NCBI RefSeq assembly: GCF_011386835.1
Contig: NC_088793.1
Span: 101,618,001 to 101,682,000, forward strand
Reading direction: 5' to 3'
Source: Chrysemys picta bellii
Taxonomy: Eukaryota
DNA length: 64,000 nt
The notes beneath the pieces are model-generated. The model ran no database searches. It was not told the DNA's origin and saw only the letters and a list, made by a program, of their open reading frames with translations. Made by a program: the position numbers and the translations under genes. Positions 1 to 64,000 of this stretch are shown here, one piece after another (the first letter of the stretch is position 1; every line of letters begins with the position of its first letter).

Positions 1-126
1 GACTTGTACCTGCCTCTATTCCCTGAGGAAGGCAGGTGCATTCGACCCGCACTGGATGGGGCTCACCTTAATTGTGTCACGAGGTACCAAAAGATGGACA
101 AGATTGAGATTGTAGTTTAGAGAAGA

Positions 127-1156
127 CACCCCCCCGTGACCCTCCCCTCCCCCCGGAGTCTGACCTGTACCTCATGGTGGTGGAGGGGGTGTAACATCTG
201 AGGTAGGGGGTTGCTCGTTGGTGCTATGCAATCAGTATCTGGTGTTAGGCAGGGTTGAGTTCTGGCCCCTGCACTCTTTTGTCGAGCAATGGATTTCATA
301 ATGCAGCATTCTGTCAGGTCCATAGGCATTGAAATCAGTGATCTCTCGCTCACGGACCTTCATTATGCTGATGCTCTTCTTTTAGTAAAGAGCCCCGACA
401 GGTTTTGTGAGGCACTCCAGCATATGGAGGAGGAGTCGGCTCAGATTGGCCTCCATGTTTCATGGTCAAAGACAAAACTGCAAAATCTAGGACCAGGTCC
501 AGTGACTCCAATCTCTTTGAACAATGAATCCCTCTAATCAGTTTCCAGCTTTTGGTACCTGGGTTCTATACTTACCTGCTCCTCCAATTCTCACACAGTT
601 TCTCCATCAGATTGGCATTGCAGCATCTGCCATGGGCTGTTTACAACAGATATGGAATCAACATCATCTTGGTATGACAACCAAGTTCAGGATTTATTTG
701 AGTTGTATCCTTGCCATACTGTTATACGGCTGTGAAAAATGGACACTATGCCACTCAGACTGGACAAAGCTGGAGGCTTTCCACACAATGTCAATGTCCT
801 ATATTGGGCATAAATTGGAATGACTTCCTCTGTAATGCAGATGTTTATGGTCACTTGGGTCTACAGACTACTGGGGTCATTGTCCGCAGGTGGTGCCTTA
901 TGCTTTTCAGACGTGTCACAAGGGTGCCACAATATGTTCCAGCGAACGCCATTCCGGGTGGCTTGTAACATCCGGGATAAAATTCCACCAACCGAGAGGT
1001 GGAGGCGGCCCAGAGGCAGACTCCGTATTACATGAGTTCATCAAGTCTGTTCCGATGTTGGACTCTCAGGCCATCAAGCAGTAAACTGTTGCGCAGAAAT
1101 GGACCAAATGGCAAATGATTGCTACAGCCGACTGTCTAGCTAAGCATTGAAGAAGA
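127..1156 (+). mobile_element. RTE-clade LINE, 5'-truncated, frameshifted RT C-terminal fragment, inserted into an older CR1 remnant
   Basis: Broken frames give GVRQG-like, LHYADA, IGLHVSWSKTK, IGIAASAM, TKFRIY, LLYGCEKWTL and ILGINW motifs; GAAGAAGAA tail; 13-bp TSD AGTTTAGAGAAGA at 114-126 and 1157-1169. Confidence 0.8.
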
Positions 1157-1238
1157 AGTTTAGAGAAGAGACACATATGAGGGGTCATGACAGAGGTATA
1201 CAAAATAATGAAAAGTATATAATGCATTTCTAGTTATC

Positions 1239-1439
1239 AAAAAGAACAGGAGTACTTGTGGCACCTTAGAGACTAACAAATTGCTTAAAGCATAAGCTTT
1301 CGTGGGCTTCAGCATCCGAAGAAGTGGGCTGTAGCCCACGAAAGCTTACGCTCTAATAAATTTGTTAGTCTCTAAGGTGCCACAAGTACTCCTGTTCTTT
1401 TTGAGGATACAGACTAACACGGCTGCTACCCTGAAACCT
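1239..1439. mobile_element. Penelope-like element terminal palindrome with hammerhead-like motif
   Basis: Inverted arms AAAAAGAACAGGAGTACTTGTGGCACCTTAGAGACTAACAAAT / ATTTGTTAGTCTCTAAGGTGCCACAAGTACTCCTGTTCTTTTT (1239-1402); core GCAT-CCGAAGA-A-GTGGGCT/AGCCCAC-GAAA-GCTT at 1312-1351. Confidence 0.7.
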
Positions 1440-1707
1440 TCTATTTATCCTTTCTCCCAAGAACAAAGGAACTTTCAGAAAAATTGAAAGGCAGATAATT
1501 TAAAATTGAAAAATAAATTTGTTACACAAATATAACTAACGAGTGGAACTTACTGCCACAAGGATATCATTAGTAGGATTCAAAAAACAATGAGATTCTA
1601 TGGATAATGTGAATATCCTCATTTAAATTAGATATTTTAAAATGGAAGTTTATAAACTCTTGTGCTTTAAGGCATAAGACAACCACTAACTGACCGGTGT
1701 TAGGAAG

Positions 1708-2467
1708 TGTTATGGACCAGGGTGGGGCAGCCAGGCCGAGTAGTTGGAGCATTGGTTCTCAAGACTAGTGATCAAAGGTGGAGTCAGAGGCCAGGAACGG
1801 CACTGAGGGTCAGTGCTGGACTCAGGAGTCAGAGCCGAGGGTCAGAGACAGAGTTGGGAACCAGGAGTCCAAGCTCAGGTTCAGAGCCAGAGACGGGAAT
1901 TATGCAGTGGAGTGGACTGGAACAGGGGAGGAATGAGGCTGGGAACGAGGTCTGAGCAGGACTGAAGCAAGGCAGGCACGGGAGCAATCCTAGCTGCAGG
2001 TGTAACTCTGAGCAGGCACTAGGTTGGTACTGCTGTTGGGCTTTGAACAGTCCTGGTGCATAGGACTGTCAATTAATTGCAGTTAATTCACATGATTAAC
2101 TCAAACTTAATAATCATTAATCAGTTTTCATCATATTGTCAAATAGATTACCAATTGAAATTTATTGAATATTCTTGGATGTTTTTCTACATTTTCAAAT
2201 ATATTGATTTCAATTACAACACAGAATACTATTTGAAAATGTACAAAACATTCAAAACTATTTAAATGGTATTCTATTGTTTAACTGTGCAATTAATCGC
2301 ACAATTAATCACAATTAAATTTTTTTATCACGCAATTATTTTTTTAATAGCTTGACAGCCCTACTGGTGATGCTTGTCAGCCAATCAGTGGGTCTGGTCA
2401 ATTAGGGTGTTCAGCTGTAGGTCAACTAGCAGGTTCCAAGCTTACCTGCAGGCCCTGATTCCTGACA
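1708..2467 (-). repeat. 3' LTR of the Gypsy element (contains a hAT MITE)
   Basis: TG...CA termini; purine-rich PPT (AAAGTGGGGATGGTAC on minus) abuts 2467; internal GGAGTCAGAG motifs recur at 6170-6335 and 2730-3015. Confidence 0.7.
2061..2363. mobile_element. hAT non-autonomous element (short member of the 16579-18241 family)
   Basis: TIR TAGGACTGTCAA / TTGACAGCCCTA; imperfect 8-bp TSD CTGGTGCA / CTGGTGAT; internal sequence matches the ends of 16579-18241. Confidence 0.75.
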
Positions 2468-2479
2468 GTACCATCCCCA

Positions 2480-4233
2480 CTTTGAGGGCACATCCTAGGG
2501 ATCTAGGGGCCTGGCTTCTCTGGATATGTTAGATGGAAGTCCATAGCAGGTCCAAGACCTGGATGTTCTCCAGCAGCTCCCAGCTGTCTGAACAATAGTC
2601 CTCCCATTTTACCAGGTACTGGAGTTTCCCCCTAACTTGCTGGGAGTTAAGAATTCATTGGACCAAATGTTCTTCTAGCTCTTGAACGATTATGGGCGGT
2701 GGCAGTAGCCATTGACTGGGATGAGGGTGGTCTAGTTTTGGATCACAGCAGGCCTCATGGTTGGAGTGGGTGACGGGCCTCATGGTTGAGGTCAGAGACA
2801 CTATCAGTAGTCAGGAGCCAAAGCCAAGGGTCTAACTGGAAGGCAGAAACTGGATACCATAGCTGAGGGTCGACCAGAGTCCATAGTCAGGAGCTCAAAT
2901 TGAAGAGCAGGAACTGGAGCAAGCAGGGTATCAGGCTAGGAGGGGTTCAAGACATGGGCAGGACAGAGGCTCAGGCAAGGCTGGGTAGAAAGCAGCAGCA
3001 GCTGGAACAAGGTAACATCTTGGTTGTGAAGAACTGGATCATTGGAAAAAATGAAGATATCCTTGGGGTAAATAACCACAAATTGGTGTAGCATGTCCCT
3101 AAAGATATCTCGAGTGAGCTGTTGGAAAGTCACTGGAACATTACACAGGCCAAATGGCATATCGAAGTACTCCGTGTCTGTACTATGCCCAAAAGGCGGT
3201 CTTCTATTTGTTTCCTTCTTGAATCCAAACCAGGAATAAGCTCCACAAACGTCTAACTTGGTGAAGACCTTTGCAGAGTGGAGTCTTTTAAAGAGCTCAT
3301 TGACAAGGGGTAATGGGTACCAATTCTGGGTAGTAATGCTTTTTAATGCCTGTTGTTCCACACAAAGCCACAGGGAGCCATCCTTCTTACCAACAAAGAA
3401 AGTAGGAGCCTCTTGGAGGAATGGATTAACCCCTTTTTTTCAGGCTTTCCTGTATATAGCTCTGGAGAGTCTGTAGCTCAGGTTCTGAGAGAGAATAGAT
3501 GCACCCGGTAGATACACCTCTGCTCCAGGCTGAAGGTCAAAGGGACAGCCATAACTGTAGTGAGGTGGCATGATGTCAGCTTTCTTTTTGTCTAACATGT
3601 CAGCAAAGTCTCAGTATTTGGCGGGTACTACTGAAGCTGTTAGGGATGCCACAAGGGTTGCCAAGGATCCTGGGAGACAGGCAGAGCTGTAGAGGATTTC
3701 TGGTCTATGGTTGGATTTTTGAGAGGCAAGTCTTCTGGCAGTATGATGAACTAAAATGCAACATTCCAGACACGACAGTCTGCCACAGGATACGTGGGTC
3801 ACAGGTATATACTGAGGTCAACTGGGGAATGGTGCATACAGATCAATCAAAATGGAAGGCTTTCTCAATGACATGGGACCTGGAAGTGTAGTGACTTCTA
3901 GGGGGGGCAGTTTGTTGAGTGACTGGGCCCAAAGAGAGGTCTGTCAATTGACTGTATCAAGTTGGGGTGGGGGGGACTTTGAACTGGGTGGGGACATTAT
4001 GTGCTTGAGCAAATTCCAAGGCCATAAAATTGCTTAAGGCGCCAGAGTCCACTAGTGCTTCCTGGTTAACCTCCAACATCATGGGGTGCTGTAGCTGTAG
4101 TGGGAGTTGGGCCAAACACACTTCCTACAAGCCATCACCAAAGTACCAGCAAAAATATGTTGGTGTAGGGTCTTGGAGTGAGGAGGCAAATGCCAACCCA
4201 GCCCAGATCCCTCTCTTGTGGCTGGGGCTTGGA
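2480..4233 (-). pseudogene. Gypsy pol remnant (protease, partial RT, chromodomain; RNaseH/integrase largely deleted)
   Basis: DSG protease motif near 4045; RT in ORF 2936-3361 with YLDD decayed to YPKD; chromodomain-like ILNSQQVRGKLQYLVKWEDY at ~2500-2710; stops and frameshifts. Confidence 0.8.
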
Positions 4234-4239
4234 GTTTCC

Positions 4240-6110
4240 CAACCAGGATGCAGATTGTGTCCCAGTTCTTCACTGCATAAGCATAGGCTGTGATGTTATT
4301 GACATAAACTGGGACCATATAGATCATTGTTGCAACCAAGGTCCTGTAGTGGCACCCAAATCTTGTATAAAGGGGGGCAAATGGGGTGTGTAAGACAAGG
4401 TTATGGTTTACTGGTTATGATTATGCTGTCTAGATGTGTGTATCAGTTTTGTAGTTAAAGTTATGAATATTGGCTCTATACTGTATACTGTATGGCAAAC
4501 TTATGCTATGCTTCTAGGTGACATCCCAGACAAGCTGGGATTAGCTCTGCCTAGCCAGCTTGATGGCCCATTAAGGACCATCAGCTATACAATGGACCCA
4601 TTGAGAGAAGGCAAATATGCCTTCAGACTCAGCAAAGTATGCAAGAACTGGCCCATGTGACTCAAGACTCCATCTTGCTGTAACTTTCCACAGTAAGAAC
4701 AAAGGTGTTCTTACACCTAGAAAAGACTATATAAGGCTGATGCCTCATCTCCATTTTGTCTTCAATCCTGCTTCTTACCTCTGGAGGGACTTTGCTACAA
4801 ACTGAAGCTCTGAACAAAGGACTGAGGACCCATCCCAGCTGGGGATGTATTCCAGAGACTTGATTTGAACCTGCAGTTTATTCTATCGCGGCTGCAAGCC
4901 TGAACCAAGAACTTTGCCATTACTGTATGTAATTGATTCCATTTAACCAATTCTAACTCTCATCTCTATCTTTTTCCTTTTATGAATAAACCTTTAGATT
5001 TTAAAGGATTGGCAACAGCGTGATTTGTGGGTAAGATCTGATTTGTATATTGACCTGGGTCTGGGGCTTGGTCCTTTGGGATCAGGAGAACCTTTTTTCT
5101 TTTATTTGGGTATTGGTTTTCATAACCATTTGTCCCCATAACGAGTGGTACTGGTGGTGATACTGGGAAACTGGAGTGTCTAAGGAAATTGCTTGTGAGA
5201 CTTACCGTTAGCCAGTGGAGTGGGACCGAAGTCCTCTTAGTCTGGCTGGTTTTGTTTGCCTTAGAGGTGGAAAAAACCCAGCCTTGGGCTGTAACTACCC
5301 TGTTTGAGCAATTTGTCCTGAGTTGGCACTCTGTTGGGTTCCGCCAGAACCGCATCGTCACATAGGCCCAACACTTGTTTTTCTCCAACTTGGAGAGGTG
5401 AGGCCAGGCTTGGTCGAGCTGCATGGGTTCAGGCTGTGGGGAGGGTGCAGATGGTTGGCGCACCAGAGACCGCAAGACTAGTAGGGGTCGGGAAGTTGAC
5501 CTTCTTTCTTGGTTTCTTTCTATCAGGCAGTTGTCAATTTTAATGCACAGTTTAATTAGGGTGTCCAGAGTGGTTGGACGCTCCACCAGTGCCAGCTTCT
5601 CTTTGAACTCATCTAGGTCAAGCCAGTAGTGATAGTGCTGCATGGCCTCATTCCATTTGGTGTCTGTTCTCAGGCATTGAAATGCCATGGCATAACTAGC
5701 AGTTGGCTGGCACCCCTCCCGCAACATCTGGAGTGCAGCCACTGCTGTGTGCATGTGACTTGGGTCACCAAAAAGCAATGCTGTGGCTTGAACAAAATTC
5801 TCAGACTGGTCCAGGAGAGGGCTAGATTTCTCCAAGAGTGGACAGGCCTGGGCCAAGGCCTCCCCAGTCAGAGGGGTGATAAGTCCCACATGGGACTTGG
5901 TTCATGGGGAATGACTATGGATGCAACAGAAATAGGAGCCAGCACTAATTCAGCAACCCAAAGAATTTACCGCAGCTGCTGGCATACTTGTCCAGCTGGG
6001 GAATTTTGGGTTCTTGAGTGGCCTGTTGGAGTTGTGGGCAGCATAGCCTGTGTCCGTAGTGCCACACTTTGTGGCTGCAGGACCACAACCTGAGTCTGCA
6101 GGTTCTGCAA
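4240..6110 (-). pseudogene. Gypsy gag remnant interrupted by a solo LTR
   Basis: ORF 4966-5889 carries capsid-like LLFGDP..A..AL..LREG...YA..F and PEPMQL; degenerate zinc knuckle (LCLCSEELGH) resumes at 4288 after removing the LTR. Confidence 0.75.
4289..5362. mobile_element. Solo LTR (1074 bp) of a second LTR element
   Basis: TGTGATG...CGTCACA termini; perfect 5-bp TSD TAGGC at 4284-4288 and 5363-5367; AATAAA at 4986. Confidence 0.85.
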
Positions 6111-6335
6111 GAAGCCCACCTGTCCCTTCTCTCTTTCAAAGGGTTGCTGTTCAAACAGTCACAGACTGGGTTACGGGTGATGAGGCCTAGTGATCGGAGC
6201 AGTGGGAGTCATACCTAGTGGTCAGAGTCAGAAGCCAGGAACAGCACCAAGGGTCTGAGCTGGTGTCAGGAATCAGGAGTCAGAGCTGAAGGTCAGAGCC
6301 GGAGTCAGGAACCAAGCAGGGGTGGAGTGGGCTCA

Positions 6336-6517
6336 CCATCGACTCCGGAACTCCACCAGAGCGAGCGGTGGTAGCGCAGTCGACGGAGCCGCGGCCATCA
6401 ATCCCGCGCCATCTGGACCCCAGGTAATTCGATCCAAGATACTTTGACTTCAGCTACGGGAATTGCGTATCTTGGATCGATTTCACACACACCCCTCCCC
6501 CCCAGTGTAGACCAGCC
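6336..6517. mobile_element. PIF/Harbinger-type MITE, right-end fragment
   Basis: Ends AGTGTAGACCAGCC; CpG-rich; similar to 42163-42413. Confidence 0.55.
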
Positions 6518-9500
6518 AGTACTGTGGAGCTGTGACCCCAGAGCATGAGCCTGGGAACCCTACAGGACGGGTCCTGGAGCCTGGTAGTTAGCAGAGCAGT
6601 TCACACGTCCGCCCTCTTCTGTCTCCAGTATTTTTAATTAGAGTTGTCTTCTGTCTTCTCATCCTAGTCTTCTAGGCAGTTCTACAATTTTATTGTTTCC
6701 TAGGGGATATCAAGAATCTTAAGATTCTCAACACTACCTTATTCATTTTTACAATAAAGTGTTCATTAGAGTCTGAAATTAGAGTCTAATGTCTCTTGTA
6801 TCAAAGATGAGAAAAAACCTTTCCAAATATGTTATGCTTATGTAAATACAGCAGAGTGACAATGTTACTTAACCTGTGAGCTCTTCAGGATAGACACTAT
6901 TTTTTGTTAGGTGTTTGTGCCTAGCACTGTGGAGCCTTGATCCCTGATTGGAGCCCTTAGGTGCTACCACAATACAATCGTACTCAGAGGAAGTTCAAAA
7001 AATTTAGAAGAAAAACCCAAACGAAAAAAAATTAGCTGAAGTTCTGATATCAATACTCATTCCACATCACTCTTCCATCTTGTTGACTGTTTCAGACCCG
7101 GTGCCCTCTCTTCAATTAACTGAAACAATGTGATAGTGTTTAGTCTTATTTATTAAAGCATGCCAGAGAGGAGTCATCCCAGAGGTGGAACAAAGTAGAT
7201 TGGCAGGGCTTAGGTGCGGTCTTTATGCCAGCTATTTGGAATTCAGTTGAACAGAGATAGGTGCTTTTTGATATTTTTATACATTAAAAATGGCACTCTC
7301 ATGTATCTGCTATCATACGCTACATAAATTCTGTATGCATGCTGACTGTGGGTTTAATATTTCATTTTGATTAGCCATGATTTTAATGCTGCTATTTGTA
7401 TTGTTTTATTTCTCTTACAGTTGAAATATTCAGGATGACCCAGTATTATCCACTAGATGGCACAACAGTGACATTTTACTGATCTCCTCTGCTAGCTGAA
7501 GATCTTGGGCTTGATTTTGATCTCACATTGGTTTTACACCAATATAACTCTACTGATTTCAGTACCATCACTCCTGATTCAGAGACTCAGCTGAGATCAG
7601 AACCCCTTCTCTCAAAGCAATATACCTACCAGTATTTTGTTTTGGATTTGTATTTATGATCAAAAATGTCCTTTTCAGAGAATAAACTTTGGAATTTGAG
7701 GGACAATTTACTTTGATTCACAGCATATGGACAGCTCTGTCTACTTTTCATGTCTTCTGATGGTAGTGTGTGATGCCTATGCTATAAAGCAGAGGCTCCT
7801 AAACTGTGGTTTCCAGGCTGTCAGTGGCCCATGGAGATCTTCCGAGTGAGCACAGGGTGCTGGCTTCTCCTCCTCCTTATCTCCAGCAGCTATTTTATGT
7901 TACAAGACTGATAAAGATACATTAAATATTTACCTAATATTATTCTTCCTTTTAACCAACTGTTGTTGTTGCCCCAATGATGTCACAGGATGGGAGGAGA
8001 GGTAGATCACAAAACAAACCCAATCGCCCCAAGAGGGGGGGGGGGGGGGGGAACAAATGCTTCTGAGCAATACCATCTGTCAGACTGTCTCATCAATTTA
8101 TTGCTAGAGCTTCCAGCTGTGTAGCATTTGGGTGCTGAGTTCAGGGTTAATTAACTGTCTGATTATGTACCATTTTCACTGATCCTCTTGAGGCAAAATC
8201 ATGTTTCATGTGCCCATATTAGGCAGAGAAAAACTAAGAGGAAAAACAAGGGGAGGGGGGCTGATTTTCAGAGGTACTAGTCCCCAAAATTCTTTTTGAA
8301 GTCAATGGACGGTGTGGGTACTCTGAATCTCTGAAATTCAGACCCTAGGCCATTCTGTATTCCTCCTTATTGTGGGAAAGGCTGCATGAAGAAGTGTGTC
8401 TTTCCCAGTGTCCAAAATGAGGATGATTATTCCATACATTATTCCATGTATGATGTTCTGAAAGTGAACTGGAAACAGAGTAATGTGCTTTTGAACTGAT
8501 CAGACTCTGCTGCGCAGACTGGTCATGCAAAGTTTCATTGACCATTCTGCAGTACAAAACTCTGAGTGCTTGTTAGAGGTCTCCAGGATTGATCAGTCAC
8601 AGCCCTCTTATCCAAGGAGGGCTGTCATTGGCCCATGAGTACTGAAGTATCATACAAGGGTGTGTGGCCCATCCCCTTCCACCTTCTTCCTCCCCCCGCC
8701 CCCCATTCTAAAGTCTCCTGCCAGCCAGGAAGGCTGGCAGCCCTTTCTGTAATACATATGGTTCACAGCTGTTTGCCCACATTGTTAGTGAACACTTTCT
8801 TTATAGAGCTTCAGTGATACAGAGGGCCTTGTGTACCAGCGTGAATTTTATCCTCTAATTACGCATCTTTTATCTTCAATTTTGAACAATAAAATTAATG
8901 ATAAATGCATGAAATGATAAACTGTATAGCAGATGTTTCCAAGGCAGTTTTTATTAGTGTGGCTCATCAGAATGAATAACAATTATTTATTTATTTGTAT
9001 TAAAGTAGTGCCTAATGAAATCTGAGCGTGCTAGGCTCTGTACAAACATATGGTGGAAGATGGTCCCTAGCCCAAACAGTTTACAAGCTAATTACATGTA
9101 TTGCAAAAACACCTAAACAAATTTACACTCCATAGTGTTTTGCATATTATTTAGAGTGGGACTTAATCTTCAACAGCAGCAGAGTTAGGCCAATGCTGGG
9201 TGCTTTCAAAAATCCCACACTATATTCTTAATTCTGTGCTCAAGTATCCTTCAATCTCCCTACCTTGCCCATCCTCTAGTTTGTCTCATCCATGTGTTGT
9301 ATCATATCTATTAAAACACAAGTTCTTTGGGTGGGTAGGGACTGTCACTTACTGTTTAACTGCATAGTGCCCTAGCACAATGCAGCCCCACTCTGAGACT
9401 TCTAATTTTTCTTCATCATTCTAAAAAATCACTATGACTTTATATTTCACTTTTACTTTATTTCACCTTAAAAAAAGAAAAACCACACATAGTTTTAAGA

Positions 9501-11019
9501 GATGAAGAGTAGAAAGGTGATCTGGGGTAACTGGCAGACAAGGATTTAGATGTTGTACAAACACAACATCTAGACAGATTTTCAGTCTGAAATAAATTCA
9601 GTTTTCAACAGTCACCAGTTATTTCAATTTTAGGAGTTATTTGCACTGCTTCTTAAGCAAAGATAAAAGCTGGCATAAATCACAGGGTTCACAGAGAATT
9701 TATAATTAACAAAATTACCAGCCCACAAGCATCAGCAGGACTTTCAGATCAAGAACATACATCTATTATGTTGAAAATGGTGATCAAAACCACAGAAAAT
9801 CTCCCCTGGATACTAACAGAGCTTTACTTTCTCTCCTTTCGCTATTACCTGTTGTGTTTTTTGTGATTGCGACTGGGTTTTGATTGTAATACATCTGCTA
9901 ATTCAAGTCTGTTGTTCAGCTAGCACAAACATTTTAAAATAAAGAACTAGCCAGTGGATCCTGACATTGTGGCTGTATGGATATTTCCTGAGCTCTGGGC
10001 TTCCCCAGTATTTATGTCTCAGAATGTACCATAGTTTTCAAACACTGAATCTTGCAAGATTTACCTATGGAGTTGCAGAAAAGTGGTGTTCTGTGACCTA
10101 CTGTGGTAGGAACCAGTGAAGAGGCTACAGGTGGCTGCTGCTAAAAGGGGCAGGATGAAGTGGGCTACCTGCCTATCCCAGTCAAAAGGCTGTGCCATGA
10201 GAGGGGGGGATAGATAAAACGTTATTTATTCAACTGACTACTAAAAGTCAGTTGCGATCCTATCCTATCTGTAGCCAAGTACGTCGTCCCATTCCTATGT
10301 GTAGCCAAGTACATTTTCTCGCAGTGGCTGTAAGCCACTGATGAAGTTGGTTAAAGACTTGAGTCAGTTAGACATTTATAAAATAATGTCTCATGCTCTC
10401 ATTAATGATTTGGATATAAGCAGGCGGCACAGTTTTTCCGTTGGTATGATGCTAATTTTTCTCTGCCGAATCCGTGACACTGTTGTGTGTTGTTTGTTAC
10501 TTCCTTTACCCCCAGACTGGAGTTAGCAGTGGCTCTTAAGGTAGAGGGATGTATGGCTTGGGACAGAGAATTCCTACAGGGAGAGCCCTGAGAACTGCCA
10601 AGCCGGGGGAGAAGGTTTGGACTGAAATTTATTATTAATTTCTTGTTAATAACCTTAGGCCTCAGGAAGAGGGAGAGTTTCACCCTATACAGACTGAAGC
10701 AGGCAGGGAAGATCTGCCACGGAAATTGAATTAAAAAAAAGAAGTTATTTTGGAATTTGTAAATTGAACTTTTAGAAGTTTTTATTAACAAAATCCTAGT
10801 TAGTTCCTGTGATACACAGTTAACTTGCCTGCTACAGTAAAATCAATGGCATGCTCCTACTTCACTTACAATTTAGCAAACCAGATAATAAGCAGTTATT
10901 GTTATTATAGAGGAATGTTGCAAACTAACAAATATTTCTCATTCACAACTGGCTTGTCCAGGGCTTCTGTAGCAAGTGTTTGAAATCCAGATCCCTTGCT
11001 GCCAGTAGGAAATATCTTA

Positions 11020-11133
11020 GGGCATGTCTACATGCGAGGTTTACGGGAATTGATATTGCAGAATAACAAGCTATTGCACTTTAAATTCACACCTTATTTT
11101 AAACCAAAATAACTTTCAAGTATAGACAAGCCC
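11020..11133. mobile_element. Old Harbinger-type MITE (pre-dates the array; copies at 26098, 27820, ~38985, ~50270)
   Basis: TIR GGGCATGTCTACA / TATAGACAAGCCC with TTA TSD. Confidence 0.65.
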
Positions 11134-11177
11134 TTAGAATATTGCTGTGACACAGGAGATTGTTCTTTCTCCTGTAA

Positions 11178-11366
11178 TAATGGAGATATCCCATCTCCTA
11201 GAACTGGAAGGGACCTTGAAAGGTCATCAAGTCCAGCCCCCTGCCTTCACTAGCAGGACCAAGTACTTATTTTGCCCCAGATCCCCAAGTGGCCCCCTCA
11301 AGGATTGAACTCACAACCCTGGGTTTAGCAGGCCAATGCTCAAACCACTAAGCTATCCCTCCCCCC
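11178..11366 (-). mobile_element. tRNA-derived SINE with CR1-like 3' end (tortoise polIII/SINE type)
   Basis: Minus strand A box TAGCTTAGTGG, B box GAGTTCAATCC, tail GATGACCTTTCAAGGTCCCTTCCAGTTCTAG; empty site CCTGTAATGGAAAGG in the other units. Confidence 0.85.
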
Positions 11367-12346
11367 TGGAAAGGACAGTTTTTTCTCAAAATAGCAGAGG
11401 TCCCATTAAATTCAATGGGAGTTTTACCATTGAATTCACTTGTATCTGGATTTCACGTTAGGTTATTGTTTTCTTTTAGTGTCTGTTATTACTAGAACCC
11501 TCCCTCGTGTGAGGAATCCTTGTGCACATGAAAGAGTCTTATTTCTACTCAGTACTTCCCCAAGAGAAAGTTTGGTTTTGTGGTTAAGGCACAGAAATGG
11601 ACATTTCCTGTGTGAATATGGGTAAGTCAGTGCTGGCTTATTTTTGCTCCCATTAAAAGTCAATGGGAGTTTTACCTCCAGTTTAAAAAGTAGCAGGATT
11701 GGGTCCTTGATCTCTTTGGTTGGGTTTTTTAAAGGTGCCTAAGAGAGTTAAAAATCCATCTCTCTTTGAAATTCATAATTCTTATCCATTAAATGAGGAT
11801 AATAATATCCATTCCATATGGATGTTGGGGGACTTAATTCAGTAGCATATGAAAATAATTTGAATACCCATAGGCTGAGAGTAATATAAATATTAATATT
11901 TTATACTTATATATTACTGATTTGGTAAATGATACCATATAGGTTTTAAAGTGATGGAAAAACATTTCTGTTTTGAGTATTGCTGGTACTTCCTAACACA
12001 TAGAGATGAATTTCACTGAAAACAAATATTTTTGATCTTTCTTTTTTTGCCTTTGTTTAATTCCGGATGGCCATTTTATCTTCTAAGTGACACAATTACA
12101 ACCAATGGATATTGCTCTATTATTATTTCATAGCATAATCTAGTATTAAATTAACAGTCTCTGTAAATAAATTGTCTTGATATGATGTGATAAACCAGTT
12201 TTTCACAATGATAAAAAGCTATACAAAGTCTAATATCAAGATGACAATATTTCATCCAGAAAAAGAAATACACAGCCAGATTTTATGAACAGGGCAACGT
12301 CTGTGAAATGTGAGGTGAGTAGCTCTGTGCAGGATTGGATAGGTTT

Positions 12347-13372
12347 TCAGTTTGGAAATAAATTCATTGTTGAACAGTCAAGCCGGAGCATTTTGAAGCT
12401 CACAATCACTTTCATTGCTTTTCGAAACCAAGGATAAAAGAGAGAGTAAATCAAAGGATTAATGGCAGAGTTGGAATAAGTGAACCAAACCATAATGTCA
12501 AAGAGAAGGGGTGGAGTTATGAAGTTAAGAAAAGCATCAATTATTACACTTATAAAAAAGGGTGACCAACATACCAAAAAAGCAATCGCAGCTATACCCA
12601 GGGTTTTAGCAGCTTTCCTCTCTCTTTTCCTACCTCTGTCACTGTAATTACCAAATGACTGGATGTTGTTGCTCATCATCTCTATCATTCTAGCTTGTCG
12701 TTTAGCCACAGCAAAGATTTTGCTGTAAAGTGCTATCATTGTAAAAAAAGGTATTAGATAAAGGAGAGCAGATACAACCACCCATGTTTTGTTGAAGACA
12801 AGTTGACAGCTCCCTACACAGGAGAGGGCATTTACTAATTCTTGTATCCCTTTGTCATTAGCCCCAGTGAAGACAACAGAAAAACTGTATACTAATGAAA
12901 ATATCCAGGCAATAGCTATGAACATGCCTGAAACTGGCACTGTGAACTTGAGAGGGTAAATTAAAGGATCAGTAACCGCAACGTAGCGATCAACAGAGAT
13001 GAAGCACAAGTGAAATATTGATGAATAACAAAAGGATGCATCTAAACAACTGTGAAATCTACAGAATGTTTCCCCAAAATACCAGCATGTTTCAACAGAT
13101 CTTATACTGCTGAAGGGCAGCACAGTCAGACCCAAACAAAAATCAGCACATGCCAAGGAGGCAAGCAAGATATTTGTAGGAGAGTGAAGCTGTTTGAAAT
13201 AAGCAATTGAAATCATTACCATTAGGTTTCCACCTAGTGTAAGAATTGTCAGAAAACCAAGCACAACATACAAAGTTATCCGGATTCCAGAAGACCATGA
13301 TGTTTTATGGCAAGATCCATTAATATTCTCAAAGCAATATTGTGCTTCTTCATTCTGAAGCACTGAAGTCAT
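12347..13372 (-). CDS. TAAR: Trace amine-associated receptor (TAAR6-9 clade-like), 341 aa, copy 1
   Basis: 7TM class A GPCR; DRY, RERKAAKTLGI and TAAR fingerprint NSAINPLIYSLFYPWF; Asp3.32 present; intact single coding exon. Confidence 0.95.
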   Translation of the reverse strand: MTSVLQNEEAQYCFENINGSCHKTSWSSGIRITLYVVLGFLTILTLGGNLMVMISIAYFKQLHSPTNILLASLACADFCLGLTVLPFSSIRSVETCWYFGETFCRFHSCLDASFCYSSIFHLCFISVDRYVAVTDPLIYPLKFTVPVSGMFIAIAWIFSLVYSFSVVFTGANDKGIQELVNALSCVGSCQLVFNKTWVVVSALLYLIPFFTMIALYSKIFAVAKRQARMIEMMSNNIQSFGNYSDRGRKRERKAAKTLGIAAIAFLVCWSPFFISVIIDAFLNFITPPLLFDIMVWFTYSNSAINPLIYSLFYPWFRKAMKVIVSFKMLRLDCSTMNLFPN

Positions 13373-13896
13373 GTTGTGCTTTTGTTGTCAACTATTCTGA
13401 ACTTTTTAGTTTTTGAGTTTGTATACCAATGGTGATGATGTGGCACCAGTTGGTGAAGCTCTTCAGTTTTTAAGTCTTTCTGAAAAAGAGAATTAAAGTT
13501 GACATGAGTGAGAGTACAATAATTCCAAAGTGTTCTATTATGACCATCAATATACTAAAAGTGTATGTGTATAGGAAGTAAATAAAACATAGCAAAATAT
13601 CTCTTGTAACTACAGTTTTCAATGGCATTTTGAAATAAAAAAGTAAGAAAAATACTTTATAATTGAAAAGTTTCTCCTGTGCTATAACATAGAGTTTAGT
13701 TTTACCTATTTATATTTATTTAAATTTCCTCGATGCCTCATCTTTCTGTTAAGTCAATTGCAAAACTCCAATTGACTTCAGTGTAATTGGATGGACTCCT
13801 AATGCCTTACCTTTTGAGAAGCTTTTCTTCAGATATAATCCTGGATTAAAATGTCAATAGAAGGCAGGAAGAGATGCATGTTTCAGTAGTGCTTTA

Positions 13897-13926
13897 TCCT
13901 CTGAGTTGTTTTAGCAAAGTTAATGA
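13897..13926 (-). promoter_or_regulatory. Candidate TAAR promoter composite (EBF/O-E-like + homeodomain)
   Basis: TCCTCTGAG-N15-TAATGA, same spacing upstream of all five TAARs. Confidence 0.5.
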
Positions 13927-14354
13927 GAAAGTACTTGCATGCTGTTCTCTGAAAAATGAGGGATGGGGTGAGGGGAAAAACAGGAAACACAAGGGAAATT
14001 TAGTAATCATCCCATAAATTGAAATCCCTCTAGTAAAGGGTGTAAACACTGACAGATACTTAGTTTGAAAAAATCCCATCATTAAGCAATCTACTTTGAT
14101 TTATCACAAGACAGTCCTTTATTTAAGTATATACTGTCTTGCATATGTTTGAACTAAGTCTCATTATCAGAACCTTCCTTTATTTTTTGAAGGCAAATTT
14201 AACTGGCTCCCACAGCTACCAGGTGTTATATAAGTATTATTACTGTAAATTACTTTGTCAGGAATACTGACTGAGGAATCTGAGGTCATAGATAATGGTA
14301 CGTGTGTTAAAGAAAATCTATCCCACCTTTATTAATCTTGCAGTGGGGTATTTT

Positions 14355-14358
<4 letters not shown>

Positions 14359-14392
<34 letters not shown>

Positions 14393-14400
14393 GCTGTCTC
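14359..14400. repeat. (CT)n microsatellite upstream of TAAR; homologues at ~31025, ~42145, ~53628
   Basis: Visible dinucleotide tract of different length in each unit. Confidence 0.8.
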
Positions 14401-15309
14401 TCATATTTTGGCCATTTTTCTACACTGTGGGCCAAACTCTTTCCAGTGCTAAGAATGGAGGAATGATTGAGGCAGTTTGTGTCATCCCTATGTGTCTGCC
14501 GTGGTCCAGTCTAGCCCACAGTGCAAATTAGGACAGCCCTAAATTGCACTATAGTTGCCATGGATTCTATGAGCCTTCTGGTACTCTAGCTACATCTGAC
14601 TAGGTTGCCAATATACCCCTTCCCTCCTCTGGCCTATCCCCAGTGTGCCACAGAAGTTCCCCTGCCCCATGGATTTCTGCAAAGGGAGAGTTGGTGGAAC
14701 AAGCTCTGATCGTCTCTAAAGGCCACTCGCTGGAGGACTGTGCATCTGCTGTGCTGGTGAGGGCAAAGGAGCTGTGGTCCATATATGATTTAGGTCCTGT
14801 CTTCTTTCATGAGTTTGAGTAAGTGGAGAAGTATGGTTGAGATGGCGCTTCCATTCCAAACCTATATTTTCCATGGCTTATACATTCCTCAAAAATGTAG
14901 GTCGATCCTTTAGTAGTGTTCATACCCTTAGGCCTGATGTATATTATGAACTTATGTCGGTATAATTTCATCGCTATGGGGTATGAAAATCCACACCCCT
15001 GAGCTCTACCGCAGTTAAAGCAATCTCATCTCCAGTGTGGACAGCACTAGGTCGATGGAGAATTCTCTCATCAGCCTAGCTACCGCATCTTGGGGAGGTG
15101 GGTTACCTATGCCAATGGGAGAACTGCTCCCATCTGCAGAGGTAGCGTCTTCTCTGAAGCCTTACTTTTGCCCTGTTCCCCCACCCCCGCTAGCAGGAGG
15201 ACGTGCTGTCTTTAGCCTCCTTCTGCTAGCCAGGAGGGGGATTCACTGTTTTTACCCAACCCCGCTGGGAGGGGGACATGCTGTTTTCATTCACACACAC
15301 ACTCACACA

Positions 15310-15513
15310 CACACACATCTCTGCCCAAGGAGGGGTTCAAGGTTGCAAACTCATTCCAGGGCTCAGTAGGGAGCTTAGCTGCTGCTGAATCCTGACCTGG
15401 AGTGTCAGCTGCTAGATCTGGAGCCCAAACTGTGCTTTGTTCAGAGTTAGAAACATTTCAGAGTTACGGACAGCCTCCATTCCCAAGGTGTCCGTAACTC
15501 TGAGATTGTACTG
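15310..15513. mobile_element. Tc1/mariner (Tigger-like) MITE fragment
   Basis: Internal IR TCAGAGTTACGGACA / TGTCCGTAACTCTGA and terminal GAGATTGTACTG; absent from the homologous spacer at ~43360. Confidence 0.4.
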
Positions 15514-15551
15514 TTCTGCCACCTAGCTAGTTTTTCTGCATTTGTTAGTTG

Positions 15552-15785
15552 CAGGGCCGGCTCCAGGCACCAGCTTCTCAAGCAGGTGATTGGGGCGGCA
15601 GCACCAGGTATTCAGCAGCAATTCGGCGGACGGTCCCTCACTCCGCCTGGCAGTGAAGGACCTCCCGCCGAATTGCCGCCGGAGATCGCGATCACGGCTT
15701 TTTTTAGATTGCGATCACGGCTTTTTTTGTTTGTTTGTTTTTGTTTTGGCTGCTTGGGGTGGCCAAAACCCTGGAGCCGGACCTG
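15552..15785. mobile_element. hAT MITE (CAGGGCCGG family)
   Basis: TIR CAGGGCCGGCTCCAGG / CCTGGAGCCGGACCTG; 8-bp TSD GTTAGTTG; empty site at ~43385. Confidence 0.9.
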
Positions 15786-15793
15786 GTTAGTTG

Positions 15794-18682
15794 TGCATTT
15801 GATTTTTTTCCTTTCTAAGTGAAATACTTTGCACTCGTCTTTATTAAATTTCATCTTGTTGAATTCAGACCAATTCTCCAATTTGTCAGTCATTTTGAAT
15901 TTTAATACTGTCCTCCAAAGTGCTTGCAATCCCTCGTAGCTTGGTGTCATCAGCAAATTTTATAAGAATATCCTCCACTCCCTTTTTCAAGTCATTAATG
16001 AAAATGGTGAATAGTACTGGACCGAGGCCTAACCCTTACGGGACCCCACTAGTTATACCCTCCCAGTTTGACAGCAAACCATTGATAACTACTCTTTGAG
16101 TAGGGCCTTTCAACCAGTTATTCACCCACCATACAGTAATTTCATGTACACTTCATTTTCCTAGTTTGTTTAAGAGACTGTCATGTGGAACTGTGTCAAA
16201 AGTCTTATTAAGATGATGTTAAAAAAAAAAAGAAAAAGTGAACAGAGTTTGAGCATAGAAGTTTCTGGTTATCAGGGAATAATCAGGTACAGATTATCGA
16301 GGGTGCAAAGTTTGGTTTAAGATCAGATGGCATAAGGAATACATAATCTGCAGTATCCCCGATTGGGGGTAAAGGGTTGATGGGTCAAAGTACAGGCATT
16401 GAGATATGAGGGTACTCAAATCAAGACATATCATGTCCACTGCTTCCCCCTTATCCAGTAGGCCAAAGAAGGAAATTAGATTGGTTTCGCACGCTTTGTT
16501 CTTGACAAATCCATTTTGCCTATTCCTTATCTTATTATCCTCTAGGATCTTACAAATTGATTGTTTGCTAATTTGTACTAGGGCTGTCAAGCGATTAAAA
16601 AAGTTATTCTTGATCAATTGCACAATTAATTGCACCGTTAAACAATAATAGAATACTATTTTTAAAAAATATTTGTGGATGTTTTCTACATTTTCAAATA
16701 TATTGATTTCAGTTACAACACAGAATACGAAGTGTACAGTGCTCACTTTATATTTATTTTTTATTTCAAATATTTGCACTGTAAAAAACAAAAGAAATAG
16801 TATTTTTCATTTCACCTCATACAAGTACTATAGTGCAATCTCTTTGTCATGAAAGTTGAATTTACAAATCTAGAATTATGTAGAAAAAGTAACTGCATTC
16901 AAAAATAATACAATGTAAAACTTTAGAGCCTACAAGTCTGCTCAGTGCTACGTCAGCCAATCTCTCAGACAAACAGGATTGGGGACAATTTGCAGGAGCT
17001 ACTGCTGCCCGCTTCTTGTTCACAATGTCACCTGAAAGTGAGAACAGGTATTCTCACGGCACTGTTGTAGCTGACGTTGCAAGATATTTACGTGCCAGAT
17101 GCGCTAAAGATTCATATGTCCCTTCATCTTCAACCACCATTCCATAGGACATGTGTCCATGCTGATGATGGGTTCTGCTCGGTAACGATCCAAAACAGAG
17201 CAGACCTATGCATGTTCATTTTCATCATCTGAGTCAGCCACCAGTAGAAAGTTGATTTTCTTTTTTGGTGGTTCGGGTTCTGTAGTTTCCACATCTGTGT
17301 GTTACTCTTTTAAAACTTACGAAAGCATGCTCCACACCTCATCCCTCTCAGATTTTAGACTGCACTTCAGATTCTTAAACCTTGGGTCGAGTGCTGTAGC
17401 TATCCTTAGAAATCTCAGATTGGTACCTTCTTTGTGTTTTGTCAAATCTGCTGTGAAAATGTTCTTAAAATGAACAAGTGCTGGGTCATCATCTGAAACT
17501 GCTATAACATGAATATATGTCAGAATGCGGGTAAAACAGAAGAGCAGACATACAATTCTCCCCCAAGGAGTTCAGTCACAAATCTAATTAACACATTATT
17601 TTTTTAACAAATGTCATCAGCATGGAAGCATCTCCTCTGGAATGGTGGTTGAAGCGTGAAGGGACAAACGAATGTTTAGCATATCTGGCACATAAATACC
17701 TTGCAACGCCGACTACAAAAGTGCCATGCAAACACCTATTCTCACTTTCAGGTGATGTAAATAAGAAGCAGGCAGAAGTATCTTCCATAAATGTAAACAA
17801 ACTTGTTTGTCTTAGCGATTGGATGAACAAGAAGTAGGACTGAGTGGACTTGTAGGCTCCAAAGTTTTACATTGTTTTGTTTTTTAGTGCAGTTATTTAA
17901 CAAAAAAAATCTACATTTGTAAGTTACACTTTCACGATAAAGAGATTGCACTACCGTACTTGTATAAGGTGATTTGAAAAATACTATTTCTTTTGTTTAT
18001 CATTTTTACAGTGCAAATATTTGTAATAAAAATCATAATATAAAGTGAGCACTGTACACTTTGTATGCTGTGTTGAAATAGAAGTTAATATTTGAAAATG
18101 TAGAATAACATCCAAAATATTTAATAAATTTCAATTGGTATTCTATTTTTAACAGTGCGACTAACTAAAAAAAATTAATTGTGATTAAAAAATTAATCAT
18201 GATTAATCGCGTGCGTTAGCTGTGATTAATCGATAGCCCTAATTTGTACCAATATCTTTCCAGGTATCAAAGTTAGACTGACTGGTCTATAATTCCCTGG
18301 GTCCTCTTTGTTCCCATCTTTAAAGATAGATACTATGTTTGCCCTTCTCCAGTTTTCTGGGACCTCACTCATCTTCCAGGATTTCTCAAAGATAATTGTG
18401 AATGGTTCTGAGATTGCTTCAGCTACTTCCTTAAGTATCTAAGATGAACTTGAGTACATCTAACTTATCTAAATATTCTTTAACCTCTTTGTTCCCTACT
18501 TTGGCTTGTGTTCCTTCCCTCTTGTTGTTAATATTAATTGAGATGAGTATCTGGTCACTATTAACCTGTTTAGTGAAGTCTGATGCAAAATAGGCATTAA
18601 ATACCTCAGTTTTCTGGATGTCATTAGTTATTATCTCTCCTTCCCCGCTAAGTAGAAGACCAACACTTTCCTTCATCTTTCT
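15794..18682 (-). mobile_element. Old CR1 LINE ORF2 fragment, interrupted by two insertions
   Basis: DKLENWSEFNKMKFNKDECKV, KNKACETNLISFF, DKGEAVDMI and KESVGLLL motifs in broken frames. Confidence 0.85.
16579..18241. mobile_element. hAT deletion derivative with two inverted transposase 3' ends
   Basis: TIR TAGGGCTGTCAAGCGATTAA / TTAATCGATAGCCCTA; 8-bp TSD ATTTGTAC; hATC dimerisation motif PLEWW..KYLATP..LFSLSG on plus (17622-17837) and mirrored on minus. Confidence 0.9.
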
Positions 18683-19542
18683 GGCACTGGCTGACAGTAA
18701 TATATAAGTATAAAATATTAATATTTATATTACTGATTTGGTAAATAATGATACGGTATAGGTTTTAAAGGGATGGAAAAACATTTCTTTTTCCAGTATT
18801 GTTAGTACTTCCTAACAAATGGAGATGAATTTCACTGAATAACTAATTTTTGATCTTTCTTTGTTTGCCTTTCTTTAATTCTGGAGGACCATTTTATCTT
18901 CTCCGTCACAAAATTACAACCAATGGATATTGCTCTATTATTGTTTCATAGCATAATCTAGTATTAAATTAATAGTGTCTGTTCTCTCAGAAAGCACAAG
19001 AAAGCAGGTGGAGTATTCACCATTCCAGTCTTGCACTCCTCTTCCTTACTGTGGAGCTGTGACTGCAGAGCATGAACCTGGGAACCCTGGGTGCTGAAGC
19101 CTGGTAGTCCTGTCTTTTCAATATTGTTGTTTCCACCCACTGTCTTCTCTTCCGAGTCATCTTAGGATTCTAGGCAGTTCTACAATTTTATTATTGTTTC
19201 TTAGTTGGGATATCAAGAACCTTAACATTCTCATCACTGCCTTTTTATTTTTAGAATAGTTAAAGTGTTCATTCACAGTCTGAAATTAGAGTCTAATGTC
19301 CGTTGTATAAAAAAAAATAAGAAAAGAGAAAAACCCTTCCAAATATATGTTATGCTTATGTAAATATAACAGATGTTACTTAACCTCTGAGTTCTTCAGG
19401 GCAGAAACTGGTTTTTGTTATGTATTTATGCGTAGCACTGTGAAGCCATGATCCCTGCTTGGAGCCCTTAAGTTCTATCACAATAGAATACTATATACAC
19501 AATACAATACACAACACAATACAATACACAATTGTAAATACA

Positions 19543-20912
19543 TATAACCCTTCTGCCCATCTAAGTTGGCAGCAACAAGGGCCGGGTTCTGTATCTAGGG
19601 GTTCCATTTCAATAACACAATGCAAAACCGGCTCGAGCCCCCACCCAGTGACCTGGGACAATTACATACCACCCCCTGGGTGCCTCTAAGAGGCAATACT
19701 TCCCCTCTCGCAAGCACGGAGTCTGAGTGTAACAGAAAATGTTTAATAACAAGAGGTAAACGACATCAGCATTAAATTGGAAAAACACCACAAACAGGAT
19801 TCATAACACAAACCATGAGCAAAAAAACCCACCCCAGCAAGTTGGGCTGTATCCTTTCCCTTGGGTTCTTGAAACCAGCAACCCAAGGATCACCAAAGTC
19901 CCAAAAGTCCAACAACCCCCCAAAGTCTCTGTCCCTGGTCAGTGCAGCCCCAGAGTTATGGGGGGGCCCACGCAGGGTGTTAAGGGGCACCTTACGTGAT
20001 CCGAGGCTCACGGGGTTCTGCCGCAGCCTTCACCACGAGCCGCTCCACTCCACCAGCTGCCCCGTGAGCTGCTCCCGCCGTCCCACGAACTGCTCTGGCA
20101 GCTGCTCCACTCTGCTCACCGACCTGTGAGCCGCTCAGCTCTGCTCCACTTCAGCCGTCCCTTGGGCCACTCCCACAAGGCTCCGCTCTGCTCCGCTCCG
20201 CTCACCGACCTGTGAGTTGCTCAGCTCCACTCCAACCGCCCCAGCAAGGCTCCACTCTGCTAGCTGCTCCGCCAGCCGCTTAGCAATATAGCTTCAGGCT
20301 CCCCCACTAGTTAACACAGCCTCAGTGATCTCAGCTCTTAATAACTTTAGCTCTTTTGTGATTTCAGCTCTTAGCAATTTCAGCTCATAGTAGGGGAGCC
20401 CCAGTGCTAGTGCACCATTGGCCCAAAGTGAATTCCGCTCAGCAGTCTGTAACTAGACTTGTAATGGAATCAAAGTTAGCTCTGACATTCAACAGTGGAG
20501 AGAGGAGGTAGTGCAATTGGTGTTTCAACCCCTCAGAGAGGGCCCATACCATCAAGTACAAATACCTGTCCCCAGCCTCTCCCTATTCACTGGGTTTTGT
20601 AACCCATGCCCCTTGTCAAGCAAGTGCTACTTAGGTAATGGTGAAGGACTCACTCAGTCCTTCTGTCATACAACAGTTTCACTGGCCTTGATTCACAGAA
20701 TCAGGGTAACAAAACTTTATTCTTCCTGTCCCAATAACAGAGAAAACTGGGGATCCCACACCAGCCAAAGTAACCACTTTGAGTTGCTGTTGTTTCATGC
20801 CAGGCGAGTGGGTGTGCCTTTGCAAACAAGATCAGCGCCTGGAGTTCTTTTCCACACTCGCCATAATTCACCACCAGATGTCAGGGTAGAGCTCATCCTG
20901 ACTCTGCTTACA
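19543..20912. mobile_element. Solo LTR (1370 bp), Gypsy-type, inserted in a CR1 3' fragment
   Basis: TA(TG-derived)TAACCC...CTGCTTACA termini; 4-bp TSD TACA at 19539-19542 and 20913-20916; unit-2 specific. Confidence 0.75.
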
Positions 20913-21181
20913 TACATAAAAGGTTGTTACAAGAAGGAGGGAGAAAAATTGTTCTTCTTAACCTCTGAGGATAGGACAAGAAGCAAAAGGACTGTCAGAA
21001 TGGTTAAACATTGGAATAAGTTGCCTAGGGAGGTTGTGGAATTTCCATCATTGGGGATTTGTAAGAGCAGGTTAGACAAACACCTGTCAGGGATGGTCTA
21101 GATAATACTTAGTCCTGCCTTGAGTGCAGGGGACTGGACTACATGACCTCTCGAGGTCCCTTACAGTTCTATGATTCTACG
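20913..21181 (+). mobile_element. CR1 LINE 3' end
   Basis: KGCYKKEGEKLF, VKHWNKLPREVVE; 3' UTR GACCTCTCGAGGTCCCTT and ATTCTATG tail. Confidence 0.85.
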
Positions 21182-21361
21182 AATAATACTAAGAGGAAGT
21201 TCAAAAATTTAGAAGAAGAAAAACCCAAACAAACAAAAAAAACATTAGCTGAAGTTCTGATATCAATACTCATTCCACATCACTCTTCCATCTCGTTGAC
21301 TATTTCAGACCCGGTACCCTCTCTTCAATTCATTTAAATAATATGATAGTGTTTAGTCATA

Positions 21362-22521
21362 CAGTAACTCCTCTCTTAACGTTGTAGTTATGTTCCTGAA
21401 AAATGCGTCTCTAAGTGAAACAATGTTAAGAATCCAATTTCCCCATAAAAATTAATGTAAATAGGGGGGGTTAGGTTCCAGGGAATTTTTTTTTTGCCAG
21501 ACAAAAGGCATTATATACATTTTAAATGAGCAATTTAATACAGGTATAAATTTTAAACAATTTTAAAGAAACAATTTAATACTACAGTCATCACTGCTGA
21601 GTATGAAGCTTGGTTGAGGTGGTGGAGTCAGAGAGTGGAAGAGGATGGATTGTCCGGCTGCTCCTCTTGCTGTTCTTGCAAACACAGGCACTGACTTTGC
21701 CGGGGGCAGGGGGCTCAACCCTCAGCCCATCCACTCCACCCCTTCCCCCAAGCTCCCACCCTTGACCCACCTCTTCTCCCCCCCACCTCCTCCCACTTTA
21801 CTTCGCACGCAGCGTCCTCACTCCTCCCCCCTCCCTCCCCTCCCTTCTGAACCCTGCAAGCCAGCTGATTGCCGCAGGCAGGAGGCAGGGGGGGAGGGGG
21901 GGAGGCATGCCCAGTCCTTGCTCCCCCCCTCCCTCCTGCCTGGGGCAATCAGCTGGCTTGTGGCATTTAGGGGACTGCGGGGAGGAGCGAGGACTTGCCG
22001 CGCAGGCTCCCGCTCCCTCCCCCCTAGGTTGATCAGATAGCAAGTGTGAAAAATCAGGATGGGGTGGGGGGGGAATAGGTGTCTATGTAAGAAAAAGCTC
22101 CAAAAATCGGGACTGTCCCTATAAAATCAGGACATCTGGTCACCCTACTCCCCCCCCTCCCCCGCCTCCTGCCCGGGGCAATCAGCTGGTTTGCGGTGTT
22201 CAGGAGGCAAGGGAGGGAGGCGGAGCCTGCGCACCAAGTCCTCACTCCTCCCCCCTCTCTCCTGCCCCTTAAATGCCACAAGCCAGCTGATTGCCACGGG
22301 CAGGAGGCGGGAGGAGGAGGGGGAAGGCGCTGATCCTCAGGGTCCACCAGCGGGTGGGAGGCACTTTGGAGAGGGGGGGTAGGAAGGCTGGCAGCTGTGG
22401 AGAAAGCAGGGAGCCAAACAACGTAATAGTGGAGCATTGCACAACTTTAAATGAGCATGTTCCCTAATTGATCAGCAACGTAACAACGTTAACCGGGATG
22501 ACTTTAAGTGACGAGTTACTG
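21362..22521. mobile_element. Tc1/mariner (Tigger-like) non-autonomous DNA transposon
   Basis: TIR CAGTAACTC / GAGTTACTG; TA TSD; empty site in the other units; GC-rich interior. Confidence 0.8.
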
Positions 22522-25107
22522 TATTTATTAAAGCATGCCAAAGGGAAATCATCCTAGAGGTGGAACAAAGTAGATTAGCAGGGCTTAGGTGAGGTCTTTA
22601 TGCCAGCTATTTGGAATTCAGTTGAGCAGGGATGGTGCTTTTTGATATTTTTTTACATAAAGAGTAATTTTTACATAAAGAGTAATAAAAATAGCGTGTG
22701 ATAGCACTCCCATGTATCTGTGCTATCACACGCTACATAAATTCTGTATGCATGCTGACTGTGGGTTTAATATTTCATTTTGATTAGCAATTATTTTTAT
22801 GCTGCTATTTGTATTGCTTTGTTTTTCTTACAGTTGAAATATTCAGGATTACCCCGTATTACCCACTAGATGGCACAACAGTGACATTATCCTGCTCTCC
22901 TCTGCTAGCTGAAGATTTTGGGCTTGATTTTGATCTCACATTGGTTTTACACCAATATAACTCTACTGATTTCAGTACAGTCACTCCTGATTTATGGAGA
23001 CTCAGCTGAGATCAGAATCAACCCTTTCTCTCAAAGCAATATACGTACCAGTATTTTGTTTTGGATTTGTCCTTTTCAGAGATGACTCTTTGTCTGGAAC
23101 CTGGGGGACAGTTTACTTTGATTAACAGCATATGGACAGCTCTGTCTACATTTCAGAACTGGAAACAGAGTAATGTGCTTTTGAACTGATCAGACCCTGC
23201 TGCACAGGCTGGTCATGAAAAGTTTCATTGAACATTCTGCAGTATAAAACTCTGTTGAGTGCTTGTTAGAGGTCTCAGAATTGATCAGTCACAGACCTCT
23301 TCTCCAAGGAGGGCTGCCATTGGCCCATAAATACTGAAGTATCATATAAGGGTATGTGGCCCATCCTCTTCCACCTCCTCCACATTCTACAGTCTCCTGA
23401 AGAAGACTGGCAGCCCTTTCTGTAGTACATATGGTTCACAGCTGTCTGCCCACATTCTTATTGAACACCTTCTTTTTAGAGCTTAAGTGGTACAGAGGGC
23501 CTTGTGTACCAGGGTGAATTCTATCCTCTAATATCAAACATTTGATTACACTTCTTTTATCTTCAGTTTTGAACAATAAAATTAATGATACATGCATGAA
23601 ATGATAAACTGTATAGCAGATGTTTCCAAGGCAGTTTTTATTAGTATGCCTGATCAGAATGAATAACAATAATTTATAATTATATGCATATATTTATTTA
23701 TTTGTACTAAAGTAGTGCCTAATAAATTCTCAGCCTTCAGTGTTGTAGGGTCTGTACAAACATATGGTGGAAGCTGGTCCCTGGCGCAAACAGTTTACAA
23801 ACTAATTACATGTATTGCAAAACCACTTACACAAATTTACACTCCATAGTGTTTTGCATATTATTTAGACATAATCTTCAACAGAAGCAGAGTTAGGCCA
23901 GTGTTAGGTGCTTTTGAAAATCTCACTCTATATTCTTAAATCTGTGCTTAAGTATCCTTCAATCTCCCTACCTTGCCCATCCTCTAGTTTGTCTCATCCA
24001 TCTGTTATATCGTATCTATTAAAACAACTTCTTTGAGGGGCAGGGACTGTCACTTATTGTTTGACTGTATATTGCCTAGCACAATGCAGCCTTACTCTGT
24101 CTCTTAATCATGCTACAAAATCACTACGACTTGATATTTCAAATTTTACATTACAGTTGCGCAACCCTGATGTGGTCCTCAGGCCAAAAAATTTGCCCAC
24201 TCCTGATCTATTATGTTAAAATATGATGATCAAAACCCCAGAAGTGCTCCCCCTGGCTACTAACAGAGTTTTACCTTTCTCCCTTTGCTATTACCTGTTG
24301 TATTTTTTGTGATGGTGACTGGGTTTTGCTTGCTATACTTCTGTTCATTCAAATCTGTTGTTCAGCTAGCACAGACATTTTGGAATAAAAGACTAGCCAG
24401 TGGATCCTGCCATGCATGGATATTTCCCTGAGCTCTGGGCTTCCCAAGTATTTATGTCCCAGAATGTACCATAATTTTCAAACACTGGATCTTGTGGAGT
24501 TGCAGAAAAGTGGTGTTCTGTGAAATACAGTGGTAGGAACCAGTGAAGAGGCTACAGCTGGCTGCTTCCAAAGGGAGTAGGATGAAGTGGGCAACCTGCC
24601 TATCCCAATGAAAAGGCTGTGTCATGAGAAGGGGGAGTAGACAGCTACTCTATTTCCAACAGAGGCACTATTTATATGATATTTGATTAATATTAAGCTA
24701 AAACATTATTTATTCAACTGAATACTAAAAGTCAGTTGTCATCCTATTCCTATGTGTAGCCAAGTACGTTTTCTCGCAGAGGCTGTAAGCCACTGATGAA
24801 GTTGGTTAAAGCCTTGAGTCAGTTGGGCATTTATAAAATAATGTCTCATGCTCTCATTAATGATTTGGATATAGGCAGGCAGCACAGTTTTTCTGTTGTC
24901 CTGATGCAAATTTATCTCTGCCGACTCCATGTCTCTGTTGTGTGTGGCTTGTTATCTCTGCTGTGAGTGTAAAGGAAGTAGGAGTGGCTCTTAAGGCAGA
25001 GGGATGTATGGCTTGGGACAAAGAATTCCTACAGGGAGAGCCCTGAGAACTGCCAAGCCAGGGGAGAAGGTTTGGACTGAAATTTATTATTAATTTCTTG
25101 TTAATAA

Positions 25108-25723
25108 CAGGGCCGGCTCTGGCTTTTTTGCCGCCCCAAGCAAAAAAAAAAGAAAACCTGTGGGGCGGGCCGGAAGCAGGGTGCAGGGGGACTCCCTGCA
25201 CTGCAGACATGCCCCAGGCAGTGAAGTGCGAGCCCCGGCTAGCGGGGGGGAGGGAGAGAGAGCGGGGGGGGGGGGAAGAGAGAAGGGGAGTGGCCAGGGC
25301 ATCATTCAGCGGGGTGCTCACCATGCGGCCACTCCCGCTGCACCGCCTGCTGGGAGGGCTCCGCGCCGCTCCAGTCGGCAGGCAGGGAAGGGCGCGGGCT
25401 GCCCTGCCAAGCTTGCTGCAGACCTGGCATTGGCTGGGGCAGATGGAGCGCGCAGCCTGCTCCCAGCAGGGCGCTCCCCTCCTCCGCGCCGCTGCCCCCT
25501 ACAGGGCCGCCGGAGCGGCGAACCAAAAAGAAAAAAAACCTGCGGGGCGGCCGGAGCGGCAAAGCGCAACCCCCCCCCCCCCCCAAAAAAACAAAAAAAA
25601 CCTGCAGGGCGGCAGGAGCAGTGAACCAAAAAAAAAGGATTGGAGGGAAGCCGCCCCTTAGAATCCTTAGAATCTGCCGCCCCAAACACGAGCTTGCTCG
25701 GCTGGTGCCTGGAGCCAAACCTG
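25108..25723. mobile_element. hAT MITE (CAGGGCCGG family), GC-rich
   Basis: TIR CAGGGCCGGCTC / GAGCCAAACCTG; 8-bp TSD GTTAATAA; single GTTAATAA at the unit-1 empty site (~10645). Confidence 0.85.
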
Positions 25724-28701
25724 GTTAATAACCTCAGGCCTCAGGGAGAGGGAGATTATCACCCTATACAGCCTGAAGCAGGCAGGGAAGATCTGCCACG
25801 GAAATTGATTTTTTTTTAAAGTTATTTTTGGAATTTGCAAATTAAACTTTTAGAAGTTTTTATTAAAAAAATCCTGGTTAGTTCTTGTGATACACAGTTA
25901 ACTTGCCTGCTACAGTAAAATCAATGGCATGCTCCTACTTCACTTACAATGTAACAAACCAGATAATAAGCAGTTATTGTTATTATAGAGGAATATTGCA
26001 AACTAACAAATATTTCTCATTCACAACTGGCTTGTCCAGGGCTGCTGTAGCAAGTGATTGAAATCCAGATCCCTTGCTGCCAGTAGGAAATATCTTAGGG
26101 CTCGTCTACATGGGAGGTTTACCGGAATTGATATTCCAGAATAACAAGCTATTGCACTTTAAATTCACACCTTATTTTAAACCAAAATAACTTTCAAGTA
26201 TAGACAAGCCCTTAGAATGTTGCTGACTCAGAAAACTGTTCTGTGATTGGATTTTCTCCTGTAATGGAAAGGACAGTTTTCTCTCAAAATAGCAGGGGTA
26301 AAATCTTGGTCCCATTAAAATCAATGGGAGTTTTACCATTGAATTCACAGGTATCTGGATTTCACAATTAGGTTATTGTTTTATTTTTGTGTCTGTTATT
26401 ACTAGAACCCTCTCTCATGTGAGGAATCCTTGTGCACATGAAAGAGACTTATTTCTACTCAATACTTCCCCAAAAGAAAGGTTGGTCTTGTGGTTAAGGC
26501 ACAGAGATGGACATTTCCTGTGTGAATATGGGTAAGTCAGTGCTGGCTTATTTTTGCCCATTAAAAGTCAATGGGAGTTTTACCACCAGTTTAAAAAGTA
26601 GCAGGACTGGATTCCTAATCTCTTTGATTGGGTTTTTCAAAGGAGCCTAAGACAGTTAAATGTCCATCTTCCTTTGAAATTCAACTTTCCTATCCATTAA
26701 ATGAGGATAATAATATCCATTCCATATGGGTGCAGGGAGACTTAATTCAGTAGTATAAGTAAAGAATTTGAACACCCATAAACTGACAGTAATATATAAG
26801 TATAAAATATTAATATTTATATTGTTTATTTGGTAAATAATGATATCATACAGATTTTAAAGGAAACCTATTTTTTAAACTTTTTAAACAGAAAAAAATT
26901 TCTGTTTCTCAGTATTGTTAGTACTTCCTAACAAATAGAGATGAATTTCACTGAAAAACTGATTTTTGATCTTTCTTTCCTCACTCCTCCCCCCTCTCTC
27001 CTGCCCCTTAAATGCCACAAGCCAGCTGATTGCCACGGGCAGGAGGCGGGAGGAGGAGGGGGAAGGCGCTGATCCTCAGGGTCCACCAGCGGGTGGGAGG
27101 CACTTTGGAGAGGGGGGGTAGGAAGGCTGGCAGCTTGCTGCAGACCTGGCATTGGCTGGGGCAGATGGAGCGCGCAGCCTGCTCCCAGCAGGGCGCTCCC
27201 CTCCTCCGCGCCGCTGCCCCCTACAGGGCCGCCGGAGCGGCGAACCAAAAAGAAAAAAAACCTGCGGGGCGGCCGGAGCGGCAAAGCGCAACCCCCCCCC
27301 CCCCCCCAAAAAAACAAAAAAAACCTGCAGGGCGGCAGGAGCAGTGAACCAAAAAAAAAGGATTGGAGGGAAGCCGCCCCTTAGAATCCTTAGAATCTGC
27401 CGCCCCAAACACGAGCTTGCTCGGCTGGTGCCTGGAGCCAAACCTGGTTAATAACCTCAGGCCTCAGGGAGAGGGAGATTTTCACCCTATACAGCCTGAA
27501 GCAGGCAGGGAAGATCTGCCACGGAAATTGATTTTTTTTTAAAGTTATTTTTGGAATTTGCAAATTAAACTTTTAGAAGTTTTTATTAAAAAAATCCTGG
27601 TTAGTTCTTGTGATACACAGTTAACTTGCCTGCTACAGTAAAATCAATGGCATGCTCCTACTTCACTTACAATGTAACAAACCAGATAATAAGCAGTTAT
27701 TGTTATTATAGAGGAATATTGCAAACTAACAAATATTTCTCATTCACAACTGGCTTGTCCAGGGCTGCTGTAGCAAGTGATTGAAATCCAGATCCCTTGC
27801 TGCCAGTAGGAAATATCTTAGGGCTCGTCTACATGGGAGGTTTACCGGAATTGATATTCCAGAATAACAAGCTATTGCACTTTAAATTCACACCTTATTT
27901 TAAACCAAAATAACTTTCAAGTATAGACAAGCCCTTAGAATGTTGCTGACTCAGAAAACTGTTCTGTGATTGGATTTTCTCCTGTAATGGAAAGGACAGT
28001 TTTCTCTCAAAATAGCAGGGGTAAAATCTTGGTCCCATTAAAATCAATGGGAGTTTTACCATTGAATTCACAGGTATCTGGATTTCACAATTAGGTTATT
28101 GTTTTATTTTTGTGTCTGTTATTACTAGAACCCTCTCTCATGTGAGGAATCCTTGTGCACATGAAAGAGACTTATTTCTACTCAATACTTCCCCAAAAGA
28201 AAGGTTGGTCTTGTGGTTAAGGCACAGAGATGGACATTTCCTGTGTGAATATGGGTAAGTCAGTGCTGGCTTATTTTTGCCCATTAAAAGTCAATGGGAG
28301 TTTTACCACCAGTTTAAAAAGTAGCAGGACTGGATTCCTAATCTCTTTGATTGGGTTTTTCAAAGGAGCCTAAGACAGTTAAATGTCCATCTTCCTTTGA
28401 AATTCAACTTTCCTATCCATTAAATGAGGATAATAATATCCATTCCATATGGGTGCAGGGAGACTTAATTCAGTAGTATAAGTAAAGAATTTGAACACCC
28501 ATAAACTGACAGTAATATATAAGTATAAAATATTAATATTTATATTGTTTATTTGGTAAATAATGATATCATACAGATTTTAAAGGAAACCTATTTTTTA
28601 AACTTTTTAAACAGAAAAAAATTTCTGTTTCTCAGTATTGTTAGTACTTCCTAACAAATAGAGATGAATTTCACTGAAAAACTGATTTTTGATCTTTCTT
28701 T
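25410..28701 (+). repeat. Near-identical 1.57-kb direct duplication (25410-26978 / 27132-28701)
   Basis: Only one substitution and one poly-C length difference found by eye; junction filled by a copy of 22240-22396. Confidence 0.95.
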
Positions 28702-29003
28702 TTTTGCCTTTGTTTAATTCTGCAGGGCCGTTTTATATTCTCAGTTCCACAATTACAACCAATGGACATTGTTCCATTATAGTTTCAAAGCATAATCCTG
28801 CACTAAATTAATAGTATCTGTAAATCTATTTTCTTGATATAATATGGTCAAGCCGTTTTTCACAATGATAAAAAGCTGTACAAAATATAAAATCAAGATG
28901 ACAATATTTTATTCAGAAAAAGAAATACACAGCCAGATTTTATGAAAAGGGGAAGGACTGTGAAGTGTGAGGTGAATAGCTCTATGCAGGATGGGATACG
29001 TTT

Positions 29004-30032
29004 TCAGTTTGGAAATAAATTCATTGTTGAACAATCAAGCTGGAGCATTTTACAGCTCACAATCACTTTCATTGCTTTTCGAAACCAAGGATAAAAGACA
29101 GAGTAAATCAAAGGATTAATGGCAGAGTTGGAATAAGTTAACCAAACCACAATGTCAAAGACAAGGGGTGGCGTTATGAAGTTAAAAAAAGCATCAGTTA
29201 TTACAATTATAGAATAAGGTGACCAGAATACCACAAAAGCAATCACAGCAATACCAATGGTTTTAGCAGCTTTCCTCTCTCTTCTGCTAACTCTGTCACT
29301 GTAAGTGTCAGACAAATGGGTGTTGTTGCTCATCATCTCTATCATTCTAGCTTGTCGTTTAGCCACAGCAAAGATTTTGCTGTAAAGTGCTATCGTTGTG
29401 AAAAAAGGTATTAGGTAAAGGAGAGTGGATACAACCACCCATGTTTTGTTGAAGAGAATCTGACAGCTCCCTACACAGGAGAGGGCATTTACTAATTCTT
29501 GTATCCCTTTGTCATTAGCCCCAGTGAAGACAACAGAAAAACTGTATACTATTGAAAATGTCCAGGCAACAGCTATGAACATGCCTGAAACTGGCACTGT
29601 GAACCTGAGAGGGTAAATTAAAGGATCAGTAACAGCAATGTAGCGATCAACAGAGATGAAACACAAGTGAAATATTGATGAATAACAAAAAGATAGTTCT
29701 AAAGAACTATGGAATCTACAGAATATTTCCCCAAAATACCAGCATGTTTCAACAGATCTTATACTACTGAAGGGCAGCACAGTCAGACCCAAACAAAAAT
29801 CAGCACATGCCAAAGAGGCGAGCAAAATATTTGTAGGAGAGTGAAGCTGTTTGAAATAAGCAACTGTAATTATTACCATTAGGTTTCCACTTAGTGTAAG
29901 AATTGTCAGAAAACCAAGCATAACATACAAAGTTATCCGGATTCCAGAAGACCACGATGTTTTATGGCAAGATCCATTAATATTCTCAAAGCAATATTGT
30001 GCTTCTTCATTCTCAAGAAGCGCTGAAGTCAT
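29004..30032 (-). CDS. TAAR: Trace amine-associated receptor, 342 aa, copy 2
   Basis: DRY, NSAINPLIYSVFYPWF; Glu at 3.32; intact ORF. Confidence 0.95.
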   Translation of the reverse strand: MTSALLENEEAQYCFENINGSCHKTSWSSGIRITLYVMLGFLTILTLSGNLMVIITVAYFKQLHSPTNILLASLACADFCLGLTVLPFSSIRSVETCWYFGEIFCRFHSSLELSFCYSSIFHLCFISVDRYIAVTDPLIYPLRFTVPVSGMFIAVAWTFSIVYSFSVVFTGANDKGIQELVNALSCVGSCQILFNKTWVVVSTLLYLIPFFTTIALYSKIFAVAKRQARMIEMMSNNTHLSDTYSDRVSRRERKAAKTIGIAVIAFVVFWSPYSIIVITDAFFNFITPPLVFDIVVWLTYSNSAINPLIYSVFYPWFRKAMKVIVSCKMLQLDCSTMNLFPN

Positions 30033-30556
30033 GTTGTGCTTTTGTTGTTAACTACTCTGAACTTTTTAGTGTTTGCATTTGTATGCCAATGGTGATGGTG
30101 TGGCACTGGTAGGTCAAGTTCTTCAGTATTTAAGTCTTTCTGGAAAAGAGAAGGTCGACATGAGTGAGAGTACAATAATTCCAAAGTGTTCTATTATGTC
30201 CATGAGTATACCAGAAATGTGTACGTAAATAGGAAGTAAATAATAGAACATGGCAAAATATCTGTTGTAACTACAGCTTTCACTGGCATTTTGAATTAGG
30301 TAAACAAGTAGCAAAAATACTTTATAATTGAAAAGTTTATTTAGGGTTTAACTGTATTTTTACCTATTCATATTTATTTACATTTCCTCGATGCCTGATC
30401 TTTCTATTTAAGACAATTGCAAAACTCCCATTGAGTTCACTGTAGTTGGATGGACTCCTAATGCCTTACCTTTTAAGAAGTTTTTCTTCAGATATAACCC
30501 TGTATTATAATGTCAATAGAAGGCAGGAAGAGATGCATGTTTTCAGTAGTGCTTTA

Positions 30557-30586
30557 TCCTCTGAGTTGTCTTAGGAAAGTTAATGA
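30557..30586 (-). promoter_or_regulatory. Candidate TAAR promoter composite
   Basis: TCCTCTGAG-N15-TAATGA. Confidence 0.5.
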
Positions 30587-32269
30587 GAAAGTACTGGCAT
30601 GCTTTCCTCTCAAAAATGAGGGGTGGGGTGATGGGAAAAACAGCAAACACAAGGGAAATTTAGCGATCATCCCATACAGTGAAATCCCTATGGTAAAAGG
30701 TGTAAACACTGAAAGATACGTAGAATCTGGAAAAAAACATCATTAAGCAATCCACTTTGATTCATCACAAGACAGTCCTTTAACTAAGTATATACTCTGA
30801 TGCATATGTTTGACCTAAGTCTCATTATCAGATCCTTCCTTTATTTTTTTGAAGGCAAATTTAACTGGCTCCCACAGCAACCAGGTGTTATCTCAGTGTT
30901 ATTACTGTAATTTTTTTTTGTTAGAAATACTGAGTAAGGAAACTGAGGTCATAGATAATGGTACGTGTGTTAAAGAAAATCTACCCCACCTTTATTATTC
31001 TTGCAGTGGGGTATTTTTCTTTATTTCTCTCTCTCTTTCTCTTTCTCTCTCTCATATTTTTGGCCATTTTTTCCAAACTCTGGGTCAAACTCATTCCAGT
31101 GCTAAGAATGGAGCAAGGATTGAGGCAGCTTGTGTCATTCCGATGTGTCTGCTGTGGTCCAGTGCAGCCCCCAGTGCAAATTGGGGGGGCTAAATTGCTC
31201 TCTCGTTGCCATGGCTTCTATAGGCCTTTTGGCTTTGGAATAGTCAGGGTGCAGAACTTCCCTAACTACACCCGGCCAGGCTGCCAAAATCCCCCCTCCC
31301 TCCTTTGGCTTATCCCCAGCCTGCCCCAGAAGTTCCCCTGCCCCATGGGTTTCTGAAAGTGTCAAGTTGGTGGAACAAGTTCTGATCTGCCCTGGAGGCC
31401 ACTTGCTGAGGGACTGTGCAGCTGCTGTGCTGGTGAGGGCAAGGAGCTGCGGGCCATATATGATTTGGTCCTGTCTTCATCAATGAGTTTGAGTAGATGT
31501 AGGCGTATGGTTAAGATGGCATTTCCATTACAAACCTATATTTTCCATGGCTTATAGGTTCCTCAGAAATGCAGGTCAATCCTTTAGTGGTGTTTAGGCC
31601 CTTAGACCTAGTCTATATTATGAACTTATGTCGGTATAACTACATCGCTCAGAGGTATGAAAAATCTACACCCCTGAGCCTTGCCACAGTTAAAGTGATC
31701 TCACCCCCAGTGTGGACAGCATTAGGTCTATGGGAGAATTCTTCCATCAACCTAGCTACCGCCTCTCGTGGAGGTGGATTACCTACGCCAACAGGAGAAC
31801 CCCTCCCGTCTGTGTAGGTAGCGTCTACTGTGAAGCATTTCTTTCACCCCTCGCCCTGCCACCGTGGGAGGACGTGCTGTTTTTCCCTCCTTCCCCCAGC
31901 CAGGAGGGGAAAGCACTGTTTTTACCCCCACCCCGCCGGGAGGGGGACATGCTGTTTTTACTCACACACACGTAGCCAGTTATTGTATGTATGTGTGTAA
32001 AAGCTGAGTTCTCTTAGGCTGTGGCCCCTCCTGTTATGGAGGGTCTCTGGGAGGGCAGGTGGCCTCTATCTGCTTCCAGCTGAGATCTATAATATTGGCA
32101 GTTGTTGTTGAGAGGGGAAAGGAGTTGGATCTTCTCTCCCTGTTCTCCTGTGTTTTGGATCTGCTTCTGAGGGTCCTCAGGATACCTGGGGGCTGGCTCT
32201 TCTCTTCCTTTCCTCTGGGGCATTAACACCATTAGGAGCTCTTTAATGACGTGAAATTCAAATTCAAAA

Positions 32270-34282
32270 AGAAAGCCTACAAAAAGGGGAAACATGGATG
32301 AATTGCTAAGGAGGAAAGAACAGTACAACCATGTAGGTACAAAATCAGAAAGAGTATGGCACAAAGTGAGTTACACCTAGCAAGGGACATGCAATACAGG
32401 ATCTTTAAATACATTAGGAGAAAGAGAAAGATGAAGGAAAGTGTTGGTCTTCTACTTAGCGGGGAAGGAGAGATAATAACTAATGACATCCAGAAAACTG
32501 GTGTATTTAATGCCTATTTTGCTTCAGACTAAAAAGGTTAATAGGGACCAGATACTCAACTCAATTAATACTACAAAAAAGATGGAAGGAACACAAGCCA
32601 AAGTAGCGAACAAACAGGTCAAAGAATATTTAGATAAGTTAGATGAATTCAAGTTCATTTTAGGTACTTAATGAAGTAGCTGAAGCAATCTCAGAACCAT
32701 TCGCAATTATCTTTGAGAACTCCTGGAAGATGAGTGAGGTCCCAGAACACTGGAGAAGGGCAAACATAGTACTTATCTTTAAAGTGGGGAACAAAGAGGA
32801 CCCAGAGAATTATAGAGAAATCAGTCAAACTCTGATACTTGGAAAGATACTGATACAAATTATTAAACAATCAATTTGTAAGCTCCTAGAGGATAATAAG
32901 GTGATAAGGAATAGCCAAAATGGATTTGTCAATAACAAAGCATGCCAAACCAACGTAATTTCTTTCTTTGGCCTACTGTATAAGGGGGAAACAGTGGACA
33001 TGATATATGTTGATTTTAGTAAGACTTTAGACCAGAGGTGGGCAAACTTTTTGGCCCACAGGCCACATAGGGGTTGCGCAACTGTTTGGTGGGCCGGGTA
33101 GGGAAGGCTGTGCCTCCCCAAACAGCCTGGTCCCTGCCCCCTATCCATCCCCTCCCACGTCCCGCCCCCAACTGCCCCGCTCAGAGCCCCCAACCCATCC
33201 AACCCCCCCGCTCCTTGTCCCCTAACCGCCCCCCTCCCGGGACCCCCACCACCTATCCAACCCCCCTGCTCCCTGTCCCCCCCAACACCTATCCACACCC
33301 CCACCCCCTGACAGCCCCCCCCGGGACTCCCACCTATCCAACCGCCCTCTGGTCCTCGTCCCCTGACCACCCCCTCCCAGGACCCCCCGCCCCTAACTGC
33401 CCCCGGGATCCCAGCCCCCCCGCTCCCTGTCCCCTGACTGCCCTCCTGACCCCTATCCACATCCTCGCCCCCTGACAGGCCCCCCCGACAGGCCCCCGGG
33501 ACTCTCACTCCCAACCCTCCCTGTTCTCCATCCCCTGACCGCCACCCCAGAACCTCTGCCCCATCCAACCTCCCCCTCCTCCCTGACTGGCCCCCAGGAC
33601 ACCCTGCTCCCTTACCCAACCCCCCCGCTCCCCGCTCCCCGCCCCCTTACCAGCAGCAGGAGCCTGCAGCCGCGACACCCGGCCAGAGCCAGCTGCGATC
33701 CCCACTCTGCCCAGCATGAGCGGCGGGCCAGATCGAAGCCCGGCTGCGGGGGAGGGAGGACAGCGGGGAAGGGGCTGAGGACTAGGTTCCCTGGCCGGGA
33801 GATCAGCGGCCAGGCAGGATGGTCCAGCGGGCCTGATGTGGCCCGTAGGCTGTAGTTGGCCCACGTCTGCTTTAGACACAATCCCACATGACGGTCTCTT
33901 AAACAAATTAAGGAAATGTGGTCTACATGAAATTACTATCCAGTGAGTGAACAACTGGTTGAAAGGCCTACTCAAAGACTAGTTATCAATGGTATGTTGT
34001 CAAACTGGGAAGGTATATCTAGTGAGGTCCCACAAGGGCTAGGGCTTGGTCTAGTACTATTCACCATTTTCAATAATGACTTGAAAAAGGGAGGGTATTC
34101 TTATAAAATTTGCTGATGACACTAAGCTACGAGGGATTGCAAGCACTTTGGAGGACAGTATTAAAATTCAAAATGACTGACAAATTGGAGAATTGGTCTG
34201 AATTCAACAAGATGAAATTCAATAAAGACAAGTGCAAAGTATTTGACCTAGGAAGAAAAATTTAAATGCACAACTAACAAAT
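32270..34282 (+). mobile_element. Old CR1 ORF2 fragment, inverted relative to its paralogues at 15794 and 43385
   Basis: KVGNKEDPENYREIS, NNKACQTNVISFF motifs; reverse complement of 43385-44520. Confidence 0.85.
33033..33869. mobile_element. hAT MITE with C-rich minisatellite-like interior
   Basis: TIR CAGAGGTGGGCAAACT / AGTTGGCCCACGTCTG; 8-bp TSD CTTTAGAC. Confidence 0.85.
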
Positions 34283-34726
34283 CGTCTGAAGCAAAATAGG
34301 CATAGTTTTCTGGATGTCATTAGTTATTACCTCTCCTTCCCCGCTAAGTACAAGACCAACACTTTCCTTCATCTTTCTCTTTCTCCTAATGTATTTAAAA
34401 ATCCTGTATTGTATGACCGTTGCTAGGTGTAACTCACGTTGTGCCATACTCTTTCTGATTTTGTACCTACATGGTTGTACTGTTCTTTCCTCCTTAGCAA
34501 TTCATCCATGTTTCCCCTTTTTGTAGGCTTTCTTTTTGAATTTGAATTTCAGGTCATTAAAGAGCTCCTAATGGTGTTAATGCCCCACAGGAAAGCAAGA
34601 GAAGAGCCAGCCCCCAGATATCCTGAGGACCCTCAGAAGCAGATCCAAAATGCTGGAGAACAGGGAGAGAAGATCCAACTCCTTTCCCCTCTCAACAACA
34701 ACTGCCAATATTATAGATCTCAGCTG

Positions 34727-34973
34727 CAGGGCCGGCTCCAGGCACCAGCATTCCAAGCAGGTGCTTGGGGCGGCACTCCACAAGGGGCGGCAGTCTGTGT
34801 GTTCAGCTGCCCGCGGCGGCAATTCGGTGGCTTCTGTCTTCCGGCTGAAGACAGAAGTTGCCGCCACTGCGGAAACGTGCGTGCCGCCCTAACGGCACAC
34901 GGACTGCCCCCGCCGTCCACAGCGGCAATTTGGTGCTCTGCTTGGGGCGGCAAAAACAGTAGAGCCGGCCCTG
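34727..34973. mobile_element. hAT MITE (CAGGGCCGG family)
   Basis: TIR CAGGGCCGGCTC / GAGCCGGCCCTG; 8-bp TSD CTCAGCTG; absent from the inverted paralogous arm. Confidence 0.9.
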
Positions 34974-36134
34974 CTCAGCTGGAAGCAGTTAGAGGCCACC
35001 TGCCCTCCCATAGACCCTCCATAACAGGAGGAGCCACAGCCTAAGAGAACTCAGCTTCTACACACATACATTCTCTTTCCCAGAGGGTGAGCAGGTTAAC
35101 CTAGTCTCCAATTTTGGGATCTTTCTGTACCGCTGGACTCTGTTCCCTGAGAAAGCACAAGAAAGCAGGCAGAGTATTCACCGTTCCAGCCCTGCACTTC
35201 TCTTCCTTACTGTGGAGCTGCAACTGCAGAGGATGAGCCTGGGAACCCTGCAGGACCAGTGCTGGAGCCTGGTAGTCCTGTCTTTTCAATATTTAATGAC
35301 AGTTATTTCACCCACTGTCTTCTCTTCCCAGTCATCCTAGTTCTACAATTTTATTATTGTTTCCTAGTGAAGATATCAAGAATTTTCACATTCTCATCAC
35401 TGCCTTTTTAATTTTTAGAACATTTAAAGTGTTCATTCACAGTCTGAAATTAGAGTCTAATGTCTGCTGTATCAAACAAAAATAAAAACAAAAAAAGAAA
35501 GAAAGGAAAGAAAAGAGAAAAACCCTTCCAAATATATGTTATACTTATGTAAATACAGCAGAGTGACATAGATGTTACTTAGCCTGTGAGCTCTTCAGGG
35601 CAGAGACTGGGTTTTGTTATGTGTCTGTGCCTGGCACTGTGGAGCCTTGATCCCTGCTTGGAGCCCTTAGGTGCAACCACAATGCAATCATACTGAGAGG
35701 AAGTTCAAAAACTTACAAGAAGAAAAACCAAAACAAACGAAAAAAACATTAGCTGAAGTTCTGATATCAATACTCATTCCACAATACTCTTCCATCTCAT
35801 TGACTGTTTCAGACCCGATGCCCTCTCTTCAATTCATTTAAACAATGTGATAGCGTTAAATCATATTTATTGAAGCATGCCAGAGAGGAGTCATCCCAGA
35901 GGTGGAACAAAGTAGATTAGCAGGGCTTAGGTGCGATCTTTATGCCAGCTATTTGGAATTCAATTGAGCAGGAATAGGTGCTTTTTGAAATTGTTTTATG
36001 TAAAGAGTAATACAAATGGCACTCCCATGTATCTATGCTATCATACTCTACATAAATTCTGTATGCATGCTGATTGTGGGTTTAATATTTCATTTTTAGA
36101 ATATCACATTGTTTAAATTAATTGTATTAGTATT

Positions 36135-36853
36135 AGGAGCAGCTTTGCCAGCAGATCGAGGGAAGTGATTATTTCCCTCTATTCGGCACTGGTGAGGCCA
36201 CACCTGGAGTATTGCGTCCAGTTTTGTTACACCCCGCTACAGAAGGGATGTGGACAAATTGAATAAAGTCCAGCGGAGGGCAACGAAAATGATTAGGGGG
36301 CTGGGGCACATGACTTACGAGGAGAGGCTGAGGGAACTGTGGGAGGAATAACTCAGTGCTTTGAGCATTGGCCTGCTAAACCCAGGTTGTGAGTTCAATC
36401 CTTGAGGAGGCCATTTAGGAATCTGGAGCAAAAATCTGTCTGGGGGTTGGACTATATGACCTCCTGAGGTTCCTTCCAACCCTGATATTCTATAAAGTGG
36501 GGTTATTTAGTCTAGAGAAGAGTGAGGGGAGATTTGATAGCAGCCTTCAACTATCTGAAGGGGGGTTCCAAAGAGGATGGAGCTCAGCTGTTCTCAGTGG
36601 TGGCAGATGACAGAACAAGAAGCAATGGTCTCAAGTTGTGGAGGAGGTCTAGGTTGGATATCAGGAAACACTATTTCACTAGGAGGGTGATGAAGCCCTG
36701 GAATGGGTTACCTACAGAGGTGGTGGAATCTCCATCCTCAGAGATTTTTAAGGCCTGGCTGGGACGATTTAGTGGGTGTTGGTCCTGCTTTGAGCAGGGG
36801 ATTGGACTAGATGACTGCCTGTGGTCTCTTCCAATCCTAATATTCTATGATTC
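36135..36853 (+). mobile_element. CR1 LINE 3' fragment (unit-3 specific)
   Basis: [36 protein letters not shown]; ATTCTATGATTCT tail. Confidence 0.9.
36339..36497 (+). mobile_element. tRNA-derived SINE nested in CR1
   Basis: TTTGAGCATTGGCCTGCTAAACCCAGGTTGTGAGTTCAATCC shared with the SINE at 11178; splits CR1 consensus GAGGGAACT|GGGGTTATTTAG. Confidence 0.8.
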
Positions 36854-39800
36854 TTTTATTTTGATTAGCAATTATTTTAATGCTGCTATTTGTATTGTTT
36901 TCTTTCTCTTACAGTTGAAATATTCAGGATAACCCAGTATTACCCACTAGATGGCACAACAGTGACATTATCCTGCTCTCCTCTGTTAGCTGAAGATCTT
37001 GGGCTTGATTTTGATCTCACATTGGTTTTACACCAATATAACTCTACTGATTTCTGTACAGTCACTCCTGATTTACAGAGACTCAGCTGAGATCAGAATC
37101 AACCCCTTCTCTCAAAGCAATATACCTACCAGTATTTTGTTTTGGATTTGTCCTTTACATGGAAGACTCTGTCTGGAACTTGGGGGACAGTTTACTTTGA
37201 TTCACAGCATACGGACAGCTATGTCATGTCTTCTGATGGTAGTGTGTGATGCCTATGTATTAAAGCAGAGGTTCCCAAACTGTGATTTGCAAGCTACCAG
37301 TGGCCCATGGGGATCTTCCTGGTGGGCATATGATGCTGGCTTCTCATCCTTATCTCCATCAGCTATTTTACATTACAAGCCAGATAAAAATGCATTAAAT
37401 AGTTACCTAATATTATTCTTCCATGTAAGGAATTGTGTTTTTTTTTCCCACAAGGATGTTAGAGGATGGGAGGAGAGATAAATCACAAAACAGACGGAAT
37501 TGCCCCAGGAGAGGGGGGAAAGAAATGCTTCTGAGCAATATTATCTGTCAGACTGTCTCATCTATTTATTTCTAGAGCCTCCAACCCTGTAGCATTCGAG
37601 TGCTAAGTTTTGGTTAAATAACTGTCTGATTATGTACCATCTTCTCTGCTGCTCTTGAGGCAAAATCATGTTTCACGTGCCCATATCAGGCAGAGGAAAA
37701 CTAAGGGGAATGAGAGGAAAAACAAGGAGGAGGGGGGCTGATTTTCAGAGGTACTGGTCCCAAAAATTTTTCTGAAGTCAATTGAAGGTGTGGGTACTCA
37801 GCATCTCTGAAATACAGACCCCAGGCCATTCTTTATTCCTCCTTATGGTGGGAAAAGCTGCATGAAGAGGTGTGTCTTTCCCTGCGCCCGAAACGAGGCT
37901 GAGTATTCCATACAGTGTACGGTGCTCTGAAAGTGAACTGGAATCAGAGTAATGTGGTTTTGAACTGATTGGACCCTGCTGTGCAGGCTGGTCATGCAAA
38001 ATTTCATTGGACATTCTGCAGTATAAAACTCTGTTGAGTACTTGTTAGAGGTCTCAGGATTCATCAGTCACAGCCTTCTTCTCCAAAGATGGCTGCCATT
38101 GGCCCCTGAGTACTGCAGTATCATAGGAGGGTATGTGTCACACCCCCTTCCACCTCCGCTTATTCTACAGTCTCCTGCCAGCCAGGAAGACTGGCAGCCC
38201 TTTGTGTAGTACATATGGTTCACAGCCCTCTGCTCACATTCTTATTGAACACCTTCTTTTTAGAGCTTAAGTGGTACAGAGGGCCTTGTGTACCAGGGTG
38301 AATTCTATCCTCTAATATCAAACATTTGATTACACTTCATTAATTTAATTTACAATTAATAATACTTTATTTATTTATTTCTATTATCTATTTATTTATT
38401 TATATTAAAGTAGTGCCTAGTGAAATCTCAGCCCCAATCTGCTAAGGCCTGTAAAAACATATGGTGGAAGATGGTCCCTGGCTCAAACAGTTTACAAGCT
38501 AATTACATGTATTGCAAAACCACTTAAACAAATTTATTCTCCATAGTGTTTTACATATTATTCAGAGTGGGACTTAATCTTTAACAGGAGCAGAGTTGGG
38601 CCAGTGCTGGGTGCTTTTGAAAATACCACACTACATTAAGTCTGTGCTCAAGTATCCTTCATCCTCCAGACCTTGCCCATCCTGTTGTTTGTTGAATTTA
38701 AAAAAAGTTATTTTTGGAATTTGTAAATTAAACTTTTAGAAGTTTTTATTAAAAAAATCCCAGTTAGTTCATGTGATACACAGTTAGCTTGCCTACTACA
38801 GTAAAGTCAGTGGCATGCTCCTACTTCACTTACTATTTAGCAAAGCAGATAATAAGCACTTACTGTTATTATATGGCAATATTGCAAACTAACAAATATT
38901 TCTCATTCACAACTGGCTTGTCCAAGGCTTCCGTAGCAAGTGTTTTAAATCCAGATCCCTTGCTGCCAGTAAGAAATATCTTAGGGCTTGGCTACATAGG
39001 AAATTAACTGGAATTGACATTGCAGAATAACTAGCTATTGCACTTTAAATTCACACCTTATTTTAAACCAAAATAACTTTCAAGGATACACAAGCCCTTA
39101 GAATGTTGCTGTGACTCAGAAAACTGTTCTGTGATTGGATTTTCTCCTGTAATGGAAAGGACAGTTTTCTCTCAAAACAGCAGGGGTAAAATCTTGGTCC
39201 CATTAAAGTCAATGGGAGTTTTACCATTGAATTAACTAGTATCTGTATTTCACCTTCGGTTATTGTTTTCTTTTAGTGTCCGTTATTACTAGAACCCTCC
39301 TTTGTGGGAGGAACCCTTGTGCACATGAAAGAGTCTTATTTCTACTCAATACTTCCCTGAGAGAAAGGTTGGTCTTGTGGTTAAGGCACAAAGCTAGACA
39401 TTTCCTATGTGAATATGGGCAAGTGAGTTCTGGCTTATTCTTGCTTCCATTAAAAGTCAATGTGAATTTTGCTATCTATTTAAAAAGTATCAAGATTGGA
39501 TCCTTGATCTTTTTGGGTGGGTCTTTCAAAGGAACCTAAGAGAGTTAAATGTCCATCTTCCTTTGAAATTCAATTTTCTTATCCATTAAATGAGGATAAA
39601 AATATCCATTCCATATGGGTGCAGGGAGACTTAAATCAGTAGTATAAGTAAAGAATTTGAACACCCATAAGCTGACAGTAATATATAAGAATAAAATATT
39701 AATATTTATATTGTTCATTTGGTAAATAATGATACCATATTGGTTTAAAAACACCTATGTTTCTCAGTATTGTTAGTACTTCCTAACAAATAGAGATGAA

Positions 39801-40140
39801 TTTCACTGTAAAACTAATTTTTGATCTTTCTTTTATTGCCTCTGTTTAATTCTAGAGGGCCATTTTATCTTCTCGGTCACAGAATTACAACCAATGCACA
39901 TTGCTCAGTTATAGTTTCATGGCATAATATAGTATTGTATTAAATTAATAGTATCTGGAAATATATTGTCTTGATATCATGTGGTCAAGCTGGTTTTCAC
40001 AATGATAAAAGGTTGTACAAAGTTTAAAATCAAGATGACAATATTTTATTCAGAAAAAGAAATACACAGCCAGATTTTATGAACAGGACAATGACTGTGA
40101 AATATGAGGTGAGTAACTCTAGGTAGGATCGGATAGGTTT

Positions 40141-41157
40141 TCAGTTTGGAAATAAATTCATTGTTGAACAATCATGCTGGAGCATTTTACAGCTCACAAT
40201 CACTTTCATTGCTTTTCGAAACCAAGGATAAAAGACAGAGTAAATCAAAGGATTAACGGCAGAGTTGGAATAAGTGAACCAAACCACAATGTCAAAGACA
40301 AGGGGTGGCGTTATGAAGTTAAAAAAAGCATCAATTATTACAGTTATAGAATAAGGTGACCAGAATACCACAAAAGCAATCACAGCAATACCAATGGTTT
40401 TAGCAGCTTTATTCTCCCTTTTGTTAACTCTGTCACTGTAAGTGTCAGGCAACTGGATGTTGTTGCTCATCATCTCTATCATTCTAGCTTGTCGTTTAGC
40501 CACAGCAAAGATTTTGCTGTAAAGTGCTATCGTTGTGAAAAAAGGTATTAGATAAAGGAGATTGGATACAACTACCCATGTTTTGTTGAAGAGAATCTGA
40601 CAGCTCCCTACGCAGGAGAGGGCATTTACTAATTCTTGTATCCCTTTGTTATTAGCCCCAGTGAAGACAACAGAAAAACTGAATACTAATGAAAATATCC
40701 AGGCAACAGCTATGAACAAGCCTGAAACAGGCACTGTGAACTTGAGAGGGTAAATTAGAGGATCAGTAACAGCAACGTAGCGATCAACAGAGATGAAACA
40801 CAAGTGAAATATTGATGAATAACAAAAAGATAGTTCTAAAGAACTATGGAATCTACAGAATGTTTCCCCAAAATACCAGCATGTTTCAACAGATCTTATA
40901 CTACTGAAGGGCAGCACAGTCAGACCCAAACAAAAATCAGCACATGCCAAGGAGGCGAGCAAAATATTTGTAGGAGAGTGAAGCTGTTTGAAATAAGCAA
41001 TTGAAATCATTACCATTAGGTTTCCACCTAGTGTAAGAATTGTCAGAAAACCAAGCACAACATACAAAGTTATCCGGATTCCTGAAGACCACGATGTTTT
41101 ATGGCAAGATCCATTAATATTCTCAAAGCAATATTTCTGAAGAAGCACTGAAGTCAT
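40141..41157 (-). CDS. TAAR: Trace amine-associated receptor, 338 aa, copy 3
   Basis: DRY, NSAVNPLIYSVFYPWF; Glu3.32; in-frame N-terminal deletion; intact ORF. Confidence 0.95.
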   Translation of the reverse strand: MTSVLLQKYCFENINGSCHKTSWSSGIRITLYVVLGFLTILTLGGNLMVMISIAYFKQLHSPTNILLASLACADFCLGLTVLPFSSIRSVETCWYFGETFCRFHSSLELSFCYSSIFHLCFISVDRYVAVTDPLIYPLKFTVPVSGLFIAVAWIFSLVFSFSVVFTGANNKGIQELVNALSCVGSCQILFNKTWVVVSNLLYLIPFFTTIALYSKIFAVAKRQARMIEMMSNNIQLPDTYSDRVNKRENKAAKTIGIAVIAFVVFWSPYSITVIIDAFFNFITPPLVFDIVVWFTYSNSAVNPLIYSVFYPWFRKAMKVIVSCKMLQHDCSTMNLFPN

Positions 41158-41684
41158 GTTGTGCTTTTGTTGTTAACTACTCTGAACTTTTTAGTGTTTG
41201 CATTTGTATGCCAATGGTGATGGTGTGGCACATGTAGGTCAAGTTCTTCAGTTTTTAAGTCTTTCTGAAAAAGAGAATTAAAGTCGACATGAGTGAGAGT
41301 ACAATACTTCCAAAGTGTTCTATTATGTCTATGAATATACCATAAATGTGTACGTAAATAGGAAGTAAATAATAGAACATGGCAAAATATCTGTTGTAAC
41401 TACAGCTTTCAATGGCATTTTGAATTAGGTAAACAAGTAGCAAAAATACTTTATAATTGAAAAGTTTATTCAGGGTTTAACTGTATTTTTACCTATTCAT
41501 ATTTATTTACATTTCCTCGATGCCTGATTTGTCTATTTAAGACAATTGCGAACCCCCATTGAGTTCACTGTAGTTGGATGGACTTCTAATGCCTTACCTT
41601 TTGAGAAGCTTTTCTTCAGATATAACCCTGTATTAAAATGTGAATAGAAGGCAGGAAGAGATGCATGTTTTCAGTAGTGCTTTA

Positions 41685-41714
41685 TCCTCTGAGCTGTCTT
41701 AGGAAAGTTAATGA
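41685..41714 (-). promoter_or_regulatory. Candidate TAAR promoter composite
   Basis: TCCTCTGAG-N15-TAATGA. Confidence 0.5.
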
Positions 41715-42162
41715 GAAAGTACACACACCCCCTCCTTTCAAAAAATGAGGGGTGGGGTGAGGGGAAAAACAGCAAACACAAGGGAAATTTAGTGATCATC
41801 CCATACAGTGAAATCCCTCTAGTAAAGGTGTAAACACTGACAGATACGTAGAGTCTGGGAAAAAACCTTCATTAAGCAATCTACTTTGATTTATCACAAG
41901 ATAGTCTTCAACTAAGTATATACTCTGATGCATATGTTTGACCTAAGTCTCATTAGAAGATCATTCCTTTATTTTTTGAAGGCAAATTTAACTGGCTCCC
42001 ACAACAACCAGGTGTTATCTCGGTATTACTACTGTAAATTGCTTTGTGGGGAATACTGACTGAGGAATCTGAGGTCATAGATAATGGTACATGTGTTAAA
42101 GAAAATCTATCCCACCTTTATTAATCTTGCAGTGGGGTATTTCTCTTTCTCTCTCTGTCCCT

Positions 42163-42413
42163 GGGTATGTCTATACTTACCTCCGGGTCCGGCGGTAAGC
42201 AATCGATCTTCTGGGAAGTGCTCACCGTCGACGCCGGTACTCCTGCTCTGCGAGAGGAGTACGCGCAGTCGACGGGGGAGCCTGCCTGCCGTGCCTGCCG
42301 CGTCTGCCTGCCGCGGTAAGTTCGAACTACGGTACTTCGACTTCTGCTACATTATTCACGTAGCTGAAGTTGCGTATCTTAGTTCAAAGTGGGGGGTTAG
42401 TGTGGACCAGCCC
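42163..42413. mobile_element. PIF/Harbinger-type MITE, young (CpG-rich), inside a (CT)n tract
   Basis: TIR GGGTATGTCTATACT / AGTGTGGACCAGCCC; 3-bp TSD CCT; absent from the other units. Confidence 0.75.
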
Positions 42414-43384
42414 CCTGTCTCTCTTTCTCATATATTTTGACCATTTTTCCACACTCTGGGCCAAACTCATTCCAGTGCTAAGAATGGAGCAAGGATTGAG
42501 GCAGCTTGTGTCATCTCGATGTGTCTGCTGTGGTCCAGTGCAGCCCCCAGTGCAAATTAGGGGGGGCTAAATTGCACTCTTTTTGCCATGGCTTCTATAG
42601 GCCTTCTGGCTTTGGAACAGCCAGGGTACAGAACTTCCCTAACTACACATGGCCAGGCTACCAAAATTCCCCCTCCCTCCTCTGGCCTATCCCCAGCCTG
42701 CCCCAGACGTTCCCCTGCCCCTTGGGTTTCCGAAAGTGTCAAGTTGGTGGAGCAAGCCCTGATATGCCCTGGAGGCCACTTGCTGAGGGACTGCGTAGCT
42801 ACTGTGCTGGTGAGGGCAGGGAGCTGTGGGCCATATATGATTTAGGTCATGTCTTTCTCAATGAGTATGAGTAGGTCGAGAAGTATGGTTGAGATGGCAC
42901 TTTCATTCCAAACCTATATTTTCCATGGCTTATAAATTCCTCAGAAATGCAGGTCGATCCTTTTGTAGTGTTCAGGTCCTTAGGCCTGGTCTATATTACA
43001 AATTTATGTCAGTATAACTATATCGGTCATGGCTATTGAAAATCCACACTCCGAGCTCCGCCGTAGTTAAAGTGATCTGACCCCCCAGTGTGGACAGCAG
43101 TAGGTCTATGGGAGAATTCTTCCATCAACCTAGCTACCGCCTTTTGTGGAGGTGGATTACCTATGCCAACATAGAAGGAGAACCCCTCCCATCTGCGTTG
43201 GTAGCATCTTCTCTGAAGCCTTTCTTTCACCCCTCGCGTTCCCGCCAGCAGGAGGTCATGCTGTTTTTACCCTCTTCCCCCAGTCAGGAGGGGGACACAC
43301 TGTTTTTACCCCACCCCATCCTGCTGGGAGGGGGACATACTGTTTTCACTCACACATATACACCTAGCTAGTTTTTTCTGCATT

Positions 43385-44520
43385 TGTTAGTTGTGCATTT
43401 GATTTTTTCCTTTCTAAGTGAAATACTTTGCACTCGTCTTTATTGAATTTCATCTTGTTGAATTCAGACCAATTCTCCAATTTGTCAGTCATTTTGAATT
43501 TTAATACTGTCCTCCAAAGTGCTTGCAATCCCTCGTAACTTGGTGTCATCAGCAAATTTTATAAGAATACCTTCCATTCCCTTTTTCAAGTCATTAATGA
43601 AAATGGTGAATAGTACTGGACTGAGGCCTGACCCTTGTGGGACCCCACTAGATATATCCTCCCAGTTTGACAGCAAACCATTGATAACTACTCTTTGAGT
43701 AGTGCCTTTCAACCAGTTGTTCACTCACTGGATAGTAATTTCGTGTAGACCACATTTCCTTAATTTGTTTAAGAGACCATCATGTGGGATTGTGTCTAAA
43801 GTCTTACTAAAATCAACATATATCATGTCCACTGCTTCCCCCTTATCCAGTAGGCCAAAGAAGGAAATTAGGTTGGTTTGGCATGCTTTGTCCTTGACAA
43901 ATCCATTTTCCCTATTCCTTATCACCTTATTATCCTCTAGGAGCTTACAGATTGATTGTTTAATAATTTGTACCAATATTTTTCCAGGTATTGGAGTTCG
44001 ACTGACTTGTCTATAATTCGCTGGGTCCTCTTTGTTCCCCACTTTAAAGATAGGTACTATGTTTGCCTTCTCCAGTGTTCTGGGACCTCACTCATCTTCC
44101 AGGAGTTCTCAAAGATAATTGCGAATGGTTCTGAGATTGCTTCAGCTACTTCCTGAAGTACCTAAGACAAACTTGAATATATCTAACTTATCTAAATATT
44201 CTTTGACCTGTTTGTTCTCTGGCTTGTGTTCCTTCCATCTTTTTGTTAGTACTAATTGAGTATCTGGCCCCTATTAACTTTTTTAGTGAAGTCTGAAGCA
44301 AAATAGGCATTAAATGCCTCAGTTTTCTGGATGTCATTAGTTATTATCTCTCCTTCCCCGCTAAGTAGAAGACCTACACTTTCCTTCATCTTTCTCTTTC
44401 TCCTAATGTATTTAAAGACCCTGTCTTGTATGTCCCTTGCTAGTTGTAACTCACTTTGTGGTATAGTCTTTCTGATTTTATCCCTGCATGCTTGTACTGT
44501 TCTTTTCCCTTAGCAATTCA
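43385..44520 (-). mobile_element. Old CR1 ORF2 fragment
   Basis: SGVPQGSGLSP, IKFADDTKL, GNKEDPANYRQVS motifs. Confidence 0.85.
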
Positions 44521-44988
44521 TCCATGTTTCCCCTTTTTGTAGGCTTTCTTTTTGAATTTCAGGTAATTAAAGAGCTCCTATTGATGCTAATGTCCCAGAG
44601 GAAAGGAAGAGACAAGCCAGCCCCCAGGTATTCTGGAGACCCTCAGAAGCAGATCCAAAACCCAGGAGAACAGGGGGAGAAAGTCCAACCTTTCCCCTCC
44701 CAATGACAACTGCCAATATTATAGATCTCAGCTGGAAGCACATATTGGCCAGATGCCCTCTCAGAGACCCTCCATAACAGGAGGGGCCATAGCCTAAGAT
44801 AACTCAGCTTCTACACACATACATTTCTCTTTCCCAAAGGGTGAGCAGATTAAACTAGTCTCCAGTTTTGGGATCTTTCTGTGCAGCTGGACTCTGTTCC
44901 CTCAGAAGGCACATGAAAACAAGAAGGCGGAGTATTCACGTTCCAGCCTTGCACGGTTCTTCCTTACTATGGAGCTGTGACTCTAGAG

Positions 44989-47147
44989 CAGGGGTCGGCA
45001 ACCTACGCCCCGCATGCCAAAGGTGGCACGTGAGCCGATTTTTGATGGCATATGGCGGCGGGTTGAGCCGCTCAGCCCGCCGCCGCTTTGGGGTTCCCAC
45101 TGCTTGCCTTGCCAGCTGGGGTCCCGCTGCTGGTCCCACTCAGCGCCCGCTGCTGGCCTGGGTGAAGGAACCCCAGGCTGGCAGCGGGCTGAGACCCTGG
45201 CTGGCAGGAGCTGGCGGCCAGAACCCCAGAGCATCGGCGGGCTGAGCTGCTCAGTCGCTGCTCTGGGGTTCCGGCTGCTGGCCCCTTGCCAGCTGGGGTC
45301 CTCGCTGCAGCCCCACTCATCTTGCTTCCAGTGGGAGTTCCAGCACAGGCCCCCTGCCAGACAGGATCCAGGCCTCTGGCCCTGCTCAGCCCTACCAGCC
45401 GCCAGCTCCACTCACCTCAGCTGCCGATCTGGGGTTCCAGCCGCTGACCTCCTGCCAGCCGGTTAACACTGATCACTCAGAAGCCTGTGTGCAGCTTAAA
45501 GTATCCAAATACGTGCCAGACATTGGAAAACTCAGCAAGGAAAAGCAAGGGAAATAAAAACAACCCAGGAAACTACAGACCAGTTAGTTTAACTTCTGTG
45601 CCAGGGAAGATAATGGAGCAAGTAATTAAGGAAATCATCTGCAAACACTTGGAAGGTGGTAAGGTGATAGGGAACAGCCAGCATGGATTTGTGAAGAACA
45701 AATCATGTCAAACCAATCTGATAGCTTTCTTTGATAGGATAACGAGCCTTGTGGATAAGGGTGAAGCTGTGGATGTGGTATACCTAGACTTTAGTAAGGC
45801 ATTTGATACAGTCTCGCATGATATTCTTATCGATAAACTAGGCAAATACAATTTAGATGGGGCTACTATAAGGTGGGTGCATAACTGGCTGGATAACCGT
45901 ACTCAGAGAGTTGTTATTAATGGTTCCCAATCCTACTGGAAAGGCATAACGAGTGGGGTACTGCAGGGGTCTGTTTTGGGACCGGCGCTGTTCAATATCT
46001 TCATCAACGACTTAGATATTGGCATAGAAAGTACGCTTATTAAGTTTGCGGATGATACCAAACTGGGAGGGATTGCAACTGCTTTGGAGGACAGGGTCAT
46101 AATTCAAAATGATCTGGACAAATTGGAGAAATGGGCTGAGGTAAACAGGATGAAGTTTAACAAAGACAAATGCAAAGTGCTCCACTTAGGAAGGAAAAAT
46201 GAGTTTCACACATACAGAATGGGAAGAGACTGTCTAGGAAGGAGTACGGCAGAAAGGGATCTAGGGGTTATAGTGGACCACAAGCTAAATATGAGTCAAC
46301 AGTGTGATGCTATTGCAAAAAAAGCAAACATGATTCTAGGATGTATTAACAGGTGTGTTGTGAGCAAGACACGAGAAGTCATTCTTCCGCTCTACTCTGC
46401 TCTGGTTAGGCCTCAGCTGGAGTATTGTGTTCAGTTCTGGGCACCGCATTTTAAAAAAGATGTGGAGAAATTGGAAAGGGTCCAGAGAAGAGCAACAAGA
46501 ATGATTAAAGGTCTTGAGAACATGACCTGTGAAGGAAGGCTGAAAGAATTGGGTTTGTTTAGTTTGGAAAAGAGAAGACTGAGAGGGGACATGATAGCAG
46601 TTTTCAGGTATTTAAAAGGGTGTCATAAGGAGGAGGGAGAAAACTTGTTCACCTTAGCCTCTAAGGATAGAACCAGAAGCAATGGGTTTAAACTGCAGCA
46701 AGGGAGGTCTAGGTTGGACATTAGGAAAAAGTTCCTAACTGTCAGGGTGGTTAAACACTGGAATAAATTGCCTAGGGAGGTTGTGGAATCTCCATCTCTG
46801 GAGATATTTAAGAGTAGGTTAGATAAATGTCTATCAGGGATGGTCTAGACGGTATTTGGTCCTGCCATGCGGGCAGGGGACTGGACTCGATGACCTCTCG
46901 AGGTCCCTTCCAGTCCTAGAATCTATGAACCTATGAAAAAGGGCAAGGATCACACTAAACTGATAAGATCTGCATTTTAATTTAATTTTAAATAAAGCTT
47001 CTGAAACATTTTGAAAACCTTGTTTACTTTACATATAACAGTAGTTTGGTTATATAATAAATAGACTTATAGTGAGCCCTTCTAAAAAACGTTAAAATGT
47101 ATTACTGGCACGTGAAGCCTTAACTTCTGAAAGGTTGCCCACCCCTG
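44989..47147. mobile_element. hAT MITE containing a nested CR1
   Basis: TIR CAGGGGTCGGCAACCT / AGGTTGCCCACCCCTG; 8-bp TSD CTCTAGAG; empty in the other units. Confidence 0.9.
45546..46936 (+). mobile_element. Young 5'-truncated CR1 LINE; uninterrupted ORF2 RT frame (ORF track 45487-46848)
   Basis: NYRPVSLTSVPGK, YLDFSKAFD, GVLQGSVLGP, FADD; no stop over 453 codons; 3' UTR and AATCTATG tail. Confidence 0.95.
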
Positions 47148-47447
47148 CTCTAGAGCATGAGCCTGGGAACCCTGCAGGACGGGTCCTGGAGCCTGGTAGT
47201 TAGCAGAGTAGTTCACACCTCCGCCCTCTTCTGTCTCCAATATTTAATGACTCTTGTTTCCACCCACTATCTTCTTTTCCCAGTCATCCTAGGCTTCTAG
47301 GCAGTTCTACAATTTTATTATTGTTTCCTAGTGGGGATATCAAGAACCTTAATATTTTCATCACTTTTTTTTTTAATTTTTAGAATATTTAAAGTGTTCA
47401 TTCGCAGTCTGAAATTAGAGTCTAATATCCGCTGTATTAAAAAAATA

Positions 47448-47470
47448 GAGAGAGAGAGAGAGAGAGAGAG
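47448..47470. repeat. (GA)n microsatellite
   Basis: Direct reading. Confidence 0.85.
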
Positions 47471-47751
47471 AAACCCTTCCAAATATATGTTATGCTTATA
47501 TAAATATGACATAGTGACATAGATGTTACTTAACCTGTGAGCTCTTAAGGGCAGAGACTGTTTTTTGTTATGTGTTTGTGCCTGGCACTGTGGAGCCTTG
47601 ATCCCTGCTTGGAGCCCTTAGGTGCTACCACAATACAATCATACTAAGAGGAAGTTTAAAAAACTTAGAAGAAGAAAAACCCAAACAACTGATAAAATAT
47701 TAGTTGAAGTTCTGATATCAATACTTATTCCACAACACTCTTCCATCTCAT

Positions 47752-47872
47752 TAACTATGACTAAACGGTATCAAATTGTTTAAGTTAATTGAAGAAAGGG
47801 CACAGAGTTTTTCAGATTCTGTGCCCTTTCTTCAATTAATTTAAACAATGTGATAGCGTTTAGTCATAGTTA
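47752..47872. repeat. 55-bp-arm inverted repeat (hairpin), unit-4 specific
   Basis: 47752-47806 is the reverse complement of 47818-47872 with about three mismatches. Confidence 0.9.
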
Positions 47873-50800
47873 TTAAAGCATACCAGAGAGGATTCATCTC
47901 TGTAACAAAGTAGATTAGCAGGGTTTAGGTGAGGTCTTTATGCCAGCTATTTGGAATTCAGTTGAACAGATATAGGTGCCTTTTGATATTTTTTTTACAA
48001 AGTAATGAAAATGACACTCCCATGTATCTGTGCTATCATGCGCTACATAAATTCTGTATGCATGGTGGCTGTGGATTTAATATTTCATTTTGTGTAGCAA
48101 TTATTTTAATGCTGATATTTGTATTGCTTTGTTTTTCTTACAGTTGAAATATTCAGGATCACCCACTAGATGGCACAACAGTGATGTTATCCTACTCTCC
48201 TCTGATAGCCGAAGATCTTGGACTTGATTTTGATCTCACATTGGTATTACACCAATATAACTCTACTGATTTCTGTACAGTCACTCCTGATTTACAGAGA
48301 CTTAGCTGACATCAGAATCAACCCCTTCTCTCAAAGCAATATACCTACCAGTATTTTGTTTTGGATTTGTAGTTATGATCAAAAATGTCCTTTTCAGAGA
48401 AGACACTTTGTCTGGAACTTGGGGGAGACAGTTTACTTTGATTCACAGCATATGGACAACTATGTCTACATTTCATATCTTCTGATGGTATTGTGTGATT
48501 CCTATGAAAGCAGGGGTTCCCAAACTGGTTTGCCGGCTATCAGTGATCCATGGAGATCTTCCCAGTGGGCACATGGTGCTGGCTTCTCCTCCTTATTTTC
48601 AGCAGCTATTTTACATTACAAGACAGATAAAAATCTATTAAATATTTACCTAATATTATTATTCCTTGGAACCAATTGTTGTTGTTGCCACAAGGATTTT
48701 ACAGGATGGGAGGAGAGGTAGATCACAAAACAGGTCACAAAATTGTCCCAAGAGAGGGGAAAAAGAAATGTTTCTGAGCAATATTATCTGTCAGACTGTC
48801 TAATCTATTTATTTCTAGAGCTTCCATCCATGTAGCATTAGGGTGCTCAGTTCAGGGTTAAATAGCTATCTGATTATGTACCATCTTCTCTGCTCCTCTT
48901 GAGGCAAAAACATGTTTCATGTGCCCATATTAGGCAGAGGAAATCTAAGGGGAATGAGAGGAAAAACAAGGAGCAAGGGGGTGGGAGGGTGGGAGGCTGA
49001 TTTTACTAGTCCCCAAAATTCTTTTTGAAGTCAATGGAAGGTGTGTGTACTCAGCATCTCTGAAATTCAGACACCTGGCCACTCTATATTCCTCCTTATT
49101 GTGGGAAAGGCTGCATGAAGAGGTGTGTCTTTCCCAGACCTTGAAAAGCGAATGAGTATTCCGTACCGTATACGGTATTCTGAAAGTGAACTGGAAAGAA
49201 AGTAATGTGCTTTTGAACTGATCAGATTCTGCTGTACAGGCTGGTCGTGTAAAGTTTCATTGACCATTCTGCAGTATAAAACTCTGTTGACTGCTTGTTA
49301 TAGGTCTCAGGATTGATCAGTCGCAGCCCTCTTCTCCAAGGAGGGCTGCCATTGGCCCATGAGTACTGCGGTATCATAAGGGGTGTATGGCTTGTCCCCT
49401 TCCACCTCCCCCCATTCTACTGTCTTCTGCCAGCCATATGGTAGTACATATGGTTCACAGCCATCTGCCCACATTCTTATTGAACACCTTCTTTGCAGAG
49501 CTGAAATGGTACAGACTGCCTTGTGTATTTTATCCTCTAATATCAAACATTTGATTTACGCTTCTTTTATCTTCAGTTTAGAACAATAAAACTAATAATA
49601 AATGCATGAAATGATAAACTGTATACCAGAGGTTTCCAAGGCAGTTTTTATTAGTGTGTCTTATCAGAATGAATAACAATAATTTATTTATTTATTTATT
49701 TGAATTAAGGTAGTGCCTAATGAAATCTCAGCCCCCAGGGTACTAGGGTGTGTATAAACATATGGTGGAAGATGGCCCCTGGCCCAAACAGTTCACAAGC
49801 TAATTACATGTATTGAAAAACCACTTAAACAAATTTACACTCCATAGTGTTTTGCATATTATTTAGAGTAGGACTTAATCTTCAACAGGAGCAGAGTTAG
49901 GCCAGTCCTGGGTGCTTTTGAAAATACCACACTACATTCTGAAGTCTGTGCTCAAGTATCCTTCATCCTCCCTAACTTGCGCATCCTGTTGTTTGTTGAA
50001 TTTTTTAAAAAGTTATTTTTGGAATTTGTATTAACAAAATCCCAGTTACTTCATGTGATAAACAGTTAGCTTGCCCACTATAGTAAAGTCAATGGCATGC
50101 TCCTACTTCTGTTACAATTTAGAAAACCAGATAATAAGCAGTTATTGTTATTATATGGCAATATTGCAAACTAACAAATATTTCTCATTCACAACTGGCC
50201 TGTCCAGGGCTTCTGTAGCAAGTGTTTGAAATCCAGACCCCTTGCTGCTAGTAAGAAATATTTTAATATTTGTCTACATGGGAAATTAACTGGAATTGAC
50301 ATTGCAGAATAGCTAGCTATTGCACTTTAAATTCACACCTTGTTTTAAACCAAAATAACTTACAAGTATAGACAAGTCCTTAGAATGTTGCTGTGACACA
50401 GAAGACTGTTTTGTGATTGGATTTTCTCCTGTAATGGAAAGGACAGTTTTCTCTCAAAACAGCAGGGGTAAAATCTTGGTCCCGTTGACATCAAGGGGAG
50501 TTTTACCATTGAATTCACTGGTATCTGAATTTCACGTTAGGTTATTGTTTTATTTTAGTGTCTGTTATTACTAGAACCCTCCTTTGTGTGAGGAACCCTT
50601 GTGCACATGAAAGAGTCTTATTTCTACTCAATACTTCCCTGAGAGAAAGGTTGGTCTTGTGGTTAAGGCACAGAGCTGGACATTTCCTATGGGAATATGA
50701 ACAAGTCAGTGTTGGCTTATTCTTGCTCACATTAAAAGTCAATGGGAGTTTTGCCACCAATTTGAAAAGTAGCAGGATTGGGTCCTTGATCTCTTTGGTT

Positions 50801-51407
50801 GGGTTTTTCAAAGGAGCTTAAGGGTGTTAAACGTCCATCTCACTCTGAAATTCAATGTTCTTATTCATTAAATGAAGATAATAATATCCATTCCATATAG
50901 GTGTTGGGGGACATAATTCATTAGTATAAGTAAAGAACCCATAAGCTGATAGTAATGTATAAGTATAAAATATTAATATTTATATTGTTCATTTGGTAAA
51001 TAATGATCCATACAGGTTTTAAAAGACTGGAAAATCATTTCTGTTTTTCTTTATTGTTAGTACTTCCTAACACATAGAGATGAATTTCACTGAAAAACTA
51101 ATTTTTGATCTTTCTTTTTTTACCATTTTTTATCATTTTATCTTCTCAGTTCCACAATTACAACCAATGGACATTGCTCTATTATTGTTTCCTACCATAA
51201 GCTAGTATTAAATTAACAGTATCTGTAAATAAATTGTCTTGATATTACATGATAAACCAGTTTTTCACAATGATAACTAGCTGTACAAAGTATAAAATCA
51301 AGATGAAATATTTCATCCAGAAAAAAAAATACACAGCCAGATTTTATGAAAAGGGGAATGACTGTGAAGTGTGAGGTGAGTAGCTCTGTGCAGGATTGGA
51401 TAGGTTT

Positions 51408-52433
51408 TCAGTTTGGAAATAAATTCATTGTTGAACAATCAAGTCGGAGCATTTTACAGCTCACAATCACTTTCATTGCTTTACGAAACCAAGGATAAAA
51501 GACAGAGTAAATCAAAGGATTAATGGCAGAGTTGGAATAAGTGAACCAAACCACAATGTCAAAGACAAGGGGTGGTGTTATGAAGTTAAAAAAAGCATCA
51601 GTTATTACAGTTATAGAATAAGGTGACCAGAATACCACAAAAGCAATCACAGCAATACCAATGGTTTTAGCAGCTTTCCTTTCTCTTTTGCTAACTCTGT
51701 CACTGTAAGTGTCAGACGACTGGGTGTTGTTGCTCATCATCTCTATCATTCTAGCTTGTCGTTTAGCCACAGCAAAGATCTTGCTGTAAAGTGCTATTGT
51801 TGTAAAAAAAGGTATTAGATAAAGGAGGGAGGTTACAGCCACCCATGTTTTGTTGAAGAGAATCTGACAGCTCCCTACACAGGAGAGGGCATTTACTAAT
51901 TCTTGTATCCCTTTGTCATTAGCCCCAGTGAAGACAACAGAAAAACTGAATACTAATGAAAATATCCAGGCAACAGCTATGAACATGCCTGAAACTGGCA
52001 CTGTGAACTTGAGAGGGTAAATTAAAGGATCAGTAACAGCAACATAGCGATCAACAGAGATGAAACATAAGTGAAATATTGATGAATAACAAAAAGATAC
52101 TTCTAAAGAACTATGGAATCTACAGAATGTTTCCCCAAAATACCAGCATGTTTCGACAGATCTTATACTGCTGAAGGGCAGCACAGTCAGACCCAAACAA
52201 AAATCAGCACATGCCAAGGAGGCGAGCAAGATATTTGTAGGAGAGTGAAGCTGTTTGAAATAAGCAATTGAAATCATTACCATTAGGTTTCCACCTAGTG
52301 TAAGAATTGTCAGAAAACCAAGCACAACATACAAAGTTATCCGGATTCCAGAAGACCACGATGTTTTATGGCAAGATCCATTAATATTCTCAAAGCAATA
52401 TTGTGCTTCTTCATTCTGAAGCACTGAAGTCAT
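51408..52433 (-). CDS. TAAR: Trace amine-associated receptor, 341 aa, copy 4
   Basis: DRY, NSAINPLIYSVFYPWF; Glu3.32; intact ORF. Confidence 0.95.
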   Translation of the reverse strand: MTSVLQNEEAQYCFENINGSCHKTSWSSGIRITLYVVLGFLTILTLGGNLMVMISIAYFKQLHSPTNILLASLACADFCLGLTVLPFSSIRSVETCWYFGETFCRFHSSLEVSFCYSSIFHLCFISVDRYVAVTDPLIYPLKFTVPVSGMFIAVAWIFSLVFSFSVVFTGANDKGIQELVNALSCVGSCQILFNKTWVAVTSLLYLIPFFTTIALYSKIFAVAKRQARMIEMMSNNTQSSDTYSDRVSKRERKAAKTIGIAVIAFVVFWSPYSITVITDAFFNFITPPLVFDIVVWFTYSNSAINPLIYSVFYPWFRKAMKVIVSCKMLRLDCSTMNLFPN

Positions 52434-52590
52434 GTTGTGCTTTTGTTGTTAGCTATTCTGAATTTTTTAGTGTTTGCATTTGTATACCATTGGTGATGAT
52501 GTGGCACTGGTAGGTCAAGCTCTTCAGTTTTTAAATCTTTCTGAAAAAGAGAATTAAAGTCGACATGAGTGAGAGTACAATAATTCCAAA

Positions 52591-52696
52591 AAACAACAAG
52601 GAGTCCGGTGGCACCTTAAAGTCTAGTCTTTAGTCTTTAAGGTGCTACCGGACTCCTTGTTGTTTTTGTGGATACAGACTAACACGGCTACCACCT
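52591..52696. mobile_element. Penelope-like terminal palindrome (short)
   Basis: AACAACAAGGAGTCCGGTGGCACCTTAAAG / CTTTAAGGTGCTACCGGACTCCTTGTTGTT plus GATACAGACTAACACGGCTAC tail; 12-bp TSD AATAATTCCAAA. Confidence 0.7.
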
Positions 52697-53070
52697 AATA
52701 ATTCCAAAGAGTTGTATTATGTCCACCAGTATACCACAAATGTGTAGGTAACTAGGAAGTAAATAATAGAACATAGCAAAATATCTGTTGTAACTACCGC
52801 TTTCAATGGCGTTTTGAAATAGGTAAATAAGTAGCAAAGAATACTTTATTATTGAAAATATTCTCCTCTGCTATAATATAGAATTTATTTTTTACCTATT
52901 CATATTTATTTATTTAAATTTCCTCGATGCCTGATCTTTCTATTTAAGTCAATTGCAAAACTCCCATTGACTTCACTGTGGTTGGATGGATTCTTAATTC
53001 CTTACCTTTTGAGAAGCTTTTCTTCAGATATAGCCCTAGATTAAAATGTGAATAGAAGGCAGGAAGAGAC

Positions 53071-53154
53071 GCATCCGAAGAAGTGAGGTTTTAACTCACG
53101 AAAGCTTATGCCCAAATAAATCTGTTAGTCTTTAAGGTGCCACCAGACTCCTTG
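53071..53154 (+). mobile_element. Penelope-like 3' fragment carrying a hammerhead-like motif
   Basis: GCAT-CCGAAGA-A-GTGAG/CTCAC-GAAA-GCTT-ATGC followed by GTTAGTCTTTAAGGTGCCACC; absent from the other units. Confidence 0.65.
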
Positions 53155-53173
53155 ATGTTTCAGTAGTGCTTTA

Positions 53174-53203
53174 TCCTCTGAGTTGTCTTAGCAAAGTTAA
53201 TGA
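53174..53203 (-). promoter_or_regulatory. Candidate TAAR promoter composite
   Basis: TCCTCTGAG-N15-TAATGA. Confidence 0.5.
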
Positions 53204-54206
53204 CACAGTACACGCACACTGTCCTCTCAAAAATGAGGGGTGGGGTGAGTGGAAAAACAGAAAACACAAGGGAAAGTTAGTTATCATCCCATAAAGTGAA
53301 ATCCCTCTGGTAAAAGGTGTAAATACTGACAGATATTTAGAGTCTGAAAAAACATCATTAAACAATCTACTTTGATTTATCACAAGACAGTCGTTTAACT
53401 AAGTATATACTGTCATGCATATGTTTGAATTAAGTCTCGTTATAAGATCCTTCCTTTATTTTTTTGAAAGCAAATTTAACTGGCTCCCCCAACAACCAGG
53501 TGTTATCTCAGTATTATTACAGAATTGCTTTGTCAGGAATACTGACTGAGGAAACTGAGGTCATAGATAATGGTACGTGTGTTAAAGAAAATCAATCCCA
53601 CCTTTATTAATCTTGCAGTGGGGTATTTCTCTCTCTCTCTTTCTCTCTCTCATTTTTCTACACTCTGGGCCAAACTCATTCCAGTGCTAAGACTGGAGGA
53701 ACCATTGAAGCAGCTTGTGTCATCCCGATGTGTCTGTTGTGCTCCAGTGCAGCTCCCAGTGCAAACTAGGGCAGCCCTAAATTGCACTCTAGCGCCTATG
53801 GCTTCTATGGGTCTTCTGGCTTTGGAATAGCCAGGGTGCAGAACTACCCTAACTACACTGGCCATGGTGCCAATATATCCCCTCCCTCCTCTGGCCTACC
53901 CCCAGCCTGCCCCAGAAATTCCCCTGCCCCATGGGTTTCTGCATGTGAAAAGTTGGTGGCGCAAGCTCTGAACATGGCAGGGTTCGTCTGCCCGGAGGCC
54001 ATTTGCTGGGGGACTGTGCATCTGCTGGGCTGGTGAGGGCAAGGGAGCTGTGGGCCATATATGATTTAGGTCCTTTCTTCCTCAAAGAGTTTGAGTAGGT
54101 ATAGACGTATGGTTGAGATGGCACTTCCATTCCAAACCTATATTTTCCATGGTTTATATATTCCTCAGAAATGCAGGTCGATCCTTTAGTGGTGTTCAGA
54201 CCCTTA

Positions 54207-54424
54207 GGCTTAGTCTATATTACGAACTTATGTTGGTATAATTCTATCGCTCCAGGGTATGAAAAATCCACATCCCTGGTTGCCACAGTTAATGCGATCT
54301 CTCCCCCACTGTGGGCAGCAGTAGGTCGATGGGTAGGTGGATTACTTATGCTGACGGCATAGGTAGCATCTTCTTTGAAGCGCTACAGTGGCACCACTGT
54401 AGCAGTTTATGTGTAGACAAGCCC
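54207..54424. mobile_element. Harbinger-type MITE; complete here, truncated in units 1-3
   Basis: TIR GGCTTAGTCTATA / TGTAGACAAGCCC; TTA/ATA flanks. Confidence 0.6.
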
Positions 54425-54517
54425 ATAGAGACCCTTATTCAGGTGGCATAAGTTAAAGCAGCTGAGGGCGCAGGATTGGCACAGGCTCAGAAAGCCAGAA
54501 CCATCTCCCTGAGAACA

Positions 54518-56342
54518 TGTAATGATTTGGGGAATTGTCTGTACTGTCACCAGGGCAACTGCAACCCATATCCCACCTCTGTGGTTCCTCAAGGGCACCC
54601 ACTCTAGGCTCCCAGCATCTCAGCCATCACCTAGCTTGGGAAGAGACTTGCATCTTTCGTCCTCCTGACCAGGGTTTTTCCAGGCTGCACATTTCCCTGC
54701 TTACACTATGATATCCCCAGCAAGCCAGGCTGCCTAGATAGGCCAGCATCTGTGCTTTGCTGTCTCTCTGAAGGCTCTGAACATCTGTAATTGCCAGCTG
54801 TTACAAGTTACCACACAGGTATTTATAAACAAGCACTTTAGTCTTAAGGTGAAAGTATTACCGAGAAAACATATTAAAAACAATGAAAGTTTACCAGAAG
54901 TAATGCATGTTAAAAAGCTTCCTAGAGGACACTCCAACTCCATCCTTGGGATCAGTCCTTCAAAACTCACAATTAGGGTTTTCCCTGTGCCTACTAGTTC
55001 ATAACTGTCTCAGATTCAGAACCAGAACAACCATGAATAGTTTAGTCTTTCCTTTATATAGCTTTGGTCTTTGAGCTTGGCCTTATGTGATCAACAGACA
55101 ATGGCTCACTCCTCAGGACATAGCTTCAAAAGGCTGGATTGTTGCATAACCAGAGGTTGGGAATTTGCATACACCTCTTCTTTATATCCCAGGAAGTTCA
55201 TTTCACACATATTATCCCCAAAGTCCATTTTTGTCATGCACATTGTCCAATATAGTTTCTTGAGCATTCGGGCCTTACATCACATCTCCCAACTAGAGAG
55301 GTTACATATGATCCTGGCCCAAAATTATACCTAAACCATTATTTAACAAAATGGATCCCCAAGATACTTAAACTTAATTCAGTAAAGGTTTTCAAGGATT
55401 TTGCAGGATATTGCTGTATCTTTAACATGTGTGAGATTATCAGATCTCTGTATGTATCCTTAGCACGCTGCAAAATGCATTTTGAAGGTGCAGCCTTATT
55501 TGTTCTTTGTTGTACTTTCACCTTCGTGTGTTGGACTGAAATTGCAACAAGTTTAGTGGCAAAGGCCTAATAATAGAGGGTCACTAAATATTCAAAAAGA
55601 AAACACCCTAGACAAAAGACTGGCTTCTACCCTGGAGAATTGGTTTGTCAGGGGAGAAGTTGCCTGATAACAAAGTTACTTAGTATAACCCTAAGGTCAT
55701 CTGTTAAGGCTGACCAGGGAGTCACAAGTTTGAGGGACTGGAAGGTTATAAAAGGGCAGAAGCTGCTCTGTTTTGGATTTGTTGGCCATTTTCACAAGCT
55801 CAGGATGAGGAAAACTACTGCAAGAGCCTGCGGGGGTGGGAGGGTGGGGGAGTGAACTCTATCTACCTGAATACTGGTCCCCTAAGGACTTCCAAAGGAA
55901 GGGTGAGCTAGAATGAGGAGCATTGTGTTCAGGATGTTTGTTGTTTTCTATATGATCTGTAATTTGTATTTTCTGTGCTTAAATAAAGAGCAATAATGCA
56001 TTAGAATTCTGTGAAAGGTGTTTTTGTGTTATATGCTATACCCACCACGTGGCCCTTTGAGGAGGTAACCCATAAGGCTTACACTTATGAGTGGAGTTCT
56101 GAGAGAGGGTGTGTTTTAAGCTACAGAAGAACCTGAGGAGTCAGCACAAAGCCCAGGTGCTAGGCAGCTGGGCCATGTGGTCACAGTTCTCAGGAGGGGA
56201 TGCTAAACAGCTGCCATGGCTTCCCAAGAGTCTGCACCCCAAGAGTGTGCCTAAAGACTTCAAGACAGGGGCAATGACTGGACCCTGTTCAGAGTCTGAG
56301 GGGCTTAAAATACCTGGAGTCCAATGGCTGGGTCACCTCACA
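54518..56342. mobile_element. One or two decayed LTR-like elements
   Basis: TGT start, GTCACCTCACA end, AATAAA at ~55982; no coding motifs; internal boundaries uncertain. Confidence 0.35.
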
Positions 56343-56666
56343 GCTGGCTAAGCCACCAGTAGATGAAGCCCAATCAGATCTGTGCCCAGGCCCTCTTCTG
56401 TTCCTGTGCCCATGCTCATCATTGTTATTACTCATCTGCATATGTGTTTATAAGTTTGGGGCCTATGCTTCAGTGTTCCAGGTAGGGATAGGTTTGTCTG
56501 AAATGACTGAGACAAAACTCAGTATTTCAGAAAGTCATTCCGAAATGTTACAAGTCCAAGCCAAAATCTTATGTGCTGAGAATAAACATTGTTAAAGAAA
56601 AAATGGTCTTGAGTTAGCATCTGTACCTACTCATGACACCACTGCTTGAGTTTCCTTTACATTAGT

Positions 56667-58690
56667 AAACAACATAAGAATGGCCATACTGGGTCAGACC
56701 AATGGTCTATCTAGCCCAGTATCCTGTCTTCTGACAGTAGCTGATGCCAGATGCTTCAGAGGGAATGATCAGAACAGGCCACTTATTGTGTGATCCATCC
56801 TCTGTTCTCCAGTCCCAGCTTCTGGCAGTCAAAGACTCAAGGACACCCAAAGTATTGGGTTGCATCCCTGACCATCTTGGCTAATAGCCATTGATGGACC
56901 TATCCTCCATGAACTTATTTAGTTCTTTTTTGAACATAGTCATACTTTTGGCCTTTACAACATTCTCTGAGAAGAAGTTCCACAGATTGACTATGTGTTG
57001 TGTGAAGAAGTACTTCTTTTTGTTTGTTTTAAACCAGCTGCCTATTAATTTCATCAGGCAATCCCTGGTTATTATGTTATATGAAGGAATAAATAACATG
57101 TTCCTATTCACTTTTTCCACGCTAGTCATGATTTTAAAGACTTCTATCATATCCCCCTTTAGTTGTCTCCTTTCTAAACTGAATGGTCCCACTCTTTTCA
57201 ATCACTCCTCATAAGGAAGCTATTCCATACCCCTAATCATTTTTGTTGCCCTTCGCTGTACATTTTCCAATTCTAATATAACTTTTTTTAGATGGGGGTG
57301 ACTAGAACTGCACACATTATTGAAGATGTGGGTGTACCATGGATTTATATAGTGCCATTATGATATTTTCTCTTATTATCTATCCCTTTCCTAATGGTTC
57401 CTAGCATTCTGTTAGCTTTTTTGACTGCTGCTGCACATTGAGCAGATGTTCTCAGAGAACTATCCAGGATGACTCCAAGATCTCTTTCTTGACTGGGGAC
57501 AGTCATATAGACCCATCATTTTACATGTACTGTTGGGATTGCTTCCCAATGTGCATTTAGCAACACTGAATTTCATCTGCCATTTTCTTGTTCAGTTACC
57601 CAGTTCTGTGAGATTTCTTTGTATCTCTTCACAGTCAGCTTTGGACTTAACTACCTTGAGTAATTTTGTATGTCTGCAAACTTTGCCACCTCACTGTTTA
57701 TCTCTTTTTCCAGATAATTTATGAATATGGTGAACACCACTGGTTCCAGTACAGATCTTTGGGGGACCCCATTACTTACCTCTGTCCATTGTGAAAACTG
57801 ACCATTTATTCTTACCATTTGTTTCCTGTCTTTTAACCATTTACTGATACAAGAGAGGGCCTGCCCTTTTATCCCATGAATGCTTATTTTGCTTAAGAGC
57901 CTCTAGTGTGTGACCTTGTCAAAGGCTTTCTGAACGTCCAAGTACACTATATTCAATGGATCAATTTGTCCACATTTGCTGACTCCCTCAAAGAATTCTA
58001 ATAGATTGGTGAGGTATGATTTCCCTTTACAAAAGCCATGTTGCCTCTTTCCCAGAAAATTGAGGTCATCTATGTGTCTTATAATTCTGTTGTTTATTAT
58101 AGTTTCAACCAATTTTCCTGGTACTGAAGTTAGGCTTACAGGCCTGTAATTGCCAGGATTGCCTCTGCCGCCTTTTTAAAAAATTGGCATCACATTAGCT
58201 ATCCTCCAGTTACCTGGTACAGACGCTGATTTAAATGGTAGGTTACATGCTACAATTAGTAGCTTTGCAATTTCATATTTGAGTTCCTTCAGAATTCTTG
58301 GGTGAATACCTTCTGGTCCTGGCAACTTATTGCTGTTTAATGTATCAATTTGTTCCAAAACATTTTCTACTGACACCTCAATCTGAGAGAATTCCTCAAA
58401 TTTGTCACCTAAAAAGAATGGCTCAGGTGTGGGAATCTCCCTCACATCCTCCACAGTGAAAACTGATGGAAAGAATTCAAGTAGCTTCTCCACAATGGCC
58501 TTGTGTTCCTTGAGTTCTCCTTTAGCACCTCGATCATCCAGTGGCCCCACTGATTGTTTGGAAGGCTTCCTGCTTCTGATGTACTTAAGAAAAATTGCAG
58601 TTAGTTTGTGTCTTTTGCTAGTTACTCTTCAAATTCTTTTTGGCCTGACTAATTATAATTTTACACCTGACTTGCTAGAGTTTACGCTCC
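56667..58690 (-). mobile_element. Old CR1 LINE, ~2 kb, frameshifted
   Basis: AACATAAGAA tail; KGKSYLTNLLEFF, YLDVQKAFDKV, PGPEGIHPRILKEL, KKYFFTQHIVNLWN motifs. Confidence 0.9.
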
Positions 58691-61308
58691 TTTCTCTTTT
58701 CCTCAGTATAACAGTATTGAAATTCATATTGTTTGTCTACTCTGACAAAATCCATGAGCAAATTGTTACAAAAAAGATAAAAACTGAGACTAGTAATTGG
58801 AATACCAAAAACTTATCTGAGGCAGTTAAGGAAGCATTGTCATTCACATAGGAACTAGTGTATTTTAGTCACATTTTATACATAATCTTGGTTTGTGAAG
58901 TTTGTTCATTTGGATCAGGAAATGTGATCTCATATATATATATATTTTTGACGACGGAGGAACAAAAAAAAAAGAGAGTAATTTCTTCTGAGCAGGTTAA
59001 ATAACCATCTGTACAGAAGGCTAGCATATAAGGCCCATGTACTATTTAAGGTCCACTTTATACCCTATTTTGAGAACATAAGTGGTTCCTAGGCCTTTTG
59101 CTGTCCTATACACATTTTGCTCAGATTGGGAGAAAGGCGTAAACCCGTAAAGTATAGTGTTTGGCATAAATGCTGCCTATATGGTAGATAAATTATACTG
59201 ATAATGTGCACAAAACCCTACTTATCTATCTTTGAATACTCCAGCCTGTATTCTATTTGGCATACCTGTGGCCTGAGTTTGTAGAGACCTTAGCATTTTA
59301 TAGCACTTCATTTATTCAGACCAGAGCTCTCATTGAAGACAACCACTGCTGTGAGTTATCAGCACTAGTGAAAATCAGACTTGAGTCTCTCAAGTTGGGC
59401 ACCCAGAAAAGGAGGACCACACAGTTAGTGTGAAAAGTTTGGTTTAAGTGATTTGCCCAATGTCACATAGGAACTCTGTAAGTAGAGGCAGGAATAGAAT
59501 CTACTTCTCTAGTCAGGTACCTTCCTTCCCACTTCTCCTTGTTGCTGTCTAGGCACCAGCATGGGGACCATTGAGAATACATGAAAGGAAGTTTCCCTGC
59601 TCTCAGTTCCTGTGTCTTGTGCCACAGCTGCCAGTGGCAGCTGTGAGGAACAATTTCTGGGGAAGTGCTTCTGAGCCCTTGCCGCACTTAGCTTGAGCAT
59701 GCTCGATCATTCTTTGAGAATGTCACAAGTGAAGTCTGGTCAGCAAATAGCCCACTGCAGATGGAATCTTCAGAAGTTAACTGCCAAACTAACAAGTCTC
59801 AACTGAATATGTGTGAACTGAGATTTTCAAAGGCTTGTAACTTGGCCAAATTTGGGTGGATTTTCATGGAGATTTTCATGGCAAAAGGACATCACCCCAC
59901 CCACTGCCAGATTTCAAGTTCCTGCTTAAAACATGAAAATGCTAGAATTTCTCAATGAAACAGTTAACAATTTTTTTAACATGGATGAAACAACATATTT
60001 TCCCCTAATTTACTTCTGAAAAACAGCAGAACCATTTTTGCTGAAATTTTCCAATCAATCAATTAATCAATCAATCAATTTAAGCTGGAAGCATGGAAAA
60101 TTTCAGCCCAAACTGTTATTTTAGCAAAATTATGAGCAACTGTAGAGGGGTCTTATAATAGGAAGCATCAGGCAATGTTAACACAGATGTAACTACCTGC
60201 ACCACCTATAATAAAGTAAATTACACTTAGAATATACCCTGATTTTGCATCCTGATTTCTTATCGGCTGGGAAGCTCATTGGCAAAGAGTTGCTGATGGT
60301 GTTGGAAGAATGGGCTGCAATATTGTGTTGATATGTTAACAATAAAAAACTTCATTTGAACATTGTAACACATGCCTGAAAAAAATCCAGGCTCTTGAGT
60401 GTAACCTGATATTTTGACTATAGTGCCTTCCAGAACAAGCTGTATTCTTTAATGTTTATTGTGTGGCTGGAGCAAGAGAAACTTGATTACAGGAAAGCTA
60501 AAGAATCTCCTTGCTCTGGTAACAGTGAAAATAAATGTATAATGATTCAGATAGATCAGATGCCACCTAATTACTCACATATCTGGAGAGACAGAAGTAA
60601 CAGGGTCTGGTTACCAATAATTACTGGTAATGACACATATGAGAATTTAAGGGCCTGATTCTTCACATTGTCACACCAATTTTATGCAATGGCATTACAC
60701 TGCTGACTGGCATAAAACTGGTGTAAGGGAGTGGAAGATATAGCCCTAAATGTTACTAAAAAAGGCCATGAGAGTTTACTGGGTTTGTAGATAGTAGGAT
60801 TATTAAACTCAGTGGGGCTACTTATGTAAGAAAAGCAAAACACTACAGCAGCATAGCTCTTAGGTGTAAAGCCTATCTACATTGAGGAAAGGGGTGCTCA
60901 CATCAGGGTGGGAGAGGTGGTAGATAGGCCAATGGAAGAATTCTTCTGTCACTCTAGTGCTGTCTATATGGGGATTTAGGTCGGATTAACGACTCCGCTC
61001 GGGGTGTGGATTTTTTTACACGTCTGAGCAGCACCTTATACTGACCTAATTTTCTAGTGTAGATCAGTCCTGACTTAAATATGGGTGGAAAGGAAATTTC
61101 CTGTTTTCTGCCAGATATTCCAGAGATACTGGAAAGTGTGATAGTAAATTATTGTTTTTCTGCACAAACAATTTAACAAAACTTTTTACACCTCATTTTC
61201 AACTTATTGTTCCCACCCTCCATCACAGGGACTTCATTATTTGGAAAGATCAGTGAGTCTGATTCAGATATATTGTTTTTGCTTTGGGAAAAGAGTGAAC
61301 AGGCTTTG

Positions 61309-61355
61309 TCATTAACTCTGACACAAGAGCTCAGGGGAGAAAACACTAATATAAA
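61309..61355 (+). promoter_or_regulatory. Candidate TAAR promoter: homeodomain + EBF-like + TATA
   Basis: TCATTA-N15-CTCAGGGGA, then TATAAA at 61350. Confidence 0.5.
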
Positions 61356-61736
61356 TTGCAAGCCTTTTCTAGTATTCATACCTCAATTCAAATCAATTTA
61401 TGAAAGGGAGTTTCTCAGAAGATGAGGCATTAGCAGGCAGAAATCAAGTAAGAATGACTCCTACTATTGAATCCAAACACAATAACCACAATAATTTATT
61501 TTTTCTTATTTTAAACCACTAGGGAAAATCTGCTGCTACTGAGATCTTACATTTTTACATTTTTTTTAACTTTCTGAATTCATCATAATTTCTGTGTTAA
61601 AATAAGTTCGTGGAGTTATTCTATTAACATGCATATTTATTTTTTCCAGGAGAAGTTGCAAACAGGAGCATATTATCCCTTTCCTAGATCATAAACATCA
61701 GTTCAGGAATTCAAAAATAAGACTTTGAGGGAAATA

Positions 61737-62765
61737 ATGAACTCAACGTTTTTTGATAAGGAAGATTTGCAGTACTGCTTTGAAAATATGAATGAATCTT
61801 GCTATAAAACACCATTGTCTTCTGGACTCCGAGTAACCTTGTATATTGTGCTTGGTTTGCTGACGATTCTCACTGTGGCTGGAAACCTACTGGTAATCAT
61901 TTCAATTGCTTATTTCAAGCAGCTTCACTCTCCTACAAATTTTTTGATCGCCTCCTTGGCATGTGCTGACTTTGGTTTGGGTCTGACTGTGCTGCCCTTC
62001 AGAACTGTAAGATCTGTTGAAACCTGTTGGTATTTTGGGGAAACATTCTGTAGATTTAACAGTTGTTTAAATGTATCTTTCTGCCTAGCATCAGTATTTC
62101 ACTTGTGTTTCATCTCTGTTGATCGATATGTTGCTGTCACTGACCCTTTAATTTATCCAGTTAAGTTCACAGTGCCTGTTTCAGGCGTGTTCATAGGTGT
62201 TGCGTGGACATTTTCATTAGTATACAGTGTTTATGTTGTCTTCATTGGGGCTAATGAAGAAGGGCTACAAGAATTAGTAAATGCCCTCTCCTGTGAAGGG
62301 GGGTGTCAGATTATGTTAAATAAAATGCAGGTGGTTGTATCCTCGCTCCTTTATTTCATACCTTTCTTTACAGTGATAGCACTTTACAGCAAGATCCTTG
62401 CTGTGGCTAAACGACAAGCTAGAATGATAGAGATGATGAGCAACAACACCCAGTCATCTGATAATTACAGTGACAGAGTTGGCAGAAGAGAGAGGAAAGC
62501 TGCTAAAACCCTGGGTATACCTGTGATTGCTTTCTTGGTATTCTGGTTACCTTTTTTTATAACTGTAATAATTAATGCTTTCCTCAACTTCATAATTCCA
62601 CCCCTTGTCTTTGACATTGTAGCTTGGTTTGCTTATTCCAACTCTGCCATTAATCCTTTGATTTACTCTCTCTTTTATCCTTGGTTTCGAAAAGCAATGA
62701 AAGTGATTGTGAGCTGTAAAATCCTCCGCCTTGATTGCTCAACAATGAGTTTGTTTTCTGAATAA
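61737..62765 (+). CDS. TAAR: Trace amine-associated receptor, 342 aa, divergent copy 5 (TAAR9-like ECL2)
   Basis: First ATG at 61737 (the ORF track starts at TTG 61725); DRY, GANEEGLQELVNALSCEGGCQ, NSAINPLIYSLFYPWF; Asn at 3.32. Confidence 0.93.
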   Translation: MNSTFFDKEDLQYCFENMNESCYKTPLSSGLRVTLYIVLGLLTILTVAGNLLVIISIAYFKQLHSPTNFLIASLACADFGLGLTVLPFRTVRSVETCWYFGETFCRFNSCLNVSFCLASVFHLCFISVDRYVAVTDPLIYPVKFTVPVSGVFIGVAWTFSLVYSVYVVFIGANEEGLQELVNALSCEGGCQIMLNKMQVVVSSLLYFIPFFTVIALYSKILAVAKRQARMIEMMSNNTQSSDNYSDRVGRRERKAAKTLGIPVIAFLVFWLPFFITVIINAFLNFIIPPLVFDIVAWFAYSNSAINPLIYSLFYPWFRKAMKVIVSCKILRLDCSTMSLFSE

Positions 62766-64000
62766 AAATGTATCTTGTACTGCTAAGTTCTGATTCCAAG
62801 TCACCGTCTTCCTCTGTCTGTTTTGTTGTTTTTCCTTTCAAATAATCTCCCAGACTTTTATAGCTGTATACTTTGAATCCTAATGGAAATCATGTTGAGT
62901 TATTTTTAGTAAAGTCCATTTCTATTTTTTGTAATGTTCTGATTTAAAGTGTCAGTGAATATCTTTTTTTTTTAATGAGGCTGAATAAAAAAGGGAAATT
63001 TTGCTTAATCAACTATTCTGTGTGTTATATAGCATTATTTTTGTTAAATATAACATTATTATATAGTATTTCTGACAAAATTACAATACATTGCACTATA
63101 AACACTAGATATATTTAGCACTGATTGGATAATTTTATTTTGTATTTTTCTGTATCGCTGGTTGGCTTAGAAACTCTCTAGGCCCTAGAATAGGCCACTG
63201 TGAACAATAGGAAACATACAGAGCCCATGAAAAACCAACTTAACAGAGATGGGGATGGCGGTGGAGGGATGGGGGGGGGGTATAGGTATCTTATGAAACT
63301 AGCAAATCAGATGCAAATAGGACATAATAGTTGTTGCAGGGAAAATTGAAGTCATAATGGCAACTTCAAGATGTCCATAATTCCAATCCACACCATTTTC
63401 TTCAAAGCTACTGGACCAAAAATAATGTAGATAGACAGAAAGTACATGCACACCAATGAAGGTCTAATTAGATTCCATCTAGTGTCAATGCCAAAAGTCC
63501 TATTGATTTAATGGTAGTCAGATCATTTCCTTAGTCAGCAATAATGATTAAAAGATCAAAAGTGTTATGATGCTTTATGCCCTCCATGACTTTCTCAGTG
63601 ACTGAATGGACTATACCAGTCATTTAAAGCTTTTGAGACAACTCATATAGACCAACTCTGTCCCAGTCCAGGGTCACCTTTAAAATATCTGAATGACAGG
63701 TGATTACTGAGAAGAAGTAGGTGATCTCAGGGAAGCAGGCTGGTGTTTATAAAGAAGCCCATTCTGATAATCCTGTTTTTAGAACCCAAAGCGCCATTCT
63801 GTGAGCAGGGTGGACTACAGGTCCTCTATGTGCCGGCTACTTTTTCTCTCACAGAACCAGGAGAATCGAACAGGTGAGTTGTTATGGCAGAAATAACTGC
63901 TCCTAATCTGGTAGAAGGCATGCTAAGAAACAAAAGGTCTACATAAGCCCCCACCACTTTCCACAATCAAGGAGAGAACCACAAGGAAGAAGGTCATGCT

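Follow-up and report, generated by a model that had tools for sequence, protein, structure and literature searches.

The five TAAR genes in the 64-kb window (the whole stretch of Chrysemys picta bellii DNA that was analysed) are probably best explained jointly as a canonical receptor (copy 1), three members of an old subfamily in which Glu3.32 most likely still anchors amines (copies 2 to 4) and a member of an Asn3.32 orthogroup that lacks the salt bridge at this position (copy 5). The window is a portion of an emydid turtle TAAR cluster. Its ORF listing contained five intact TAAR ORFs of 338-346 aa, and no further TAAR fragments were found in the window by tblastn. All five copies were single coding exons with uninterrupted ORFs, located within 50 kb, and the window contained no runs of N. 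The features are listed below.

12347..13372, minus strand: copy 1, 341 aa, with Asp3.32, Ala3.33, Phe6.51/Phe6.52 and Asp6.58 (ORF listing, Pfam, alignment).
29004..30032, minus strand: copy 2, 342 aa, with Glu3.32, Leu3.33, Tyr6.51 (29214-29216), Ser6.52 (29211-29213) and Asp6.58.
40141..41157, minus strand: copy 3, 338 aa, with Glu3.32, Leu3.33 and Tyr6.51/Ser6.52.
51408..52433, minus strand: copy 4, 341 aa, with Glu3.32, Val3.33 and Tyr6.51/Ser6.52.
61737..62765, plus strand: copy 5, 342 aa when started at the ATG at 61737, with Asn3.32 (AAT, 62070-62072).
6540..58000: copies 1 to 4 in a tandem segmental duplication made up of four ~11-kb units (blastn of 47000-58000 against the window).

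The ORF listed for copy 5 starts at an upstream TTG (61725). DNA identity among the ~11-kb units was 81-91% and extended well past the coding sequences. The gene order matched that of the fetched genes of Mauremys mutica and Eretmochelys. Copies 1 to 5 make up three old orthogroups, each conserved separately.

Pfam 7tm_1 (PF00001) matched all five proteins across positions 1-260 of the profile, with E values of 1e-52 to 1e-55. The class A GPCR marks DRY, W6.48 and NPLIY were found in 5/5 copies, as were W7.40 and Y7.43. The TAAR fingerprint of TM7, defined as the regular expression NSxxNPxx[YH]xxx[YF]xWF, was also matched in every copy, e.g. NSAINPLIYSLFYPWF. The initial annotation, which had described five intact ORFs with Tyr7.43, Trp6.48 and the TAAR motif, was thus confirmed. 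In a PDB search the best solved relatives were mTAAR9 (1e-130) and mTAAR7f (1e-127), with weaker matches to TAAR13 and TAAR1 (1e-81 to 1e-95) and to 5-HT4 only at 1e-46. TAAR was the label of nearly all descriptively named homologues among the 120 listed.

Asp3.32 is regarded, to our knowledge, as near-universal in TAARs. We located residue 3.32 by counting 18 residues back from R of DRY. The codons, read in frame, were GAT at 13040-13042 (copy 1), GAA at 29697-29699, 40834-40836 and 52101-52103 (copies 2, 3 and 4) and AAT at 62070-62072 (copy 5), corresponding to D111, E112, E108, E111 and N112 when counted from ATG. These residues stood opposite the structural Asp3.32 in gapless HMMER alignments to mTAAR9 (8itf) and mTAAR7f (8pm2), and the series D, E, E, E, N reported earlier for the five genes was upheld at each codon. 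Positions 5.42/5.43, assigned by counting from P5.50, were V/S, V/S, V/S, V/T and V/S in copies 1 to 5, and no Asp or Glu was present in the outer half of TM5 in any of them. The five copies therefore lack the Asp5.42/Asp5.43 of clade III type, in agreement with the earlier claim that no compensating Asp occurs there. The canonical set of Asp3.32, Trp7.40 and Tyr7.43 was complete in copy 1 only. The claim that the amine-anchoring Asp3.32 had been lost was correct in that Asp is absent from copies 2 to 5, but it was too strong for copies 2 to 4, because the change from Asp to Glu retains the carboxylate.

In a quick IQ-TREE phylogeny with SH-aLRT supports, built without clade I/III outgroups or named TAARR1 sequences, turtle and alligator genes were placed beside marsupial and eutherian TAAR7/9-like proteins. 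Copies 1 to 5 would be clade II olfactory-type TAARs of a reptile branch nearest to mammalian TAAR6-9. This branch is probably the 'TAARR1' subfamily of PMC8890504. Mouse TAAR9 and TAAR7f (8itf, 8pm2) were ~57-60% identical to the turtle genes (E ~1e-130), aligned with them without gaps through TM3 and TM6, and had in common with them a D/W/Y-type pocket scaffold, Arg2.64/acidic 7.36 and Asp6.58. However, both mouse receptors carry Asp3.32, and the turtle genes lie apart from them on a reptile branch.

Between copy 1 and XP_005280524.1 of Chrysemys picta bellii there was a single amino-acid difference. Copy 1 keeps the canonical Asp3.32, and so does every orthologue of it from Chelydra, sea turtles, tortoises and geoemydids. 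The Glu3.32 genes were monophyletic (SH-aLRT 99), included Emydidae, Geoemydidae, Testudinidae and Cheloniidae, and were sister to the Asp clade of copy 1 type; the Glu cluster has 25 further members beyond those listed. Asp3.32 was found in the soft-shell relatives Pelodiscus and Carettochelys. Glu3.32 probably had a single origin, after the soft-shelled split and before the separation of pond turtles, tortoises and sea turtles. The turtle families concerned have been apart for tens of millions of years. Separate orthologues of copies 2, 3 and 4 were each present in Emys, Trachemys, Malaclemys or Terrapene. In the tree, copy 2 clustered with Emys P0001, Malaclemys P0153, Mauremys reevesii P0157 and Chelonoidis P0004, and copy 4 with Trachemys P0003, Emys P0002, Terrapene P0158 and sea-turtle genes; the orthologues of copy 3 were Emys P0160 and Trachemys P0155, the latter differing from it at 3 aa. 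The presence of the clade in four families and the orthologues of each copy indicate that the substitution and the duplications long predate the species.

The pocket positions 3.33/6.51/6.52 were Leu or Val/Tyr/Ser in copies 2 to 4, in contrast to Ala/Phe/Phe in copy 1. Glu3.32 occurs naturally in mouse TAAR7a/7d and rat TAAR7a/7c (PMC4695389, PMC8546428), and position 3.32 has been reported to be positively selected in TAAR7 (PMC4786312). Glu3.32 in the turtle copies is most likely still amine-anchoring, by analogy with mouse TAAR7d and rat TAAR7a, which are natural Glu3.32 receptors activated by the tertiary amine N,N-dimethylcyclohexylamine (PMC8890504 table S4). The carboxylate would most likely still form a salt bridge with the protonated amine, and the extra length of the side chain would retune which amines fit. 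The D3.32E mutant of sTAAR365 is still active and that of mTAAR9 is nearly dead (PMC8546428), the latter indicating that Glu is not tolerated everywhere.

Mammalian Glu3.32 TAAR7 receptors resemble copies 2 to 4 in being clade II olfactory receptors in tandem arrays without Asp5.42, and Glu3.32 was found in at least 25 mammalian TAAR7-like clusters among the homologues listed. Their Glu is of independent origin, as mouse TAAR7A fell outside the reptile clade in the tree. Glu is fixed in an old turtle clade that spans four families, whereas mammalian TAAR7 paralogues vary between Asp and Glu, and Tyr/Ser at 6.51/6.52 accompanies Glu in the turtle genes as against Tyr/Phe in mouse TAAR7A. In rodents the Glu3.32 variant had been described before and in part de-orphaned, and turtles add only an independent, older origin. 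The initial annotation had called for an alignment of residue 3.32 and had allowed that Glu and Asn might prove common and characterised there. The alignment gave Glu in turtles and in mammalian TAAR7, and Asn in three testudinoid families; Glu is indeed common and characterised, while Asn is common among the orthologues but not characterised.

Logan contigs of three sequencing runs, each with its own study and organism label, gave AAT as the Asn3.32 codon of copy 5, with no other letter at 62070-62072, and the codon was identical in four other assemblies. GAT, for which a check of the reads had been suggested, was not seen in these three independent and concordant runs. Asn3.32 was found in seven orthologues, from Emys, Terrapene (two records), Trachemys, Chrysemys, Mauremys mutica and Chelonoidis (a partial record of 302 aa). 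The Asn clade was monophyletic (SH-aLRT 97) and comprised Emydidae, Geoemydidae and Testudinidae. The Eretmochelys gene P0032, at the corresponding position and orientation according to the coordinates of two fetched genes, had Asp3.32 and Asp6.58, and the Malaclemys orthologue of copy 5, P0142, again had Asp/Ala at 3.32/3.33. Malaclemys has two putative conversion tracts. In this orthogroup Asp3.32 would have been replaced by Asn in testudinoids. Turtles are absent from the TAAR surveys PMC4786312 and PMC8890504, no EC50 of a reptile clade II receptor is given in table S4 of PMC8890504, and no description of Asn3.32 in TAARs or of turtle TAAR binding motifs was found in the literature searched. 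The Asn3.32 form is apparently a conserved, undescribed exception.

Other residues of copy 5 were Asn3.28 (62058-62060), Gln5.39 (62328-62330), Phe6.51 (62553-62555), Asn6.58 (AAT, 62574-62576) and, in ECL2, Glu187 (62295-62297). Arg2.64, Asp7.36 (62613-62615), Trp7.40 and Tyr7.43 were retained. Glu187 was present in 7/7 members of the Asn clade and in at most 1/11 Asp-type relatives; Asn6.58 was found in some Asp3.32 relatives too. The earlier description of copy 5 as devoid of an acidic residue applies to 3.32 and 5.42/5.43 but not elsewhere, since Asp7.36 and the ECL2 Glu are present.

Codon-model ω was 0.53 for the Asn clade, 0.565 for the Glu clade and 0.533 for the clade of copy 1 type. 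ω=1 was rejected in each (p=0.008, 0.0008 and 0.003, respectively) by a test that is slightly liberal because kappa was fixed at the free-model estimate. Pairs of emydid and Mauremys sequences within the Asn clade gave ω of 0.36-0.45, with bootstrap upper bounds ≤0.75; pairwise values within Emydidae were noisy and included 1. Purifying selection acts on the Asn clade much as it does on the related Asp and Glu clades, and values of ~0.5 represent moderate constraint only. Given the support for its codon, its Asn orthologues and this selection, copy 5 is a real receptor gene kept by selection, and its product is predicted to function without the canonical 3.32 salt bridge. We also compared clade-diagnostic sites of extant sequences with a pre-defined set of 14 pocket sites. 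Enrichment of diagnostic changes in this set was not significant (Asn clade 2/12, p=0.08; Glu clade 1/4, p=0.16), and a concerted, pocket-focused remodelling was therefore given up.

An alternative is that the Glu and Asn copies are incipient pseudogenes, as the initial annotation had considered, or that their unusual codons are sequencing errors. The noisy ω within Emydidae would allow decay, and no RNA run containing copy 5 was found; the only candidate piece, of 161 nt at depth 2.4 with 2 mismatches and from a run merely guessed to be RNA, was uninformative. However, no ORF is interrupted and none lacks a class A or TAAR motif, ω equals that of the canonical Asp clade, and the 3.32 residues are conserved across long-separate families. 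The codon-model tests speak against pseudogenisation, and the independent runs and the four other assemblies against sequencing error; we regard either as very improbable. It also seems rather unlikely that a recent, lineage-specific expansion produced Glu3.32 receptors with shifted amine specificity, together with a copy 5 for non-amine odorants, as proposed earlier. The three Glu copies do lie in tandem 11-kb units, but each has orthologues in other emydids, the Glu clade reaches sea turtles, and Asn3.32 is common to three testudinoid families. The earlier interpretation is partly supported overall, its lineage-specific expansion being unsupported.

The residues, the intactness of the genes, the clades, the purifying selection and the read support are direct results, whereas we infer the ligand classes and the olfactory expression of copies 1 to 5. 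It is reasonable to suppose a non-canonical ligand mode for copy 5, a real and constrained receptor with a non-acidic residue at 3.32. With the canonical salt bridge impossible, and with Gln5.39, a Phe replacing Tyr6.51 and Asn6.58 at the outer 'gate' for amines, recognition would rely on hydrogen bonds and hydrophobic contacts, and the ligand could be neutral, weakly basic or an amine held in another way. That the orthogroup now detects neutral odorants is a possibility to which we give limited weight. Copy 5 has no Asp at 3.32, 5.42/5.43 or 6.58 and lacks the Tyr6.51 hydroxyl; Asp6.58 is the outer amine-binding gate in TAAR13c (PMC6018111), and Tyr6.51 contacts the ligand amino group (PMC8546428). 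When Asp3.32 of mTAAR9 and sTAAR365 was substituted with Ala, Asn or Glu, the charge-neutralising mutations abolished polyamine detection in both (PMC8546428). Lamprey TARLL1b, of the wider family, is activated by indole, a non-amine, without using Asp3.32 (PMC8890504), although it belongs to a distant lineage and, unlike copy 5, still has this residue. On the other hand, Asp7.36 and the ECL2 Glu persist. It is about equally conceivable, though again doubtful, that copy 5 is still an amine receptor, with the cation bound by Asp7.36 in the vestibule, by the clade-specific Glu187 in ECL2 or mainly by hydrophobic/cation-pi contacts with Trp6.48, Trp7.40 and Tyr7.43. The aromatic cage is intact, Glu187 is shared by the whole Asn clade but by at most one of the 11 relatives compared, and Glu7.36 of sTAAR365 binds the distal amino group of spermine (PMC8546428). 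The pEC50 of mTAAR7f for its amine stays similar in the D3.32A mutant (PMC11364543), and hence a receptor may still detect amines after the charge is lost. Teleost clade III receptors (zebrafish TAAR16c/e/f) have also lost Asp3.32 and still work under selection, detecting amines in an inverted pose through a compensating Asp5.42 (PMC4695389); they belong to a different clade, and copy 5 has Val/Ser and no TM5 acid. Against an amine ligand, the main role of the 7.36 acid of mTAAR9 is a structural salt bridge to Arg2.64 (PMC8546428), which copy 5 also keeps; Glu187, by the C-x-x-x-C pattern, would lie upstream of the pocket-facing part of ECL2; and with Asp6.58 and the Tyr6.51 hydroxyl two more contacts to an amine have been lost.

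As a conserved tetrapod group under selection that is neutral at 3.32 and has no aspartate in TM5, the Asn3.32 orthogroup offers a clean natural test of whether TAARs can leave amine chemistry. Zebrafish TAAR19f likewise lacks Asp3.32 and Asp5.42 (PMC4695389), but it is a single, distant orphan gene, whereas the copy 5 orthogroup is conserved in three turtle families. If copy 5 does detect neutral odorants, its orthogroup would be the first among tetrapod TAARs to have changed ligand class in this way, selection would have maintained the change over tens of millions of years, and the Malaclemys Asp/Ala variant would be a natural revertant for comparison. The Asp-bearing sea-turtle orthologue and the neighbouring Asp and Glu paralogues are, together with this variant, natural controls for copy 5.

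The window is without N runs and holds exactly five TAAR-like ORFs; ORF listing and tblastn of the window gave no additional fragments. All five are intact, as the initial annotation had stated, and encode proteins with class A and TAAR motifs.

c1: 12347-13372, minus strand, TAAR ORF, full-length 7tm_1
c2: 29004-30032, minus strand, TAAR ORF, full-length 7tm_1
c3: 40141-41157, minus strand, TAAR ORF, full-length 7tm_1
c4: 51408-52433, minus strand, TAAR ORF, full-length 7tm_1
c5: 61737-62765, plus strand, TAAR ORF, full-length 7tm_1

DRY, W6.48, NPxxY, W7.40, Y7.43 and the TAAR TM7 fingerprint were present in every copy. The five proteins are all already in NCBI and UniRef (c1 differs by one residue from XP_005280524.1 of Chrysemys picta bellii), and the genes are annotated as "TAAR7a-like" or "TAAR9-like". 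These matches assign the window to an emydid turtle, very probably the painted turtle.

Position 3.32, the usual amine-anchoring site, lies 18 residues before the R of DRY. Its codons were read from the window as GAT, GAA, GAA, GAA and AAT in c1 to c5, at exactly the coordinates first reported. The alignment of TM3 to mouse TAAR9 (8itf) and TAAR7f (8pm2) was gapless and placed these residues opposite the structural Asp3.32 (HMMER). Counted from P5.50, positions 5.42/5.43 were V/S or V/T, and no acidic residue was found in the outer half of TM5 in c1-c5. Clade II TAARs are one TM5 residue short, and 5.43 as counted here corresponds to the 5.42 label of the TAAR7f structure (PMC11364543). Neither position is Asp under either numbering, which bears out the claimed absence of Asp5.42/5.43.

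A quick IQ-TREE tree with SH-aLRT supports was constructed from 68 reptile and outgroup proteins, two short fragments being excluded. The 19 Glu3.32 proteins formed a single clade (support 99) comprising Emydidae, Geoemydidae (Mauremys), Testudinidae (Chelonoidis) and Cheloniidae (Eretmochelys, Natator, Caretta). Sister to this clade was the Asp3.32 clade of c1, with a similar taxon range, and both were nested in a group (support 95) whose soft-shell members, Pelodiscus and Carettochelys, all carry Asp. Each of c2, c3 and c4 paired with a distinct set of orthologues (Emys, Trachemys, Malaclemys or Terrapene). The initial annotation's suggestion that the expansion of Glu3.32 receptors belongs to this lineage is not supported. 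Judged from the sequence tree, these relationships indicate that D>E arose once, after the Trionychia split and before the divergence of pond turtles and sea turtles, and that the duplications behind c2-c4 are old. Pond turtles and sea turtles probably diverged roughly 100 million years ago. The Asn3.32 proteins also formed a single clade (support 97), from Emydidae, Mauremys mutica and Chelonoidis, all Testudinoidea.

The only extra 3.32 changes required by the tree were two in Malaclemys. The c1 orthologue (fetched DNA L012:1001-2029) carries the tract TTC CAT AGT TCT TTA GAA CTA TCT, which is identical to the Glu type, synonymous markers included. The c5 orthologue (L003:1001-2029) reads GAT GCA (Asp, Ala, like c1), whereas all other Asn-clade members read AAT GTA. 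These short tracts fall exactly at the 3.32 region and are apparent gene conversions, which suggests that the anchor residue can be swapped between paralogues.

In Eretmochelys, P0032 retains Asp3.32 and Asp6.58 and is encoded about 14 kb from the Glu-type P0005 on the opposite strand, matching the arrangement of c5 versus c4. The fetched genes of Mauremys mutica are ordered c1-type, Glu-type, Asn-type and then another Asp-type gene. The last of these (L004:19738-20766) lies 8.7 kb downstream of the preceding one and is an intact TAAR with Asp3.32, Asp6.55 and Asn6.58, indicating that the turtle cluster extends beyond the right end of the window.

The AAT codon of c5 (62070-62072) was upheld: Logan contigs of three independent runs (three studies, three organism labels) covered it with no differing letter, and GAT was not seen. 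One run is an independent sample labelled with the window's own species. Assemblies of Emys, Trachemys, Terrapene and Mauremys mutica likewise show AAT at this codon.

Under GY+F3X4 (IQ-TREE), ω was 0.53 in the Asn clade (5 sequences), 0.565 in the Glu clade (6 sequences) and 0.533 in the c1-type clade (4 sequences). The value of 1 was rejected (p=0.008, 0.0008 and 0.003, respectively) in a test made slightly liberal by holding kappa at its free estimate. Emydid versus Mauremys pairs of the Asn clade gave ω of 0.36-0.45, with bootstrap upper limits ≤0.75 (Nei-Gojobori); pairs inside Emydidae held too few changes for an informative ω. The dN/dS proposed in the initial annotation as a check is therefore about 0.5 in the Asn and Glu clades, not near 1. 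All three classes are under moderate constraint, with no distinguishable difference between them; neither the Glu nor the Asn class therefore resembles decaying genes, and that reading was rejected.

Where c1 has Ala, Phe and Phe, the Glu copies carry Leu/Val3.33, Tyr6.51 and Ser6.52; Tyr6.51/Ser6.52 was found in Asp-bearing soft-shell genes too. The Asn clade has Asn6.58, Phe6.51 (mostly Tyr in relatives), Gln5.39 (Trp in relatives) and, in emydids, Asn3.28, and retains Arg2.64 and Asp7.36. In a predefined set of 14 pocket sites (TAAR7f contacts plus 6.58, 7.36 and 7.40), enrichment of clade-diagnostic changes was not significant (Asn clade 2/12, p=0.08; Glu clade 1/4, p=0.16), and concerted pocket remodelling is therefore not claimed. 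Glu187 of c5 (window:62295-62297), between two ECL2 cysteines, was present in 7/7 Asn-clade members versus at most 1 of 11 Asp-type relatives; it is an acidic residue in a clade without two others.

Natural Glu3.32 is known from mouse TAAR7a/7d and rat TAAR7a/7c (PMC4695389, PMC8546428), and occurred in at least 25 mammalian TAAR7-like clusters among the homologues listed. Positive selection at this position has been reported for TAAR7 (PMC4786312), and N,N-dimethylcyclohexylamine activates mouse TAAR7d at 107 µM and rat TAAR7a at 49.5 µM (PMC8890504 table S4). Turtles are absent from the TAAR surveys PMC4786312 and PMC8890504, and a literature search for Asn3.32 in TAARs or turtle TAAR motifs gave no match. 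The refuting case named in the initial annotation, that E/N3.32 is already common and characterised, holds for Glu, through its occurrence in mammalian TAAR7 and the amine responses of rodent TAAR7, but not for Asn. Turtle Glu3.32 is an independent, ancient case of a known, partly characterised variant, and the Asn orthogroup forms an exception of modest novelty that lends itself to testing.

D3.32E is tolerated by lamprey sTAAR365 and nearly killed mTAAR9 (PMC8546428); in TAAR13c, D112E is inactive and is rescued by D279N at 6.58, the outer gating site (PMC6018111). Copies c2-c4 would be amine receptors using the Glu carboxylate as counter-ion, in which a side chain that reaches deeper, together with the smaller Ser6.52, would alter the size of ligand that is preferred; this is the reading we consider probable. 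Copy c5 would be a functional receptor lacking the 3.32 salt bridge. In sTAAR365 and mTAAR9, polyamine detection was lost when mutations neutralised the charge of Asp3.32 (PMC8546428), and D3.32A of mTAAR7f left pEC50 similar and raised basal activity (PMC11364543). The ligands of c5 might, tentatively, be neutral or weakly basic odorants; that they are amines held by another site or the aromatic cage is roughly equally likely, and equally tentative, the remainder falling to alternatives, a change in basal signalling among them.

Two other clade II proteins have a non-acidic 3.32: P0038, the Alligator mississippiensis TAAR9-like isoform X2 (Val), and P0056, a 343-aa mammal-type TAAR7-like protein from a Logan assembly (Asn). 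From these sequences, the charge may have been lost more than once in tetrapods. Between c3 and c4, window:45487-46848 (plus strand) contains a 453-aa reverse transcriptase ORF (Pfam RVT_1, E 3e-34), a LINE-type retroelement insertion within one 11-kb tandem unit. Two long minus-strand ORFs matched no convincing family and are probably repeat-derived rather than genes: window:4966-5889, with only a sub-threshold DUF4939 (retrotransposon gag-like) match, and window:32825-33619, where GC-rich DNA translates into low-complexity sequence rich in Gly and Arg.
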